DNA of 64,000 nucleotides. It comes from Prasinococcaceae sp. CCMP 1430 (Eukaryota; Plantae; Prasinodermophyta). The notes beneath the pieces are model-generated. The model did not search any database and was not told the DNA's origin. It saw only the letters and a list, made by a program, of their open reading frames with translations. The DNA lies in the NCBI GenBank assembly GCA_013416795.1, contig RQSC01000010.1, positions 211,949 to 275,948 on the forward strand, read 5' to 3'. Shown here piece by piece: positions 1-64,000 of the stretch (position 1 is the first letter of the stretch; each line of letters begins with the position of its first letter). The position numbers and the translations under genes were made by a program.

Positions 1-206
1 ACGGCGGTGCCACGCCGCGCGCCGATTTGCCCAGGGTGAAATTGCCGCTGCGGGGTCCCCTCGCGAGTGGTGCGCTTGTGCGCTCCCACGGTCTCTCGCA
101 GTCGTTTACGACGGCGAGGGCGACCGGGGGCGACATTCTGACGGCCACGGAGCGCCATGCGGGGCGAGTGCAGCAGGGCGCGCGCGCGGTGCGAGGCTCG
201 GCGCAG

Positions 207-3200
207 ATGGTGCGCTCGACGAGCATGGAGCACACAAACACTGCCTTCGACAACGACTGCGACTCGATGGGCGATTGCGACGACGCGCAGGTTGTACTGG
301 GCGTGTGCGCGCTGAGCAAAAAGGCGCGCTCAAAGCAGATGACGAAGATCCTCGAGCGGCTCACCAACTTTGGCGAGTTCACGGTGAACATCTTTGGCGA
401 CGAAACCATCCTCGAGGAGCCCGTCGAAGCGTGGCCGATTTGCGACTGCCTCATCAGTTTCTTCTCGGAAGGGTTCCCGCTCGAGAAGGCCGAGGCGTAC
501 GCGAGGCTGCGCAGGCCCTTCCTGGTCAATGACCTGGCAATGCAGCACGACGTGTTGGATAGAAGGCGTGTGTACGGCGTCCTCAAGGGCGCTGGCATTC
601 CCGCACCGCCACACATTGTCGCGAGCCGCGACTCGCCCGACTGGGACGAGTCTGACTTTGAAGAGACCGAGGACTCGGTGCGCATCGGCGACGGCAAACG
701 CATCATGAAGCCCTTCGTGGAGAAGCCGGTGAGCGGTGAGGACCACAACGTGTACATATACTTCCCGCCGAGCGCCGGAGGCGGCTGCAAAAAGCTCTTC
801 CGCAAGAAGAACGACAGGTCGTCAGAGTACTTTCCCGACATCAACAGCGTGCGGCGCGACGGACAGAGCTACATCTACGAGGCGTTTTTGCCAACTGGCG
901 GCACGGACGTGAAAGTATATACACTGGGGCCATACTACGCGCACGCAGAGGCGCGCAAGTCGCCCGTCGTAGACGGCAGGGTACTGCGAACCGCCGATGG
1001 CAAGGAGGTGCGCTTTCCCGTCTTACTCAACCCCTTTGAAAAAGAGATAGCGCGCGCAGTCACCTTGGCTTTTGCGCAAATGGTGTGTGGATTCGACCTG
1101 CTGCGTTCGAATGGGCGATCGTACGTGTGCGACGTCAACGGCTGGTCATTCGTCAAGAGCTCCGACAAGTACTACGACGACGCGGCGGGCATTCTGCGGG
1201 CGATGATGCTAGCTGCGGTCGCGCCGCAGAAGCTGACACGCAGGCCATACCCGATCATGCCGCGCAACGGCTCGGACAACTCTATCGCGGGCGGTGGCGA
1301 CGGGTCCGCATCGGACGATGGGACATCCGCCACCGACGGAGGCGACGCCCCTGGTGGCGCGGTGGACGAGCTTCCAGGCAAGGGTAGCAAGCATCAAGAG
1401 CTGCGCTGCGTCCTTGCGGTGATTCGCCACGGCGATCGCACACCCAAGCAGAAGATGAAGATGACCACGCGCCATCCTAAGCTGCTCAAGCTGCTCAAGA
1501 GGCACGGAGGCAAGCGCGGCGAGGCGAAGCTCAAGGCCCCGCATCAGCTTGAGGAGCTCCTGGAGGTCGTGCACGAGCTGATCGCCGAGAAGCGCGCCAG
1601 GCAGTCCAACCGCAGGCGCGGAGACCCAGAGTCGGACTCGGACACCGGTGAGGACACCGACATGCCCATGCGAAAGCTGCAACACCTGTGCTTTGTGCTT
1701 GAGCAGGGTGGGCACTTCAGCGGCATCAATCGGAAAGTTCAGTTGAAGCCACTGAGCTGGTCGACCGAACCAGAGAGCGACTCGAGCTCCGCAGGGGACA
1801 ACGTGACCGCAGACGGGTCCAGCTCAGCGGCCCCGAGCACGCCGCGCAGCGGCGACACGCCACGTGCCGGCGCAAATGGCGGCGGGGATGCACCACGCGG
1901 GCGCTGCACGGAGGCGCTGCTCGTGCTAAAGCACGGCGGGGTGCTGACACCTAAGGGGCGCGCGCAGGCGGAGTTCGCTGGCCGCGCGTTCCGCAGCGCT
2001 ATGTACCCGACAGAAGGGCCCGATGGCGGAGGTCTCTTGCGCTTGCACTCGACGTACAGACACGACCTCAAGATCTATTCGTCCGACGAGGGGCGAGTTC
2101 AGATGAGCGCCGCTGCGTTCGTGCAGGGCCTGTTGGACCTCGAGGGCCGGTCGCTGACACCGATCCTGGTATCGCTGGTGAAGAAGGATGCCAGCATGCT
2201 CGATGCCTTTGGCAAGAGCACCTGCGAAAAGATCGCTGCGGCGAAGGCACTGCTGTATGACCATCTCACTCAAAGCAATGCGCCCGACGCAACAGGCGAG
2301 ACCTGGAGCCACTGCGATTGGCGCATGGAGAATGAAGCCAACAACGAGGGTCGCCGCGTGCCCCGACGCAGCTCGTTCTCTCACGTTGGCCCTGTGGACC
2401 GCCTTCCGCCGAACTCCGTCGAGTTGCTGCACCGTCTCGCATCGGAGCTGAACGCACTGGTGTCGTGCCTTGAGGTGCTCGAGGCGTCCGTTGAGAATCC
2501 ACACGGCACCGTGGCGTTTGGGGGCGCTGCAAGCGTGCCCGAGAGGGCGAGCATGCCTGCGCCGCAGGCTACCACCGCTGGTATGGATGCCGCGAGCTCC
2601 GACAACATCGCCATCGAGGCCAGCGACACCTCGCCCGGCCTCTTGGGAGACATGAGCAGCGACGCGCACGCAAGCGGTTCGCCCACCGGGCGTAGCCCCA
2701 TGCCCTTGCAGCGCAGCGGGGACAGCGGCCCCTTCTCTGACTATGATCGGAGTCGCAGGGGAGAGAGCCTGCTGCTGGTTCACACGCGCTGGTCGAAGCT
2801 ATACAACGACTTCTACTCAGAGAGGAAGGGCACTTTCAATCTGAGCAAGGTCCCCGACGTGTACGACATGTCGAGGTACGATCTCATGCACACCTCCGAC
2901 CTTTTCGACGACACATTCGTGGCGATCCTACGCAGGGTCCTGGCCACGGTCAAGGTGCTGGCGGATTGCGTCATACCGCATGAGTATGGAGTCACGCCGC
3001 CTCAGAAGCTGTCAATCGCGTCGGACATCTCGAAGCTCCTGATGGGGAAGCTGGTGGCAGATATGCTCAACACGCGCGGCGAGAGTCTGGCGATGACCAT
3101 GCCGCGAGCTCAGGCGAATGAGCGCGGAAGTGCGACCGAATTTGGCGATTTCGCTCCCACCGCGGATGCTACGTACGGGGAAGATTCGGGCGACATGGGT

Positions 3201-4073
3201 ACGCACAGCAATCCCGACGGAGCGGAGGGGGCGCGCTCTGACTCGTCGCTGCGGAAGATTCGCACCTCGTCGTCGCTCGGGACCTCACCGGGTACGGCCA
3301 TGGGAGTGTCGACCTCCGCCCAAGTGTCATCACAGCGCTCTCGCGGGCGCACGAGCAGCGCCACCCGACTCGCCGAGGCCGACGAGGAGGACGAGGAGCT
3401 GGACATCGATGATGGCCAAGATGACGTAGTGGAGAGTGGTGAGATAGGCGAGGACGATGCCACAGTCGACCACAGGCTCAACTTGAAGTATGCTGTCAAC
3501 ATCAGCACACCCGCGCGCCACGTCCGCTCGCGCATATACTTTACGTCGGAGTCGCACGTGCACGCGCTGGTCAACGTGCTGCGCTTCGCGGAGACCGAGG
3601 AGGGCGTGCCGCTGCTCACTCAAGAGGCGCGGCAGATACTCGCCGACACGGACCAGTTGGACTATCTCACCCACATCGTCTTCAGGCTGTTTGAGGACAT
3701 GGATGCGCCAATCAACGAACCCGGACGTTTCCGCCTACAGATCATGTTCAGCTCTGGCGCGGAGGGTCCGAGAGAGAGCGCCGGCGAGGACGACGAAATG
3801 CCGGATCCCGTGCGCCCTTTGGTTGAACTTCCACTGGAGAGCACAGAGGAGGGTGACTTCGTCAAGCATTTGGCCACGCTGGAGGACTTCATCAAGCTGG
3901 TCGAGCCCCACCAGACGCCGTGGAAGAACAAGCGGACCAAGGCACAATGGGCACGCGGGAAGCGCAGTCCTTCCTTCTACAATTTGTTTGGTGCAGGCTC
4001 GGGACGATATCCTACGAGCAGAGCCTTCATGCTCGATGCCAGCTTCTCACGCGCTGCCGGCGGGCGCTCCTAG
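207..4073 (+). CDS. PPIP5K: Bifunctional inositol hexakisphosphate/diphosphoinositol pentakisphosphate kinase-phosphatase (PPIP5K/VIP1/VIH family), nuclear
   Basis: ATP-grasp kinase motifs GVCALSKKARSK, SGEDHNVYIY, DVKVYT..AHAEARKSPVVDG and GFDLLRS...VCDVNGWSFVK. Histidine acid phosphatase motifs RHGDRTP, RHDLKIYSSDEGRVQ and FTSESHVH. The frame is open from a TTG at 27; the first ATG is at 207, so the true start is uncertain. Confidence 0.93.
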   Translation: MVRSTSMEHTNTAFDNDCDSMGDCDDAQVVLGVCALSKKARSKQMTKILERLTNFGEFTVNIFGDETILEEPVEAWPICDCLISFFSEGFPLEKAEAYARLRRPFLVNDLAMQHDVLDRRRVYGVLKGAGIPAPPHIVASRDSPDWDESDFEETEDSVRIGDGKRIMKPFVEKPVSGEDHNVYIYFPPSAGGGCKKLFRKKNDRSSEYFPDINSVRRDGQSYIYEAFLPTGGTDVKVYTLGPYYAHAEARKSPVVDGRVLRTADGKEVRFPVLLNPFEKEIARAVTLAFAQMVCGFDLLRSNGRSYVCDVNGWSFVKSSDKYYDDAAGILRAMMLAAVAPQKLTRRPYPIMPRNGSDNSIAGGGDGSASDDGTSATDGGDAPGGAVDELPGKGSKHQELRCVLAVIRHGDRTPKQKMKMTTRHPKLLKLLKRHGGKRGEAKLKAPHQLEELLEVVHELIAEKRARQSNRRRGDPESDSDTGEDTDMPMRKLQHLCFVLEQGGHFSGINRKVQLKPLSWSTEPESDSSSAGDNVTADGSSSAAPSTPRSGDTPRAGANGGGDAPRGRCTEALLVLKHGGVLTPKGRAQAEFAGRAFRSAMYPTEGPDGGGLLRLHSTYRHDLKIYSSDEGRVQMSAAAFVQGLLDLEGRSLTPILVSLVKKDASMLDAFGKSTCEKIAAAKALLYDHLTQSNAPDATGETWSHCDWRMENEANNEGRRVPRRSSFSHVGPVDRLPPNSVELLHRLASELNALVSCLEVLEASVENPHGTVAFGGAASVPERASMPAPQATTAGMDAASSDNIAIEASDTSPGLLGDMSSDAHASGSPTGRSPMPLQRSGDSGPFSDYDRSRRGESLLLVHTRWSKLYNDFYSERKGTFNLSKVPDVYDMSRYDLMHTSDLFDDTFVAILRRVLATVKVLADCVIPHEYGVTPPQKLSIASDISKLLMGKLVADMLNTRGESLAMTMPRAQANERGSATEFGDFAPTADATYGEDSGDMGTHSNPDGAEGARSDSSLRKIRTSSSLGTSPGTAMGVSTSAQVSSQRSRGRTSSATRLAEADEEDEELDIDDGQDDVVESGEIGEDDATVDHRLNLKYAVNISTPARHVRSRIYFTSESHVHALVNVLRFAETEEGVPLLTQEARQILADTDQLDYLTHIVFRLFEDMDAPINEPGRFRLQIMFSSGAEGPRESAGEDDEMPDPVRPLVELPLESTEEGDFVKHLATLEDFIKLVEPHQTPWKNKRTKAQWARGKRSPSFYNLFGAGSGRYPTSRAFMLDASFSRAAGGRS

Positions 4074-4129
4074 CTTCGCACTCGTCGCCCTGATGGTACA
4101 GTACATATTAATTATTATCGCCAGGCCCT

Positions 4130-5542
4130 TCAGAGCCCGTTCGAGCGCTCGGGCCCGTCCGAGCGATGGCGCTTGTGTTTTGTGTGAGAGTTCCCCTCGC
4201 TTGGGCCCTCATGGTCGTCCCACAGGAGATAGCGGATGAGCGGGGTGAGCACCGCCACACTTAGGCTGTTGCCAAGAAGAGCATACCGCTGCTTCAGTGT
4301 CACCCTATCGGGGAAGCCAAACGAGGGCGGGAAGGAGTGCAAGCTGGCCACCTCACGCGGCGTGAAGTAGCGCGCGCGCAGCGCGATCAGGTCGGCAACC
4401 GTTTGCTCCGCCATTTCCGACCTGCTGCCTACGGTGGGGTACACGCTTGCATCGACTGGTCCCTCCACGCGGCTCCACGCGTGGTCTCCCCAGCGGACGT
4501 CGTGGCGGCTGCCGCGAGTCACAAGCACCGAGCCTGTGCCCTTGGCATACTTGTAGTAGTTTTTGGTGAAGCAGCACGTCTTGGTGTCATCGGCGTCTAC
4601 CAGATCGATCACCACACCATGCTTGCGCAGCGTCGCTTCGCTCACGTACGTGAAGTCGGACGCGATGGGCGCGTCCCCATTCTCCAGGTAGTCAGACAGC
4701 GGTCGCACCCGCATGCCATCCGCGTCTATGCCGGCGCCAGCCGCATCACCAGCCCGCACACCGCCGAGCGTATGCCACGGCGGCTGCGGCGGCGGGCCCG
4801 ACTGCCAAACGCCGAACGCGTGCTCCCCCTCCTCTGCGTGCCCGGCCGCCTCTGGCTCTGCCTCCGCCTGGACTTGCTTCTGCGCGTACGCGTGCGCGCA
4901 CGGGTGCGCAGCAAAGGCGTGTCCCTTTGCCACGCGCTTCGCGAGGACGAAGTAACGCGGGCGCGAGTATGGGACGCCAACCTCGAGCGGGCTGAGCATA
5001 GCACCCTGCGCGGCGTAGCCCGTGTCGCGCAGGGCGGAGAGCAGCGCGGCGTGCGTCTCGCTCGTTTCGAAGCCGCACACGTTCTCGACCAGGATGTGCG
5101 TGGGCGGAGCCTTCATCTCGCGGAGCCTCTCCAGGAGGTCAAGGAAGCTTGCTGCGCGCCCATCGGCCGTGTCGCGTTTGAGACCTTGGCGCGTGTAGGG
5201 CTGGCAGGGAGGCGACATGAGCCACAAGGATGCGCCCAGCGCATCAAGCTGCTGCGCGCTGAGGGCCTGCACGTTGCCCTCCTTCGGCCGCTCGCCGAAG
5301 TTGTGCGCGTACGTTTCGCACGCGTGCGGGTTGAGGTCAAATGCGCGCACGCGCACGCGCGGTCTCGCCGGCGCGCTGCAGCTCCCACTCCCGCCTTGTA
5401 CGCCGCTCTCGGGCGGCAGCGCGTCGAGCAGCGCGTAGTGCAGGCCGCCGACGCCGCAGTAGAACTCGGCCGCCGTCAGCAACGTCTCGTCGCTGCCGCC
5501 GCCGCCGCCGCCGCTGCCGTCATCCCCTCGTCCACGACCCAT
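4130..5542 (-). CDS. DNMT2: DNMT2/TRDMT1 tRNA (cytosine-38-C5)-methyltransferase, nuclear
   Basis: C5-MTase motifs in order: EFYCGVGG (I), SPPCQPYTRQG (IV), ENV (VI), SRPRYF (VIII), RYFTPREVASLHSFP (IX), LLGNSLSV (X). Also the DNMT2-diagnostic CFTKNYYKY..GTGS. Confidence 0.93.
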   Translation of the reverse strand: MGRGRGDDGSGGGGGGSDETLLTAAEFYCGVGGLHYALLDALPPESGVQGGSGSCSAPARPRVRVRAFDLNPHACETYAHNFGERPKEGNVQALSAQQLDALGASLWLMSPPCQPYTRQGLKRDTADGRAASFLDLLERLREMKAPPTHILVENVCGFETSETHAALLSALRDTGYAAQGAMLSPLEVGVPYSRPRYFVLAKRVAKGHAFAAHPCAHAYAQKQVQAEAEPEAAGHAEEGEHAFGVWQSGPPPQPPWHTLGGVRAGDAAGAGIDADGMRVRPLSDYLENGDAPIASDFTYVSEATLRKHGVVIDLVDADDTKTCCFTKNYYKYAKGTGSVLVTRGSRHDVRWGDHAWSRVEGPVDASVYPTVGSRSEMAEQTVADLIALRARYFTPREVASLHSFPPSFGFPDRVTLKQRYALLGNSLSVAVLTPLIRYLLWDDHEGPSEGNSHTKHKRHRSDGPERSNGL

Positions 5543-6172
5543 GCCACCTCACCAACCGCACTCAACCCTCGCCCCCCCGCCCGCGCGCGCGCCCGCACGC
5601 GCTGTGACCCCCTACGCCCTTGGCGCCCTCCCCTCCCACCCACCCACCCTCACTCCGCCCGCCCATGCGGCGTGTGGGGCGCGCTGCCGCCGCGCTGGTG
5701 GCGCGGCTGCCGGCGGCCGCGCGGCGTCACACGTCACGTGCGCACATCAAACTGCACTGGGACTGTCCGTGCGCGCGGGGATGCCTCCCAACACACCGCA
5801 CAATCAAAAAAGCATTTAAGCGAAGCCCTAATCATAAACCTCAAACATGCTAGTACCACAAGGAACAAAGCTCAAACAGATGACACCCTCTTACAACGCA
5901 GAACCTGAACCCCCCGCGCCCGTGCCAGCCCAGCCAGCGGCAGCGCCCGCGTTGGGCCACGCGCGCTCCACCCGCCAGGCAGAGCGCTGTCTGGGTGCCT
6001 GGCTGTCTGGCTGGCTGTGGGCTGCTCGCGCGAGGGGCCGATGGGCGGCGCGCCGGCGGGCCCAGCCGCGGATGGGATGCGGCCGCGGTGGCGCGCGTAT
6101 TTTAGATAACTCAACCATTATTTTTCATTCTTACCTTGTAGCTATATAAAACTTAAAATTTTTAAGGTTTTA

Positions 6173-6181
6173 TGGTATACT
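6173..6181 (+). promoter_or_regulatory. Extended -10 promoter (TGgTATACT) for trnS
   Basis: TGnTATACT ending 13 nt upstream of the tRNA. Confidence 0.55.
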
Positions 6182-6194
6182 ACGAAGTGAAAAT

Positions 6195-6281
6195 GGAAAG
6201 ATGGCTGAGTGGTCGAAAGCGGCGGATTGCTAATCCGTTGTATGTTTTTGCATACCGGGGGTTCGAATCCCCCTCTTTCCG
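6195..6281 (+). tRNA. trnS: tRNA-Ser(GCU)
   Basis: GGAAAGA/TCTTTCC acceptor stem, anticodon loop with GCT, long variable arm, GGTTCGAATCC T-arm. Confidence 0.95.
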
Positions 6282-6347
6282 TTGTCATTAGCTAATTTTT
6301 TTCTTATATTTTTAGAGTTTAATATATTTTTTCGAACAATAAAACTT

Positions 6348-6437
6348 ATGGATTTAATTGGTATTTCATGGGCCTTTCTTATGGTTATGTTTACATTTTC
6401 GCTATCATTAGTAGTATGGGGACGTAGTGGCCTGTAA
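6348..6437 (+). CDS. petN: Cytochrome b6f subunit PetN
   Basis: Hand translation [29 protein letters not shown]. Confidence 0.95.
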
Positions 6438-6559
6438 GGCTTACGTTCTTAGTATTTCTAAAATAATGAAAACAAAAAACTCTTTTCCATAAGGAAATTG
6501 GCTTTTAATTTAAAATTTCTTTAGTAATAAAGAAAAATTTTCCTTCCTACAAAAATTTT

Positions 6560-6661
6560 ATGAATATTGAAATTATTGGAAATTTAATTAGTATTCTACT
6601 TATTGCTGGTGCAGGACCAGCAATTGTTGCCATTTTAGCATTTAACAAAGGTAACCTATAA
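6560..6661 (+). CDS. ycf12: Photosystem II protein Psb30/Ycf12
   Basis: Hand translation MNIEIIGNLISILLIAGAGPAIVAILAFNKGNL (AGP..GNL pattern). Confidence 0.9.
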   Translation: MNIEIIGNLISILLIAGAGPAIVAILAFNKGNL

Positions 6662-6735
6662 GTATTTTTATTTCTTATTTAAAGTATTTCGTTTAGAAAT
6701 TTTTAATTCTATTGTTTATTCTTAGGAGAATACAA

Positions 6736-6834
6736 ATGGGTATTTCAGACAGTCAAGTTTTTACAGCTATGCTTCTTGCACTTGCTACAGGAGTTCTAGC
6801 TTTACAACTAGGTAATGAACTTTACAAGGCTTAA
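6736..6834 (+). CDS. psaM: Photosystem I subunit XII
   Basis: Hand translation [32 protein letters not shown]; AGGAG SD upstream. Confidence 0.92.
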
Positions 6835-6842
6835 AATCTTAT

Positions 6843-6890
6843 ATTATTGTTTAATTCATTTCTGATAAAGAGAATGAATTAAACAATAAT
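6843..6890. terminator. Inverted-repeat hairpin 3' of psaM
   Basis: ATTATTGTTTAATTCATT / AATGAATTAAACAATAAT, 18-bp perfect arms. Confidence 0.7.
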
Positions 6891-6941
6891 TAATAATTTA
6901 CATTCAAAAATTTACAAAACTATGTTATAATAAAGTTATAT

Positions 6942-7013
6942 GCGGGTATAACTCAGTGGTAGAGTGAGACCTTGCCAAGGTCTAAGTCGCGCGTTCGAAT
7001 CGCGTTACCCGCT
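6942..7013 (+). tRNA. trnG: tRNA-Gly(GCC)
   Basis: GCGGGTA/TACCCGC acceptor stem, GCC anticodon; preceded by TGtTATAAT at 6923-6931. Confidence 0.95.
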
Positions 7014-7037
7014 TTTTTAGAATAAAAAATTTTATTA

Positions 7038-7081
7038 ATTATTAATTAAAGGAATGTTAAATCAGTCCTTTAATTAATAAT
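7038..7081. terminator. Hairpin between convergent trnG and clpP
   Basis: ATTATTAATTAAAGGA / TCCTTTAATTAATAAT, 16-bp arms. Confidence 0.7.
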
Positions 7082-7086
7082 TTAAA

Positions 7087-7707
7087 TTAATTCATTGAAT
7101 TATAAACAACTTGCTCATTTTCTTGTTGAACAACATTATCAATTAAACCATATTGACGAGCATCAGCTGCTGATAAATAACGGTCACGGTCCATATCACG
7201 AGCTACAACTGCTAGTGATTGCCCTGTACGTTTTGCATATAGACGACCTACTTGTTGACGTAAACGTAATACTTCTAAGGCTTCTAACTTTACATTACTT
7301 GCTTGCCCTTGTGAACCACCTAATGGCTGGTGAATCATAATACGTGCATGTTGTAGGGCAATACGTTGACCTAATGTTCCACCAACTAATACAAAGGAAG
7401 CCATTGAAGAAGCACAACCAACACAAATGGTTGTAACATTTGCTTGAATATGTTGCATTGTATCATAAATAGCTAATCCAGCATTTACATAACCACCAGG
7501 TGAATTAATATACATGTATAATTCTTTAGATTCATCTTCAGAATTTAAATATAACATAATTCCAATTAATTGATTAGCTAATTCATCATCAATTACTTGT
7601 CCTAAAAATAAAATACGTTCACGATATAAACGATTATAAATATCTACCCATTGAGCAGTTGGCTCACCAGGTAAACGATATGGTACTCGAGGTACTCCAA
7701 TTGGCAT
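7087..7707 (-). CDS. clpP: ATP-dependent Clp protease proteolytic subunit
   Basis: MPIGVPRVP start, YINSPGG, catalytic Ser (ASSMAS), His (MIHQP) and Asp (DRDRY). Confidence 0.97.
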
Positions 7708-7737
7708 ATCAATTCTCCTTAAAAATACATTTTTAAT

Positions 7738-8256
7738 TTATTGTAGTGGGACTTGGATAAAATAAGCAATTTGAGTTGCATATGATTCTAATTCATCCAA
7801 AGTTAAAGTTTGATTTGGTTGTAATAATGGGATTTTTCGACCATTTTCATATTGTAATGTAATTCCATCTTGAAAAAAGAAGGAATTCGTTGTTTGAATT
7901 GAAATTGATTGAATCTCAGAAAATGGGATTTCAATATCAATTCGACGGTTTTTCCCAGGAAATCCCCAACGTACAATGCGAACTGTTTTTGTTGCCTTAT
8001 TATATTCATTATAACCAGCACCAACATTCCAAAAAATGGAACATATTAAATAGATACAAGTATACAAAGCAATATACCCATATAGTCCCATGACTGCTTT
8101 TTGTGAAAAAGCAATTTCAAGTTCACTAGTTGTTGGAAAAGGGTTTGATTGAACAAAACCTAGACCACCAATAAATAAGATTACCGCCCAAAAATAATTA
8201 TCAGTTTTGCGGGTCCCAATAATCCAATCTCTACGAATTTCGATTTGTTCAGCCAT
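7738..8256 (-). CDS. ycf4: Photosystem I assembly protein Ycf4
   Basis: GTRK.DNYFWA, WNVGAGYNEY, RWGFPGKNRRI and LE..A..IA.F..VPL motifs. Confidence 0.93.
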   Translation of the reverse strand: MAEQIEIRRDWIIGTRKTDNYFWAVILFIGGLGFVQSNPFPTTSELEIAFSQKAVMGLYGYIALYTCIYLICSIFWNVGAGYNEYNKATKTVRIVRWGFPGKNRRIDIEIPFSEIQSISIQTTNSFFFQDGITLQYENGRKIPLLQPNQTLTLDELESYATQIAYFIQVPLQ

Positions 8257-8289
8257 GCTAAATAAGTGTTTTAATTAAGTACAAAGATT

Positions 8290-9183
8290 TTATACTGAAA
8301 GCTTTTCTTTTACCGGTAAGGTGTACATTTCAAAAATTTCTGCTAATGCCTGTTTTATTAGTAAACGAGGAATAATTAAATCAACTAGACCATGTTGTAA
8401 TAAATATTCAGCAGTTTGGAAATTTTTTGGTAATTGTTCTTGAAGTGTTTGTTCAATAACACGACGGCCAGCAAAACCAATTAATGCTTTTGGTTCCGCA
8501 ATGATCATATCCCCTAACATTGCAAAACTTGCTGTTACCCCACCTGTTGTTGGGTAAGTTAAAATTGGAATATATAAATTCTTTGTTAATTCTTTATGGC
8601 GATGTAATGCAGAAGAAATTTTAGCCATTTGCATTAAACTAAAAATTCCCTCTTGCATGCGTGCTCCCCCTGATGCACAAACAATAACAATAGGTAAATT
8701 CTTTTCAGTTGCATATTCAATTAAACGAGTGATCTTTTCACCCACAACTGATCCCATACTACCTCCCATAAAAGCAAAATCCATTGTGCCTAAAACAAAC
8801 GTATGACCATTCACTTTTCCTAAACCTGTTTGAATAGCATCTTTTAATCCAGTTGTATTTTGTGCATCTACTAAGCGTTCAGCATATGCACGTTTATCTT
8901 TAAAGGATAATGGGTCAGTAGGTGTTAATTCTGTAAATAATGGAATCCATGTTCCTTCGTCAACTAAACATTGAATACGGTCCGTACTATTCATACGTAA
9001 ATGATAACCACACGTTGTACAGACATGTTGATTTTCTTTTAAATGTTTAATATATAAAACACTATTACATGAATCACATTGAGTCCATAAACCTTTACTT
9101 CCATCATTTTTTGATTGAAAACGACTTTTATTTGTCGATTCCTTAATACGACGTCTATCGTCAAACCAATCTAATAAAGACAT
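8290..9183 (-). CDS. accD: Acetyl-CoA carboxylase carboxyltransferase beta subunit
   Basis: C4 zinc finger WTQCDSC...CTTC; [37 protein letters not shown]. Confidence 0.97.
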
Positions 9184-9489
9184 TATTGTACTCCTTTATT
9201 TTATAACAGTAAGAATCTTATAATAAAGTTTAATAATATTATAACTTTAAATCCTTATATTGTGTCTAAAATTAGGTGGTGAAGATTATTTGCGCCTTCC
9301 GTACCTAAAAATAGTTAGTACTAATAATAATACCTGAAATACTCACTAAATATGACAATTTTTATATATTTTTACCGATAAAATTATGTTAACCTTTATA
9401 GAGAAGGTTCATGTCTTATTTATTCTTTACTGAATTTAAAAATAAGTATACCTGATAAAAAACTTGTTATTTTTCATCTGTACCATTCT

Positions 9490-12400
9490 ATGTATTTAAA
9501 TTCGTCTAAACAAATTCACCGTTATCATTCTTATAAACAGAATTTATTAAGTTCACAACGAAATAGTTTTTTTTGGTTTATTCATGAAAGTTTTTATACT
9601 TTATCCTATCAACGTATTTTAAGAACAAAATATGGTTTTCTTCGCATTTCATTAGCTGGGGGAAATAAAATCCTATGTTTACCGCGTATCACAGCTGATG
9701 AAGCATTACGTTGTAATAAAACCTATGGCTCAATTGCTTATGTTCCTTGTATTATTGATATATTTTTTTATCAACAAAAAAATAATAATTTATTAGGAAG
9801 AAAATCAACTAATTTTTCATTAACTAACTCGGGACTACCCCACCTAAATAAAACCTTTCATCAAAATGAAATGTTTTTTTATGGAAAACCACTATCATTT
9901 GTTTTTCCATTAAAATTTGCTTTAGTTCCTTTAATGGCAGGTAAAGGGGGTGATTTTATTATCCGAGGAATTCGACGAGTAATCGTAAATCAATTAGTAC
10001 GTAATCCCGGGGTTTATTATAGTGTAAAAGTTAATAAAAAAGGATTACGTTTATATACGATTAAATTTTTATTTTTACAACGTTCATGGTTACAAATTTC
10101 AACAGATAGAAATTTATGCTTATGGGTTGAAATTATCCCACGTAAACAAAAAATTCCAGTTCCATTATTTTTACAAGTTTTGGGGTTTACACAATCAGAG
10201 ATTGATAAAGCCTTTCCTGGGAATAAAGCATTTTTCCGCCCTACTTATAACTATTTACAAAATAAAGGATTTCAAATTAATCAGAATGACAAAGAAATTA
10301 CATTTCATGAATCATTAAAACAATTTGCATTTTTTATGGGATTTTCTGGTAAATTAGGGGCTGTTAAAGCGTATTTCTTAATTAAACAACGCTATATTAG
10401 TCCTTTTACTGCATGTTTACTTGGTAAATTTGGTAGACGAAATTTAAATGATAAATTTGGTCTTGCAAATAATTCAACAGTGAGCATTACACCTGAAGAT
10501 TTATTATTAGCAATTCGTGAATTATTTCTTATTCATCATGGTCAAGCTAGTATTGATAATATTGACCAACTTAAAAATCGTCGTGTTCGTACAGTTGGTG
10601 AATTATTAAGTGAACCACTTCATGAATTATCACAATTTCAAAAATTAGATAAATTTAATTATAAACGAACTCAACCTCGTAAACGTCAAACAAAGAAAAC
10701 AACATTACGACCACAAATTGGTTTTCGAAAGATTTGGCGTAAATTTTTGCTTAAAACTTTAGTAAAACAGGGTGTTGGACTCCAAAATTGGATGAATTCT
10801 TTTGTGTTACGAAGTTTATATCCAGAATGGAGAAAAATTTTTACTTTAAACCCGTTATCGCAATTATTAGATGAAACAAATGCATTAGCCAGTGTTACGC
10901 ATAAACGCCGTATTAGTTGTTTAGGTCCAGGAGGGTTAAAACGCGAAACAGCTGGTTTTTCTGTCCGTGATATTCATCCAAGCTATTATGGGAAATTGTG
11001 TCCAATTGAAACCCCAGAAGGACAGAATGCTGGTTTAATTTCATCTTTATCATTGTATTCTCGCTTAGATAAGAATGGGATTTTAGAATCACCTGTATTT
11101 AGTGGACGTTATCGACGCTGTAATTTTCATAATAATCCACAATTTTTCTCTGCTATTGAAGATTTTTCATTCCGTCGAGTAACAAGTGATTATGCATTAC
11201 AAGCACATGAATTTCAACTATTCCCGCAACCACTTTTTGCGCGTTCAAATGAACAATTTCTTCAATATCTAAGTCAATTTGTAACAGCTTTTGATGTTTC
11301 TCCATGTCAAATTTTATCAGTGGCTACTGCCTTAATTCCTTTTGTTGAACATAATGATGCAAACCGTGCATTAATGGGATCAAACATGCAACGTCAGGCA
11401 ATTCCTCTATTAAAAAATGAACGTCCTCTTATCGGTACCGGGTTAGAAGCTCATGTCGTGTATGATTCAGGAACAAGTATTCATTCAAATTCAGCTGGTT
11501 GGGTTCCATATGCTGACAGTAAAAAAATCTTTACACGATCATTTTTTTCTAAGCCATATCAAATTTTTACACATAGAATTAAATTATTTACTTCAGCAAA
11601 TTATCGATTTCAAAATATTAGTAAACTCTTACAAAAAGGGTGGCATTTATACACTTTAACAAACCAACAACGAACAAATCAAGGTTTAGCATACCATCAT
11701 CGAGTTACAGCTCAGAATGGGGAGTGGATCTCACCTGGAACCTTATTAGCAGAGAGTTTTTCAAGTGATGGTGGAGAATTAGCTGTTGGTAAAAATTTAC
11801 TATTAGCTTATATGCCCTGGGAAGGTTATAATTTTGAAGATGCTTTAGTAATCAGTGAAAGTTGTATTAAAAATGATATGTATACATCTTTTCATATCAA
11901 GAAATTTGAAACTAATATTCGCTCGCAAAAACGAGGGTATGAATTATTAACTGCAGACATTCCTGGGGGCATTGGTGTTGATACAAATCAGCTAAACCCT
12001 TCTGGTATTGGTACTGTTGGGGCTTGGGTTAAACAAAAAGATATTCTTGTTGGTAAACTAGCATTCTCACCAACGCATGAACCATTACCTGAAGAACGTT
12101 TATTAAAAGCTATTTTTGGGGCACCTGTTCCAACAGGAAAAGATGTATCCTTAAGAATGCCTGCACAAAAATCAGGTCGTATTTTAAATATATCTCAAAC
12201 CCCAACAAAAGGAGTACGTTTAAGTATTGGTTATGAACATCGTTTACAAGTTGGTGATAAAATGGCAGGTCGACATGGAAATAAAGGTATTATTGCTGCT
12301 ATCTTACCTGAAGCAAATATGCCTTATACCCAAGACGGTGCACCCATTGATATTATTTTAAACCCTCTAGGTGTACCATCACGAATGAACGTAGGTCAAA

Positions 12401-12984
12401 TTTTTGAAGGGCTATTAGGTTGGTCTTCTTCACTATTAGGTTATCAAGTTCGAAATTTACCTTTTGATGAAATGTTTGGAAAAGAAAGTTCGCGTAGTTT
12501 AATTTATCAAAATTTATGGAATGCTTGTCGCGTGTCGGGCTTACGTTGGGTATTTGAACCAACTCATCCTGGAAAAAGTGTTTTATTTGATGGTCGTACT
12601 GGCCGACCATTTGATCAACCAATTATGATCACAAAAAGTTATATGTTGAAATTAAACCATTTAGTTGAACATAAAATTCATGCACGTTCGACTGGTCCAT
12701 ACTCTTTAATTACTCAGCAACCTGTTGGTGGTCGTGCTAAAAATGGTGGTCAACGTTTTGGAGAAATGGAAGTTTGGGCCTTAGAAGGTTATGGAGCAGC
12801 TTATATATTACATGAATTATTAACATTAAAATCTGATGATTTATTAGGGCGTGAAAAAATGTTACAAGCTCTTTTCAGTAGCGAGACTCTTCCATTTCCA
12901 GCAACTCCTGAATCTTTCCTTGTTCTTGTACGTGAATTACGTTCATTATGTTTTGATATTGAAGGTTTGCGTTTAGTGAAATAA
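9490..12984 (+). CDS. rpoB: Plastid RNA polymerase beta subunit
   Basis: THKRRIS.LGPGG, CPIETPEGQNAGL, ALMGSNMQRQA, GDKMAGRHGNKG, GGQRFGEMEVWALE. Confidence 0.97.
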   Translation: MYLNSSKQIHRYHSYKQNLLSSQRNSFFWFIHESFYTLSYQRILRTKYGFLRISLAGGNKILCLPRITADEALRCNKTYGSIAYVPCIIDIFFYQQKNNNLLGRKSTNFSLTNSGLPHLNKTFHQNEMFFYGKPLSFVFPLKFALVPLMAGKGGDFIIRGIRRVIVNQLVRNPGVYYSVKVNKKGLRLYTIKFLFLQRSWLQISTDRNLCLWVEIIPRKQKIPVPLFLQVLGFTQSEIDKAFPGNKAFFRPTYNYLQNKGFQINQNDKEITFHESLKQFAFFMGFSGKLGAVKAYFLIKQRYISPFTACLLGKFGRRNLNDKFGLANNSTVSITPEDLLLAIRELFLIHHGQASIDNIDQLKNRRVRTVGELLSEPLHELSQFQKLDKFNYKRTQPRKRQTKKTTLRPQIGFRKIWRKFLLKTLVKQGVGLQNWMNSFVLRSLYPEWRKIFTLNPLSQLLDETNALASVTHKRRISCLGPGGLKRETAGFSVRDIHPSYYGKLCPIETPEGQNAGLISSLSLYSRLDKNGILESPVFSGRYRRCNFHNNPQFFSAIEDFSFRRVTSDYALQAHEFQLFPQPLFARSNEQFLQYLSQFVTAFDVSPCQILSVATALIPFVEHNDANRALMGSNMQRQAIPLLKNERPLIGTGLEAHVVYDSGTSIHSNSAGWVPYADSKKIFTRSFFSKPYQIFTHRIKLFTSANYRFQNISKLLQKGWHLYTLTNQQRTNQGLAYHHRVTAQNGEWISPGTLLAESFSSDGGELAVGKNLLLAYMPWEGYNFEDALVISESCIKNDMYTSFHIKKFETNIRSQKRGYELLTADIPGGIGVDTNQLNPSGIGTVGAWVKQKDILVGKLAFSPTHEPLPEERLLKAIFGAPVPTGKDVSLRMPAQKSGRILNISQTPTKGVRLSIGYEHRLQVGDKMAGRHGNKGIIAAILPEANMPYTQDGAPIDIILNPLGVPSRMNVGQIFEGLLGWSSSLLGYQVRNLPFDEMFGKESSRSLIYQNLWNACRVSGLRWVFEPTHPGKSVLFDGRTGRPFDQPIMITKSYMLKLNHLVEHKIHARSTGPYSLITQQPVGGRAKNGGQRFGEMEVWALEGYGAAYILHELLTLKSDDLLGREKMLQALFSSETLPFPATPESFLVLVRELRSLCFDIEGLRLVK

Positions 12985-13028
12985 AAACTTTATAAAAATA
13001 ACCAAGTAGTTAAAAATTTTTATCAAAT

Positions 13029-15197
13029 ATGAAAAATTCTTTAAATGTACAAGCGCCATTTCAAGCTATTCGTATTAGGTTAGCCTCACCTGAACGTATT
13101 ATTTTGTGGGGTACAACCCCACAACCTAAAAAGAATAATGTTTGGCGACACACAACAGTTGAAAAAGCTGAAACTATTAATTATCGAACACATAAACCTG
13201 TTAAAAATGGTCTTTTTTGTGAACGTATTTTTGGACCTATTTTTGATATGGAATGTGCATGCACAACTGTTAAAAAGAAAAAACGTCGTGAAAAACACCA
13301 TGGTATTCGTTATTTTTGTCCGACATGTCAGGTAGAATTTACTCAATCGTCAGTTCGACGCTATCAAATGAGTACTATCCAATTATCGATGCCAATTACT
13401 CATTCATGGTATTTAAAATCTCGCCCTTCACCAATTTCGACCTTAACTGGCTTTCGACCTTTACTTCTAGAACTAATTGATGGAGGCTTTGTTCAAGTTC
13501 ATGAGAGTTTATTTAAACGTCAGGATTTATTAGGAAATGGACGAAAAGTGAAGACTGCAATTAAACGTTTACGTATTCATCCTTTAAAGCCACTTTTTGG
13601 TAAGACTGAAAGAGCTCAAAAATTATGTTCACAACGTGCTTTACGATGGGTTACAGAATCTTTAGAGATTTATCCTACTGAGCAAAATAAAGAATTTTCT
13701 CGCTATTTACTTACGCGCACTCGAAAAGAAGGATGGTTTCAAACACGTGCCCAACAAAATAATATTAAAACATTATGGGGGGGAGATGTTCATTATTATA
13801 ACCACGCGGAAGCCATAGGATACCTTTTAGAATCAGCAAATAAACCATATAATCGTTATTTAGAAGAACGTATTATTAGAACCACTAGTTGTTTACCTCG
13901 AGTCCTTCAATCATTTTATATTGATGAACCACGTCAATCAAAATTAAAACGTTTGAAAAGACAATTTAAATTACAAGCTTTACGAGTAAGAAAGAATTTT
14001 GTATTAGGTGGTGTAAATCCTGGATGGATGATTATCCACTGTTTACCGGTTTTACCACCGACGTTGCGACCATTATTACAATTAAGTGATGACCGTTTTG
14101 CGACTTCTGATTTAAATGACTTATATCGTCGAGTATTAATTCGAAATAAAGCTTTAGAAAAGCTAATTGAAATTGATGCGCCTCTAACAAGTTGTTCATT
14201 TGCTCGCGGGTTAGTTGTTAAGAGTGTTGAAGTTTTATTTAGTAATAGTAAAGGCCGTAACGCGGCTGTCGGCCGTAATGCCCGTCCCTTAAAAAGTTTA
14301 ATTGATAATATTAAAGGTAAACAAGGACGTTTTCGTTGGAATTTATTAGGAAAGCGCGTTGATTATTCAGGACGTTCAGTCATTGTAGTTGGACCAAGTC
14401 TACAATTACATGAATGTGGTTTACCACGTGAAATGGCGTTGGAATTATTCCAACCATTTGTAATTCAAAAGTTATTAGAAAGTAAATTAACCCGAACAGT
14501 TCGTGGGGCCAAATTAATTATCTATTACCGTATTCCAATTATTTGGCAATTATTATTGGAAACAGTTCAAAGCCGTTTAATTTTCTTAAATCGTGCTCCA
14601 AGTTTACACCGTTTAAGTGTTCAAGCTTTCGTACCTGTTTTAATTGGAGGAAAAGCAATTCGTTTACACCCTCTCGTTTGTCCACCTTTTAACGCTGATT
14701 TTGATGGGGATCAAATGGCAGTTCATGTTCCACTTGCAAAATCATCTCAACTTGAAGCACGTACGATTTTACTTTCAACATTAAACTTAGTTTCACCAGC
14801 AAATGGGCAACCAATTACAGCTCCTAGTCAAGATATGATTTTAGGGTTTTACTATTTAACTCTTCAACCACTCTCTGAATATTACAAATTTCAACAAGAA
14901 CCAATTTTTGGAAATCTGAAAGAAGCATTATCGTGGATTTATACGAAAATGCCATCTCCTCATTTAATGCTTTGGGTTCGTATGCGTGTAAATATGACAA
15001 TTCCAAATAAGAAAAACCGTATTTATTATGCTTGTTTACTTCCGTATGGAAATAAAACAACCTTATCACATGTAGGTAAAAATGATTTCAATAGTTCGTC
15101 AGAAAAAATGGGTTCATATCATAGAATTAGTGTTGGAAGACTTTTATTTAGTGTTCATTTATCTTGTTGTGCTCTTTCAAATCGCTCAGATTTTTAA
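13029..15197 (+). CDS. rpoC1: Plastid RNA polymerase beta' subunit
   Basis: GLFCERIFGP, zinc-finger Cys residues, GKQGRFR.NLLGKRVDYSGRSVI, catalytic NADFDGDQMAVH. Confidence 0.97.
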   Translation: MKNSLNVQAPFQAIRIRLASPERIILWGTTPQPKKNNVWRHTTVEKAETINYRTHKPVKNGLFCERIFGPIFDMECACTTVKKKKRREKHHGIRYFCPTCQVEFTQSSVRRYQMSTIQLSMPITHSWYLKSRPSPISTLTGFRPLLLELIDGGFVQVHESLFKRQDLLGNGRKVKTAIKRLRIHPLKPLFGKTERAQKLCSQRALRWVTESLEIYPTEQNKEFSRYLLTRTRKEGWFQTRAQQNNIKTLWGGDVHYYNHAEAIGYLLESANKPYNRYLEERIIRTTSCLPRVLQSFYIDEPRQSKLKRLKRQFKLQALRVRKNFVLGGVNPGWMIIHCLPVLPPTLRPLLQLSDDRFATSDLNDLYRRVLIRNKALEKLIEIDAPLTSCSFARGLVVKSVEVLFSNSKGRNAAVGRNARPLKSLIDNIKGKQGRFRWNLLGKRVDYSGRSVIVVGPSLQLHECGLPREMALELFQPFVIQKLLESKLTRTVRGAKLIIYYRIPIIWQLLLETVQSRLIFLNRAPSLHRLSVQAFVPVLIGGKAIRLHPLVCPPFNADFDGDQMAVHVPLAKSSQLEARTILLSTLNLVSPANGQPITAPSQDMILGFYYLTLQPLSEYYKFQQEPIFGNLKEALSWIYTKMPSPHLMLWVRMRVNMTIPNKKNRIYYACLLPYGNKTTLSHVGKNDFNSSSEKMGSYHRISVGRLLFSVHLSCCALSNRSDF

Positions 15198-15239
15198 TTA
15201 TTTTATAATTTAAAAATTGTACAAGTTTTATAATTATTT

Positions 15240-18200
15240 ATGCAAAAAAATTATCCAAATCTTGATCTCTTAGCAAGTACCCCTATTTTATATTCAACAA
15301 CCTTTGATAAAGGTACAGTTAAGCGACTAATTAGCTGGTGGGGTCAACATTACGGTTTTATTAAAACTGCACGTATGTTAGATATTTTAAAACATGTCGG
15401 ATTTTATCAAGCAACATTAGCAGGTGTTTCTATTAGTGTTCATGACTTGCATATCCCACATGAAAAAAAGAATGTTTTACAAAAAGCACAAAATGATATT
15501 AATCTAACTTCACAAAAATGGCAAGCAGGTTTAATTACTTCAAGTGAACGTGTACAAAAAGCACTCTATACTTGGACATATGCCAATGATTTATTAAAAC
15601 CAGGAATTTTACATTATTTTTTATCAACAAATCCTTTTAATCCCGTCTATATGATGGCATTTTCAGGAGCACGTGGTAACATTTCTCAAGTTCGACAATT
15701 AATTGGTATGCGCGGATTAATGTCAAATTCTAAAGGAACATTAATTGAATTTCCAATTACAAGTAACTTTCGTGAAGGATTATCTATTTCTGAATATGTG
15801 ATGTCATGTTATGGGGCACGTAAAGGTCTTGTAGATACTGCGATTCGAACAGCGGATGCTGGGTATATGACTCGCCGTTTAGTAGATGTAGCACATGCAT
15901 TAGTCATTCGTACCGCAGATTGTGAAACAAAAAAAGGTATTTTTTTAGAACCTTTAAAATTAGAAAATAAAATTGCCGTTTCTCTTGAAAAACGTAGTAT
16001 TGGGCGAGTCTTAGCTGAAGATCTTTATCTTAATTCTGCAAAAAAACCTATTTTAACGCGTAATAGTGTAATTACTCCGCGTGAGACAGATAGATTAAAA
16101 GATTCGGTTCTTGTACGATCGCCAATTACTTGTGAATGTCAAAATTCACTTTGCCAATTATGTTATGGTTGGTCTCTGTGTTCAAATACAATTATTTCAA
16201 TAGGTGAAGCAGTTGGTATTATTGCTGCTCAATCAATTGGAGAACCAGGAACACAATTAACCATGCGAACATTCCATACAGGTGGTGTTTTCAGTGGAAA
16301 AAGTCAAAGTTTAATTCGTTCACCTCGTACTGGAATCTTACAAATTCATCCAAAACCTGATACTTTAGCCTATGAACGTACAGCCTTTGGTGAAGATGGT
16401 TATGAAGCATTACCACATACACGAATTCAAATTATTAATGAAAGTGTCGTAGAATCTACAAGTTTTAGTATTCCAGAAGGTTCTATTATTATTGTGAGAA
16501 ATAATGAAGCTGTCACATATGGTCAGGTAATTGCAATGCCACCACAAAATACAAACGTGTTAGAAGATCAAGAAATGACAAGTGAACCGATTTTTGCCCC
16601 CATTTCAGGTGAAATCGGCGTAACATGTTTTTCAAATTTAAAACTTTGTATTCCTCTTGGAACGTTTTCACGTAATGTGCAAAAAGCTGTTTTATCTGAA
16701 ACCGCTATTTTAGAATCAGATCGTTATTACTTTTTTAATCAAAATGTAAATCTACATACTGAACAAACATCCTTCCATGAAAAGCGAAATCAGTTAAGAA
16801 CTACACTTTCTCATCAATTACAAAAATTAGATATTTCAGAAACCTTTATTGATGAAATTTGGAACGCAAATACAACCAAATTATTAAATGGTTCACCAAG
16901 TGGTATTAAAAATGAATTGTTACGACTTTCTCGAAACAATAGTGAAAAACAAACACAGATTCATAAATTATCTCCAGAATTAGTTAAAGATATTTTATTA
17001 TTAGAAACTTTTGAAAGTTCTTTACATAATGAGAATCTACGTTCTACACTAATTCAAAAAGCATTAACGTGGCATGATTTATTTTACCAAACAAAAAAAT
17101 TATCACGTTCATACTCAAATTGGAAATCTAATTTAATTAAAACTTTAGACGAACAGGCTACTGAAAATATTAAATTCGTTAATAACCAAGATCAACTTTT
17201 TAAGTCATTAAGAAAAACGCTTCAAAATAACGCGTATACTGCAAGAAATAGTACGGAGTTTCCACACTACATCATTAATTTAGAAAAAGATGATTTTAGT
17301 TTTTTAAAATATCCGTCATTTCAATTTATTATTGCTCAAGCTGATTTCCAAAAAACATCATTGTTAGGGGCTCAAATTGGGGATAAAATTTATAGTAATG
17401 CTATCATTCAATTTAAATTGAATAATCCTAAATCGTTAATTGATCATGGAACAACTAATAAAGTAAAGAATACCTTATTTAATAATCGTGTTAACAATCT
17501 AAAATTTAAAAGATTACATTGGAGTTATAGAGGCTTATTGCAATATCCTTTATATAAATTTTTTACGAAATATACAAATAATTTTATTATTATTAATCGT
17601 TGTTTTTCTTTACCAACAAAAAGTTTTTTTAGTAAGAAAAAATTTAATAAGCGAACGAAAAAACCTTCATTTATGTTACATGATTTACATGTAATAAAAA
17701 AATGTGATTCTAAGTCCCGTTATGGTAGTATTGGGCAATATAAAAGTACTGAAAATTATATTATTGGAACAGTTAGTAAAACATCTAAGAATGGCCTTTA
17801 TTCAAGTTTCTCAACACCAATTTTATTACAGAAAAAATCGCAAAAACGTAAAATTCTTTTTTCTGAAAAATTACGTTCTGGAGCGTTTATTTATAAAAAT
17901 AAAAACAAGAAAACCAATAAAAGCTCATTTGTAAATGAAGTAAATCTATTTCCCCAAAAAGCATTATGGAACTTTACAAAGACAGATAAAATTACAAAGT
18001 TAGAACAAAGTATAAAAGGTTCGTTAGTTGGTTCCTTATTTAGTTTACATAATTTCTACAATTTAAATAGTGAAAGTACTTGGTTTTCAAATTTTTTTCA
18101 AACTAATGTTACAGTATTTACGAAAACTAATTATAGTTTAAGAAAAAACAGTAAAGTAATTTCAACCATTAAATCTCAAGTTATGACACTTTGGAATCTA

Positions 18201-20486
18201 CGAATGGTTAATCAACGAGACTTACTAGCTAACCGTAATTTATCATTTATTAACCGTTGGGTTTATTTTACAAAGTATAGTCCAATTCCAAATGCAATTT
18301 TTCCTTCACAAAGTTTTACTCAAAAATTAAATTTAGGAAATACAAATACAAATTGGTCTTTATGCTTAAAGAATAATCATTTTTTATTCTGTCAATTTAC
18401 AAATCAACAAAGTATTAATGAATTTTATCGTCGTTTATTTGTAATTATTCAAAATTCAATTCCAACAAATTTAGTAACTTTTTATAATTCACAAAAACTA
18501 CCAAACATTACAAATACGAGTACAAATTTTTTAACTCATACATCAAATGTACTAACATCTAAACGAACTAGTCTTAATTCTACTCAATTAACTTTTTCAT
18601 ATGCGCAAAAAAGTGGATTAATTTTAAAGACAAATATAACTAAAAATAAGAAATTCGTAGATAAAACTACAAATTATTTATTATATTTAACATCTAAGAA
18701 TATTCATACGTTTTATACAAAAAATTCAACTTATTATCCACTAAATGCTTCATATCGACAAGGTGATTCATTAAATTTAAACGGTTATAACAAATTACAA
18801 AAAATTAATGAATTAACATTACCAAGTTCTATTCTATCCAATTTTCAAGAAAAACCATCTAGTTTACACGCATCGAAAAAAATTCCATATTCAGGAGTAC
18901 TCTTTGCTGTCCATACAGTTGGTCTTTCAATTCGAAAAGCAACTTTCACGCAAATTCCGTTAATTAAGCAATATTGCCCAAAAGTGTTATTTAATATAGA
19001 ACAAATTCGTATTGCTAAAACAATTAAAAATCAGCAAAAAAAGAAAATTATTTCGAATGATTTTAGAAAACTAAACGAACAATTAAAGACTCAAAAATTA
19101 GTTGATTTAATTTCTACATTAGGGTTAACTAAATTAACCCAAGATGAAATGGTTTTAATTTTTGAAAAATTAATTGGAACGTTAAATTATTCAAAAGTAA
19201 CCGATTCGACCATTGCTGTAAAAGAAAAAACCTATTTTGATGAAAGTCTGGTATGTTGGCATTCAAATACAATTGAAAATTTAGTTCAAAAATGGATTCG
19301 TCAAACTCAGCCTCATACATTAAAACCCACGCGTTTTATTTTTGCTGGAGATTTTTTAGCAGACCTAGTGTACTATAAACCAACTACGAGTGATATTGTT
19401 CAAGGATTACCAAAAGTTGAATCTCTTTTTGAAGGGCGAAAATTAGTACGTATTGAATTAGCTTTAATGTTTGATTTTGTTAAAAAGATCTTTATGCGTT
19501 ACCAAAATTTTGGTATGATTAAGTTTTTTGTTTCAGAAGATAAGAAAGTTCAATTTAAATCTAAGCGTAAAGTACTTACAATGGAGCAAAAAGTTTTTCA
19601 TGAACAAAATTCTTATACCCAATATTTAAATTTATTATTAAAATGTACTCGTAAACGTAGACGTAAAAAACAATCAAAAACAACAATTTTTAATCATTTC
19701 ATTAAAAATCGTTCACGTATCAGAAAAAATTGGAACCTCACAAATCCACAAACAAATATTCGTTTATTAACATCCTTTAATAAACCATACGTATTCCGTT
19801 ATCCATTACGTTCAATTGAGAAAAAATTATCACATACTCGTCGCTTTGAGTTAAAAAAACACGGGAACTTTTCTTCAAATCTTGTCTTTGATTTTCATTC
19901 TAATAGTTTACGAAAAAAATCTTTATATAAAAATATTCAAATTGAAGGTATTCGATATAGTTTAGTATTCTTGCAAACGATTCAATTATTTATTTTAGAA
20001 AATGTTCAAGCTGTATATTTTTCTCAAGGAGTAACGATTTCAGATAAACATATTGAAGTAATTATTCGTCAAATTACATCTAAAGTTCGTGTAACCTTAC
20101 CGGGTACAAGTCCAATTTCATCTGGTGAAATCGTTTCCTATAAAAAATTAGATAATCAAAATAAAAAGACAATTTATCAATCTCAATTTATTCCATATGT
20201 TTTAGGAATGACCCAAATGTCGTTATCAGCAGAAGGCTTTATCTCAGCGGCTAGTTTCCAAGAAACTAAACGTGTTTTAATCCAATCTGTAATTCATGGA
20301 CGTGTTGATTTTTTAAATGGTTTAAAAGAAAATGTTATTTTAGGGCATCGTTTAACAATTGGAAATAATTGTCAAATGGATTCTACACAAAATGTTGATA
20401 TTACAACCCCTATGGAACAGACTATTCAATTAAGTCAAACTACATTATATACTCGAATAAAAGTATTATTATTATCGACAATCTAA
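15240..20486 (+). CDS. rpoC2: Plastid RNA polymerase beta'' subunit with a long divergent central insertion
   Basis: MAFSGARGN, GARKGLVDTA..TADAGY.TRRLVDVA, SIGEPGTQLTMRTFHTGG, DIVQGLPKVE.LFE, FISAASFQET, LKENVILG. Confidence 0.96.
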   Translation: MQKNYPNLDLLASTPILYSTTFDKGTVKRLISWWGQHYGFIKTARMLDILKHVGFYQATLAGVSISVHDLHIPHEKKNVLQKAQNDINLTSQKWQAGLITSSERVQKALYTWTYANDLLKPGILHYFLSTNPFNPVYMMAFSGARGNISQVRQLIGMRGLMSNSKGTLIEFPITSNFREGLSISEYVMSCYGARKGLVDTAIRTADAGYMTRRLVDVAHALVIRTADCETKKGIFLEPLKLENKIAVSLEKRSIGRVLAEDLYLNSAKKPILTRNSVITPRETDRLKDSVLVRSPITCECQNSLCQLCYGWSLCSNTIISIGEAVGIIAAQSIGEPGTQLTMRTFHTGGVFSGKSQSLIRSPRTGILQIHPKPDTLAYERTAFGEDGYEALPHTRIQIINESVVESTSFSIPEGSIIIVRNNEAVTYGQVIAMPPQNTNVLEDQEMTSEPIFAPISGEIGVTCFSNLKLCIPLGTFSRNVQKAVLSETAILESDRYYFFNQNVNLHTEQTSFHEKRNQLRTTLSHQLQKLDISETFIDEIWNANTTKLLNGSPSGIKNELLRLSRNNSEKQTQIHKLSPELVKDILLLETFESSLHNENLRSTLIQKALTWHDLFYQTKKLSRSYSNWKSNLIKTLDEQATENIKFVNNQDQLFKSLRKTLQNNAYTARNSTEFPHYIINLEKDDFSFLKYPSFQFIIAQADFQKTSLLGAQIGDKIYSNAIIQFKLNNPKSLIDHGTTNKVKNTLFNNRVNNLKFKRLHWSYRGLLQYPLYKFFTKYTNNFIIINRCFSLPTKSFFSKKKFNKRTKKPSFMLHDLHVIKKCDSKSRYGSIGQYKSTENYIIGTVSKTSKNGLYSSFSTPILLQKKSQKRKILFSEKLRSGAFIYKNKNKKTNKSSFVNEVNLFPQKALWNFTKTDKITKLEQSIKGSLVGSLFSLHNFYNLNSESTWFSNFFQTNVTVFTKTNYSLRKNSKVISTIKSQVMTLWNLRMVNQRDLLANRNLSFINRWVYFTKYSPIPNAIFPSQSFTQKLNLGNTNTNWSLCLKNNHFLFCQFTNQQSINEFYRRLFVIIQNSIPTNLVTFYNSQKLPNITNTSTNFLTHTSNVLTSKRTSLNSTQLTFSYAQKSGLILKTNITKNKKFVDKTTNYLLYLTSKNIHTFYTKNSTYYPLNASYRQGDSLNLNGYNKLQKINELTLPSSILSNFQEKPSSLHASKKIPYSGVLFAVHTVGLSIRKATFTQIPLIKQYCPKVLFNIEQIRIAKTIKNQQKKKIISNDFRKLNEQLKTQKLVDLISTLGLTKLTQDEMVLIFEKLIGTLNYSKVTDSTIAVKEKTYFDESLVCWHSNTIENLVQKWIRQTQPHTLKPTRFIFAGDFLADLVYYKPTTSDIVQGLPKVESLFEGRKLVRIELALMFDFVKKIFMRYQNFGMIKFFVSEDKKVQFKSKRKVLTMEQKVFHEQNSYTQYLNLLLKCTRKRRRKKQSKTTIFNHFIKNRSRIRKNWNLTNPQTNIRLLTSFNKPYVFRYPLRSIEKKLSHTRRFELKKHGNFSSNLVFDFHSNSLRKKSLYKNIQIEGIRYSLVFLQTIQLFILENVQAVYFSQGVTISDKHIEVIIRQITSKVRVTLPGTSPISSGEIVSYKKLDNQNKKTIYQSQFIPYVLGMTQMSLSAEGFISAASFQETKRVLIQSVIHGRVDFLNGLKENVILGHRLTIGNNCQMDSTQNVDITTPMEQTIQLSQTTLYTRIKVLLLSTI

Positions 20487-20489
20487 AAA

Positions 20490-20526
20490 TGTGTTTCTCT
20501 AGAGAATTATTCTCTAGAGAAATACA
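20490..20526. terminator. Hairpin between convergent rpoC2 and trnY
   Basis: TGTGTTTCTCTAGAGAA / TTCTCTAGAGAAATACA arms with one G-U pair. Confidence 0.6.
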
Positions 20527-20579
20527 ATCGAAACATTAATAAAGAACTATGTTCTCAATGCATAAAAATTAATAAAAAT

Positions 20580-20661
20580 TGGGCCGAGCTGGATTCGAAC
20601 CAGCGTAAGCAATGCTAGCGGATTTACAATCCGCCCCCTTTAGCCACTCGGGCATCGACCC
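20580..20661 (-). tRNA. trnY: tRNA-Tyr(GUA)
   Basis: Reverse complement GGGTCGATGCCCGAGTGG...GTA anticodon...GGTTCGAATCCAGCTCGGCCCA. Confidence 0.95.
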
Positions 20662-20869
20662 ATTAACTTAGTGTTCTATTTTATTAAATAGAATTTAAGT
20701 ATATTAGTAGTATTTTGTACTATTATTTAGTATACCAAATATTTTAATTTTTCTGCAACTTTTATAAATTATAAATAAAATAGTTATCATGTATAAAATA
20801 AATATAAAGAAAAGGTACTCACGTATACTAATAATAAAACTAATTTATAAATACTTTGGAGTCTTAAAT

Positions 20870-23097
<2,228 letters not shown>

Positions 23098-23114
23098 TTA
23101 AAAAAAAATTATTA

Positions 23115-23152
23115 ATTTAAATTTAACAGTTTTTTAACTGTTAAATTTAAAT
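23115..23152. terminator. Hairpin between convergent chlN and petG
   Basis: 17-bp perfect arms ATTTAAATTTAACAGTT / AACTGTTAAATTTAAAT. Confidence 0.7.
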
Positions 23153-23162
23153 ATAGTGAAGA

Positions 23163-23276
23163 TTATAAGTTTAATTGATCTCCACGGCGGTATTGTAAAT
23201 ATGCGGTTACGAATAAACCAGTAATTGTTACTGGAATAAGACCAAGAACAATTCCAGATAGTAATGGTTCTACCAT
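23163..23276 (-). CDS. petG: Cytochrome b6f subunit V
   Basis: Hand translation [37 protein letters not shown]. Confidence 0.97.
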
Positions 23277-23328
23277 GATTTATACTCCTTAATTATTTAA
23301 ATAGTGTTAGTTAAATTTTACCCAAAAA

Positions 23329-24258
23329 TTAGAAATTCATTTCTGATAATTGAACCTTTTCGAATTGCTTCTTCTTTAGTACTAAGAATACTTGTGCTAA
23401 GAAAACAGAAATAAAGAAAACAATTAAACCTTGTAAACGCATTGGATTTTGTAAAACAATTTCACTTTCTGTTTGACCAAAACCACCAACATTCGGGTTC
23501 ACTGTAATTTGTTGATCAACAGAAATTACATCACCAACTTTAACTAGTAATTCAGGACCATTTGGAATTACCTGCGTTTCAATTTCACCATTTGCAGTCT
23601 CAATACTTAACGTACGACCAACTTTTTTCTCAACAGTAATATCTGTAATTTTACCAGCTAATTCTGCTGTAAATAAATTGTTATTACTCTTTGAACCATC
23701 TGGATAAATTTGTCCACGTCCACGGTTTCCACCAACATAAACAGGATACTTTAAAAAGTCAACTTGTTTGTTAGTTGCAGGATTTGGGGATAAAATTGGG
23801 AAAGAGATTTCTTGGTTACGTTTACCAGGAATTGGACCGATAACAAACATATTTGGTTGATCAGCACTATATGGTGAGAAAAATAATCCTTTTGTTTTCG
23901 CCTGTAATTCTGCTGGCATACGATCTGCTGGTGCTAATTCAAATCCTTCTGGAAAAATAACTACAGCTCCAACATTTAGACCACCTGTTTTACCATTACC
24001 TAGTACTTGCTTTACAGAAACATCGTAAGGGATTTTTACTACGGTTTCGAAAACTGTGTCAGGAAAAACCTCATGAGGAATTTCAATATCGGTAACTTTT
24101 TTTGCTAAGTGACAGTTAGCACAAACAATACGTCCTGTTGCTTCGCGTGGTGTTGCATAGTTTTGTTGTGCAAAAATTGGGTAAGCTTCACTTGGTAGTG
24201 TTGAGCCAAGAAGAAGACCCATTGCTAAAATTTGTACGCGTAAAGATTTTAAAATCAT
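23329..24258 (-). CDS. petA: Apocytochrome f
   Basis: [23 protein letters not shown] heme motif; [13 protein letters not shown]; C-terminal TM followed by [14 protein letters not shown]. Confidence 0.98.
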
Positions 24259-24369
24259 GAAAAATATTAGAAAAACTTTCGTAAAAAATTGATTGTTTAT
24301 AAAATCAACTTCATATGTAAAACTATAATTCTATTAAGTAGTATATAATAAGATTTGTATTTTGGAGCA

Positions 24370-24441
24370 AGCGGGTGACGCGATTCGAACGCGCGACATT
24401 TGACTTGGAAGGACAACGCTCTACCACTGAGCTACACCCGC
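24370..24441 (-). tRNA. trnG: tRNA-Gly(UCC)
   Basis: GCGGGTG/CACCCGC acceptor stem, loop CTTCCAA; one U-U mismatch in the anticodon stem. Confidence 0.92.
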
Positions 24442-24560
24442 ATATATATATATTTTGTATTAATATATATAATACCGAAAAATAAAAAAAAAAGCAAGTA
24501 AAAGGTTTAATTTTTTATTTTCATTAAACTTATGTTATACTTGAATTACTGAGAAATACA

Positions 24561-24634
24561 GGGCTTGTAGCTCAGTGGACTAGAGCACGTGGCTACGAAC
24601 TACGGTGTCGGGGGTTCGAATCCCTCCTTGCCCG
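24561..24634 (+). tRNA. trnR: tRNA-Arg(ACG)
   Basis: GGGCTTGTAGCTCAG...CTACGAA loop...GGTTCGAATCC; TGtTATACT promoter at 24533-24541. Confidence 0.95.
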
Positions 24635-24858
24635 CAATTATCTATATACAATATATGTATCTATTATTTTAATAAATTTGATTTAATTAACCTAAAAAGT
24701 ATAAATTATAAAAAATATTTTAATATTTAATAAAATCTAAATTATTTTTTAAATAAAGCCATAAAAAATTAAAACCATTGTATAATAATATTTAGAAACA
24801 TATATTAAGGTTTTTTCCTTAAGACTTTAATATTGAGAACAAGATAACAATTTAATAA

Positions 24859-25935
<1,077 letters not shown>

Positions 25936-25961
25936 TTCAAGATTCAAGTTTAGCAATCTAT

Positions 25962-25993
25962 TTTAGTGGTTCCCAATATTGGGAACTACTAAA
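25962..25993. terminator. Hairpin 3' of psbA
   Basis: TTTAGTGGTTCCCAA / TTGGGAACTACTAAA. Confidence 0.65.
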
Positions 25994-26039
25994 TTTAAAT
26001 TAAATAAAATTTCTTTTAACAACTTAAGAATTAAAAAAA

Positions 26040-26110
26040 AGGCGGCACCCAGATTCGAACTGGGGATAAAAGATTTGCAATCTTCTGCCTTACCACTTGG
26101 CGATACCACC
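26040..26110 (-). tRNA. trnC: tRNA-Cys(GCA)
   Basis: Reverse complement GGTGGTATCGCCAAGTGGTAAGGC...TTGCAAA loop...CCCAGTTCGAATCTGGG. Confidence 0.93.
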
Positions 26111-26178
26111 TTATATATAATTAAGTATAACAATTCTGTTAAATAAAAATCAAGAGAAAACCTTTAAATCATTAAATA

Positions 26179-26207
26179 TTGACAAATTAAGTAATACATG
26201 TTATTAT
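26179..26207 (+). promoter_or_regulatory. sigma70-type promoter for trnD-trnW
   Basis: TTGACA-17 nt-TATTAT with a TG extension. Confidence 0.7.
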
Positions 26208-26221
26208 ACTAATTATATAGA

Positions 26222-26295
26222 GGGATTGTAGTTCAACTGGTTAGAGCACCGCCCTGTCACGGCGGAAGTTGCGGGTTCAAATCCCGTCAATCTCG
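26222..26295 (+). tRNA. trnD: tRNA-Asp(GUC)
   Basis: GGGATTGTAGTTCAA...CTGTCAC loop. Confidence 0.95.
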
Positions 26296-26302
26296 TCTCT
26301 AA

Positions 26303-26375
26303 ACGCTCTTAGTTCAGTTGGTAGAACATCGGTCTCCAAAACCGAGTGTCGTGGGTTCAAGTCCTACAGAGCGTG
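26303..26375 (+). tRNA. trnW: tRNA-Trp(CCA)
   Basis: ACGCTCT/AGAGCGT acceptor stem, CTCCAAA loop. Confidence 0.95.
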
Positions 26376-26439
26376 TTTAAACCTTACTATTGACAATGTA
26401 AGGTCTATTATGATAACATTGAAACAATAAAGATCTAGA

Positions 26440-26512
26440 GCCCCCATCGTCTAGAGGCCTAGGACACCTCCCTTTCACGGAGGCGACACGAGTTCGAATC
26501 TCGTTGGGGGTA
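26440..26512 (+). tRNA. trnE: tRNA-Glu(UUC)
   Basis: GCCCCCATCGTCTAGAGGCCTAGGAC...CTTTCAC loop; TTGACA at 26390-26395 upstream. Confidence 0.95.
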
Positions 26513-26532
26513 ATTTATAAAATCATTATTAT

Positions 26533-26561
26533 TTGACTTTTTAAACATTTTAAGCTATACT
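26533..26561 (+). promoter_or_regulatory. sigma70-type promoter for psaC
   Basis: TTGACT-17 nt-TATACT. Confidence 0.65.
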
Positions 26562-26634
26562 ATATAAAAGCTAATAAGAAAATATAAATCCCTAGCATAC
26601 AAATCTTGTAATTTCGTATGTTCACATAATATAA

Positions 26635-26889
<255 letters not shown>

Positions 26890-26894
26890 ATTTC

Positions 26895-26932
26895 TATTTG
26901 TTAAGATAATTCAAAAATTATCTTAACAAATA
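26895..26932. terminator. Hairpin 3' of psaC
   Basis: 17-bp arms TATTTGTTAAGATAATT / AATTATCTTAACAAATA. Confidence 0.65.
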
Positions 26933-26940
26933 TAGCTTTA

Positions 26941-27026
26941 GGAAAGGTGGCAGAGTTGGTCGATTGCACTGGTCTTGAAAACCAGCATAGTTAATCCTAT
27001 CGAGGGTTCGAATCCCTCCCTTTCCG
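26941..27026 (+). tRNA. trnS: tRNA-Ser(UGA)
   Basis: GGAAAGG/CCTTTCC acceptor stem, CTTGAAA loop, long variable arm. Confidence 0.95.
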
Positions 27027-27070
27027 TATAAAAACAAATAATCTTATTTACTTTATCACTCTTTATTTTT

Positions 27071-29647
27071 ATGAAATTCTATAAAACACGATCAAAAACA
27101 ATAGTAGAATCTATTTTTAAACAGTTTCAAACTCAAAGCAGAAAATTATATTATAAACAACGAACAAATTTACCAATAAAAAAATTTGCAAAACCAATTA
27201 AAAAAACGTTGATGCGTCCAACCAATTATGCATATTTTTTTTTATATTTTTCAATTATTAGTTATCTTAGTTTACAAGGTTTAACAAAAGCAACATCGTT
27301 AATTCCAGGAATTAATCAACCAAGTTTAGTCTATCAATTAAAAGCCTTACGCAAATTACGAAAACAAAAACGAATCTTTCATAAAAAAAAATGGATTTAT
27401 GGGGCTCCATTACATAATCAAAATATTTTAATTGAACGAGATAAAACGAAATCTTGGGGATTACCAAAAAATTATAGAAAAAATGTTGATACTCTTAAAA
27501 ACAAATATGTTTTAATACCAACCCAAAACTCAAAGATTGAAAATTTTGTACGTTATTCTTTAACTTCAGGACAACGAACAACTGTTACACAGTTAGTAAC
27601 TGTTAGAGGAAATGATCGTTTTTTTGGAAAAGAAAATATTTCAATTATTTACCCACCATTACATCCACGTATTTTACGTTTATATTTGAAAGATAAAACA
27701 ACAAGTTTACAACAAGATAAACAAATTTTACAAAATATTCATGCTTCGTGGTATGAAAAAGTATTTGAAACAATTTTTTTTAAAGATACTTTCGGGCGTT
27801 TAAGTTTTTTAATGATCTTAAACTTGTGGACTTTACTATGTTTTTGTATTTTTATTCAACAAATTATTGAAGGATTTTGTTTTACATTAGTAAATGATGG
27901 AGATCAAAAACCCTTAATTGATGATGATCCATTTAGTGATTATATTTTACCCTCTAATTTAATTCTTCCAGAAAATAATACAAAAAATTTTTTTAATGGT
28001 GTTCCAACTGGAGTGGCAACTAATGAATTAAAACCATTAATTCAAAAATTACAAGCTCAGCCTCGAAATATTTTCGTTAAAGTTTTTCAACAACGAACTG
28101 ATAATATCACAGTTGCTAAAGGTATTATTTTTGTTGGAGGATTTGAAAAGGGCGGGTCTCACTTCGCTCAAGCTTTAGCCGGAGAGGCAAAAATCCCATT
28201 TATTCGTATCCCAGCTAGTCAATTTTTACTATCAAATATTCAAGAAGGTTTATTACTAATGCGTATTATTTTTTATTACGCGAAAACAATGTCCCCAGCC
28301 ATGTTACATATCGATGATATTGATATTTTTTGTGGTTTACGAAGTTCTTTGGATCTAACATCAAAAACAAAAAAATCTTCTCTTTTTTCACTTGACTATA
28401 CATCTAAATCGGACGACGCTAAAACGTCTAAGAGTTTATCAAAAAGTAATTTTACTAAAGCTTTTCAAGCCTTTAAAAAACAACAGGAAAAATCCTATAA
28501 ACATTTTATTTCCTTTTCATTAGAAAATAATTTTCCAGTAGTAGAAACTGAAAAAATAGTAGACTCAAAATTTGACTTTGAACATAATTCAAATGACCCG
28601 TCACAGACTAAACAAAGTTTAAGTGAAGATGACTTAACTACTCTATTAAACCAACTCTTAATTGAATTAGATGGAGCTATTCCAACACAAGCTTCATTAA
28701 TTACTACAGCAACAGCAGAAAAAATTACAACCCTTGAACCTGCATTAATTCGCCCTGGTCGTTTATCAACACATATTGAATTTGATTATTTATATAATTT
28801 AGATAGAGAAAAAATTATTAAATCTTTACTATTTAAACATAAAACAAAAACAACCATTCCATGGTATTTATTTGCTAGTCAATTAAAAGATTTTCAATAT
28901 ATATCAATTAAACAAATTGTTGAAAATGCCATTTATTATTCACAAGTTTTTTCGAAAACCCCAAATTTAATTGAATTAAATAGTCTTCTTTTTGCGAAAC
29001 AAAAATTTTTATTAATCCAAGAATTACAATTAAAAGAATTAAAAAATACTACACGTTTTAATTTAAAAAGTAAATTTATTGAAGATGTAACAACAGAATT
29101 TGTACAAAAAAATAAAGAAGTTAATTTAGAAACTTTACCTACATTTATTAATACAGATATGTCTTTGATTCCTTATTTATATCAAAATTTTGATGAAAAT
29201 AAAGTAAATGCACCTCAGACAACATATCAAGTTTTAAATAAATTACATGGTTTATTTTTATTATATATTAGTGAGAATCTATGGAATCAGCAACAAGTTA
29301 CAGAAAATACGAATCAATATCAATCAGTGTTATATCTATTGACACGAAATTTAATTCAAGATAATGTAACTATTTCTGATTCAAAAACATTTCATTATTT
29401 ATCAGCGTTCCTTCAGTTTAATCGATCAACTGAAATAAATCATGTTGATAAATTTACTGACTTAAAAACATTAAATTTAATTGATGTATTTGGAAATATG
29501 CAGTTTATTTCTCAATGGAAACAAACAAATGAACTGGATCCAAGTGATATTGAAGATTTAGAGTTATTAATTATTGCAATGCGTTATTTAATGATTGAGT
29601 ATCATGCATATTTATCATATGGGTTATATAAACAATTAGCTAAATAA
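27071..29647 (+). CDS. ftsH: Plastid FtsH/Ycf2-like AAA protein with degenerate Walker motifs
   Basis: Two predicted TM segments, then KGIIFVG...AQALAGEAKIPF, a Walker-B-like LHIDDID, LLNQLLIELDG and ALIRPGRL (SRH). No HExxH protease motif. Confidence 0.85.
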   Translation: MKFYKTRSKTIVESIFKQFQTQSRKLYYKQRTNLPIKKFAKPIKKTLMRPTNYAYFFLYFSIISYLSLQGLTKATSLIPGINQPSLVYQLKALRKLRKQKRIFHKKKWIYGAPLHNQNILIERDKTKSWGLPKNYRKNVDTLKNKYVLIPTQNSKIENFVRYSLTSGQRTTVTQLVTVRGNDRFFGKENISIIYPPLHPRILRLYLKDKTTSLQQDKQILQNIHASWYEKVFETIFFKDTFGRLSFLMILNLWTLLCFCIFIQQIIEGFCFTLVNDGDQKPLIDDDPFSDYILPSNLILPENNTKNFFNGVPTGVATNELKPLIQKLQAQPRNIFVKVFQQRTDNITVAKGIIFVGGFEKGGSHFAQALAGEAKIPFIRIPASQFLLSNIQEGLLLMRIIFYYAKTMSPAMLHIDDIDIFCGLRSSLDLTSKTKKSSLFSLDYTSKSDDAKTSKSLSKSNFTKAFQAFKKQQEKSYKHFISFSLENNFPVVETEKIVDSKFDFEHNSNDPSQTKQSLSEDDLTTLLNQLLIELDGAIPTQASLITTATAEKITTLEPALIRPGRLSTHIEFDYLYNLDREKIIKSLLFKHKTKTTIPWYLFASQLKDFQYISIKQIVENAIYYSQVFSKTPNLIELNSLLFAKQKFLLIQELQLKELKNTTRFNLKSKFIEDVTTEFVQKNKEVNLETLPTFINTDMSLIPYLYQNFDENKVNAPQTTYQVLNKLHGLFLLYISENLWNQQQVTENTNQYQSVLYLLTRNLIQDNVTISDSKTFHYLSAFLQFNRSTEINHVDKFTDLKTLNLIDVFGNMQFISQWKQTNELDPSDIEDLELLIIAMRYLMIEYHAYLSYGLYKQLAK

Positions 29648-29666
29648 TCTGGTATATATGTCTTAG

Positions 29667-29722
29667 TTTATTAAAAAAGTTTTTACGAAATAAAAAGATT
29701 TCGTAAAAACTTTTTTAATAAA
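29667..29722. terminator. Bidirectional hairpin between convergent ftsH and minD
   Basis: 25-bp perfect arms with a 6-nt loop. Confidence 0.75.
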
Positions 29723-29737
29723 TAAAATACCATAATT

Positions 29738-30553
29738 TTATTTGTTCATTAATAAATTTTTGGCAAATTGAAATGGAGATTTATATGGAGTCTCTAAATT
29801 AATTAAAGCTTCATCCATACCTAATAAACGCTGTGCTGCGTTTTCCATAGCTAAACCAGACAGCGTTAAGCGTTTACGACTAACTAACGGCTTTCCTCGG
29901 TTAGTTGCAACAATAACTTGATTATCTTCTGGAATAACTCCTAATAAAGGAATACCTAATAAATCTTGAACATCATTAATTGCAAGCATATTATTACCTT
30001 TAATCATATCTGTACGAACACGATTAATAATTAATTTATTATCGAATAAATTATTCGCTTCTAATAAACCAATCACACGGTCAGCATCACGAATAGCAGT
30101 AATTTCGGGAGTTGTAATTAAAATTGCTTCACTCGCGGGTGAAATAGCATTTAGAAATCCAATATCAATTCCTGCGGGACAATCAATCAAAATAAAATTA
30201 TAATCACGTTCTTGTAATGAATCAACAAGCATCGTCATACTTGAACGACTAATATTATAACGTTGACGGGTTTTTGAGATGGCTAACAATGATAAATTTG
30301 ACCATGTTTTATCTTTTACTAAGGCCTGTTCTAAAGTACAATTTTCATTAAAAACATCCATTGCAGTAAAAACAATACGTTTTTCCAAACCTAATAATAA
30401 ATCGAGATTACGTAAACCAATATCCGCATCTAATAAAACTACACGTTGTCCTAGTCGAGCAAGGGACATTCCAATATTTGCAGTTAAAGTTGTTTTACCT
30501 ACACCACCTTTTCCAGATGTAACAACAATAACTCGAGTTTTTTGTTCTTTCAT
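29738..30553 (-). CDS. minD: Septum site-determining ATPase MinD
   Basis: TSGKGGVGKTT, DADIGLRNLDLLLGLE, IDCPAGI, PEITAIRDADRV; C-terminal amphipathic helix PFQFAKNLL. Confidence 0.97.
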   Translation of the reverse strand: MKEQKTRVIVVTSGKGGVGKTTLTANIGMSLARLGQRVVLLDADIGLRNLDLLLGLEKRIVFTAMDVFNENCTLEQALVKDKTWSNLSLLAISKTRQRYNISRSSMTMLVDSLQERDYNFILIDCPAGIDIGFLNAISPASEAILITTPEITAIRDADRVIGLLEANNLFDNKLIINRVRTDMIKGNNMLAINDVQDLLGIPLLGVIPEDNQVIVATNRGKPLVSRKRLTLSGLAMENAAQRLLGMDEALINLETPYKSPFQFAKNLLMNK

Positions 30554-30567
30554 AAACTATATTAAAT

Positions 30568-31734
30568 TTAAATAGAGATAACTTTTTTTTCTTTTTGGGG
30601 TAACACGGGTCGGCTATTTTCATAAAATAACCTTACACTTAAACTAAAGAGACAAATACAAGCTAATTGAGCATTTCCACCATAACTAACGAAAGGTAAA
30701 GGAATGCCGGTAATTGGTAATAAATTGCATGTTACACCTAAATGTATACATGTTTGAAGAATTAAAAAAAGGAAACAACCAAGTGTAATTATTACATCAG
30801 GTTTTTTTATTAATTTTATGAAATTTGATAGATAAAAACTAGTATAAACTGATAAAAAAAGAAAAAAAAACATACTACCAAATATTCCAAAATTTTCTAA
30901 AAAAACAGAAAAAATAAAATCCGCATAATAAACAGGTAATGATTCAAAGGTTGTTTGTCCACAACCGATCCCTAAGCCAAAAAACCCACCTCGAATAATG
31001 GTTTCAAAACTTTGATTAAGTTGTGTTATATTCATATTAGTTGATTCACTACCTAACGTTTGAATAAATGAAATAATCCGATTAAGTTGATACGGATGCA
31101 AAAAGATATTGAATAAAATAAAACTTAAACAAAATCCTATACCTAATATTAAATGTTTATACGAAAGTTGTTGTAAAAAAATAATAATAAATAAAATACT
31201 GAGATATAATAAGCCTGATGCAAAATCAGGTTGTAAAAAAATCCCTAAAAATGTACCAAGGGTAATTAAACCTAAAAAAACGAATTCTTTATACTTTAAT
31301 TCTGTCGTTTTTGTTAAAAGTTGACTTAAACATAAAAGGAAAAATGGTTTTTCAATTTCAACGGGCTGGTATAAAAGTGGTCCTATTTCAACCCAACGAC
31401 GGGCACCATTAATAGAAAAATTTGTTAGTAGTGTATAATTAATGGCTAATAAATTTATAGTTGTTCCTATTTTCCCAATTAAAAAAAAATATCTTTTTTT
31501 CATTTTGAACAATGCTATAATAATTACAAAACTTAAGATCGTCCAACAAAATTGTTTTTTTATAAAAAATAAACTATTTTTATAAATTACAGCGGATGGA
31601 AAACCAGTTGTACTATAAAGGATAAATAAACCAAAAGTAATCCAAAAAAGATAAATCCAAATTAACCAATACAGTGAAACTGAAGTGGATTGAAGGACTA
31701 ATTGATAATGTAGTAATTGTTTTTGTATTTTCAA
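30568..31734 (-). CDS. ftsW: SEDS-family peptidoglycan glycosyltransferase FtsW
   Basis: Multi-TM protein with NGARRW...QPVE..K, QPDF, PYQ..RI, QS...I.RGG..G.G.G, LP...ADFIF and LLP.TG.PLPFVSYGG. The called start is TTG and is uncertain. Confidence 0.93.
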   Translation of the reverse strand: MKIQKQLLHYQLVLQSTSVSLYWLIWIYLFWITFGLFILYSTTGFPSAVIYKNSLFFIKKQFCWTILSFVIIIALFKMKKRYFFLIGKIGTTINLLAINYTLLTNFSINGARRWVEIGPLLYQPVEIEKPFFLLCLSQLLTKTTELKYKEFVFLGLITLGTFLGIFLQPDFASGLLYLSILFIIIFLQQLSYKHLILGIGFCLSFILFNIFLHPYQLNRIISFIQTLGSESTNMNITQLNQSFETIIRGGFFGLGIGCGQTTFESLPVYYADFIFSVFLENFGIFGSMFFFLFLSVYTSFYLSNFIKLIKKPDVIITLGCFLFLILQTCIHLGVTCNLLPITGIPLPFVSYGGNAQLACICLFSLSVRLFYENSRPVLPQKEKKVISI

Positions 31735-32040
31735 GGTTGAGACATTTATATATCTTTAGTAATTTTAAGTTAATGTTTGGTGCTTTCGGCACTATTATAT
31801 ACCTATATAATATACTTTATTTGGAAATAATTTTGTTAAGGAAAGTTTAGTTTTTTAAAAATTAAAGAAGATTATTCTATTATATGATACTATATGGTAT
31901 AATATACAAAGAATATAACGAATAGGTTAAAATTCTCCCTCACTGGGATTTCTTTTTACTTAAAATATTTATTAAAATATGACAAGTAACATTTTTTGTT
32001 AAAGAAAATTAACAAAAAAATTTTTATTCGGAGAAAATTT

Positions 32041-32229
32041 ATGCTTCTAATTTTTCAACTAGCAACATTTGCACTAATTTTTGTTTCTTTTGGTTTAGTA
32101 GTTGGAGTTCCTGTATCATTAGCTTTACCAGACGGTTGGTCATCAGCTAAAGGTACAGTATACTCTGGCCTTGGTTTATGGTTTGCTCTAGTATTCCTTG
32201 TTGGAATTTTAAACTCTTTTGTTATTTAA
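32041..32229 (+). CDS. psbZ: Photosystem II protein Z
   Basis: [25 protein letters not shown]...GILNSFVI; start reassigned to ATG 32041 behind GGAG. Confidence 0.96.
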
Positions 32230-32252
32230 TTTCTTTAATTTAAATAGCGCGC

Positions 32253-32292
32253 TTAAGAATATGTGATTTGTATACAAATCACATATTCTTAA
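32253..32292. repeat. Perfect 40-bp palindrome between convergent psbZ and trnV (probable terminator)
   Basis: TTAAGAATATGTGATTTGTA|TACAAATCACATATTCTTAA. Confidence 0.85.
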
Positions 32293-32315
32293 CATTTAAT
32301 AAATTTCTATAAAAT

Positions 32316-32388
32316 TGGGGATAAACGGGCTCGAACCGCTGACATTCTGCTTGTAAGGCAGACGCTCTACCAACTGAGCTATATCCCC
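32316..32388 (-). tRNA. trnV: tRNA-Val(UAC)
   Basis: GGGGATA/TATCCCC acceptor stem, CTTACAA loop, no intron. Confidence 0.94.
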
Positions 32389-32680
32389 TTCTGTAGTCTA
32401 ATTGTAACATAAAAATTTTAAAATAACAAATTTTAAAAAATTTTTATACATGATAAACCTTTAAACAAACTCTTTGTTTTTTTTTTAATTTTCAGTATAC
32501 TATCTCTATAAGGGGGAGATAATATAAAAAATAGTTTTCTAAAAATTATTTTAATCTAGATCCTAGATTACTCGCTCTAGATACAGATATTTTACTTAAA
32601 TGTTGTACCGGTACAACAAGATAATATCTATAAATAACATTATAATATATATAGAATTATAATAGGCAAGGAGAGAATTT

Positions 32681-33430
32681 ATGGTCTTTGAATTATCGAC
32701 ATATTTTAATGATATGCCTAGTGTGATGGACTTAGCTGCGGTTGAAGTCGGAAAGCACTGGTATTGGTCAGTTGGAGATTTCCAATTACATGGTCAAGTT
32801 CTAGTTGTATCATGGTTTGTAATTAGTTTAATTACAATCGTTATTGCACTAGGTACTAGTGATTTAAAATTATTACCAGAAAAATATTTACAAAACTTAG
32901 TTGAATATCTTTTTGAATATATTCGAGATATTGCTAAAACACAAATTGGTGAAGAAGAGTATCAAACATGGATTCCATTCATTGGTACTTTATTTGTCTT
33001 TATTTTTGGTTGTAACTGGACAGGAGCTTTAATTCCATGGGGAATTATTGAGATCCCAAGTGGTGAATTAGCTGCACCAACAAATGATATTAATACAACA
33101 GCTGCATTAGCTTTATTAACATCAATTGCATATTTTACAGCTGGTTTACGTAAAAAAGGATTTGGATATTTCCAAAAATATGTAGAACCAACACCAATTT
33201 TATTACCAATTAACGTTCTGGAAGATTTTACGAAACCATTATCGTTAAGTTTCCGTTTATTTGGTAACATTCTAGCAGATGAACTAGTTGTTGGGGTATT
33301 ATTATCATTAGTCCCACTAGTAATTCCAATTCCAATTATGCTACTAGGTTTATTTACAAGTGCAATTCAGGCTCTTGTATTTGCAACACTGGCTGGAGCT
33401 TATATTGGTGAAGCATTAGAAGGGCATTAA
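32681..33430 (+). CDS. atpI: ATP synthase CF0 subunit IV (a)
   Basis: [41 protein letters not shown]. Confidence 0.98.
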
Positions 33431-33532
33431 ATCTCCAAATTTTTTTTTTAGAGAATTTTATTTAAGAAGATGGAATATTTTATAGTGGTTATTGATTATA
33501 AAATGATAACCGATATTGCAGGATGATTGTAA

Positions 33533-33793
<261 letters not shown>

Positions 33794-33820
33794 TAACTTT
33801 TAAAAATTTGTTATTATTTT

Positions 33821-33856
33821 AGTATAAGAATAAAGATTTTTCTTTATTCTTATACT
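33821..33856. terminator. Hairpin 3' of atpH
   Basis: 16-bp perfect arms AGTATAAGAATAAAGA / TCTTTATTCTTATACT. Confidence 0.65.
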
Positions 33857-33886
33857 ATTACCTTTTATAGCTTTCACAAAACATTT

Positions 33887-34420
33887 ATGTATTCTGATTT
33901 ATTAACACTAGCCAACATTGACCTTGGTAATGGTTTTGGGATTAATACAAATATCCTAGAAACAAACATTATTAACCTTAGTGTTGTTATTACTATCGTT
34001 ATTTACGCAGTAGGCGGTGCTTTAACAGGTTTACTTGAAAATCGAAAGCGTCTTATTGTTGAATCTTTTAATAAAGCAGACCTTGAATATCAAAATATTC
34101 AAGAATCTTTAACACAAGCTGAAGAATTTTATAAACAAGCTGAAGAAAAAGCTTCGGAAATTAAAATTCAAGGAAAAGAAAAAATTCAACAATTAAAAAC
34201 GTTTTTAATTGATCAAGCAAAAGAAGATAAAGCTCGTTTAGAAGCAACTAAAGAAAGTACACTTAAAGTAGAACAAGAACGAGTATACACTAGTATTCGT
34301 GCGAGTATCAGTGCACGTGCTATTCAAGGTGCTTTAACTCAATTAGAAACTACTTTAGATAAAGATACACAACTTCGTGTACTTGATAAAACAATTCCAA
34401 ACCTAACTGCTTTAAAATAA
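33887..34420 (+). CDS. atpF: ATP synthase CF0 subunit I (b)
   Basis: FGINTNILETNIINL followed by a TM and coiled coil; position between atpH and atpA; no intron. Confidence 0.95.
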   Translation: MYSDLLTLANIDLGNGFGINTNILETNIINLSVVITIVIYAVGGALTGLLENRKRLIVESFNKADLEYQNIQESLTQAEEFYKQAEEKASEIKIQGKEKIQQLKTFLIDQAKEDKARLEATKESTLKVEQERVYTSIRASISARAIQGALTQLETTLDKDTQLRVLDKTIPNLTALK

Positions 34421-34496
34421 AGAGTTATTTTTAACAAACAATTTTTATTGTATAGATGATTTATAAGGAATATTTTCTAAAAGACAAAATTTAATT

Positions 34497-36020
34497 ATGG
34501 TAGCAATTCGCCCTGATGAGATTAGTAGCATTATTCGTCAACAAATTGAAGATTATGCATCTACAGTAAAAGTTACAAATGTAGGTACAGTTCTACAAGT
34601 TGGAGATGGTATTGCACGTGTATATGGTTTAAACAAAGTAATGGCTGGTGAGCTATTAGAATTTGAAGATGGTACTGTAGGTATCGCACTAAACTTAGAA
34701 GCTGACAACGTTGGTGTTGTACTTATGGGTGGTGGTTTCGAAATTCAAGAAGGTAGTTCAGTAAAAGCAACTGGTAAAATTGCCCAAATTCCTGTAGGAG
34801 AAGGGTTCTTAGGCCGTGTTGTAGATGCACTAGCACGACCTGTTGATGGAAAAGGTGATATTACACCTGATGATAGTCGTTTAATCGAATCTCCAGCACC
34901 AGGTATTATTTCACGTCGTTCAGTTTATGAACCACTACAGACGGGTCTTGTAGCTATTGACGCAATGATTCCAATCGGTCGTGGTCAACGTGAGCTTATT
35001 ATTGGTGACCGTCAAACTGGTAAAACAGCTGTAGCCATTGATACAATTATTAACCAGAAAGAAACTGGTGTTATTTGTGTATACGTAGCTATTGGTCAAA
35101 AAGCATCTTCTGTTGCTCAAATTGTTACTTCATTAGAAGAAGCTGGTGCATTAGAGAATACAATTATTGTTGCTGAAAACGCTGATTCTCCAGCGCCATT
35201 ACAGTACTTAGCTCCTTATACTGGTGCTGCTTTAGCAGAATATTTTATGTACACAAACCGTCATACTCTGGCGATTTATGATGATTTATCTAAGCAAGCT
35301 GCTGCTTACCGTCAAATGTCTCTTTTATTACGTCGTCCACCAGGTCGTGAAGCGTACCCTGGAGATGTATTCTACTTACACTCACGTTTACTTGAACGTG
35401 CAGCTAAGCTAAGTGATGCATTAGGCGAAGGAAGTATGACAGCATTACCTGTGGTAGAAACACAAGCAGGGGATGTATCGGCGTATATTCCAACAAATGT
35501 TATTTCTATTACTGATGGTCAGGTATTCTTATCAGGTGATTTATTCAACTCAGGTATCCGTCCAGCAATTAACGTAGGTATTTCAGTTTCTCGTGTTGGT
35601 TCAGCTGCGCAAATTAAAGCTATGAAGCAAGTAGCTGGTAAATTAAAGTTAGAATTAGCACAGTTTGCTGAATTAGAAGCTTTTTCACAGTTTGCTTCAG
35701 ATTTAGATAAAGCAACTCAAAACCAGCTAGCTCGTGGACAACGTCTACGTGAATTACTTAAGCAAGCACAAGGTGCTCCACTTTCAGTTCCACAACAAGT
35801 AGTTACTATCTACACAGGAATTAATGGGTATCTTGATGATGTTGAAGTAGCAGATGTTCGTGAATTCTTATCAGGACTTCGTGAGTATGTTGGTACAAGT
35901 GCTACAGGAATTATTGATAGCATTAATTCTTCTAAGAAATTTGATGATGATGCAGAAGCTATGTTATTAGAAGCAATTGCAACATATAAAGAAAGTTTCT
36001 TTGCTTCTAAAAAAGGTTAA
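34497..36020 (+). CDS. atpA: ATP synthase CF1 alpha subunit
   Basis: [40 protein letters not shown]. Confidence 0.99.
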
Positions 36021-36043
36021 TTTTCATTAATTAACTCTCTCTT

Positions 36044-36080
36044 TATTTGTCAAGTAAACAAAACATTTACTTGACAAATA
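36044..36080. terminator. Hairpin 3' of atpA; right arm contains the trnF -35 element
   Basis: 15-bp arms; TTGACA at 36071-36076 lies 18 nt before TATACT at 36095-36100. Confidence 0.65.
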
Positions 36081-36131
36081 TTATTCTTTTATTGTATACT
36101 TAAATAAATAAATAAGTTAATTAATAATTCA

Positions 36132-36204
36132 GCCGAGATAGCTCAGTTGGTAGAGCAGCGGATTGAAAATCCGCGTGTCACCAGTTCGACTCTGGTTCTT
36201 GGCA
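36132..36204 (+). tRNA. trnF: tRNA-Phe(GAA)
   Basis: GCCGAGATAGCTCAG...TTGAAAA loop. Confidence 0.95.
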
Positions 36205-36443
36205 TAAAATTTATGATATTGTTCTCATTTTGTATATTTTTTGATTATCTTTCTGAATAATCATATAACTATATGAATAAATTATAAATTTTTATTTATG
36301 CATAAATAAAAATTATTATTATGATAGTGTATACTAATCACTAATATTGAGCTTATGCTCCCGGAATAGATGTATGACTAGATATTCTAATTTTATAGAT
36401 TCTAGATAAAAGAGCCTATCTTTACTAAAACTTAAAAAACTTT

Positions 36444-37871
36444 ATGGCACCACAAACAGAAACTAAAACAGGAACAGGGTTCCAAGCCGGGGTAAAAGAT
36501 TACCGTCTAACTTACTACACTCCAGAGTACGTTGTTAAGGATACTGATATTCTTGCAGCATTCCGTGTACAGCCTCAGCCAGGTGTACCAGCTGAAGAGG
36601 TTGCTGCAGCAGTAGCAGCTGAATCATCTACAGGTACTTGGACAACTGTATGGACTGATGGTCTAACTTCTCTTGACCGTTACAAGGGTCGTTGTTACGA
36701 TATTGAGCCAGTTGCTGGTGAAGACGATTCTTACATCGTATACGTAGCTTACCCTCTAGATCTATTTGAAGAAGGTTCTGTAACTAACCTATTTACTTCA
36801 ATTGTTGGTAACGTATTTGGTTTTAAGGCTTTACGTTCACTTCGTCTAGAAGATTTACGTATTCCTCCAGCTTACGTTAAGACTTTCACTGGTCCTCCTC
36901 ATGGTATTCAGGTTGAGCGTGATAAGCTAAACAAGTACGGACGTGCTCTACTAGGTTGTACTATTAAGCCTAAGCTAGGTCTTTCTGCTAAGAACTACGG
37001 TCGTGCAGTATACGAATGTCTTCGTGGTGGTCTTGATTTCACTAAGGATGATGAGAACGTAAACTCTCAGCCATTCATGCGTTGGCGTGATCGTTTCCTT
37101 TTCGTAGCAGAGGCTTCTTACAAGGCTCAAGCAGAAACTGGAGAGGTTAAGGGTCATTACCTAAACGCAACTGCTGCTACTTGTGAAGAAATGCTTAAGC
37201 GTGCAGCTTGTGCTAAGGATCTAGGTGTTCCAATTATTATGCATGACTACCTAACTGGTGGTTTCACTGCTAACACTTCTCTAGCTCACTACTGTCGTGA
37301 TAACGGTCTTCTTCTACACATTCACCGTGCGATGCACGCTGTAATTGACCGTCAGCGTAACCACGGTATTCACTTCCGTGTACTTGCTAAGGCTCTACGT
37401 ATGTCTGGTGGTGATCACCTTCACTCAGGTACTGTTGTAGGTAAGCTTGAGGGTGAACGTGAAGTAACTCTAGGTTTCGTAGACCTAATGCGTGATGACT
37501 ACATTGAGAAGGACCGTTCTCGTGGTGTATACTTCACTCAGGATTGGGTTTCTATGGGTGGTGTTATGCCAGTAGCTTCTGGTGGTATTCACGTATGGCA
37601 CATGCCAGCTCTAGTTGATATCTTCGGTGACGATGCATGTCTACAGTTCGGTGGTGGTACTCTAGGACACCCTTGGGGTAACGCACCAGGTGCTGCAGCT
37701 AACCGTGTAGCTCTTGAGGCTTGTGTTCAGGCTCGTAACGAAGGACGTTCTCTAGCTCGTGAAGGTGGAGATATTATTCGTGCAGCTTGTAAGTGGTCTC
37801 CTGAACTAGCTTCAGCTTGTGAAGTTTGGAAAGAGATTAAGTTCGAATTCGAAACTATTGATACTCTTTAA
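36444..37871 (+). CDS. rbcL: RuBisCO large subunit (green-type form IB)
   Basis: [15 protein letters not shown] carbamylation motif, [21 protein letters not shown]. Confidence 0.99.
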
Positions 37872-38211
37872 TCTATTTTAATATATTTTAGATTCCTTTT
37901 ATGGAATCTAAAATGTATTAAATTTAATAATTCTTATTAATTATTTGTTTAAATTTTGTTTTTTCGATTTTTTATTTAAATTTCTTTGTAGGAACAATAA
38001 TGCTTAATAATATTTAATTTAAATAAGTCTTAAAGAGGCTATATGACTTTTTAACCTTCCTTAATTTGGTATTATTTATAACGTAAAGATGTAAAACAAA
38101 AATCTTTGCAAATGTACAGTAACAAAGAATTCTGATCGTGTACTACAAAATATAAAGTTTTGTAAAAATTTATTTATTGTTTAGTCAAACAATAAAATGG
38201 GAAAATATATA

Positions 38212-38218
38212 TAAAAAA

Positions 38219-38253
<35 letters not shown>

Positions 38254-38481
38254 TATGCTTAACACATGCAAGTCGTACGAAAACTTTTTTTGCTTGCAAA
38301 GAAAGTTTTAGTGGCGAACGGGTGAGTAACGCGTAAGAATCTGCCCTCAGGAAGGGGATAACAGTGGGAAACTACTGCTAATACCCTATAAGCGCATGCG
38401 TAAAAGCCTTCGGGCACCTGGGGATGAGCTTGCGTCTGATTAGCTAGTTGGTGAGGTAATGGCTTACCAAGGCGATGATCA

Positions 38482-38536
<55 letters not shown>

Positions 38537-39079
38537 TCTACGGGAGGCAGCAGTGGGGAATTTTCCGCAATGGGCGAAAGCCTGACGGAGCAATACCGCG
38601 TGGAGGATGACGGCCTATGGGTTGTAAACTCCTTTTCTTTGAGAAGAAGTCCTGACGGTATCAAAGGAATAAGCATCGGCTAACTCCGTGCCAGCAGCCG
38701 CGGTAAGACGGAGGATGCAAGTGTTATCCGGAATTATTGGGCGTAAAGCGTTTGTAGGTGGAAAAATAAGTCTATTGTTAAATCCAGGAGCTTAACTTCT
38801 GTCCAGCGATATGAAACTATTTTTCTTGAGGGTGGTAGGGGTAGAAGGAATTCCTAGTGTAGCGGTGAAATGCGTAGATATTAGGAAGAACACCAAAGGC
38901 GAAGGCATTCTACTGGGCCAATCCTGACACTGAGAGACGAAAGCTAGGGGAGCGAATGGGATTAGATACCCCAGTAGTCCTAGCCGTAAACGATGGATAC
39001 TAGGGGATACGCGAATCGACTCGTGTATGCTCGCAGTTCACACAGTAAGTATCCCGCCTGGGGAGTACGCTCGCAAGGG

Positions 39080-39136
<57 letters not shown>

Positions 39137-39228
39137 TGATGCAACGCGAAGAACCTTACCAGGACTTGACATACCATAGACATTTTTATGAGAGTAATTA
39201 TTTCCTTCGGGACTATGGATACAGGTGG

Positions 39229-39294
<66 letters not shown>

Positions 39295-39548
39295 TCTTTT
39301 GTTACCCCTATCGAGAGATAGGGGGAATCGAAAGAGACTGCCGGTCATAAACCGGAGGAAGGTGAGGATGACGTCAAGTCAGCATGCCCCTTACGTTCTG
39401 GGCCACACACGTGCTACAATGGGCAAGACAATAAGTAGCTAACCTGCGAAGGTACGCAAATCTAAGAAACTTGCCCTCAGTTCGGATTGGAGGCTGCAAC
39501 TCGCCTCCATGAAGTCGGAATCGCTAGTAATCGCCGGTCAGCCATACG

Positions 39549-39601
<53 letters not shown>

Positions 39602-39721
39602 TGGCTATGCCCGAAGTCATTACCCCAACCTCGGAGGGGGATGCCTAAGGCAGAGTTAGTAACTAGGGTGAAGTCGTAACAAGGTAGCCGTACTGGAAGG
39701 TGCGGCTGGATCACCTCCTTA
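38212..39721 (+). rRNA. rrs: Plastid 16S rRNA (ends approximate)
   Basis: AGAGTTTGATCCTGGCTCAG at 38219; GTGCCAGCAGCCGCGGTAA; 3' GATCACCTCCTT anti-SD. Confidence 0.98.
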
Positions 39722-39818
39722 ACTATCTTATTCTATTAAGCATAGTTGTCGATCACATCAGAAATTCTACTGTAATCTATCTATTCAAACAATGAATGGA
39801 CTATAAAACACCTTTTGT

Positions 39819-39834
39819 GGGCTATTAGCTCAGG

Positions 39835-39877
<43 letters not shown>

Positions 39878-39892
39878 GTCCAGAATAGCCCA
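39819..39892 (+). tRNA. trnI: tRNA-Ile(GAU), intronless
   Basis: GGGCTAT/ATAGCCC acceptor stem, CTGATAA loop, in the 16S-23S spacer. Confidence 0.96.
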
Positions 39893-39895
39893 GGT

Positions 39896-39968
39896 GGGGG
39901 TATAGCTTAGTTGGTAGAGCACTGCCTTTGCAAGGCAGATGTCAGCGGTTCAAGTCCGCTTACCTCCA
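39896..39968 (+). tRNA. trnA: tRNA-Ala(UGC), intronless
   Basis: G3:U70 pair, TTTGCAA loop; starts 3 nt after trnI. Confidence 0.96.
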
Positions 39969-40010
39969 GAGAGAGTTTAACTCTCTATATAGCATTATAA
40001 AAAAGAAAAA

Positions 40011-41760
40011 GATCAATAAACAAAGGGCATATGGGGGATACCTAGGTATCAAGAGTCGAAGAAGGGCGTAAAAACCGACGATATGCTTCATGGAGCTGGC
40101 ATTAAGCTATGATATGAAGATTCCCGAATAGGATAACCTTTAAAACATTTTTCTGAATGCATAGGAAAAAATGAGAAAACCAAGTGAACTGAAACATCTT
40201 AGTAGCTTGTGGAAAAGAAAGCAAAAGCGATTCCCGGAGTAGTGGCGAACGAAATGGGAACAGCCCAAAAGTTAACTTATTTGATTAACTGGTTGAGGGA
40301 GTCCAAAATCTTAAAATTATATATTTACGCGAATTGTTTGAATGACAAACCAAAGAAAGTGATAGTCTTGTAGCTTAAAATTTATAAAACTAAAGAGTGA
40401 CATCCCAAGTAGCATGAAACATGTGGAATTTCGTGTGAATCTGCGAGAACCACCTCGTAAGGCTAAATACTCCTTGATGACCGATAGTGAACAGTACCGC
40501 GAGGGAATGGTGAAAAGAACCCCCATAGGGGAGTGAAAAAGAATATGAAACCGTATGCTTACAAGCAGTAGGAGGACGATTTAACGTTTGACTGCGTGCC
40601 TGTTGAAGAATGAGCCGGCGACTCTTTGCATGTGGCTTGGTTAATGAGTTCCGCTCAGAAGCCTAAGCGAAAGCGAGTGTGAATAGCGCGTTTGTCATAT
40701 GTAAAGGACCCGAACCCGGGTGATCTACCCATGGGCAGGATGAATCCCCAGTAAAATGGGGTGGAGGTCCGAACCGACTTATGTTGAAAAATGAGCGGAT
40801 GACCTGTGGGTAGGGGTGAAATGCCAATCGAACTCGGAGCTAGCTGGTTCTCCCCGAAATGCGTTGAGGCGCAGCGGTAATTTATGGTCCACAAAGGGGT
40901 AAAGCACTGTTTTAATGCGGGCGGAGAGATCTGTACCAAATTAATGCAAACTCAGAATACTTTGTGTGATTTCAAAGTGCCAGTAAGACTGTGGGGGATA
41001 AGCTCCATTGTCAAGAGGGAAACAGCCCAGACCACCGGCTAAGGCCCCAAAATGTATGCTAAGTGGTAAAGGAAGTGACAACGCAAAGACAATCAGAAGG
41101 TTCGCCTAGAAGCAGCTATCCTTTAAAGAGTTCGTAACAGATCACTGATCAAGCGTCGTTGCACCGAAAATGAAAGGGACTAAGTATACTGCCGAAGCTG
41201 TGGGATCAACTTTTAAACGTTGATCGGTAGGGGAGCGTTCTGTTCTTGATTGAAGCATGATCGAAAGGACATGTGGACAAAACAGAAGTGAGAATGTCGG
41301 CTTGAGTAGCGAAAACATGGGTGAGAATCCCATGCCCTGAGACCCTAAGGTTTCCTCTCGCAAGGCTCGTCCGCGGAGGGTTAGTCAGGAACTAAGGCGA
41401 GGCCGAACGGCGTAGTCGATGACAATTAGGTTAATATTCCTAAACTTTCTAAAAATTAGTTATTTGTGACGGCAATAACAATTCTATCATAGCTGCATGG
41501 TGTTTATGATATCGTTCACATTGTCCAAGAAAAGCAGAATATCATGTGTTTTTAGAAACCTGTACCAGAAACCGACACAGGTAGGGTGGTTGAGAAGACC
41601 AAGGGGCGCGAGTGAACTCTCTCTAAGGAACTCGGCAAAATGACCCCGTAACTTCGGGAGAAGGGGTGCCTCACCAGCAATGGGGGGCCACAGTAACAAG
41701 ACCCAAGCAACTGTTTATCAAAAACACAGGTCTCCGCAAAGTCGTAAGACAACGTATGGG

Positions 41761-41791
<31 letters not shown>

Positions 41792-41821
41792 TTGCGGTGG
41801 TTAGTGAAGAACGAAGCCATC

Positions 41822-41916
<95 letters not shown>

Positions 41917-42170
41917 TGATTTGGGTACTGTCTCGGAGAGAGGCTCGGCGAAATAGAATTGTCTGTGAAGATGCGGACTACCCCCACCAGGACAGAAAGA
42001 CCCTATGAAGCTTTACTGTAGCTTGAAATTGTTGCCGAGTATATCGTGTGCAGCTTAGGTGGGAGGCGTTGATTATGTATTTCCGGATACATTGGAGCCA
42101 TTAGTGAGATACCACTCTCGATATACTCAGCATCTCATCATATACTTTTAGCAAGTTATGAGACAGTTTT

Positions 42171-42202
<32 letters not shown>

Positions 42203-42396
42203 CAAAAAGTAACGGAGGCGTACAAAGGTATCCTCAGGCTGTTTAGAAATCAGCTGTGGCGTGCAAAGGCATAAGGATGCTTGACTGCAAGACCTACAAG
42301 TCGAGCAGGGACGAAAGTCGGTCTTAGTGATCCGACGGTTCCGTGTGGAAGGGCCGTCGCTCAACGGATAAAAGTTACTCTAGGGATAACAGGCTG

Positions 42397-42456
<60 letters not shown>

Positions 42457-42501
42457 ACCTGGGGCGGAAGTACGTCCCAAGGGTTGGGCTGTTCGCCCAT
42501 G

Positions 42502-42549
<48 letters not shown>

Positions 42550-42824
42550 ATATCCGGTGGAGGCGTTAGAGTATTGAGAGGATTCTTCCTTAGTACGAGA
42601 GGACCGGGAAGGACACACAACCGGTATACCAGTTATTGTTGCCAACGGTAAACGCTGGGTAGCTTTGTGTGGAGTGGATAACTGCTGAAAGCATCTAAGT
42701 AGGAAGCCCACCTCAAGATGAGTACTCTCTAAGGTCACGGTAAGAACAACCGTTAGATAGGTATCAGGTGTAAGTGCAGTAATGTATTCAGCCGAGATAT
42801 ACTAATAGACCGTATGAATTGATC
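40011..42824 (+). rRNA. rrl: Plastid 23S rRNA, compact, no introns (ends approximate)
   Basis: GGATACCTAGG near the 5' end, PTC-region motifs (GAAAGACCC, GGATAACAGG, CTCGATGTCGG); terminal GATCAAT/ATTGATC pairing. Confidence 0.97.
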
Positions 42825-42844
42825 TTTTTCTTTTTTTCTTATGT

Positions 42845-42961
42845 AATCGTGCTTTGAGCACAAAGGAACCACACTATTCCATCTCGAACTAGCCTGTGAA
42901 ACTTTGTAGCGAGGAACAAGGTATGGGGGACACCCCATGTAAACATTCCTTCAGTGCGATT
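42845..42961 (+). rRNA. rrf: Divergent plastid 5S rRNA
   Basis: Folded by hand: helix I AATCGTGCT/AGTGCGATT, helix II GCACAAAG/CTTTGT(A)GC, loop C CCATCTCGAAC, helix IV ATGGGG-GACA-CCCCAT. Lies 20 nt after the 23S. Confidence 0.85.
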
Positions 42962-43153
42962 TTTATGTTTTTTTAATTTAAAGTATTTAACCAGAAGTAT
43001 TTTTTTGATAACTTTTCGTTGATAAAATGAAAAATAAAAGTAAAGTAAAAATAAAATTATTCTAAGGTATAATATATAGTAGAGATAATAAAAAGAGAAA
43101 GTAATTTTAGTTTTGGTTCTTTTTATTATATTTTATTATTGGAGAATTTTATT

Positions 43154-44212
43154 ATGACAATTGCTATCGGTAAAGAACAGCAAAATCGTGGCTGGTTTGA
43201 CCAAGTTGATGATTGGTTAAAGCGTGACCGTTTCGTATTCGTAGGATGGTCTGGGCTACTTCTACTTCCATGTGCTTATAATGCACTTGGTGGTTGGTTA
43301 ACAGGTATTACTTTTGTAACATCTTGGTATACTCATGGTCTTGCATCTTCATTCCTTGAAGGTTGTAACTTCCTAACTGCAGCGGTTTCAACGCCTGCTA
43401 ACGCTATGGGACATTCATTACTACTTATTTGGGGTCCTGAAGCTCAAGGTGATATTACACGTTGGTTCCAGCTTGGAGGTCTTTGGACATTCGTAGCACT
43501 ACACGGATCATTTGGTCTAATTGGTTTCATGTTACGACAGTTTGAAATTGCTCGTGCTGTAGGACTACGTCCTTACAACGCTATTGCTTTCTCAGCACCA
43601 ATTTCAGTATTTGTTTCTGTATTCTTAATTTACCCACTAGGACAATCTGGTTGGTTCTTCGCACCAAGTTTTGGTGTAGCAGGAATTTTCCGATTCATTC
43701 TTTTCTTCCAAGGTTTCCATAACTGGACACTAAACCCATTCCATATGATGGGTGTTGCTGGTGTACTTGGTGCTGCACTTCTATGTGCAATTCACGGTGC
43801 AACTGTAGAGAACACAATTTTTGAAGATGGTGATGGAGCAAACACTTTCCGTGCATTCAACCCAACTCAATCAGAAGAAACATACTCAATGGTAACAGCA
43901 AACCGTTTTTGGTCACAAATTTTCGGTATTGCATTCTCTAACAAGCGTTGGTTACACTTCTTCATGCTATTTGTACCTGTAACAGGTCTATGGATGAGTG
44001 CTATTGGTGTTGTTGGATTAGCTTTAAACCTTCGTGCTTATGATTTCGTTTCTCAGGAAATCCGTGCTGCGGAAGATCCAGAATTTGAAACATTCTATAC
44101 TAAAAACATTCTACTAAACGAAGGTATTCGTGCATGGATGGCTGTTCAAGACCAACCACACGAACAACTTGTATTCCCAGAGGAGGTACTGCCACGTGGA
44201 AACGCTCTTTAA
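43154..44212 (+). CDS. psbD: Photosystem II D2 protein
   Basis: MTIAIG...[16 protein letters not shown]...[10 protein letters not shown]; start reassigned to ATG 43154. Confidence 0.99.
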
Positions 44213-45581
44213 TGGAAGTCTTGTTATTGGTGGACGTGATCAAGAATCAACAGGATTTGCTTGGTGGTCTGGTAACGCACGTCTAATTAATCTTTCAGGA
44301 AAATTATTAGGTGCACACGTTGCACATGCTGGTCTTATCGTTTTTTGGGCTGGAGCTATGAACCTATTTGAGGTTGCTCACTTTGTACCAGAAAAACCTA
44401 TGTACGAGCAGGGTCTTATTTTATTACCACACCTAGCAGCTCTAGGTTGGGGTGTTGGACCTGGTGGTGAAGTTATTGATACATACCCATACTTTGTATC
44501 AGGTGTACTTCACTTAATTTCTTCAGCAGTTTTAGGTTTCGGTGGTGTTTACCACTCACTTTTAGGTCCTGAAACACTAGAAGAATCTTTCCCATTCTTT
44601 GGATATGTTTGGAAAGATAAGAACAAGATGACAACAATTTTAGGTATTCACCTTGTTGTTCTTGGAATCGGAGCATTCCTTTTCGTTTGGAAAGCTATGT
44701 ACTTCGGTGGAATCTATGATACATGGGCTCCAGGTGGTGGAGATGTTCGAATTGTAACAAACCCAACACTTAACCCAGGTATTATTTTTGGTTATCTTTT
44801 AAAGTCACCATTTGGTGGTGACGGTTGGATTTGTTCTGTAGATAACCTTGAAGACGTTGTTGGAGGTCATATTTGGATTGGTTCAATCGAAATTCTTGGT
44901 GGTTTCTGGCATATCTTTACAAAGCCATGGGCTTGGGCACGTCGTGCATTTGTATGGTCTGGTGAAGCTTACCTTTCATACAGTCTTGCAGCTGTTTCAA
45001 CAATGGCATTTATTGCAGTACCAATGGTTTGGTACAACAATACTGTTTATCCTAGTGAATTCTTTGGTCCAACTGCGGCTGAAGCTTCACAGTCTCAGAC
45101 ATTCACTTTCCTTGTACGTGACCAGCGTTTAGGTGCTAACGTTGCATCTGCACAAGGTCCAACAGGTCTTGGTAAGTACTTAATGCGTTCTCCTACTGGT
45201 GAAATTATTTTCGGTGGTGAAACAATGCGTTTCTGGGATTTCCGTGGTCCATGGGTAGAACCTTTACGTGGTCCTAACGGTTTAGATCTAAACAAAATTA
45301 AAAATGATATTCAGCCATGGCAAGAACGTCGTGCTGCTGAGTACATGACACATGCACCACTTGGTTCATTAAACTCAGTTGGTGGTGTAGCAACAGAAAT
45401 TAACGCTGTAAACTATGTTAACCCACGTTCATGGTTAGCTACGTCTCATTTCTGTCTAGCATTCTTCTTCTTTGTAGCTCACTTATGGCATGCTGGTCGT
45501 GCTCGTGCTGCTGCAGCCGGGTTTGAGAAGGGTATTGATCGTGATACTGAACCAGTATTATCAATGCGTCCACTTGACTAA
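44196..45581 (+). CDS. psbC: Photosystem II CP43 protein
   Basis: GTG start (METLFN) with GGAGG SD at 44182-44186; 17-nt overlap with psbD; canonical CP43 sequence. Confidence 0.98.
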
Positions 45582-45613
45582 TTTTAATATTAGTTAGTGT
45601 TAACCTTATAATT

Positions 45614-45649
45614 TTATTGTTGTTCTGTTTAAAAACAGAACAACAATAA
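45614..45649. terminator. Hairpin 3' of psbC
   Basis: TTATTGTTGTTCTGTTT / AAACAGAACAACAATAA. Confidence 0.65.
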
Positions 45650-45810
45650 TTAGATTTTTTCTATTAATAATTTTTTTTATTTGACTATTTATTTTTGTAA
45701 TTTGAAATTAAATTATTTAGGTTTAATTTATATTATTAACTTATGTCAATAAGTAATCTTAGCTTAGGAACTATCAATAATAATAAAATTTATTTTTGTT
45801 TTCACGTTTT

Positions 45811-45877
45811 ATAATCTATAAAGTATTTAAGTAAAAAGGTTGAAATTGCCTTTTTACTTAAATACTTTATAGATTAT
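45811..45877. terminator. Long hairpin 3' of psaB
   Basis: 29-bp perfect arms with a 9-nt loop. Confidence 0.75.
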
Positions 45878-45921
45878 AATAGTAAATTATAAACTCCTAA
45901 CTATTTAACTTGCAGTAAAAT

Positions 45922-48126
45922 TTAACCAAATTTACCACTCGTCGATGCAATTAGGAAAGATGCATATGTAAAGATAAATCCAACTCCGTAATGAGCTAAA
46001 CCTACTAAACGTGCTTGTAGAATTGATAATGCTACTGGTTTATCTTGCCAACGAATTAGGTTTGCAATTGGAGTACGTTCGTGTGCCCAAGCCAGAGTTT
46101 CAATAAGCTCTTGCCAGTAACCACGCCATGAAATTAGGAACATGAAACCAACTGCCCAGATTAAGTGTGCAAATAGGAATGTCCATGCCCATACAGATAA
46201 ACTGTTCATACCAAAAGCATTATAACCGTTAATTAATTGTGATGAGTTTAACCATAAGTAATCACGGAACCAACCTAATAAATATGTAGATGATTCATTA
46301 AATTGTGCAACATTTCCTTGCCATAACGTTAAATGCTTCCAATGCCAGTAATATGTTGTCCAAGCAATTGTATTTAACATCCAGAAAACTGCTAAATAGA
46401 ATGAATCCCATGCAGAAATATCACATGTTCCACCACGTCCAGGTCCATCACATGGGAAACTGTAACCAAAATCTTTTTTATCTGGCATAAGTTTAGAACC
46501 ACGTGCATCAAGAGCACCTTTTACTAGAATTAGTGTTGTAGTATGTAAACCTAGTGCAATTGCATGGTGAACTAAGAAATCACCAGGTCCAATTGTTAGG
46601 AATAATGAATTTGTTTTACTGTTAATCGCATTAAGCCATTCAGGTAACCAAATTCCTTTACTTGCAATTGCTGCTGGGTTCGTTGGTGATGATAAGAAGA
46701 ATTCAAATCCATAAGCTGTTTTACCATGAGCTGATTGTACAAATTGTGCAAATACTGGCTCAATTAAGATTTGTTTCTCTGGTGTACCGAAAGCTTGCAT
46801 TGCATCATTATGACAATATAATCCAAGCGTATGGAAACCTAAGAATAATGAAACCCAACTTAAATGTGAAATAATTGCTTCTTTATGTTCTAAAACACGG
46901 TATAACACGTTACCTTTGTTCTTTTCTGGATCGTAATCACGGATAAAGAAAATAGCACCGTGTGCAAAAGCACCACACATAATAAATCCAGCAATATACT
47001 GGTGATGAGTGTATAATGCAGCTTGTGTTGTGAAATCTTGTGCAATAAATGCGTACGCTGGTAAAGAGTACATATGCTGTGCAACCATTGAAGTAATGGT
47101 ACCTACAGATGCTAGAGCAAGCCCTAACTGCATATGTAATGAGTTATTTAGTGTATCATATAAACCCTTATGTCCTGTACCAAGTTCACCATCTGGTGGT
47201 GTGTGAGCATCAAGAATTTCCTGAATACTATGACCAATACCAAAGTTTGTACGGTACATATGACCCGCCACAATAAATACTACTGCAATAGCTAAATGGT
47301 GATGTGCCATATCTGTTAGCCATAAACTTTCAGTCTGTGGGTGGAAACCACCAATAAAGGTTAGGATAGCTGTACCAGCTCCTTCTGAAGTATTAAAGAT
47401 ATGTCCTGATGTATCCGGGTTTTGTGCATATACACCCCAGTTACCTGAGAAGAATGGTTTTAAACCTTCAGGGTGTGGTAAAGCTGTTAGGAAGTTACCC
47501 CAACGTACATGTTGACCACGAGATTCTGGAATTGCTACGTGTACTAAGTGTCCAGTCCATGCTAATGAACTAACACCAAAAAGTCCAGATAAGTGGTGGT
47601 TTAAACGAGACTCAGCATTTTTAAACCATGCTACGCCAGGTGTAAAACGTGGTTGTAAGTGTAACCATCCACCAAATAAAAATAGACCAGCTACAATTAA
47701 TAAGAAAATTGAACCTAAATATAGGTCCATGTTAGTACGCATACCAATTGTGTACCACCATTGGTAAACACCGGAATAACAAATGTTTACCGGTCCTAAA
47801 GCCCCACCTCGTGTGTAAGCGTTAATTGCTGATTCTCCAAAGTGTGGATCCCAAATTGCATGAGCAATCGGACGTACATGAAGTGGGTCAGCAACCCACT
47901 GTTCAAAATTACCTTGCCAAGCAACATGGAATAAGTTACCTGACGTCCATAAGAAAATGATTGCAAGTTGACCAAAATGAGAAGCAAAGATTTTACTATA
48001 TAAAAGTTCTTCACTCATTCCATCATGGCTCTCAAAGTCGTGAGCTGTTGCTACTCCGAACCATAAACGACGTGTCGTTGGATCTTGTGCTAGAGCTTGA
48101 CTGAATCGCGGAAATTTTTTCGCCAT
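45922..48126 (-). CDS. psaB: Photosystem I P700 apoprotein A2
   Basis: [22 protein letters not shown]; [15 protein letters not shown]; start reassigned to ATG 48126 behind GGAG. Confidence 0.99.
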
Positions 48127-48182
48127 TGTTTTCTCCAAATAATATTCGATATCGAAATCTAAATTGTTTCACTTTAGGAATT

Positions 48183-50438
48183 CTATCCAACTGCACAAAT
48201 ACGTGCTAAGAAGAATGCCCAAGTTGTACAAATTCCACCAAGTAAGTAATGTGCAACACCTACTGCACGACCTTGTGTAATACTTAATGCACGTGGTTGG
48301 ATTGCTGGAGCAACACGAAGTTTGTTATGTGCCCATACAATAGATTCAATTAATTCCTGCCAGTATCCACGTCCACTGAATAAGAACATTAAACTAAATG
48401 CCCAGATGAAGTGTGCAGCTAGGAATGTAAGTGAGTATGCAGAAAGTGCAGAACCATATGCCTGTAATACTTGTGATGATTGAGCCCATAAGAAATCACG
48501 TAGCCAACCATTAATAGTGTTTGCAGTTAATGCAAAGTTACCACCTGTAATATGTGAAATACCTTGATCTGTTACTGTTCCCCATACGTCAGATTGCATT
48601 TTCCAACTGAAGTGGAAAATATCAACAGAAATACAGTTATACATCCAGAATAGACCTAAGAATACATGATCCCAACCAGATACCTGACATGTACCACCAC
48701 GTCCAGGACCATCACATGGGAATCGGAAACCAAGATTTGCTTTATCTGGAATTAAACGTGAACTACGAGCAAAAAGTACACCTTTTAATAAAATTAACAC
48801 TGTTACATGAATAGTAAAAGCGTGAATATGGTGAACCATAAAGTCAGCAGTTCCTAATGGAATCGGCATCATTGCTACTTTTCCATTAATTGCGATTGTA
48901 TCACCACCCCAAACAGGGCTTGTGCCTAAAAGTGCATTTGGAGCTGTTAGATCTGGTGCACTCATATGTGTTTGTTGAACCCACTGTGCAAATACTGGCT
49001 GTAATTGTAACGCAGTATCTGAGAACATATCTTGTGGACGTCCTAATGCACTCATTGTATCATTATGGATGTATAAACCAAATGAATGGAATCCTAGGAA
49101 AATACATACCCAGTTTAAATGAGAAATAATAGCATCACGGTGACGAATCACACGGTCTAATACGTTGTTATAGTTATTTAATGGATCATAATCACGAACC
49201 ATAAAGATTGCCCCATGAGCCGCAGCACCACAAATACAGAATCCACCAATCCATGTATGGTGAGTAAATAGTGATAGCTGAGTTCCGTAATCAACAGCAA
49301 TATATGGGTAAGCTGGCATTGCATACATGTGGTGTGCAACAATAATACTTAAAGAACCAAATAATGCAAGGTTAATAGCAAGTTGTGCATGCCATGATGT
49401 TGTTAAAATTTCATATAGCCCTTTATGTCCGTTTCCAGTGAATGGTCCACGGTGAGCTTCAAGAATTTCTTTGAATGAGTGTCCAATACCCCAGTTTGTA
49501 CGGTACATGTGACCAGCAATAATAAATAATACTGCTACTGCTAAATGGTGGTGTGCAATATCTGTTAACCATAATGCACCTGTAACAGGGTTTAGACCAC
49601 CTTTAAACGTAAGGAAATCTCCGTATGCAGCCCAGTGCATTGTAAAGAATGGTGTTAATCCTTGAGCAAAACTTGGATATAGTTGTGCCATTAATTGACG
49701 GTCAAGTAGAAATTCGTGAGGTAATGGAATTTCTTTTGGATCAATACCAGCATCTAATAATAAGTTAATTGGTAAGGCTACATGAATCTGGTGACCTGCC
49801 CAAGCTAATGATCCTAATCCTAGTAATCCAGCAAGGTGGTGGTTCATCATAGATTCAACACTTTGGAACCATTCTAGCTTTGGTGCTGCTTTATGGTAGT
49901 GGAACCAACCAGCAAAGAACATTAGCCCTGCTAATACTAATCCGCCAATAGCAGTACTATATAGTTCAAGTTCCGTTGTAATTCCGCTTGCACGCCATAA
50001 CTGGAAAAATCCTGACGTAATTTGGATACCTTGGAAACCACCTCCAACATCACCATTTAAAACTTCTTGACCAACAATTGGCCATACAACTTGTGCACTT
50101 GGTTTGATGTTTGTTGGATCAGTTAACCAAGCTTCATAGTTTGAAAAACGTGCTCCGTGGAAATACATACCACTTAGCCAAATTAAGATGATTCCTAACT
50201 GACCGAAGTGAGCACTGAAAACTTTACGAGAAATATCTTCTAGATCGGTAGTGTGACTATCGAAATCGTGAGCATCAGCGTGTAAGTTCCAAACCCACGT
50301 AGTTGTAGTTGGACCTTTGGCTAACGTACGAGAAAAGTGTCCTGGTTTAGCCCACTTTTCAAACGATGTACTTACCGTGTTTGTATCAACAAGAATTTTA
50401 ATTTTTTTTGCTTCATGCTTTGGTGGACGAATTGTCAT
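48183..50438 (-). CDS. psaA: Photosystem I P700 apoprotein A1
   Basis: [13 protein letters not shown]; [15 protein letters not shown]; contiguous (not trans-spliced); ATG at 50438. Confidence 0.99.
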
Positions 50439-50715
50439 CAAGCATCTCCTATATTCTAATAATAATTATTTGCTGTCATAGAATGACACCAATTTTAGTT
50501 CATATGTTTTATTAATATGAAAATTCTTCTTAGCTGTTTTAAAAGAAATATACTTTCTTTCTGTAAAAAGTATATCATTCTTTAAATATATAAGAGGGAC
50601 CAATAATTCGCATAAATTACATTTTCTATATATTTGGTTTATTTAATAGTTACTCTATGATCATGATATAACCTATACATATATAACGAATGCTTTAGTT
50701 TAAGGAAACAAAATT

Positions 50716-52245
50716 ATGAAATTAGCTTATTGGATGTATATGGGGCCAGCTCATATTGGGACATTACGCATTGTTAGCTCATTTAAAAATATGCATGCTT
50801 TAATGCATGCCCCATTAGGTGATGATTATTTTAATGTTATGAATTCAATGTTAGAACGTGAACGTGATTTTACACCAGTTACTACTAGCGTCGTAAATCG
50901 CCATGTTCTTGCTCAAGGTTCCCAAGACCGTGTTTTAAATAATATTTGTAGAAAAGATCGTGAAGAAAGTCCAGATTTAATTGTCGTAACCCCTACGTGT
51001 ACCTCAAGTATTTTACAAGAAGATTTAAAAAATTTTATTGAACGTGCATCAATTTCAACTTCATCAAATATCTTATTAGCAGATGTAAATCATTATCGTA
51101 TTAATGAATTTCAAGCAGTTGATAAAACATTACAGCAAATTGTTGAATATTTTTGTAATTCAGAAACTATTTCATCAGTTGAAAAAACTGAGGAGCCGTC
51201 GGTTAATTTAATTGGATTTGTTGCCCTTGGGTTTCATTCAACACATGACTATCAAGAATTACAACGAATTTTAAAATCTTTAAATATTAAAATTAATGTT
51301 ATTTTACCTGAAAAATGTACAGTAGAACAGTTAAAAACATTGCCAAAGGCGTGGTTTAATATTGTTCCTTACCGTGAGGTTGGTTTGATGACGGCCAAAT
51401 ATTTAGAAAGAAATTGGAATATGCCTTATGTTTCAACGATCCCATTAGGGCTAGTTGAAACAGGTAAATGGGTAAAAAATATCGAATCATTATTAAATAC
51501 TTCGTCTTTATGTAAATCCAAGGTTAATTTTACTTCTTTTGTTCAAAAACAAACTTTTTTTATCTCACAAGCTGCTTGGTTTTCGCGCTCAATTGATTGC
51601 CAAAATTTAACAGGAAAAAGGGCTGTGGTTTTTGGTGATGCAACTCATGCTTCTACAATAACCAAAGTTCTAGCTCGTGAGATGGGGATTTTTGTCGCTT
51701 GTTCTGGTACATATTGTATTCATGATAATTTATGGTTTACTGAACAAATTCAAGGTTTCTGTGATGAAATTATTATTACAAATGATCATGCACAAATTTG
51801 TGAAATGATTGAACGTATTGATCCAACAGCAATTTTTGGTACTCAAATGGAACGTCATGTTGGAAAACGATTAAATATTCCATGTGGGGTGATTTCATCA
51901 CCTGTTCATATTCAAAATTTCTCTCTTGGTTATAGACCATTTTTAGGGTATGAAGGAACAAATCAAATTGCAGATATTGTTTATAATTCTTTCACATTAG
52001 GAATGGAAGATCATTTATTAGAGATCTTTGGTGGTCATGATACAAAACTAACTAGTCCGGTTACTTCTGAAACAGATATTAAATGGGATTCGGAGGCACA
52101 AGAAGAGTTAAACCACATTCCAGGATTTGTTCGTAAAAAAGTTCAAATAAATACTGAGCGTTATGCGAAAACTTTAGGAGTAAATTTAATTACACTTGAT
52201 ACTTTTTATTCTGCAAAAGAAAATTTAGAATCTCAAAAATCGTAA
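50716..52245 (+). CDS. chlB: Light-independent protochlorophyllide reductase subunit B
   Basis: [51 protein letters not shown]. Confidence 0.98.
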
Positions 52246-52350
52246 TTTTTTATATTATTTTCTTATCAAATTTTATGTAGAAAACTTTATTTGAGTCTTT
52301 TTTTTTGTTATACTATATTTAGAGAAGTATTAAATTACTTCTCTAAAGAT

Positions 52351-52422
52351 GCCACGGTCGCCTAAGGGATGGGCATCAACCTTCTAAGTTGTCGTGTGTA
52401 GGTTCGAATCCTATCCGTGGTA
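52351..52422 (+). tRNA. trnR: tRNA-Arg(UCU)
   Basis: GCCACGG/CCGTGGT acceptor stem, CTTCTAA loop, GGTTCGAATCC. Confidence 0.88.
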
Positions 52423-52435
52423 ATGCTTTTTTATA

Positions 52436-52465
52436 TTGGACGTTTTGAATATTTTATGGTATAAT
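52436..52465 (+). promoter_or_regulatory. Promoter for trnH and possibly the downstream orf122-ftsI unit
   Basis: TTGGAC-18 nt-TATAAT with a TG extension. Confidence 0.55.
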
Positions 52466-52482
52466 AAAAGTATAAATAAAGT

Positions 52483-52558
52483 GGCGGGCGTCGCCAAGTG
52501 GTAAGGCAATGGATTGTGACTCCATTATTCGCGGGTTCGATCCCCGTCGTTCGCCCCA
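52483..52558 (+). tRNA. trnH: tRNA-His(GUG) with encoded G-1 and apparent encoded CCA
   Basis: G-GCGGGCG...TTGTGAC loop...CGTTCGC-C-CCA. Confidence 0.95.
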
Positions 52559-52584
52559 TTTTCGTTGTTTTTTTTTGTATTAAT

Positions 52585-52953
52585 ATGAAAAGAATTTTTT
52601 TTTTCAATTCGTTTTATTATTTACAATTAATATCTATTATTATTTTGATCAGTAGTTTATTTACGTGTAAACTTTATATAAGTAGTCAAACGCAAATTAA
52701 AAAAGCCTATTTACGATTAGAAACGCTTAATCATTATTCACATTTTTTAATGCTTGAAGCTAATTTAGTTGAATTTAAGAATTTAAATATGTCTAAAGCT
52801 AGTAATTTATATTCTTTTTATTGGGCTGAGTATAACACGATTCCCTTATTACCCGTATCTGAGAAAACTACTAAACCTTTTAGCAGCTTAACAAAAGATT
52901 TTGACCGAACTCATAATCAATATTCAATGTATGTATGGCCGCTATTTAATTAA
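52585..52953 (+). CDS. orf122: single-pass membrane coiled-coil protein, candidate FtsL-like divisome subunit
   Basis: ATG 26 nt after trnH (the ORF-track GTG start lies inside the tRNA). Short N-tail, hydrophobic segment at about residues 11-32, heptad-patterned region, LMLEAN motif. Ends 50 bp before ftsI on the same strand. Confidence 0.6.
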   Translation: MKRIFFFNSFYYLQLISIIILISSLFTCKLYISSQTQIKKAYLRLETLNHYSHFLMLEANLVEFKNLNMSKASNLYSFYWAEYNTIPLLPVSEKTTKPFSSLTKDFDRTHNQYSMYVWPLFN

Positions 52954-53003
52954 TAAAGTAATTTGTAATGTTAAAGTAAATAAAAAAATTTCTACTCATT
53001 ATT

Positions 53004-54680
53004 ATGAGGACTATTTTTTATAATCGCTTTCAATTTTTATCGTATTTTTTTTTTTCTTGTTATCTAATAATTGTTTTTCGTCTTTTTAGTCTTACTTTTT
53101 TTTCGAAATTAACACAACAAATTTCTCAACCATCTGGGTTACCTAAAAAAGCTTTCTCTCGTCGTATTATCTGTGATACTTATAAAATTCCTTTGGCTTT
53201 TGATCAATCGACGTATGATATTTATGTATATCCAGCGGCAGCGAATGGACATTTTTTAGAAATTAGTCGTAAATTAGCACCGGTTTTGGAATGTCAACCA
53301 TTAGCTTTATATGATTTTTTATCACGTCAATCTAATTATACGCCACTAATTTTTAATCTACATCCCAATAAAGCGCAACGTATTAAAGCCTATAACGTTC
53401 CAGGTATTGATATTTTAGTTAAGTCTTCTCGTATTTACCCTTATAAAGAATTAGTAGCTAATTGTATTGGTTATGTTAATTCAACTAATCAAGGTTTATC
53501 AGGGATTGAACAAAGTTGTAATTTTATTGTCCAAAATATAAGTTCAGTTTCAAATTATTCGATTATTTCAAATTTAGTTTGGTTACAGACCTCTTTGGAT
53601 ATTCGTTTACAACGTCAATTTTCTTCCATTTTAAAGGAAGGCTTAGAATTAGTGTCTGCAAAGCGTGGTCTAGGTGTTGTATTAGATTGTTATTCTGGTG
53701 CGATTAAAGCTTTAAGTATTTTCCCTCAGTTTAACCCATATAAGTACACAGAAACCCCTATGGCTATTTTAAATCCATGGCCAATTTTAGAATTGTATGA
53801 ACCCGGTTCTACTTTTAAACCTATTAATTTAGCCATTGCTTTAGAATCAAATGTTATTAATTCGAAAACAGTAATAGTGGATGAAGGGTGTATTAAAACA
53901 AAAAGTTCATATTTTTTTAATGCTACTTCTTCTCAAGAACAATTTATTCGTTCACAACCAAATATTTTAACATTAGAAACCTTAGTGGCTCGTTCTAGTA
54001 ATATTGGTTTAATTCATATTATGAGTCGATTAAGTCCTTTAGTGTATTATAAGTGGTTAAAGTATTTAAATATTTCACCTTTGAACTCGTTTAATATGAA
54101 TTTACCTTATGAAAATCACGTAAATTTACCATTTCAAAGAGAATTTATTAAAACACCAGAAACAGCTTTATTTTTTGCTTTAGGGCATGGTTTTTCATTA
54201 ACCCCATTTCAGTTACTTCATATTTATACAAGCTTATTTAATCAGGGAAAACCAGTACAACCATTTTTAGTTAAAAAATTTGTATTAGCTCCTAATACTT
54301 TTTTAAAGACTTCTTCAAATTTGGACCAACAAAGTTTCCACGATCAAAATCGGGTATTCTCAGTACGTACCTGTGGGTTTTTATTGCGTTTATTAGAAGA
54401 AGTAATTGAATATGGAACAGCTCAAAAAGGAGCATTTTCAGATTATCGTTTAGCGGGTAAGACTGGAACTTCTGTTTATACTTTACAAAGCAAACGTCGT
54501 TTAACTAGTTTTTTAATTGCTTATCCATCCCCGAGTCCCCAATATATTTGTTTCTTATTACTGGACTTAGATCCACGATCAAATCAACAAAGTTCGACGA
54601 CAGCGGTACCTTTACTTAAAGCACTTTTAGATATTTTAGTTCAAATTTCCTGTCTTTCCCCGGTACTATCTGCTAAATAA
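53004..54680 (+). CDS. ftsI: Class B penicillin-binding protein (peptidoglycan transpeptidase) FtsI
   Basis: N-terminal TM; RRIICD..K.PLA, RIYP....A..IGY, G.SGIE and SLD.RLQ pedestal motifs; catalytic STFK (53808-53819), SSN (53994-54002) and KTG (54459-54467). Confidence 0.94.
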
Positions 54681-54841
54681 AAAGAATTTTATTTGTAATA
54701 CTAGATAAATTTTGCGTTCTTTGTTATACTATATTCTATAAAACTATACGTTGGAACATCTGTATGATTTATGTATGCTTTTTTATTAGCAACATAAATA
54801 AAAAGACAAAATCAATTTACTTATATTTTTGGAGTTATTCT

Positions 54842-55266
<425 letters not shown>

Positions 55267-55301
55267 ACATATAAAATTTTATTTACAGGAGTATATAATC
55301 T

Positions 55302-55418
55302 ATGTCTGGACCGAATCCAAATAAGCAAGTTGTTGAGCTTAACCGAACTAGTCTTTATTGGGGACTACTTTGTATTTTCGTTTTAGGTATTTTATTCTCA
55401 AGTTATTTCTTTAACTAA
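55302..55418 (+). CDS. psbL: Photosystem II protein L
   Basis: Hand translation [38 protein letters not shown]. Confidence 0.98.
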
Positions 55419-55519
55419 TGAAGTTAAGATATTTAAAAAAGTAAACAGCTTTATAAAAAAATAAGTATACTTATTTTTTCTTTATTACAAAATAAAAATA
55501 ACAAACAGGAGAAGGAAAT

Positions 55520-55648
55520 ATGGCAAATACTGGTACAACGGGACGAATCCCATTATGGCTTGTTGGTACGGCTGCAGGACTAGCAGCAATTACACTTGCG
55601 GGTGTCTTCTTTTATGGTTCGTACACTGGACTAGGTTCTTCGTTATAA
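55520..55648 (+). CDS. psbJ: Photosystem II protein J
   Basis: Hand translation [17 protein letters not shown]...[13 protein letters not shown]. Confidence 0.98.
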
Positions 55649-55699
55649 ATCTATATTATTTAGGTGTAAACGTTTTTTGACCCTAGACTATTCGTGGAC

Positions 55700-55739
55700 A
55701 AATACTTAGTGTTTTGACTTATCAAAACACTAAGTATTT
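55700..55739. terminator. Hairpin between convergent psbJ and rps4
   Basis: 18-bp perfect arms with a 4-nt loop. Confidence 0.7.
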
Positions 55740-55811
55740 TTTTAATTTAATAAATTTTATTAATTTAAGATACATTAAATTACTTTAATGTACCTTAAAA
55801 AAAAATCATTT

Positions 55812-56468
55812 TTATAGTTTACGTGAATAAAATTCAACAACTAAAAGCTCATTAATATTTAATAACACTGAAGAGCGTGCTGCAAATCCTAAAACCGTTC
55901 CTTTATTGGTTTGATCATCCCAACTAAGGTGCGTTTGAGAGTTATTAATTTTAATAGCTCCGCCATTATTTTCTTTAGCAGTTTGTAAAAATTTATCAGT
56001 TAAAAAACTAATATTTTCACCTGGTTGACATTGGTAACTTGGAATCGTTACTTTTTTACCATTAACACGAATATGCCCGTGATTAATTAATTGACGTGCG
56101 CTTGGAATTGTTGGAGCTAAACCAAAATTAAAGACAATCGTGTCTAAACGCATTTCTAATTGTTGTAATAATGCAAAACCAGTTGCTTCTTTTGAACGTA
56201 AAGCAACTTTTACATATTGCACTAACTGTTTTTCAGTAATCCCATAATTATAACGTAACTTTTGCTTTTCTAATAGACGTTGGCCATAATCAGAACGCTT
56301 TTTACGAACAAGCATAGCACCATGTTGACCAGGTCCTACTTGTTTTTTGGGTACTTTTGTTGAAAATCCTGGAAGAATTTGTCCATTTCCAGTTGTAGTT
56401 TGTGAACGATTAGCTCGTTCGATAAATTTACGTAAAACTTTTACTCGAGGACCTCGATAACGTGACAT
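55812..56468 (-). CDS. rps4: Ribosomal protein S4
   Basis: [47 protein letters not shown]. Confidence 0.98.
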
Positions 56469-56549
56469 ATAATTAATTGTTTATGTTTCATACCTAGTAA
56501 ATCATCTATTTTTAAACTAGTTTAATTATACCATAAATATTTGTATAAT

Positions 56550-57764
56550 TTATTTTACATTTGGTTTATTTGGGTAATATATTTTTGTTGGAAATGAACT
56601 CATATATTTTTCTGGACGAGTCATTGTTTCCTGTAAAAATTGAGCATTTAATAAAGATGTTTTTGTTTTTACTTCAGGAAGAAAATATGAGAATTTTAGG
56701 AATCCAGCATGAGTTTTAGATTCATAAAACTTTTTAACTGCATAACTACGTCCTTCACTCAAACTTTTATTTTTAGAATCTTGCGAGTTATCTGTTTGTC
56801 CTTGACGGTCATATAAATATAATACACGAACGAAACCATTTAACCACATCGGTTTACTCGCACGTGAGTTTTGATGCCAAATACGGCTCGAATTTGTACG
56901 AACTGGGTTATCAGCATAAATATTATATAATTGACCATTAATTAGTGGATAAATATTTTGTAACTCTTCACGTTTCTTTTCAAATTTGGACCCAGTTTTT
57001 CGATTTTGTTTTACTGTTGTCCATGGGTTTGATTGGCGTTTCTTTAACATATAAAGTTTAACTTTTCTATAAGGCATTAAACGTGATAAAGATTTTCCAA
57101 CTTTTCTTTCAGGTTTTGGTTTATATAAATTTTTTGGTGTAAAGAAAAATGTATGACTACTACGCCATGGGTAACGTCCAAAAGTATAAAGTAATAAACT
57201 AATACTTAAGATACGAATTCCAAGTTCAATATTTTTCAGAATACTTGTTGAACTTAACATTGGGAATAATACATTAATAAATTCACTCCCTAAAAGCAGT
57301 ATGATATTAAAAGAATAATTAATAATAAAGCCACTACCTGCAATTTGTAAAAATGTTATAATGTTAGCTTCATTTGTATTCGTTAAAAATAGAAAACGCG
57401 AGCTTTCTAAAAAAACCATTGGATTTGCTAATGTTAAGAATCCAAATAATAATAGATTTTCTATTCCTTTAGTAATAGAAAAAGTATTTTGTTTTTGTAG
57501 GGGTTGTTTTAGAATATATCCACAAACAATAAGACTTAATAAAAATAAAATAGGTAAAGATTGTAACCAAGACTCTAAAAAAGGGACCCAACCAAGGGAA
57601 ACACTTAGATATAATAAGATTTGACTACAAGCAATTCCAATATAACAGAAAATTACTTGTGTTGAGCCAATAATAAAACTATAATAAAGGGCTAATAACC
57701 CAATAATCGAGATTGGACTCGTTAAATAAATATTGCTGAAAATAATTTCAATTGGGTTTATCAT
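56550..57764 (-). CDS. ycf1: Compact Ycf1 (TIC214-like)
   Basis: Multi-TM N-terminal half with ALYYSF, SQILLYLS, LANPMVF and LLYTFGRYP segments matching the Ycf1 TM-domain pattern by eye; basic soluble C-terminal half. Confidence 0.68.
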   Translation of the reverse strand: MINPIEIIFSNIYLTSPISIIGLLALYYSFIIGSTQVIFCYIGIACSQILLYLSVSLGWVPFLESWLQSLPILFLLSLIVCGYILKQPLQKQNTFSITKGIENLLLFGFLTLANPMVFLESSRFLFLTNTNEANIITFLQIAGSGFIINYSFNIILLLGSEFINVLFPMLSSTSILKNIELGIRILSISLLLYTFGRYPWRSSHTFFFTPKNLYKPKPERKVGKSLSRLMPYRKVKLYMLKKRQSNPWTTVKQNRKTGSKFEKKREELQNIYPLINGQLYNIYADNPVRTNSSRIWHQNSRASKPMWLNGFVRVLYLYDRQGQTDNSQDSKNKSLSEGRSYAVKKFYESKTHAGFLKFSYFLPEVKTKTSLLNAQFLQETMTRPEKYMSSFPTKIYYPNKPNVK

Positions 57765-57861
57765 ATTTAATGTTTGTAAACTATAGATTTAGATTAATAA
57801 AAATGGTACCACAGTCTACGAAAAAAATGCAATGTGTTTTATTAGTATAAGAAAAAAGTTA

Positions 57862-57935
57862 AGCCTACTATCGGATTCGAACCGATGACCTGCGGTTTAC
57901 AAGACCGCTGCTACTACCAACTGAGCTAAGCAGGC
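57862..57935 (-). tRNA. trnT: tRNA-Thr(UGU)
   Basis: GCCTGCT/AGTAGGC acceptor stem, CTTGTAA loop; one extra base in the D-arm. Confidence 0.9.
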
Positions 57936-58014
57936 ATTTTTATTACTTAAATATATAATACCATAATTTACTCTTTTACGTCTATATAATTCTCCTTACT
58001 CTTTTGATTTATAA

Positions 58015-58043
58015 TTGACTTTTTACAAGTCATTTGTTATAAT
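58015..58043 (+). promoter_or_regulatory. sigma70-type promoter for rpl20
   Basis: TTGACT-17 nt-TATAAT with a TG extension. Confidence 0.7.
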
Positions 58044-58076
58044 TTTAATTATAAAATTATAGTAATAGTATTTTCT

Positions 58077-58415
58077 ATGAGTAGAGTTAAACGCGGAGCA
58101 ACTAAACGCAAACGACATAAGAAGATTTTATCCTTAGCTAAAGGTGCTCAAGGATCACGATCTGTTTTATTTCGTACAGCTAATCAACAAGTAATGCATT
58201 CTTTAAAATATGGTTATACACACCGCGCATTAAAGAAACGCATGTATCGTCAATTATGGATTACACGTATTAATGCAATTGTACGCCAGAATTCTGGTAA
58301 ATATAGTACATTTATGCATTCATTACGATCAAAAAATATTGTTTTAAACCGTAAAATGTTATCACAATTAGCGGTTTTTGATAAAAAAGTTTTTTTATTA
58401 TTATGTGAAGAATAA
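58077..58415 (+). CDS. rpl20: Ribosomal protein L20
   Basis: MSRVKRG, KR.YRQLWITRINA, LNRKMLSQLA. Confidence 0.97.
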   Translation: MSRVKRGATKRKRHKKILSLAKGAQGSRSVLFRTANQQVMHSLKYGYTHRALKKRMYRQLWITRINAIVRQNSGKYSTFMHSLRSKNIVLNRKMLSQLAVFDKKVFLLLCEE

Positions 58416-58494
58416 TATACTATCTTAAAAGATAGTATATTATTTATCAAATAAATTTTTCTTAATAATGGTTTAGACCTATGAAAAGAGTTTC

Positions 58495-58842
58495 TTAAAA
58501 AATTTGTTTTAAACGAGCTGCTTTTCCTTGGCGTTCACGAAGATAATATAATTTTGCGCGACGTACACGTGCTGATTGAATAATTTTTAAACCAGCAATA
58601 CGTGGTGAGAATGGTAAAATTACACGTTCAATTCCTACACCTTGAAATGTTTTGCGCACTGTCATAGTTGTATTATAACCTGCGTTATGCTTTGCAATAA
58701 CAGTCCCTTCAAATTGTTGAATTCGTTCTCGCTCGCCTTCACGAATCTTCGTATCGATTTTAATAGTATCACCAATTTGTACGTTTAAACGTTCATTTAG
58801 TTTTTCATCGATTGGTGATAACGAAATTTTGTTTAGTAGCAT
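58495..58842 (-). CDS. rpl19: Ribosomal protein L19
   Basis: GDTI......EGERERIQ.FEG.VIA, GVGIER, VRRAKLYYLRE. Confidence 0.97.
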   Translation of the reverse strand: MLLNKISLSPIDEKLNERLNVQIGDTIKIDTKIREGERERIQQFEGTVIAKHNAGYNTTMTVRKTFQGVGIERVILPFSPRIAGLKIIQSARVRRAKLYYLRERQGKAARLKQIF

Positions 58843-58904
58843 AATAAAGTTTTTTATATCAATATTTTAGGGATTACGATAACCCCTAAAATATTAATAA
58901 TTTT

Positions 58905-60134
58905 TTATTTTGTAATTTTTGAAACTACACCAGCTCCTACTGTTCGACCACCTTCACGGATTGCAAAACGCATTCCATTTTCAATAGCAATAGGTTGAAT
59001 TAATTCAACATCCATTTTAATTCGATCACCAGGCATAACCATTTCTGTTGCACTTCCATCATCAGCTGTGAAAGCAGTAATCTTTCCAGTTACGTCAGTT
59101 GTACGTACATAGAATTGTGGTCGGTAACCTGTAAAGAATGGAGTATGACGTCCTCCTTCTTCTTTAGTTAAAATATATACTTGTGATTCAAACTCAGTAT
59201 GTGGCGTAATTGAACCTGGTTGAGCAAGAACCATACCACGTTCAATATCTTCTTTTTGAACACCACGAACTAGAACTCCTACGTTATCTCCAGCAAAAGC
59301 TTCATCTAGAGTTTTTTGGAACATTTCTAGACCTGTTACAGTTGTTTCACGAGTTTCGCGTAGACCTACTAGTTCTACTGTGTCACCAACTTTAACAATA
59401 CCACGTTCAATACGTCCAGTTGCTACAGTACCACGTCCAGTAATTGAGAATACATCTTCAATTGCCATTAGAAAAGACTTATCTGTCTCACGCTCTGGTG
59501 TTGGTACATATTCGTCTACTGAATCCATTAGTGCATAAATTTTATCTACCCACTTACTTTCACCAGCTTTAATTTCAGGGTTTTCAGTAACGGCTTGTAG
59601 TGCTAATAATGCTGATCCAGATGTTAAAGGAATATCATCACCTGGGAAATCATATTCGCTTAATGTTTCACGAATTTCTAATTCTACTAATTCTAGTAGT
59701 TCCTCATCATCAACTTGATCTTCTTTGTTTAAAAAGACTACAATGTTTGGAACTCCAACTTGCTTTGCTAATAGAATATGCTCTTTTGTTTGTGGCATTG
59801 GACCATCTGCACCAGATACAACTAGAATTGCTCCATCCATCTGCGCAGCACCTGTAATCATGTTTTTAACATAATCTGCGTGTCCTGGACAATCTACATG
59901 AGCATAGTGACGTGTCTCAGTTTCGTATTCTACGTGAGCTGTATTAATAGTAATTCCACGTGCCTTTTCTTCTGGAGCACCATCAATTTCATCATAACGT
60001 TTAGCAGCTGCATTTCCGCGTGCTGCTAAAGCCATTGTAATAGCTGCTGTTAATGTTGTTTTTCCGTGGTCAACGTGACCAATTGTTCCAATATTTACGT
60101 GTGGTTTCGTACGTTCAAATTTTTCGCGTGCCAT
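58905..60134 (-). CDS. tufA: Elongation factor Tu
   Basis: [34 protein letters not shown]. Confidence 0.99.
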
Positions 60135-60264
60135 AAGCTAAATATTTTAAGATTTTTGCAACCAATAATAATTGCAAAGTAAAAGATAATTAAAGTAGAA
60201 TTGTAATCAAAAATTTCTGTTTCTATTAATATAAAATATAATGAAACAAATTATACGAATGTAG

Positions 60265-60735
60265 TTAACTCTTAAAATGTGCAAAAGCTTTATTTGCTTC
60301 AGCCATTCGGTGAACTTCTTCTTTCTTCTTAATAGCTGAGCCTAAAGATTGAGAAGCATCAATAATTTCTTGTGCTAGTTTTTCTGAAAAACTAAAAGCA
60401 TTACGGCTTTGTGCTCCTTGTAATAACCATTTAACAGCAAGAGTTGTACCACGTGAACGTTTAATTTCTTGTGGAATTTGATAAATTGATCCCCCAATAC
60501 GTCTAGATTTTACCTCCACAATTGGTGTCACATGACGTAGAGCTTTTTCTAATACTTGTAAAGGATCTTCTTGAGTGCGTGTTTCAATAATTTGTAAAGT
60601 TGAGTAAACAATTCTCTGAGCTAATGAACGTTTACCATCCATTAAAACTCGTGAGATTAACATTGAAACAACAGTGCTTCGGTAAACCGCATCAGGTTTA
60701 ATCGATTTAGAAATATTTTTTTTGCGTCGAGACAT
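60265..60735 (-). CDS. rps7: Ribosomal protein S7
   Basis: MSRR, DGK.SLAQRIVY, VEVKSRRIGG, HRMAEANKAFAH. Confidence 0.97.
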   Translation of the reverse strand: MSRRKKNISKSIKPDAVYRSTVVSMLISRVLMDGKRSLAQRIVYSTLQIIETRTQEDPLQVLEKALRHVTPIVEVKSRRIGGSIYQIPQEIKRSRGTTLAVKWLLQGAQSRNAFSFSEKLAQEIIDASQSLGSAIKKKEEVHRMAEANKAFAHFKS

Positions 60736-60777
60736 AGATTAGAAAAGTTATAAAAATTTACTTAATATTGTTGAATA

Positions 60778-61146
60778 TTAAGGTTTTTTAGCCCCATATT
60801 TCGAACGGCGTTGTGTTCTATTTTTTACACCCGCTGTATCTAAGGCGCCACGTACAACATGATAGCGAACACCTGGTAAATCCTTAACTCGCCCTCCACG
60901 CACAAGAACAACAGAGTGTTCTTGAATATTATGTCCGATTCCTGGGATATAAGCTGTTACTTCAAAACCAGAAGTTAGACGGACACGAGCAACTTTACGC
61001 AAAGCAGAGTTTGGTTTTTTCGGTGTTGTTGTATAAACACGTGTACATACGCCGCGACGTTGTGGGCAATTTACAAGTGCTGGTGATTTTGTTTTCTTTT
61101 CAATAGAAAAACGATTTTTACGAACTAATTGTTGAAATGTTGGCAT
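60778..61146 (-). CDS. rps12: Ribosomal protein S12
   Basis: [27 protein letters not shown]; not split. Confidence 0.99.
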
Positions 61147-61221
61147 AGAATAATAATGTATAAAGAAAAGAAAAATTCTATGTAAGCGAAAATGTATTAC
61201 TAAATTTACTTTTTCTTTGGT

Positions 61222-61407
61222 TTATAGAGTATTTAAGTATTTTAATAAACGCTTGCGCTTTGCTAAGATTTGATACAGTCCACGTTCTGCAGAAAAATCT
61301 TTTGGATTTTTTTGAAGATGTGATGTTAATTCTTTAACCCGAACTGTAAAACTTTGTACTTCTTCTAATAAAAGAGTTTTTGTACGTTCTTTATTTTTAG
61401 TTGGCAT
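61222..61407 (-). CDS. rps15: Ribosomal protein S15, short form
   Basis: VQSFTVRVKELTSHL..NPKDFSAERGL..IL.KRKRLLKYL matches the S15 core; only 61 aa. Confidence 0.85.
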   Translation of the reverse strand: MPTKNKERTKTLLLEEVQSFTVRVKELTSHLQKNPKDFSAERGLYQILAKRKRLLKYLNTL

Positions 61408-61430
61408 ATTCGATAAACGTTTAAAAGTGT

Positions 61431-61763
61431 TTACGCTTCTGTTGAAGCCATACCAATTGACTCAATATAAATACGAGTTTGTAATTGGCGATGTCCTTGA
61501 ATTTTGCGTGTTTTCTTCTTGGGACGCATTTTATAGACGCGTACCTTTTTCTTTTGAAAGTGATATAAAACTTTTGCACGCACATAACTACCTGGAATCC
61601 AAGGTTTTCCAAAAATAGTTTCTGTTTGATATGAAAGAAGAAGTACACGTTGAAAAAATAGTTGAGCTTCAGGTTTTGATTGGGGCACATAGTCAATGTC
61701 ATAGAATCGACCAACTTCAATTCTTAATTGATGTCCCCCAGCTTCGATAATTGCATATGTCAT
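61431..61763 (-). CDS. rpl21: Ribosomal protein L21
   Basis: MTYAIIEAGG.Q.R.E.G, FGKPWI, KMRPKKKTRK.QGHRQ..T. Confidence 0.95.
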   Translation of the reverse strand: MTYAIIEAGGHQLRIEVGRFYDIDYVPQSKPEAQLFFQRVLLLSYQTETIFGKPWIPGSYVRAKVLYHFQKKKVRVYKMRPKKKTRKIQGHRQLQTRIYIESIGMASTEA

Positions 61764-61784
61764 AATACAAAAAAGGGATATAAA

Positions 61785-62204
61785 TTAACGCTTTGAAAAT
61801 TGTGGAGCTTTTCTAGCTTTCTTTAAGCCATATTTTTTTCGCTCAACACGACGTGAATCTCGCGTTAAAAGACCTTCACTACGTAATAAAGGTTGATACT
61901 TAGGGCTTAATTGTGTAAGAGCACGTGCTAATCCTAATTGGATAGCATCCGTTTGTCCTGTTAGTCCTCCGCCATTTACAACAGCATTAATAGAGAACGT
62001 ATTTTCAACCCCAAGTAGATCTAATGGTGCACAAACTTTAGCTAATAAAGTTGGGTTTGCGCATAAATAATGCGATGCAGGTTGCCCATTAATAAAAAAA
62101 CTTGTTTTTTCAGTTGTTTCAGAGAGCCCAACTCTGGCTACTGATGTTTTTCGTCGGCCAATACCTGTATAGGCTGATAATTTTACAGAGGCTTCATTTG
62201 TCAT
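61785..62204 (-). CDS. rps9: Ribosomal protein S9
   Basis: GRRKTSVARV, GGGLTGQ..AI.LG.ARAL, RKKYGLKKARKAPQFSKR. Confidence 0.98.
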   Translation of the reverse strand: MTNEASVKLSAYTGIGRRKTSVARVGLSETTEKTSFFINGQPASHYLCANPTLLAKVCAPLDLLGVENTFSINAVVNGGGLTGQTDAIQLGLARALTQLSPKYQPLLRSEGLLTRDSRRVERKKYGLKKARKAPQFSKR

Positions 62205-62215
62205 AGTTTAATAAA

Positions 62216-63133
62216 TTACTTTTTAAGAAAAAAAGGTTTCAATAAATCTAATGATACATCATATTCTTTAGAAAACATTTCCCAATTGTGAAAATTTTCT
62301 AAATTCTTATCATTTTTTAATTGCTTACATTTTAATCCTTTATACATATCAATAGGAAGAAATAAATTTTCAATTCTATGATTGTGTAAATTTAATTGTT
62401 TAGAATAGAATGATTCAGTACTTAATTCTAAAGTCTTTGGATATAAATCTTCAAATTCACAAAAAATATTTTGTACAGCTGTTTGAAGAGCTAAATAGGG
62501 TTGAATACTACCATCTGTCCAAATCTCTAGTTCAATCCATTCTTTTAATCGTTCTTCACAAATTGTATAATTTACTTTTTTAATGGGACTAAAATCATTT
62601 TGTAAAAATAATGAAGAAGAAGATGTAACCGATTTTTTCAACATTGGAAGGGATGAGCCTTTATCTGTTTTCAAAATAAAATCCATCTTAAACTCGAATC
62701 CAGTATTAAGGTGTGCAATAATTTGATCTGGAAAACTTGCAATAATAGGGTATGGCAAATTTAAATCTTTAGCTGTAATAATTGCGGGGCCTTTCTTAGA
62801 AATTGTTCCACGTTTATAGTTTCCACAATATCCTTGAAAAGTAAGTTGTTTTAGGTTTAAGAGAATATCAATCACCGATTCTTGTACTCCAGGAAGAGTT
62901 GAGAATTCGTGTGTAGGAGTTTGGAAAATTACTTGCACGATACCAGTACCTGGTATTTCATGGAGTAATGTTCGACGTAATAAATTTGCGAATGTTAATG
63001 ATTTTGTTCCTTTAAATGGTCCAATACGAAAACATCCATAAATTCCTTGTTTTGAATCCACACGCTCTTGTTGATGATGGATAGTAAATTTATTTGAAAC
63101 AGAAATTAGATTTTTAGCACTAGAAAGTGACAT
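62216..63133 (-). CDS. rpoA: Plastid RNA polymerase alpha subunit
   Basis: G.F.IGPF.G....T.AN.LRR.LL, HEFSTLPGVQESV.DILLNLK, ELEIWTDGSI.P..AL. Confidence 0.93.
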   Translation of the reverse strand: MSLSSAKNLISVSNKFTIHHQQERVDSKQGIYGCFRIGPFKGTKSLTFANLLRRTLLHEIPGTGIVQVIFQTPTHEFSTLPGVQESVIDILLNLKQLTFQGYCGNYKRGTISKKGPAIITAKDLNLPYPIIASFPDQIIAHLNTGFEFKMDFILKTDKGSSLPMLKKSVTSSSSLFLQNDFSPIKKVNYTICEERLKEWIELEIWTDGSIQPYLALQTAVQNIFCEFEDLYPKTLELSTESFYSKQLNLHNHRIENLFLPIDMYKGLKCKQLKNDKNLENFHNWEMFSKEYDVSLDLLKPFFLKK

Positions 63134-63219
63134 AAAGAATCAAAAAGTTTGAAGAATGTTAAGAAGAATAATACGGTATAACTCTTAATATTGTTTTTTT
63201 TATTGTCTTCAAAAAACCG

Positions 63220-63615
63220 TTAAATGCGACGTTTTTTCTTTGGTCGACATCCATTGTGTGGAACTGGCGTAACATCGCGAATTAAAGTTAGACGTACACC
63301 TGCGGTATGAACTGCACGTAAAGCTGTTTCACGGCCAGACCCAGGTCCACATAAAATAACTTCAGCAGTTTGTAATCCACGATCAATACAGGGTTGTAAT
63401 GCGACTCTTACTGCTGTTTGAGCAGCGAATGGTGTGCTTTTCTTTGCACCACGAAAGCCACAAGCCCCAGCTGATGACCATGAATATACATTTCCTGTCC
63501 AATCAGTAATTGTGACTAATGTATTATTAAAGGTTGCATTAATATACACAATACCATTAGTAATTTTTTTCTTTCGTTTTAGAGTTGTTAAATTTTTTCG
63601 TTTTGTTTTTTGCAT
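63220..63615 (-). CDS. rps11: Ribosomal protein S11
   Basis: [45 protein letters not shown]. Confidence 0.98.
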
Positions 63616-63635
63616 AAATTGTTAGCAAGAATAAT

Positions 63636-63749
63636 TTAACCTTGACGTTGCTTATGTTTTTTAACTTTACAAATAATTAATACGCGCCCACGTCGACGAA
63701 TACAGCGACAATGTTCGCACATTTTTTTAACAGATGAGCGTACTTTCAT
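63636..63749 (-). CDS. rpl36: Ribosomal protein L36
   Basis: Hand translation [37 protein letters not shown]. Confidence 0.97.
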
Positions 63750-63775
63750 AGATAATTTCCTCAATAATTAAAGTG

Positions 63776-64000
63776 TTACCAAACAGTACAAAGTACTTCA
63801 CCACCAACCCCTAAAAGTCGAGCTTCTTTATTCGTTAAGAGACCTTTTGAAGTTGAAAGAATACAAATACTCATATTTTGACGTGGTGATGGGATATTTT
63901 TAGCGTTTACATAAACACGACACCCAGGTCTACTTACGACTTTCATAACATGAGGTTTTGCTTTTGTTGTTTGATTTTGAGCGGGTAAAGAAACACGTAA
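63776..64000 (-). CDS. rps8: Ribosomal protein S8, 3' part (5' end beyond window)
   Basis: Hand translation ...VSRPGCRVY...ILSTSKGLLTNKEARLLGVGGEVLCTVW*. Confidence 0.95.
   Translation of the reverse strand, partial: LRVSLPAQNQTTKAKPHVMKVVSRPGCRVYVNAKNIPSPRQNMSICILSTSKGLLTNKEARLLGVGGEVLCTVW

Follow-up and report, generated by a model that had tools for sequence, protein, structure and literature searches.

The window, i.e. the whole 64,000-nucleotide stretch of DNA analysed, contains a green-algal plastome that begins at position ~6,100 and accounts for ~58 kb of plastid DNA. The first 6,085 bases, with a GC content of 64.6% vs 33.8% in the plastid part, are not plastid DNA but adjoining nuclear-like sequence. 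Four genes related to cell division, ftsW, minD, orf122 and ftsI, were located where a preliminary description of this DNA had placed them, as confirmed by domain matches and coordinates. They are surrounded by an ordinary green plastome (clpP, ycf4, accD, rpoB/C1/C2, chlL/N/B, petA, psbA, atp genes, rbcL, psbD/C, psaB/A, psbE/F, rps4, tufA, rpoA and an intact rRNA operon), from which the ndh genes are absent. Its gene content, streamlined layout without an inverted repeat (IR) and cleanly excised genes match published prasinococcalean cpDNAs (PMC4194372; also PMC4164004, bioRxiv 10.1101/109975). Compared with the plastomes of prasinophytes and early streptophytes (Nephroselmis olivacea, Prasinococcales, Picocystis, Mesostigma and Chlorokybus), it has the same genes and is the same kind of genome, with no essential difference. 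We infer that the host is a marine picoalga of prasinococcalean or prasinodermophyte affinity. The GC content, the intact rRNA operon, the lack of ndh genes and the 64.6% GC of the nuclear-like flank agree best with Prasinoderma coloniale. This species assignment is tentative, as the plastome has a trnS(uga)-ftsH adjacency that prasinococcaleans are said to lack (PMC4194372). A scan for promoters and terminators returned no more sites than shuffled sequences did.

The gene ftsW (30568-31734, minus strand) encodes a SEDS-family peptidoglycan glycosyltransferase of 388 codons. It starts with TTG, there being no ATG earlier than codon 78. The protein matches PF01098 with 195 bits over model positions 3-351 of 356, which corresponds to a full-length FTSW_RODA_SPOVE domain. 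The catalytic aspartate is kept (YYADF aligns with HTD255F of Thermus thermophilus RodA, D255), as are the conserved tryptophan and the QPxExxK motif (ARRW and QPVEIEK). The division-site ATPase gene minD (29738-30553) lies 14 nt downstream on the same strand, forming a tight operon that spans 31734-29738. MinD scores 362.6 bits against TIGR01968, above the curated equivalog cut-off of 212.9, and has the deviant Walker A motif (SGKGGVGKTT) and a C-terminal amphipathic membrane-targeting tail (...SPFQFAKNLLMNK). The two genes also adjoin, in unchanged order, in four loci of relatives (L002-L005), and the ftsW-minD unit proposed earlier is real. A search upstream of ftsW for a second conserved small ORF, as an FtsB candidate, retrieved psbZ alone, and no FtsQ or FtsB turned up in the plastid DNA analysed.

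The other two genes belong to a plus-strand block (52484-54680) made up of trnH-GUG (52484-52558, detected by ARAGORN), orf122 (52585-52953) and ftsI (53004-54680), with orf122 starting 26 nt after trnH-GUG and ending 50 nt before ftsI. FtsI is a class B penicillin-binding protein (transpeptidase) of 558 residues containing the PF03717 (PBP_dimer, pedestal) and PF00905 (Transpeptidase) domains. It has an N-terminal membrane anchor, which we read from the sequence as the hydrophobic stretch at residues 12-33. The active-site motifs S269-T-F-K272 (SxxK), S331-S-N333 (SxN) and K486-T-G488 (KTG) are invariant in four plastid orthologues. A metagenome scan for more plastid ftsI loci yielded the same species (locus L090) and one distant match, and nothing else.

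The product of orf122 is a conserved protein with one predicted membrane span that continues as a helix into a coil of about five heptads, an architecture that is not family-specific. The heptad positions read from the sequence are Y31, S34, I38, A41, L45, L48, S52, L55, A59 and V62. In the AlphaFold2 model, residues 2-64 form one helix. The block-mean pLDDT is 80-94 within residues 1-50 and has dropped to 71 by residue 60. Five orthologues were found, all on marine plastid contigs, including 91-residue forms that lack the tail. Two other candidate frames were rejected: a GTG-started version of orf122 with 151 codons, whose additional 29 codons correspond to an in-frame reading of trnH, and a different ORF of 122 codons (38980-39348, minus strand), which lies inside the 16S rRNA gene.

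At every locus with known flanking DNA, an orf122 homologue adjoins ftsI, rearrangements notwithstanding, and trnH always directly precedes it on the same strand. In the window and in loci L001 and L090, orf122 is in tandem with ftsI, directly upstream on the same strand with a 50-nt gap. In loci L002-L006, the homologue is beside ftsI but divergent and transcribed away from it, and the trnH-orf block is seen inverted in L002 and L004, two related plastomes; ftsW, minD, the orf122 homologue and ftsI all fall within 5 kb there. The orf122-ftsI unit of the preliminary description, therefore, holds as an adjacency shared by these loci, but not as a fixed same-strand unit. Transcripts of both genes occur in the ocean: ftsI and orf122 RNA contigs were retrieved from seawater metatranscriptomes, with ftsI covered in four of them, and one contig (52350-52827) extends across trnR and trnH into the 5' portion of orf122. 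Depth in one run (X3) was 158 for psbE, ~12 for ftsI and 0 for chlB, an unevenness that argues for RNA rather than contaminating DNA.

We searched for relatives of orf122 with several approaches. Neither orf122 nor its orthologues (four tested) matched the FtsL, DivIC and FtsL_2 models (PF04999, PF04977 and PF19579) at E≤10, whereas a control set of FtsL proteins did. NCBIfam searches at permissive thresholds gave nothing relevant, and an orf122 profile run against PDB sequences retrieved chance matches to ion channels and none of the solved FtsL or FtsB chains. Foldseek found no match in the PDB for the AlphaFold2 model, which is unsurprising when the fold is one helix. Searched exhaustively against 1.8 billion representative proteins, an HMM recovered the orf122 family itself and nothing else, the ESM Atlas gave no more than unnamed low-score clusters, and a scan of viral contigs detected no member. 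Nor does orf122 match the LGM..P motif of FtsL, and its short N-terminal tail resembles FtsB more than FtsL. A profile-profile alignment (hhalign) of the orf122 family with bona fide FtsL covered 44 columns, which take in the final part of the span and the coil, with an E-value of 0.0043 and a probability of 7.9%.

A more specific comparison is provided by cyanobacteria, where a gene for a bitopic protein immediately precedes ftsI in 22 of the 26 loci analysed (L010-L035). This cyanobacterial family has no name and no Pfam or NCBIfam model, and its alignment with true FtsL reaches hhalign probabilities of 66-74% (E-values of 3-6e-5). To our knowledge, reviews list cyanobacteria as lacking FtsL and FtsB. 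Like the cyanobacterial gene, orf122 in the window comes immediately before ftsI and is read in the same direction. For both proteins, the models predict a single extended helix that leads from the membrane span into a coil, and a juxtamembrane Y-x-Q...Y..LE.L pattern is in register between them. In contrast, orf122 lacks the disordered N-terminal tail of ~50-120 residues, the GLxPxxPxxxIFLxP segment and the PLGY end of the cyanobacterial proteins. An HMM built from the cyanobacterial family, searched against 552 plastid ORFs, many of them hydrophobic, placed orf122 and three orthologues as the top four hits (E=0.02-0.19, the next at 5.9), although the match to orf122 itself is weak (10 bits, E=0.02). 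The reverse search of 2,057 cyanobacterial ORFs was not significant (best E=1.4), with ftsI-upstream genes making up six of the top 20. Aligned with hhalign, the two families gave an E-value of 0.0085, a probability of 4.7% and a score of 21.8, compared with at most 16.0 over 150 column shuffles and 15.6 for a reversed-template control. The latter value indicates that much of the signal reflects a generic membrane-span-plus-coil architecture. The alignment register was, nonetheless, collinear and identical in every comparison.

Judged by sequence, homology between orf122 and FtsL falls below any accepted threshold. Of the FtsL-like character attributed to orf122 in the preliminary description, the build and the position beside ftsI are supported. 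We consider it possible, with the balance leaning slightly against, that orf122 is a homologue of the FtsL/FtsB class. It seems rather unlikely that orf122 and the cyanobacterial ftsI-upstream gene are both true, highly diverged FtsL orthologues. A plausible, if doubtful, alternative is that orf122 encodes a plastid membrane protein specific to this lineage and with no part in division, such as a thylakoid or envelope assembly factor. Its proximity to ftsI would then reflect a trnR-trnH-orf-ftsI block not yet broken, and its resemblance to FtsL the generic span and coil. The absence of a family match of any kind, hhalign probabilities of just 4-8% across comparisons, the control and reciprocal-search values given above, and trnH rather than ftsI being the fixed partner in a block that can be inverted all favour this explanation. 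Against it, the cyanobacterial HMM singles out exactly the orf122 family among the plastid ORFs, the reverse search is enriched in ftsI-upstream genes, the alignment register is constant, the adjacency to ftsI has outlasted several rearrangements, and the evolutionary rate of orf122 tracks those of ftsI and ftsW.

The identity of the enzyme pair was assessed in a similar way. Like RodA and PBP2, FtsW and FtsI could synthesise wall over the whole envelope, or they could be a relic whose role is other than septal. The scores of FtsW against the TIGR models are close (ftsW 192 bits, rodA 184 bits, both under their cut-offs), its best match among solved SEDS structures is T. thermophilus RodA (108 bits vs 83 for FtsW), and most of its distant sequence matches are labelled RodA. 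However, its closest named relative is a Synechococcus elongatus SEDS protein (165 bits, 38 bits above the next match at 127), a paralogue that itself scores 299 with the ftsW model vs 269 with rodA. FtsI matches solved FtsI/PBP3 structures with 85 bits vs 34 for MrdA (PBP2), and its best named relatives are the cyanobacterial FtsI family. Together with the operon shared by ftsW and minD, these results make a RodA-PBP2-like or relic role improbable.

All four genes are under purifying selection, with omega values of 0.03-0.04 for minD, 0.11-0.15 for ftsI, 0.28-0.32 for ftsW and 0.14-0.29 for orf122. The idea that orf122 is a chance open frame, prompted by its lack of database annotation and by the many spurious ORFs that AT-rich plastid spacers yield, is refuted by these omega values and by orthologues that remain 51-75% identical despite dS values of 0.55-1.1 (synonymous sites near saturation), and it has next to no probability given also the 33 residues invariant in five out of five, the conserved start methionine and the RNA contigs over the gene; orf122 is a real gene.

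Earlier work has already described plastid-encoded ftsI, ftsW and minD in early streptophytes and in Nephroselmis, Prasinococcales and Picocystis (PMC4194372, PMC4164004, bioRxiv 10.1101/109975). Our analysis of these three genes adds no novelty and bears out that they are intact, under selection and expressed in the ocean. The descriptions in those papers do not mention orf122, and their gene counts treat ORFs without known function or recognised domain as non-genes. The sole new element is orf122, a conserved small membrane protein beside ftsI and a candidate for the missing FtsL-type partner. Since the genes are intact, constrained and transcribed, the organelle-encoded SEDS-bPBP pair positioned with MinD, put forward in the preliminary description, is a sensible reading, albeit not a novel one.

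Presence, intact motifs, selection, synteny and transcription of these genes are demonstrated, and we are highly confident that both the ftsW-minD operon and ftsI have been kept in functional form in the plastome. The fuller statement, in which orf122 is a lineage-restricted fourth gene with an FtsL/FtsB-class role, falls just short of an even chance. From the genes we infer that the enzymes are active and that peptidoglycan is present, and likewise what orf122 does and where it comes from. Following the bacterial FtsW-FtsI pair, FtsW would polymerise lipid II in the inner envelope, FtsI would cross-link the glycan strands and MinD would help to position a nuclear-encoded FtsZ ring. Mur enzymes encoded in the nucleus would supply the lipid II. 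With a short stromal N-terminal tail, one membrane span and a helix reaching ~35 residues past the membrane in a heptad pattern, the orf122 protein would most likely act with FtsI and FtsW as an FtsL/FtsB-class subunit, and it may descend from the gene directly upstream of ftsI in cyanobacteria.

This gene set resembles that of the bacterial septal synthase with FtsQLB, for example in Pseudomonas aeruginosa (PDB 8BH1): it comprises a SEDS protein with a catalytic aspartate, a bPBP with all three active-site motifs and an N-terminal anchor and, beside ftsI, the gene of a small bitopic helix protein. It differs in that orf122 does not match FtsL or FtsB significantly in sequence and has an N-terminal tail of only ~10 residues. 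In moss plastids, peptidoglycan depends on nuclear MurA-G, MraY, Ddl and a class A PBP; it is needed for plastid division and is a heritage of the cyanobacterial ancestor. The alga presumably shares with moss a cyanobacterium-derived, peptidoglycan-dependent plastid division fed by nuclear precursor enzymes. Unlike in moss, the candidate polymerase and transpeptidase form a SEDS-bPBP pair whose genes have stayed in the organelle. The nuclear genome of Prasinoderma coloniale, the species closest to this window in its features, has been reported to contain the ten core peptidoglycan enzymes in full (PMC7455551). The nuclear Mur pathway expected in the preliminary description accordingly agrees with that report, and is not a new prediction.

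This alga belongs to a lineage that branched off before chlorophytes and streptophytes separated (PMC7455551). Should orf122 be an FtsL-class protein, a regulated SEDS-bPBP synthase would in this alga have its entire membrane core encoded in the organelle, with FtsL still alongside both of its enzyme partners. Were the cyanobacterial ftsI-upstream family of this class as well, cyanobacteria and the most ancestral green plastids would possess an FtsL activator of FtsWI. That would close the 'missing FtsL' gap in the divisomes of cyanobacteria and plastids, and provide a concrete protein to study in tractable cyanobacteria.

The plastid DNA of the window carries the ftsW-minD unit, ftsI and, beside ftsI, the small ORF orf122 where the preliminary description had placed them, as confirmed by domains, motifs and coordinates. 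ftsW (30568-31734, minus strand) matches the entire SEDS model (195 bits) and keeps the Asp aligning with the catalytic D255 of T. thermophilus RodA, along with conserved W and QPxExxK residues. The reading frame has no ATG before codon 78 (region 31500-31734, minus strand), yet the match to the family model already begins at residue 22, so that translation has to begin at TTG (31734) or at some other non-ATG codon; the FtsW proteins of relatives are 60-75 residues longer. The TIGR ftsW and rodA models score this SEDS protein closely, and its nearest named relative is a paralogue of S. elongatus, itself scoring higher for ftsW than for rodA, that lies between apcE-apcA-apcB-apcC and ccdA-ccs1-glnB. 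Its putative identity as FtsW, and not RodA, is moderately supported. The minD gene, 14 nt downstream of ftsW, reaches 362.6 bits where the curated cut-off is 212.9 and retains the Walker A motif and the membrane-targeting tail. ftsI (53004-54680, plus strand) encodes pedestal and transpeptidase domains, and its STFK, SSN and KTG motifs are invariant across four plastid orthologues. Against solved structures, it scored 85 bits with FtsI/PBP3 and 34 bits with MrdA, and among named proteins it is closest to cyanobacterial FtsI.

Orthologues on marine plastid contigs allowed selection to be estimated (Nei-Gojobori) from two pairs, the window with L001 and L002 with L004; for minD and ftsW, which have no orthologue on L001, the window was paired with L004. 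Omega was 0.03-0.04 for minD, 0.11-0.15 for ftsI, 0.28-0.32 for ftsW and 0.14-0.29 for orf122, with synonymous sites near saturation in these comparisons. Four seawater metatranscriptomes have contigs over ftsI, and two of them over orf122 as well. One error-free contig runs from trnR through trnH into orf122, of which it contains the first 243 nt; none of the metatranscriptome contigs listed spans orf122 to ftsI. Depth in one run was uneven (158 for psbE, about 12 for ftsI, 0 for chlB), pointing to RNA rather than contaminating DNA. The gene set is real and functional-looking.

Most of this set was already described. Plastid-encoded ftsI and ftsW have been reported in Nephroselmis olivacea, some Prasinococcales and Picocystis (PMC4194372), and in prasinophytes and charophytes generally (PMC4164004). 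The nuclear Mur pathway predicted in the preliminary description had likewise been reported, as the P. coloniale nuclear genome is reported to hold all ten core peptidoglycan enzymes (PMC7455551), and the loss of genes from operons that it noted corresponds to a feature already known for such plastomes. Given these published plastid genes and nuclear enzymes, the core finding and part of the prediction are not new: reading the genes as a SEDS-bPBP pair, an FtsW-type polymerase with a class B PBP, is the natural modern interpretation of already described genes and no discovery.

The plastome itself is an ordinary green-algal one. GC content is 64.6% in bases 1-6085 and 33.8% in the remainder of the window. 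The first 6,085 bases are nuclear-like, with long ORFs, and the switch to plastid DNA occurs near 6090 within a few bases; this junction results from an assembly join or from plastid DNA having been inserted into the nucleus very recently. The genes identified comprise petA, psbA, atpI/H/F/A, rbcL, psbD/C, psaB/A and psbE/F, as well as clpP, ycf4, accD, rpoB/C1/C2, chlL, chlN, chlB, an ftsH-like gene, rps4, tufA and rpoA, an intact rRNA operon (rrs-trnI-trnA-rrl-rrf) and 17 tRNA genes. An Rfam IsrR match (186 bits, 44610-44796, minus strand) lies antisense within psbC. The IsrR target, isiA, is a psbC paralogue, and the match is for that reason probably a cross-hit rather than evidence for an antisense RNA. 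No Pfam match at E 1e-5 was obtained for an ORF of 404 codons (56550-57764, minus strand) lying between rps4 and trnT. The absence of ndh genes from the 58 kb of plastid DNA in the window, the unbroken rRNA operon and a GC content of about 34% resemble published prasinococcalean plastomes, best that of Prasinoderma coloniale (77,750 bp, 65.9% A+T; PMC4194372), and the adjoining GC-rich (64.6%), nuclear-like DNA and the 99%-identical contigs in Tara Oceans data were counted as further points of likeness. However, the identification so inferred must be taken with caution, since ftsH here lies directly behind trnS(uga), an arrangement that prasinococcaleans are reported to lack (PMC4194372). The 858-aa product of this 'ftsH' (27071-29647, plus strand) matches the AAA ATPase domain only, with no M41 peptidase domain detected.

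The previously unremarked member of the set is orf122 (52585-52953), which starts 26 nt past trnH and ends 50 nt ahead of ftsI. The window, L001 (FtsI 82% identical) and L090 all have trnH, the orf and ftsI in that order on the same strand. In the more distant L002-L006, whose FtsI is about 60% identical, ftsW is followed by minD, trnR, orf91 with trnH on the opposite strand, and ftsI; all four genes thereby form a 5-kb cluster, with the orf122 homologue and trnH inverted (L002:242-5431, L004:1834-6884), whereas the ftsW-minD and orf122-ftsI halves are 21 kb apart in the window. The orf, therefore, remains beside ftsI despite rearrangement, with trnH as its constant partner, and does not obligatorily belong to the ftsI transcript. 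The family numbers five distinct sequences (the window, L001, P0125, L002 and L004), each from a marine contig, and has 33 invariant residues. The conserved core is the first 91 residues, where two members end; the other three carry a variable tail with a common terminal YSxYxW motif. Word-based and exhaustive profile searches of 1.8 billion representative proteins retrieved no match outside the family. AlphaFold2 predicts a single continuous helix at residues 2-64, comprising a membrane span (about 10-28) and 35 further residues (block-mean pLDDT 80-94 for the first 50 residues); beyond it come a second, weak helix and a tail modelled as disordered. A heptad pattern can be read from the sequence at positions 31, 34, 38, 41, 45, 48, 52, 55, 59 and 62. 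orf122 is, thus, a genuine, narrowly distributed gene.

Among ftsI neighbourhoods fetched from 80 bacterial genomes, 22 of the 26 cyanobacterial loci with upstream DNA (set L010-L035; for example L022:1956-2408, L014:1106-1588 and L010:1499-2191) have, immediately before ftsI and in the same orientation, an ORF for a bitopic protein of 150-230 residues; in one further locus it lies 2 kb upstream. The family has no Pfam or NCBIfam model. Its members combine a basic, disordered N-tail with a membrane span, a helix, a GLxPxxPxxxIFLxP segment and PLGY at the end; structure prediction shows a single helix of 72 residues. They were compared with 21-25 bona fide FtsL proteins from rsmH-ftsL-ftsI loci, all five of those sampled matching Pfam DivIC/FtsL. 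The hhalign probability was 66-74% (E 3-6e-5), over the coil and the 'A..LGM..P' motif, with a score of 37.1, whereas column shuffling (150 runs) gave at most 11.5 and the reversed template 19.6.

When the cyanobacterial HMM was searched against all 552 stop-to-stop ORFs in the plastid DNA analysed, orf122 and three orthologues ranked first (E 0.02-0.19; next, E 5.9), all aligned in one register, from the last part of the membrane span into the juxtamembrane coil (Y-x-Q...Y..LE.L). Profile-profile similarity was weak, both with the cyanobacterial family (E 0.0085, probability 4.7%) and with FtsL (E 0.0043, probability 7.9%). The score of 21.8 exceeded all 150 shuffles (maximum 16.0), but the reversed template reached 15.6; generic architecture, which an unrelated, lineage-specific membrane protein would also have, therefore accounts for much of the signal. 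This main alternative is almost as likely as an FtsL/FtsB-class role. The reverse search of 2,057 ORFs was not significant (E 1.4), with ftsI-upstream genes taking six of the top 20 places. No counterpart of the FtsL C-terminal motif was found in orf122, and its 10-residue N-tail looks more like FtsB than FtsL. On the strength of its position, its build, the selection acting on it and a faint collinear similarity, orf122 is tentatively considered a possible FtsL/FtsB-class partner of FtsI/FtsW, an assignment somewhat short of probable.

While ftsW, ftsI and minD were already described, orf122 had gone unremarked. The cyanobacterial ftsI-upstream family, a by-product of this analysis, makes the more solid case: it is a candidate FtsL in a phylum said to lack FtsL and FtsB in a recent review (PMC7766704).

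Follow-up and report, generated by a model that had tools for sequence, protein, structure and literature searches.

Early-branching green algae still divide their plastids with the help of peptidoglycan enzymes, and, to our knowledge, nothing that regulates the FtsW-FtsI synthase has so far been reported from a plastid. The locus analysed here raises the question of whether a chloroplast genome encodes FtsL: a small reading frame, orf122, lies just upstream of ftsI in a 64,000-nucleotide stretch of DNA (hereafter the window) from Prasinococcaceae sp. CCMP 1430, and the original prediction had taken it for a plastid-encoded FtsL in a relic ftsL-ftsI operon. If this is true, orf122 would be the first FtsL in an organelle genome.

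orf122 is a conserved plastid gene

From about position 6100 on, the window consists of plastid DNA of about 30% G+C carrying psaA, chlB, psbEFLJ and rps4. Positions 1-6100 have 62-70% G+C and many overlapping ORFs, and the abrupt switch at about 6100, which contains no Ns and leads into plastid DNA opening with trnS-GCU, reflects either a chimeric assembly that joins nuclear to plastid DNA or the recent insertion of a very large piece of plastid DNA into the nuclear genome. The orf122 region is also present, at 100% identity, in a TARA contig of 72 kb (L090), in line with a genuine plastome of about 75 kb. Downstream of rps4 lies an ORF of 404 aa (56550-57764, minus strand) that has several hydrophobic segments; a gene is called at the matching place in the metagenome contig L001.

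The candidate plastid ftsL occupies positions 52585-52953 of the plus strand, from an ATG at 52585 to the end of the stop codon at 52953 (122 codons plus stop), in agreement with the coordinates first given for it. A longer, GTG-started frame proposed by the ORF finder overlaps trnH, and the start was placed at 52585 because every homologue starts at the same Met. The frame is preceded at 26 bp by trnH-GUG (52484-52558, detected with ARAGORN) and followed at 50 bp by ftsI, all three on the plus strand, and trnR-UCU (52350-52423, also plus strand and from ARAGORN) bounds the trnH-orf cassette on the left, a border that is conserved. The ftsI gene (53004-54680, plus strand) encodes a class B penicillin-binding protein of 558 aa with Pfam PBP_dimer and Transpeptidase domains; outside plastids it is closest to cyanobacterial FtsI proteins, the best named matches being about 32% identical, and an FtsI cluster 82% identical to it includes a Prasinoderma coloniale GenBank protein, which points to a related prasinococcalean or prasinodermophyte alga as the source of the window. 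FtsI is longer in marine relatives (611-627 aa; L003:6001-7884, L006:3596-5431) than in the window.

Intact members of the orf122 family were found in five diverged plastid lineages, with 51-70% identity to orf122 (alignment A3). Besides near-identical copies, they comprise a P. coloniale-type copy (L008), 70% identical and directly 5' of ftsI, a 175-aa form (P0124, from L009) and two 91-aa forms, 51-55% identical, from the marine contigs L003 and L006. Conservation extends over residues 1-88 and includes 33 invariant columns; the tail varies. Nei-Gojobori dN/dS values for the five lineages were 0.13-0.46, and no pair exceeded 0.48. Comparisons against the P. coloniale-type copy gave 0.13-0.16, and the 91-aa pair gave 0.29, at dS values of about 0.5-1.5, which are near saturation; ftsI gave 0.11-0.26 in the same comparisons. 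Neutral evolution, which would have counted against the original prediction, thus gives way to purifying selection.

These data also bear on the explanation that orf122 is an open frame that arose by chance in an AT-rich spacer, or else a pseudogene in decay. Long ORFs are no rarity at the 27% G+C of this region, no nr or UniRef record was found in the four clusters of the family, and the published account of this group's plastomes accepted an ORF as a gene only if its function was known or it had a recognised domain (PMC4194372), which is why orf122 is effectively unannotated. Chance would nevertheless have to account for a frame that has stayed intact at such divergence, under such dN/dS values, with its 33 invariant columns and a start position common to all copies. 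The dN/dS values therefore exclude a chance ORF, and we rejected this explanation, which is so improbable as to be effectively refuted. orf122 is a real, conserved gene, and it adds one unannotated conserved gene to the plastomes of Prasinococcales/Prasinodermophyta. In contig L001 (8859 bp, coverage 2.4), chlB, ftsI and the ORF copy P0003 are each split or frameshifted, and these breaks are most likely sequencing errors, not signs of pseudogenes.

Expression was assessed from contigs of marine metatranscriptome libraries, which covered positions 52350-52827 and 52596-52804 with 0 mismatches and positions 52951-53428 with two. Their depths were 5-25, close to those of ftsI and well under that of psbE, for which 158 is reached in run X4. 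These depths fit a weakly expressed gene; however, DNA carry-over is possible, so that the contigs, while covering orf122 at ftsI-like depth, do not prove its transcription, nor do they speak against the expression that the original prediction requires.

Gene order was then compared among loci. The trnH-GUG gene is linked to the ORF in all four loci with upstream DNA (the window, L003, L006 and L091). In the window, trnR, trnH, the ORF and ftsI follow one another on a single strand, and the ORF and ftsI are arranged in the same way in L008. The contiguous order in L003, L006 and L007 is ftsW, minD, trnR-UCU, the ORF with trnH on the opposite strand, and ftsI, the trnH-orf cassette between trnR-UCU and ftsI being inverted relative to the window (L003:5328-5822, L006:2756-3406, L091:8-700). 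A syntenic ORF thus exists in close relatives, co-oriented with ftsI in L008 and inverted in L003 and L006: linkage of the ORF to division genes is conserved, whereas co-orientation with ftsI is not. This inversion means that an operon with ftsI is not obligatory and that co-transcription is not conserved. Adjacency to ftsI has been kept, as the idea of a relic ftsL-ftsI operon implied, but to speak of an operon goes too far.

In the window, the ftsW-minD pair lies on the minus strand at 29738-31734 (Pfam FTSW_RODA_SPOVE, 1.9e-57; ParA/CbiA, MinD-type), and its products are presumed partners in the septal machinery of the plastid. The pair is 21 kb away from orf122 there, and sits directly beside trnH-orf-ftsI in L003 and L006. 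A promoter-like sequence, TGGACG-17-TATAAT with an extended -10 TG, was noticed just upstream of trnH at 52437-52465 and could drive a trnH-orf122-ftsI transcript; the scan of the orf122 region for promoters and terminators gave 7 matches versus 5.3 expected, which is the background rate.

Predicted architecture of the protein

The N-terminal tail of orf122 is limited to M-K-R and is followed by the single hydrophobic segment of the protein, roughly residues 4-32. The best 19-residue hydrophobicity windows begin at residues 4-16 (Kyte-Doolittle values of 1.6-2.0), and a single transmembrane (TM) helix is predicted at about residues 4-30 (52594-52674), where the AlphaFold2 model has pLDDT values of 80-94. 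With K2 and R3 on the N-terminal side of this helix, the protein is predicted to have its N-terminus in the stroma and its C-terminus outside.

A juxtamembrane heptad helix, residues 31-66 (52675-52782), is indicated by hhalign, hmmsearch, AlphaFold2 and a heptad scan, and constitutes the part of the protein that aligns to a cyanobacterial family described below (SQ.Q...Y..LE.L motif). The a/d register noted originally (I38/L45/A59 and A41/L48/L55/V62/M69) turned out to be the best of the seven, with hydrophobic residues at 9 of 12 positions. AlphaFold2 modelled residues 2-66 as one continuous helix (pLDDT 74-94), followed by a low-confidence short helix at residues 73-83 and a disordered tail. 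Within the heptad helix, the stretch H53-F-L-M-L-E-A-N60 (52741-52764) has H53, F54, L55 and E58 invariant in alignment A3.

A second conserved block, L-Y-x-F-Y-W-x-E-Y, spans residues 75-83 (52807-52833) and coincides with the short helix of the model; L75, Y76, F78, Y79, W80, E82 and Y83 are invariant in A3, and the block may be a partner-binding element. The remainder (52834-52950) is a variable C-terminal tail, predicted to be disordered (pLDDT below 50 at residues 89-122), which is reduced to 6 residues after the block in the 91-aa homologues and is longer in P0124.

Relation to cyanobacterial and bacterial proteins encoded upstream of ftsI

Scans of orf122 against Pfam and NCBIfam gave no family match. 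An exhaustive HMMER search of 1.84 billion representatives and a word-indexed search recovered nothing beyond this family, which makes up four clusters in all; the HMMER search gave three of its own clusters and no bridge to other families, and a metagenome scan with the family alignment yielded just two loci, both of already-known variants. In a sequence profile search of the PDB, only chance matches appeared (NOMPC and a nucleosidase for alignment A2, "fantom" for A5, the cyanobacterial family), and the best score in the ESM Atlas was 0.67, below the usable range. The AlphaFold2 models had no meaningful Foldseek match in the PDB or in the AFDB clusters, which is unsurprising for a single long helix. 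The lack of matches in curated families, the few clusters, all from this algal group, and the blank ESM Atlas and Foldseek results would suit a small membrane protein that is peculiar to Prasinococcales/Prasinodermophyta and has an origin other than FtsL, such as an envelope or thylakoid assembly factor. Adjacency to ftsI and weak resemblance to cyanobacterial proteins would then reflect chance plus a shared design of a TM helix followed by an amphipathic helix; in keeping with this, the cassette moves with trnH and, in sister lineages, points the other way with respect to ftsI. We regard such an origin as less likely than descent from FtsL but as its main rival, to be weighed against the following comparisons.

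Cyanobacterial loci were collected with an FtsI alignment scan of one genome per prokaryotic species, which gave 26 usable loci (L010-L035). Of these, 22 encode a bitopic protein of 150-230 aa immediately 5' of ftsI and in the same orientation (family A5; for example L017:2369-2887 and L026:1891-2460). These proteins consist of a basic disordered tail, one TM helix, a conserved helix (..Y.Q..W...Y..LE.LQ..E.QL...), and a C-terminal part with a GL..P.P...IFL..AP motif and a terminal PLGY. AlphaFold2 produced for a member of the family one helix at residues 59-126 (pLDDT 95-98). At least 508 relatives were found in the databases, none of them with a Pfam domain; those bearing a name are called "hypothetical", a handful of obvious misnames aside. 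Pfam and NCBIfam models failed to recognise the A5 proteins except for two marginal TIGR02209 matches.

As a reference, the proteins encoded upstream of ftsI in 24 non-cyanobacterial loci were assembled (A6), 18 of which match Pfam DivIC and 13 Pfam FtsL. Alignment of A5 with A6 by hhalign gave a probability of 72% and an E-value of 3.3e-5 over 54 columns, covering the helix and the LGM..P/GL..P strand. Moreover, when an HMM of the A6 FtsL proteins was run on the 2321 six-frame ORFs of the cyanobacterial loci, the upstream ORF of L026 came first (E 1.1e-6), and eight further cyanobacterial upstream ORFs were among the top 14. On the grounds of this profile alignment and this ranking, we conclude that the cyanobacterial family probably represents a divergent FtsL. 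A widespread cyanobacterial "hypothetical protein" encoded 5' of ftsI is FtsL-like, contradicting reviews according to which cyanobacteria have neither FtsL nor FtsB (PMC7766704, PMC4748335).

The original prediction had also pointed to a resemblance between orf122 and the cyanobacterial membrane protein upstream of ftsI, and this is where significant similarity was obtained. By hhalign, residues 25-56 of orf122 correspond to residues 80-111 of the L017 protein, directly after its TM helix (P 0.005-0.009), a score reached by 0 of 250 full column shuffles of the plastid alignment and by 5 of 250 that preserved the TM segment. Cyanobacterial HMMs were then run on 655 six-frame stop-to-stop ORFs of the window, L003, L006, L008 and L009. 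orf122 ranked first with both the 21-sequence HMM (E 0.025) and the 141-sequence HMM (13.7 bits, E 0.0016), and ranks 2-4 were in both cases taken by three of its four homologues, the next ORF appearing at E 1.2 with the larger HMM; the fourth homologue, P0124, does not stand out in these searches. None of 5000 full and 5000 TM-preserving shuffles of orf122 scored above 8.4 bits, and the reversed sequence scored 1.6 bits. Among 4478 ORFs from bacterial loci none reached 13.7 bits, and the best of them, at 12.5 bits, was a genuine FtsL.

The kinship of orf122 to the A5 family is thus weak but significant against several nulls, over a match of some 30-50 residues, part of which are hydrophobic. 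The reciprocal search with the plastid HMM produced no enrichment among cyanobacterial ORFs, probably because the five-sequence plastid profile has a Neff of 1.4-1.7; this result is the one that a lineage-specific protein would predict. Such a protein is harder to reconcile with a frame specified beforehand coming first among the 655 ORFs with its homologues next, and outscoring all 10,000 composition-matched decoys, TM-preserving ones included, as well as the bacterial ORFs. Helix boundaries and register also agree between the two proteins, residues 2-66 in the plastid model against 59-126 in the cyanobacterial one, with an alignment offset of 55. Finally, ftsW, minD, trnR, trnH, the ORF and ftsI have stayed together even after the inversion, which likewise argues against chance adjacency.

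Direct comparison with bacterial FtsL was less informative. Neither Pfam FtsL, DivIC and FtsL_2 (PF04999, PF04977) nor TIGR02209 matched orf122 even at an E-value of 10, so that the search against PF04999 and TIGR02209 suggested with the original prediction came back empty. The plastid family aligned by hhalign to the 24 genuine FtsL proteins with P 0.04, and with P 0.29 when E. coli FtsL was placed as the first row, neither of them significant, and an HMM of bacterial FtsL put orf122 8th among plastid ORFs (E 3.3), without singling it out. This failure of the direct comparison is a further point in favour of a lineage-specific protein. The proposal of a plastid-encoded FtsL accordingly stands through its link with the cyanobacterial family, but not through direct similarity to FtsL, and the C-terminal module of FtsL is unrecognisable in orf122.

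The protein with which orf122 had been compared by eye is as it was described: in the E. coli genome (NC_000913) FtsL (b0083) is a 121-aa protein encoded directly 5' of ftsI and containing R82-N-L-I-L-E-E-N89. In E. coli this segment is the FtsWI-activating region (AWI/CCD), about 25 residues after the TM helix. Chaining the two profile alignments (orf122 residue number plus 55 gives that of L017, and L017 minus 26 that of E. coli) places H53-N60 of orf122 on R82-N89, the same register as in the pairing of LMLEAN with LILEEN made by eye, and the direct hhalign alignment, itself insignificant, also pairs L55 with E. coli L84. The LxLE residues are not kept in the cyanobacterial A5 proteins, and the resemblance to the E. 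coli motif is therefore consistent but not probative, and maybe coincidental. The C-terminal segment of FtsL (RIE..A..LGM..P), which joins FtsB and FtsQ in bacteria, has no alignable counterpart in orf122, the hhalign and hmmsearch alignments stopping before that region.

Because FtsL and FtsB/DivIC have one architecture in common, orf122 might instead derive from the paralogous FtsB/DivIC partner. Pfam DivIC matches the genuine ftsI-upstream FtsL proteins of A6 more often than Pfam FtsL does, and the short N-terminal tail of orf122 is more like that of E. coli FtsB. What marks ftsL, both in E. coli and across the bacterial loci analysed here, is nevertheless its position 5' of ftsI, and the sole significant match of orf122 is to a cyanobacterial protein in that very position, which makes descent from FtsB/DivIC improbable.

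Proposed role and comparison with known systems

We consider it fairly probable that orf122 is a plastid FtsL in minimal form, working with the plastid FtsW and FtsI, and that it came down with ftsI from the cyanobacterial ancestor. The gene would be a strongly reduced plastid descendant of the cyanobacterial gene immediately upstream of ftsI, itself putatively a divergent FtsL. The protein is predicted to be type II bitopic, its three-residue stromal tail being followed by a TM helix that runs into the heptad helix of about 35 residues, which would lie on the intermembrane-space side, and then by the short aromatic block and the variable tail. In bacteria, the TM and juxtamembrane helix of FtsL contacts FtsW and FtsI. 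By analogy with the FtsWIQLB complex, that of orf122 would be located at the inner envelope, where it may pack against the TM helix and pedestal of FtsI and against FtsW, and could, as the chloroplast divides, stabilise or activate the plastid-encoded synthase of septal peptidoglycan, FtsW-FtsI.

Neither an FtsQ-like nor an FtsB-like ORF was found in the window. If the proposal is true, a TM helix and about 35 juxtamembrane residues, devoid of the FtsQ/FtsB-binding part, suffice to partner the synthase, and a plastid FtsL cut down to its membrane-proximal helix would show which part is essential for FtsWI where FtsQ, FtsB and FtsN are apparently absent. We lean, if only slightly, towards the full picture in which a chloroplast encodes a minimal FtsL along with FtsW and FtsI, cyanobacteria have an FtsL in its canonical position, and the FtsL-FtsI pair survived primary endosymbiosis.

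In its likeness to bacterial FtsL (PF04999, TIGR02209; E. coli b0083), orf122 combines a gene directly 5' of ftsI, a length of about 120 aa, a predicted bitopic, N-in topology with a TM helix running into a heptad helix, and an L-x-L-E-x-N stretch in register with E. coli R82-N89. It differs in being organelle-encoded, in its three-residue tail on the cytoplasmic side, in giving no significant direct sequence or profile match, and in lacking a recognisable RIE..A..LGM..P segment. FtsB/DivIC, whose gene is not beside ftsI, is a small bitopic protein like orf122, as is CyDiv (All2320), and both are late-divisome proteins with a coiled coil. No sequence match of orf122 to FtsB/DivIC (PF04977) or CyDiv was found; the latter is restricted to filamentous cyanobacteria and is inserted the opposite way round, through a C-terminal TM segment (PMC4748335). 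The cyanobacterial A5 proteins have a basic disordered N-terminal tail of 60-100 residues and a C-terminal GL..P.P...IFL..AP....PLGY module, both of which the plastid proteins lack, the module being absent from all five sequences. In position 5' of ftsI, in the TM helix with the juxtamembrane motif Y.SQ.Q...Y..LE.L after it, and in the single continuous helix of about 65 residues predicted by the models, orf122 resembles this family, the only one to which it has a significant match.
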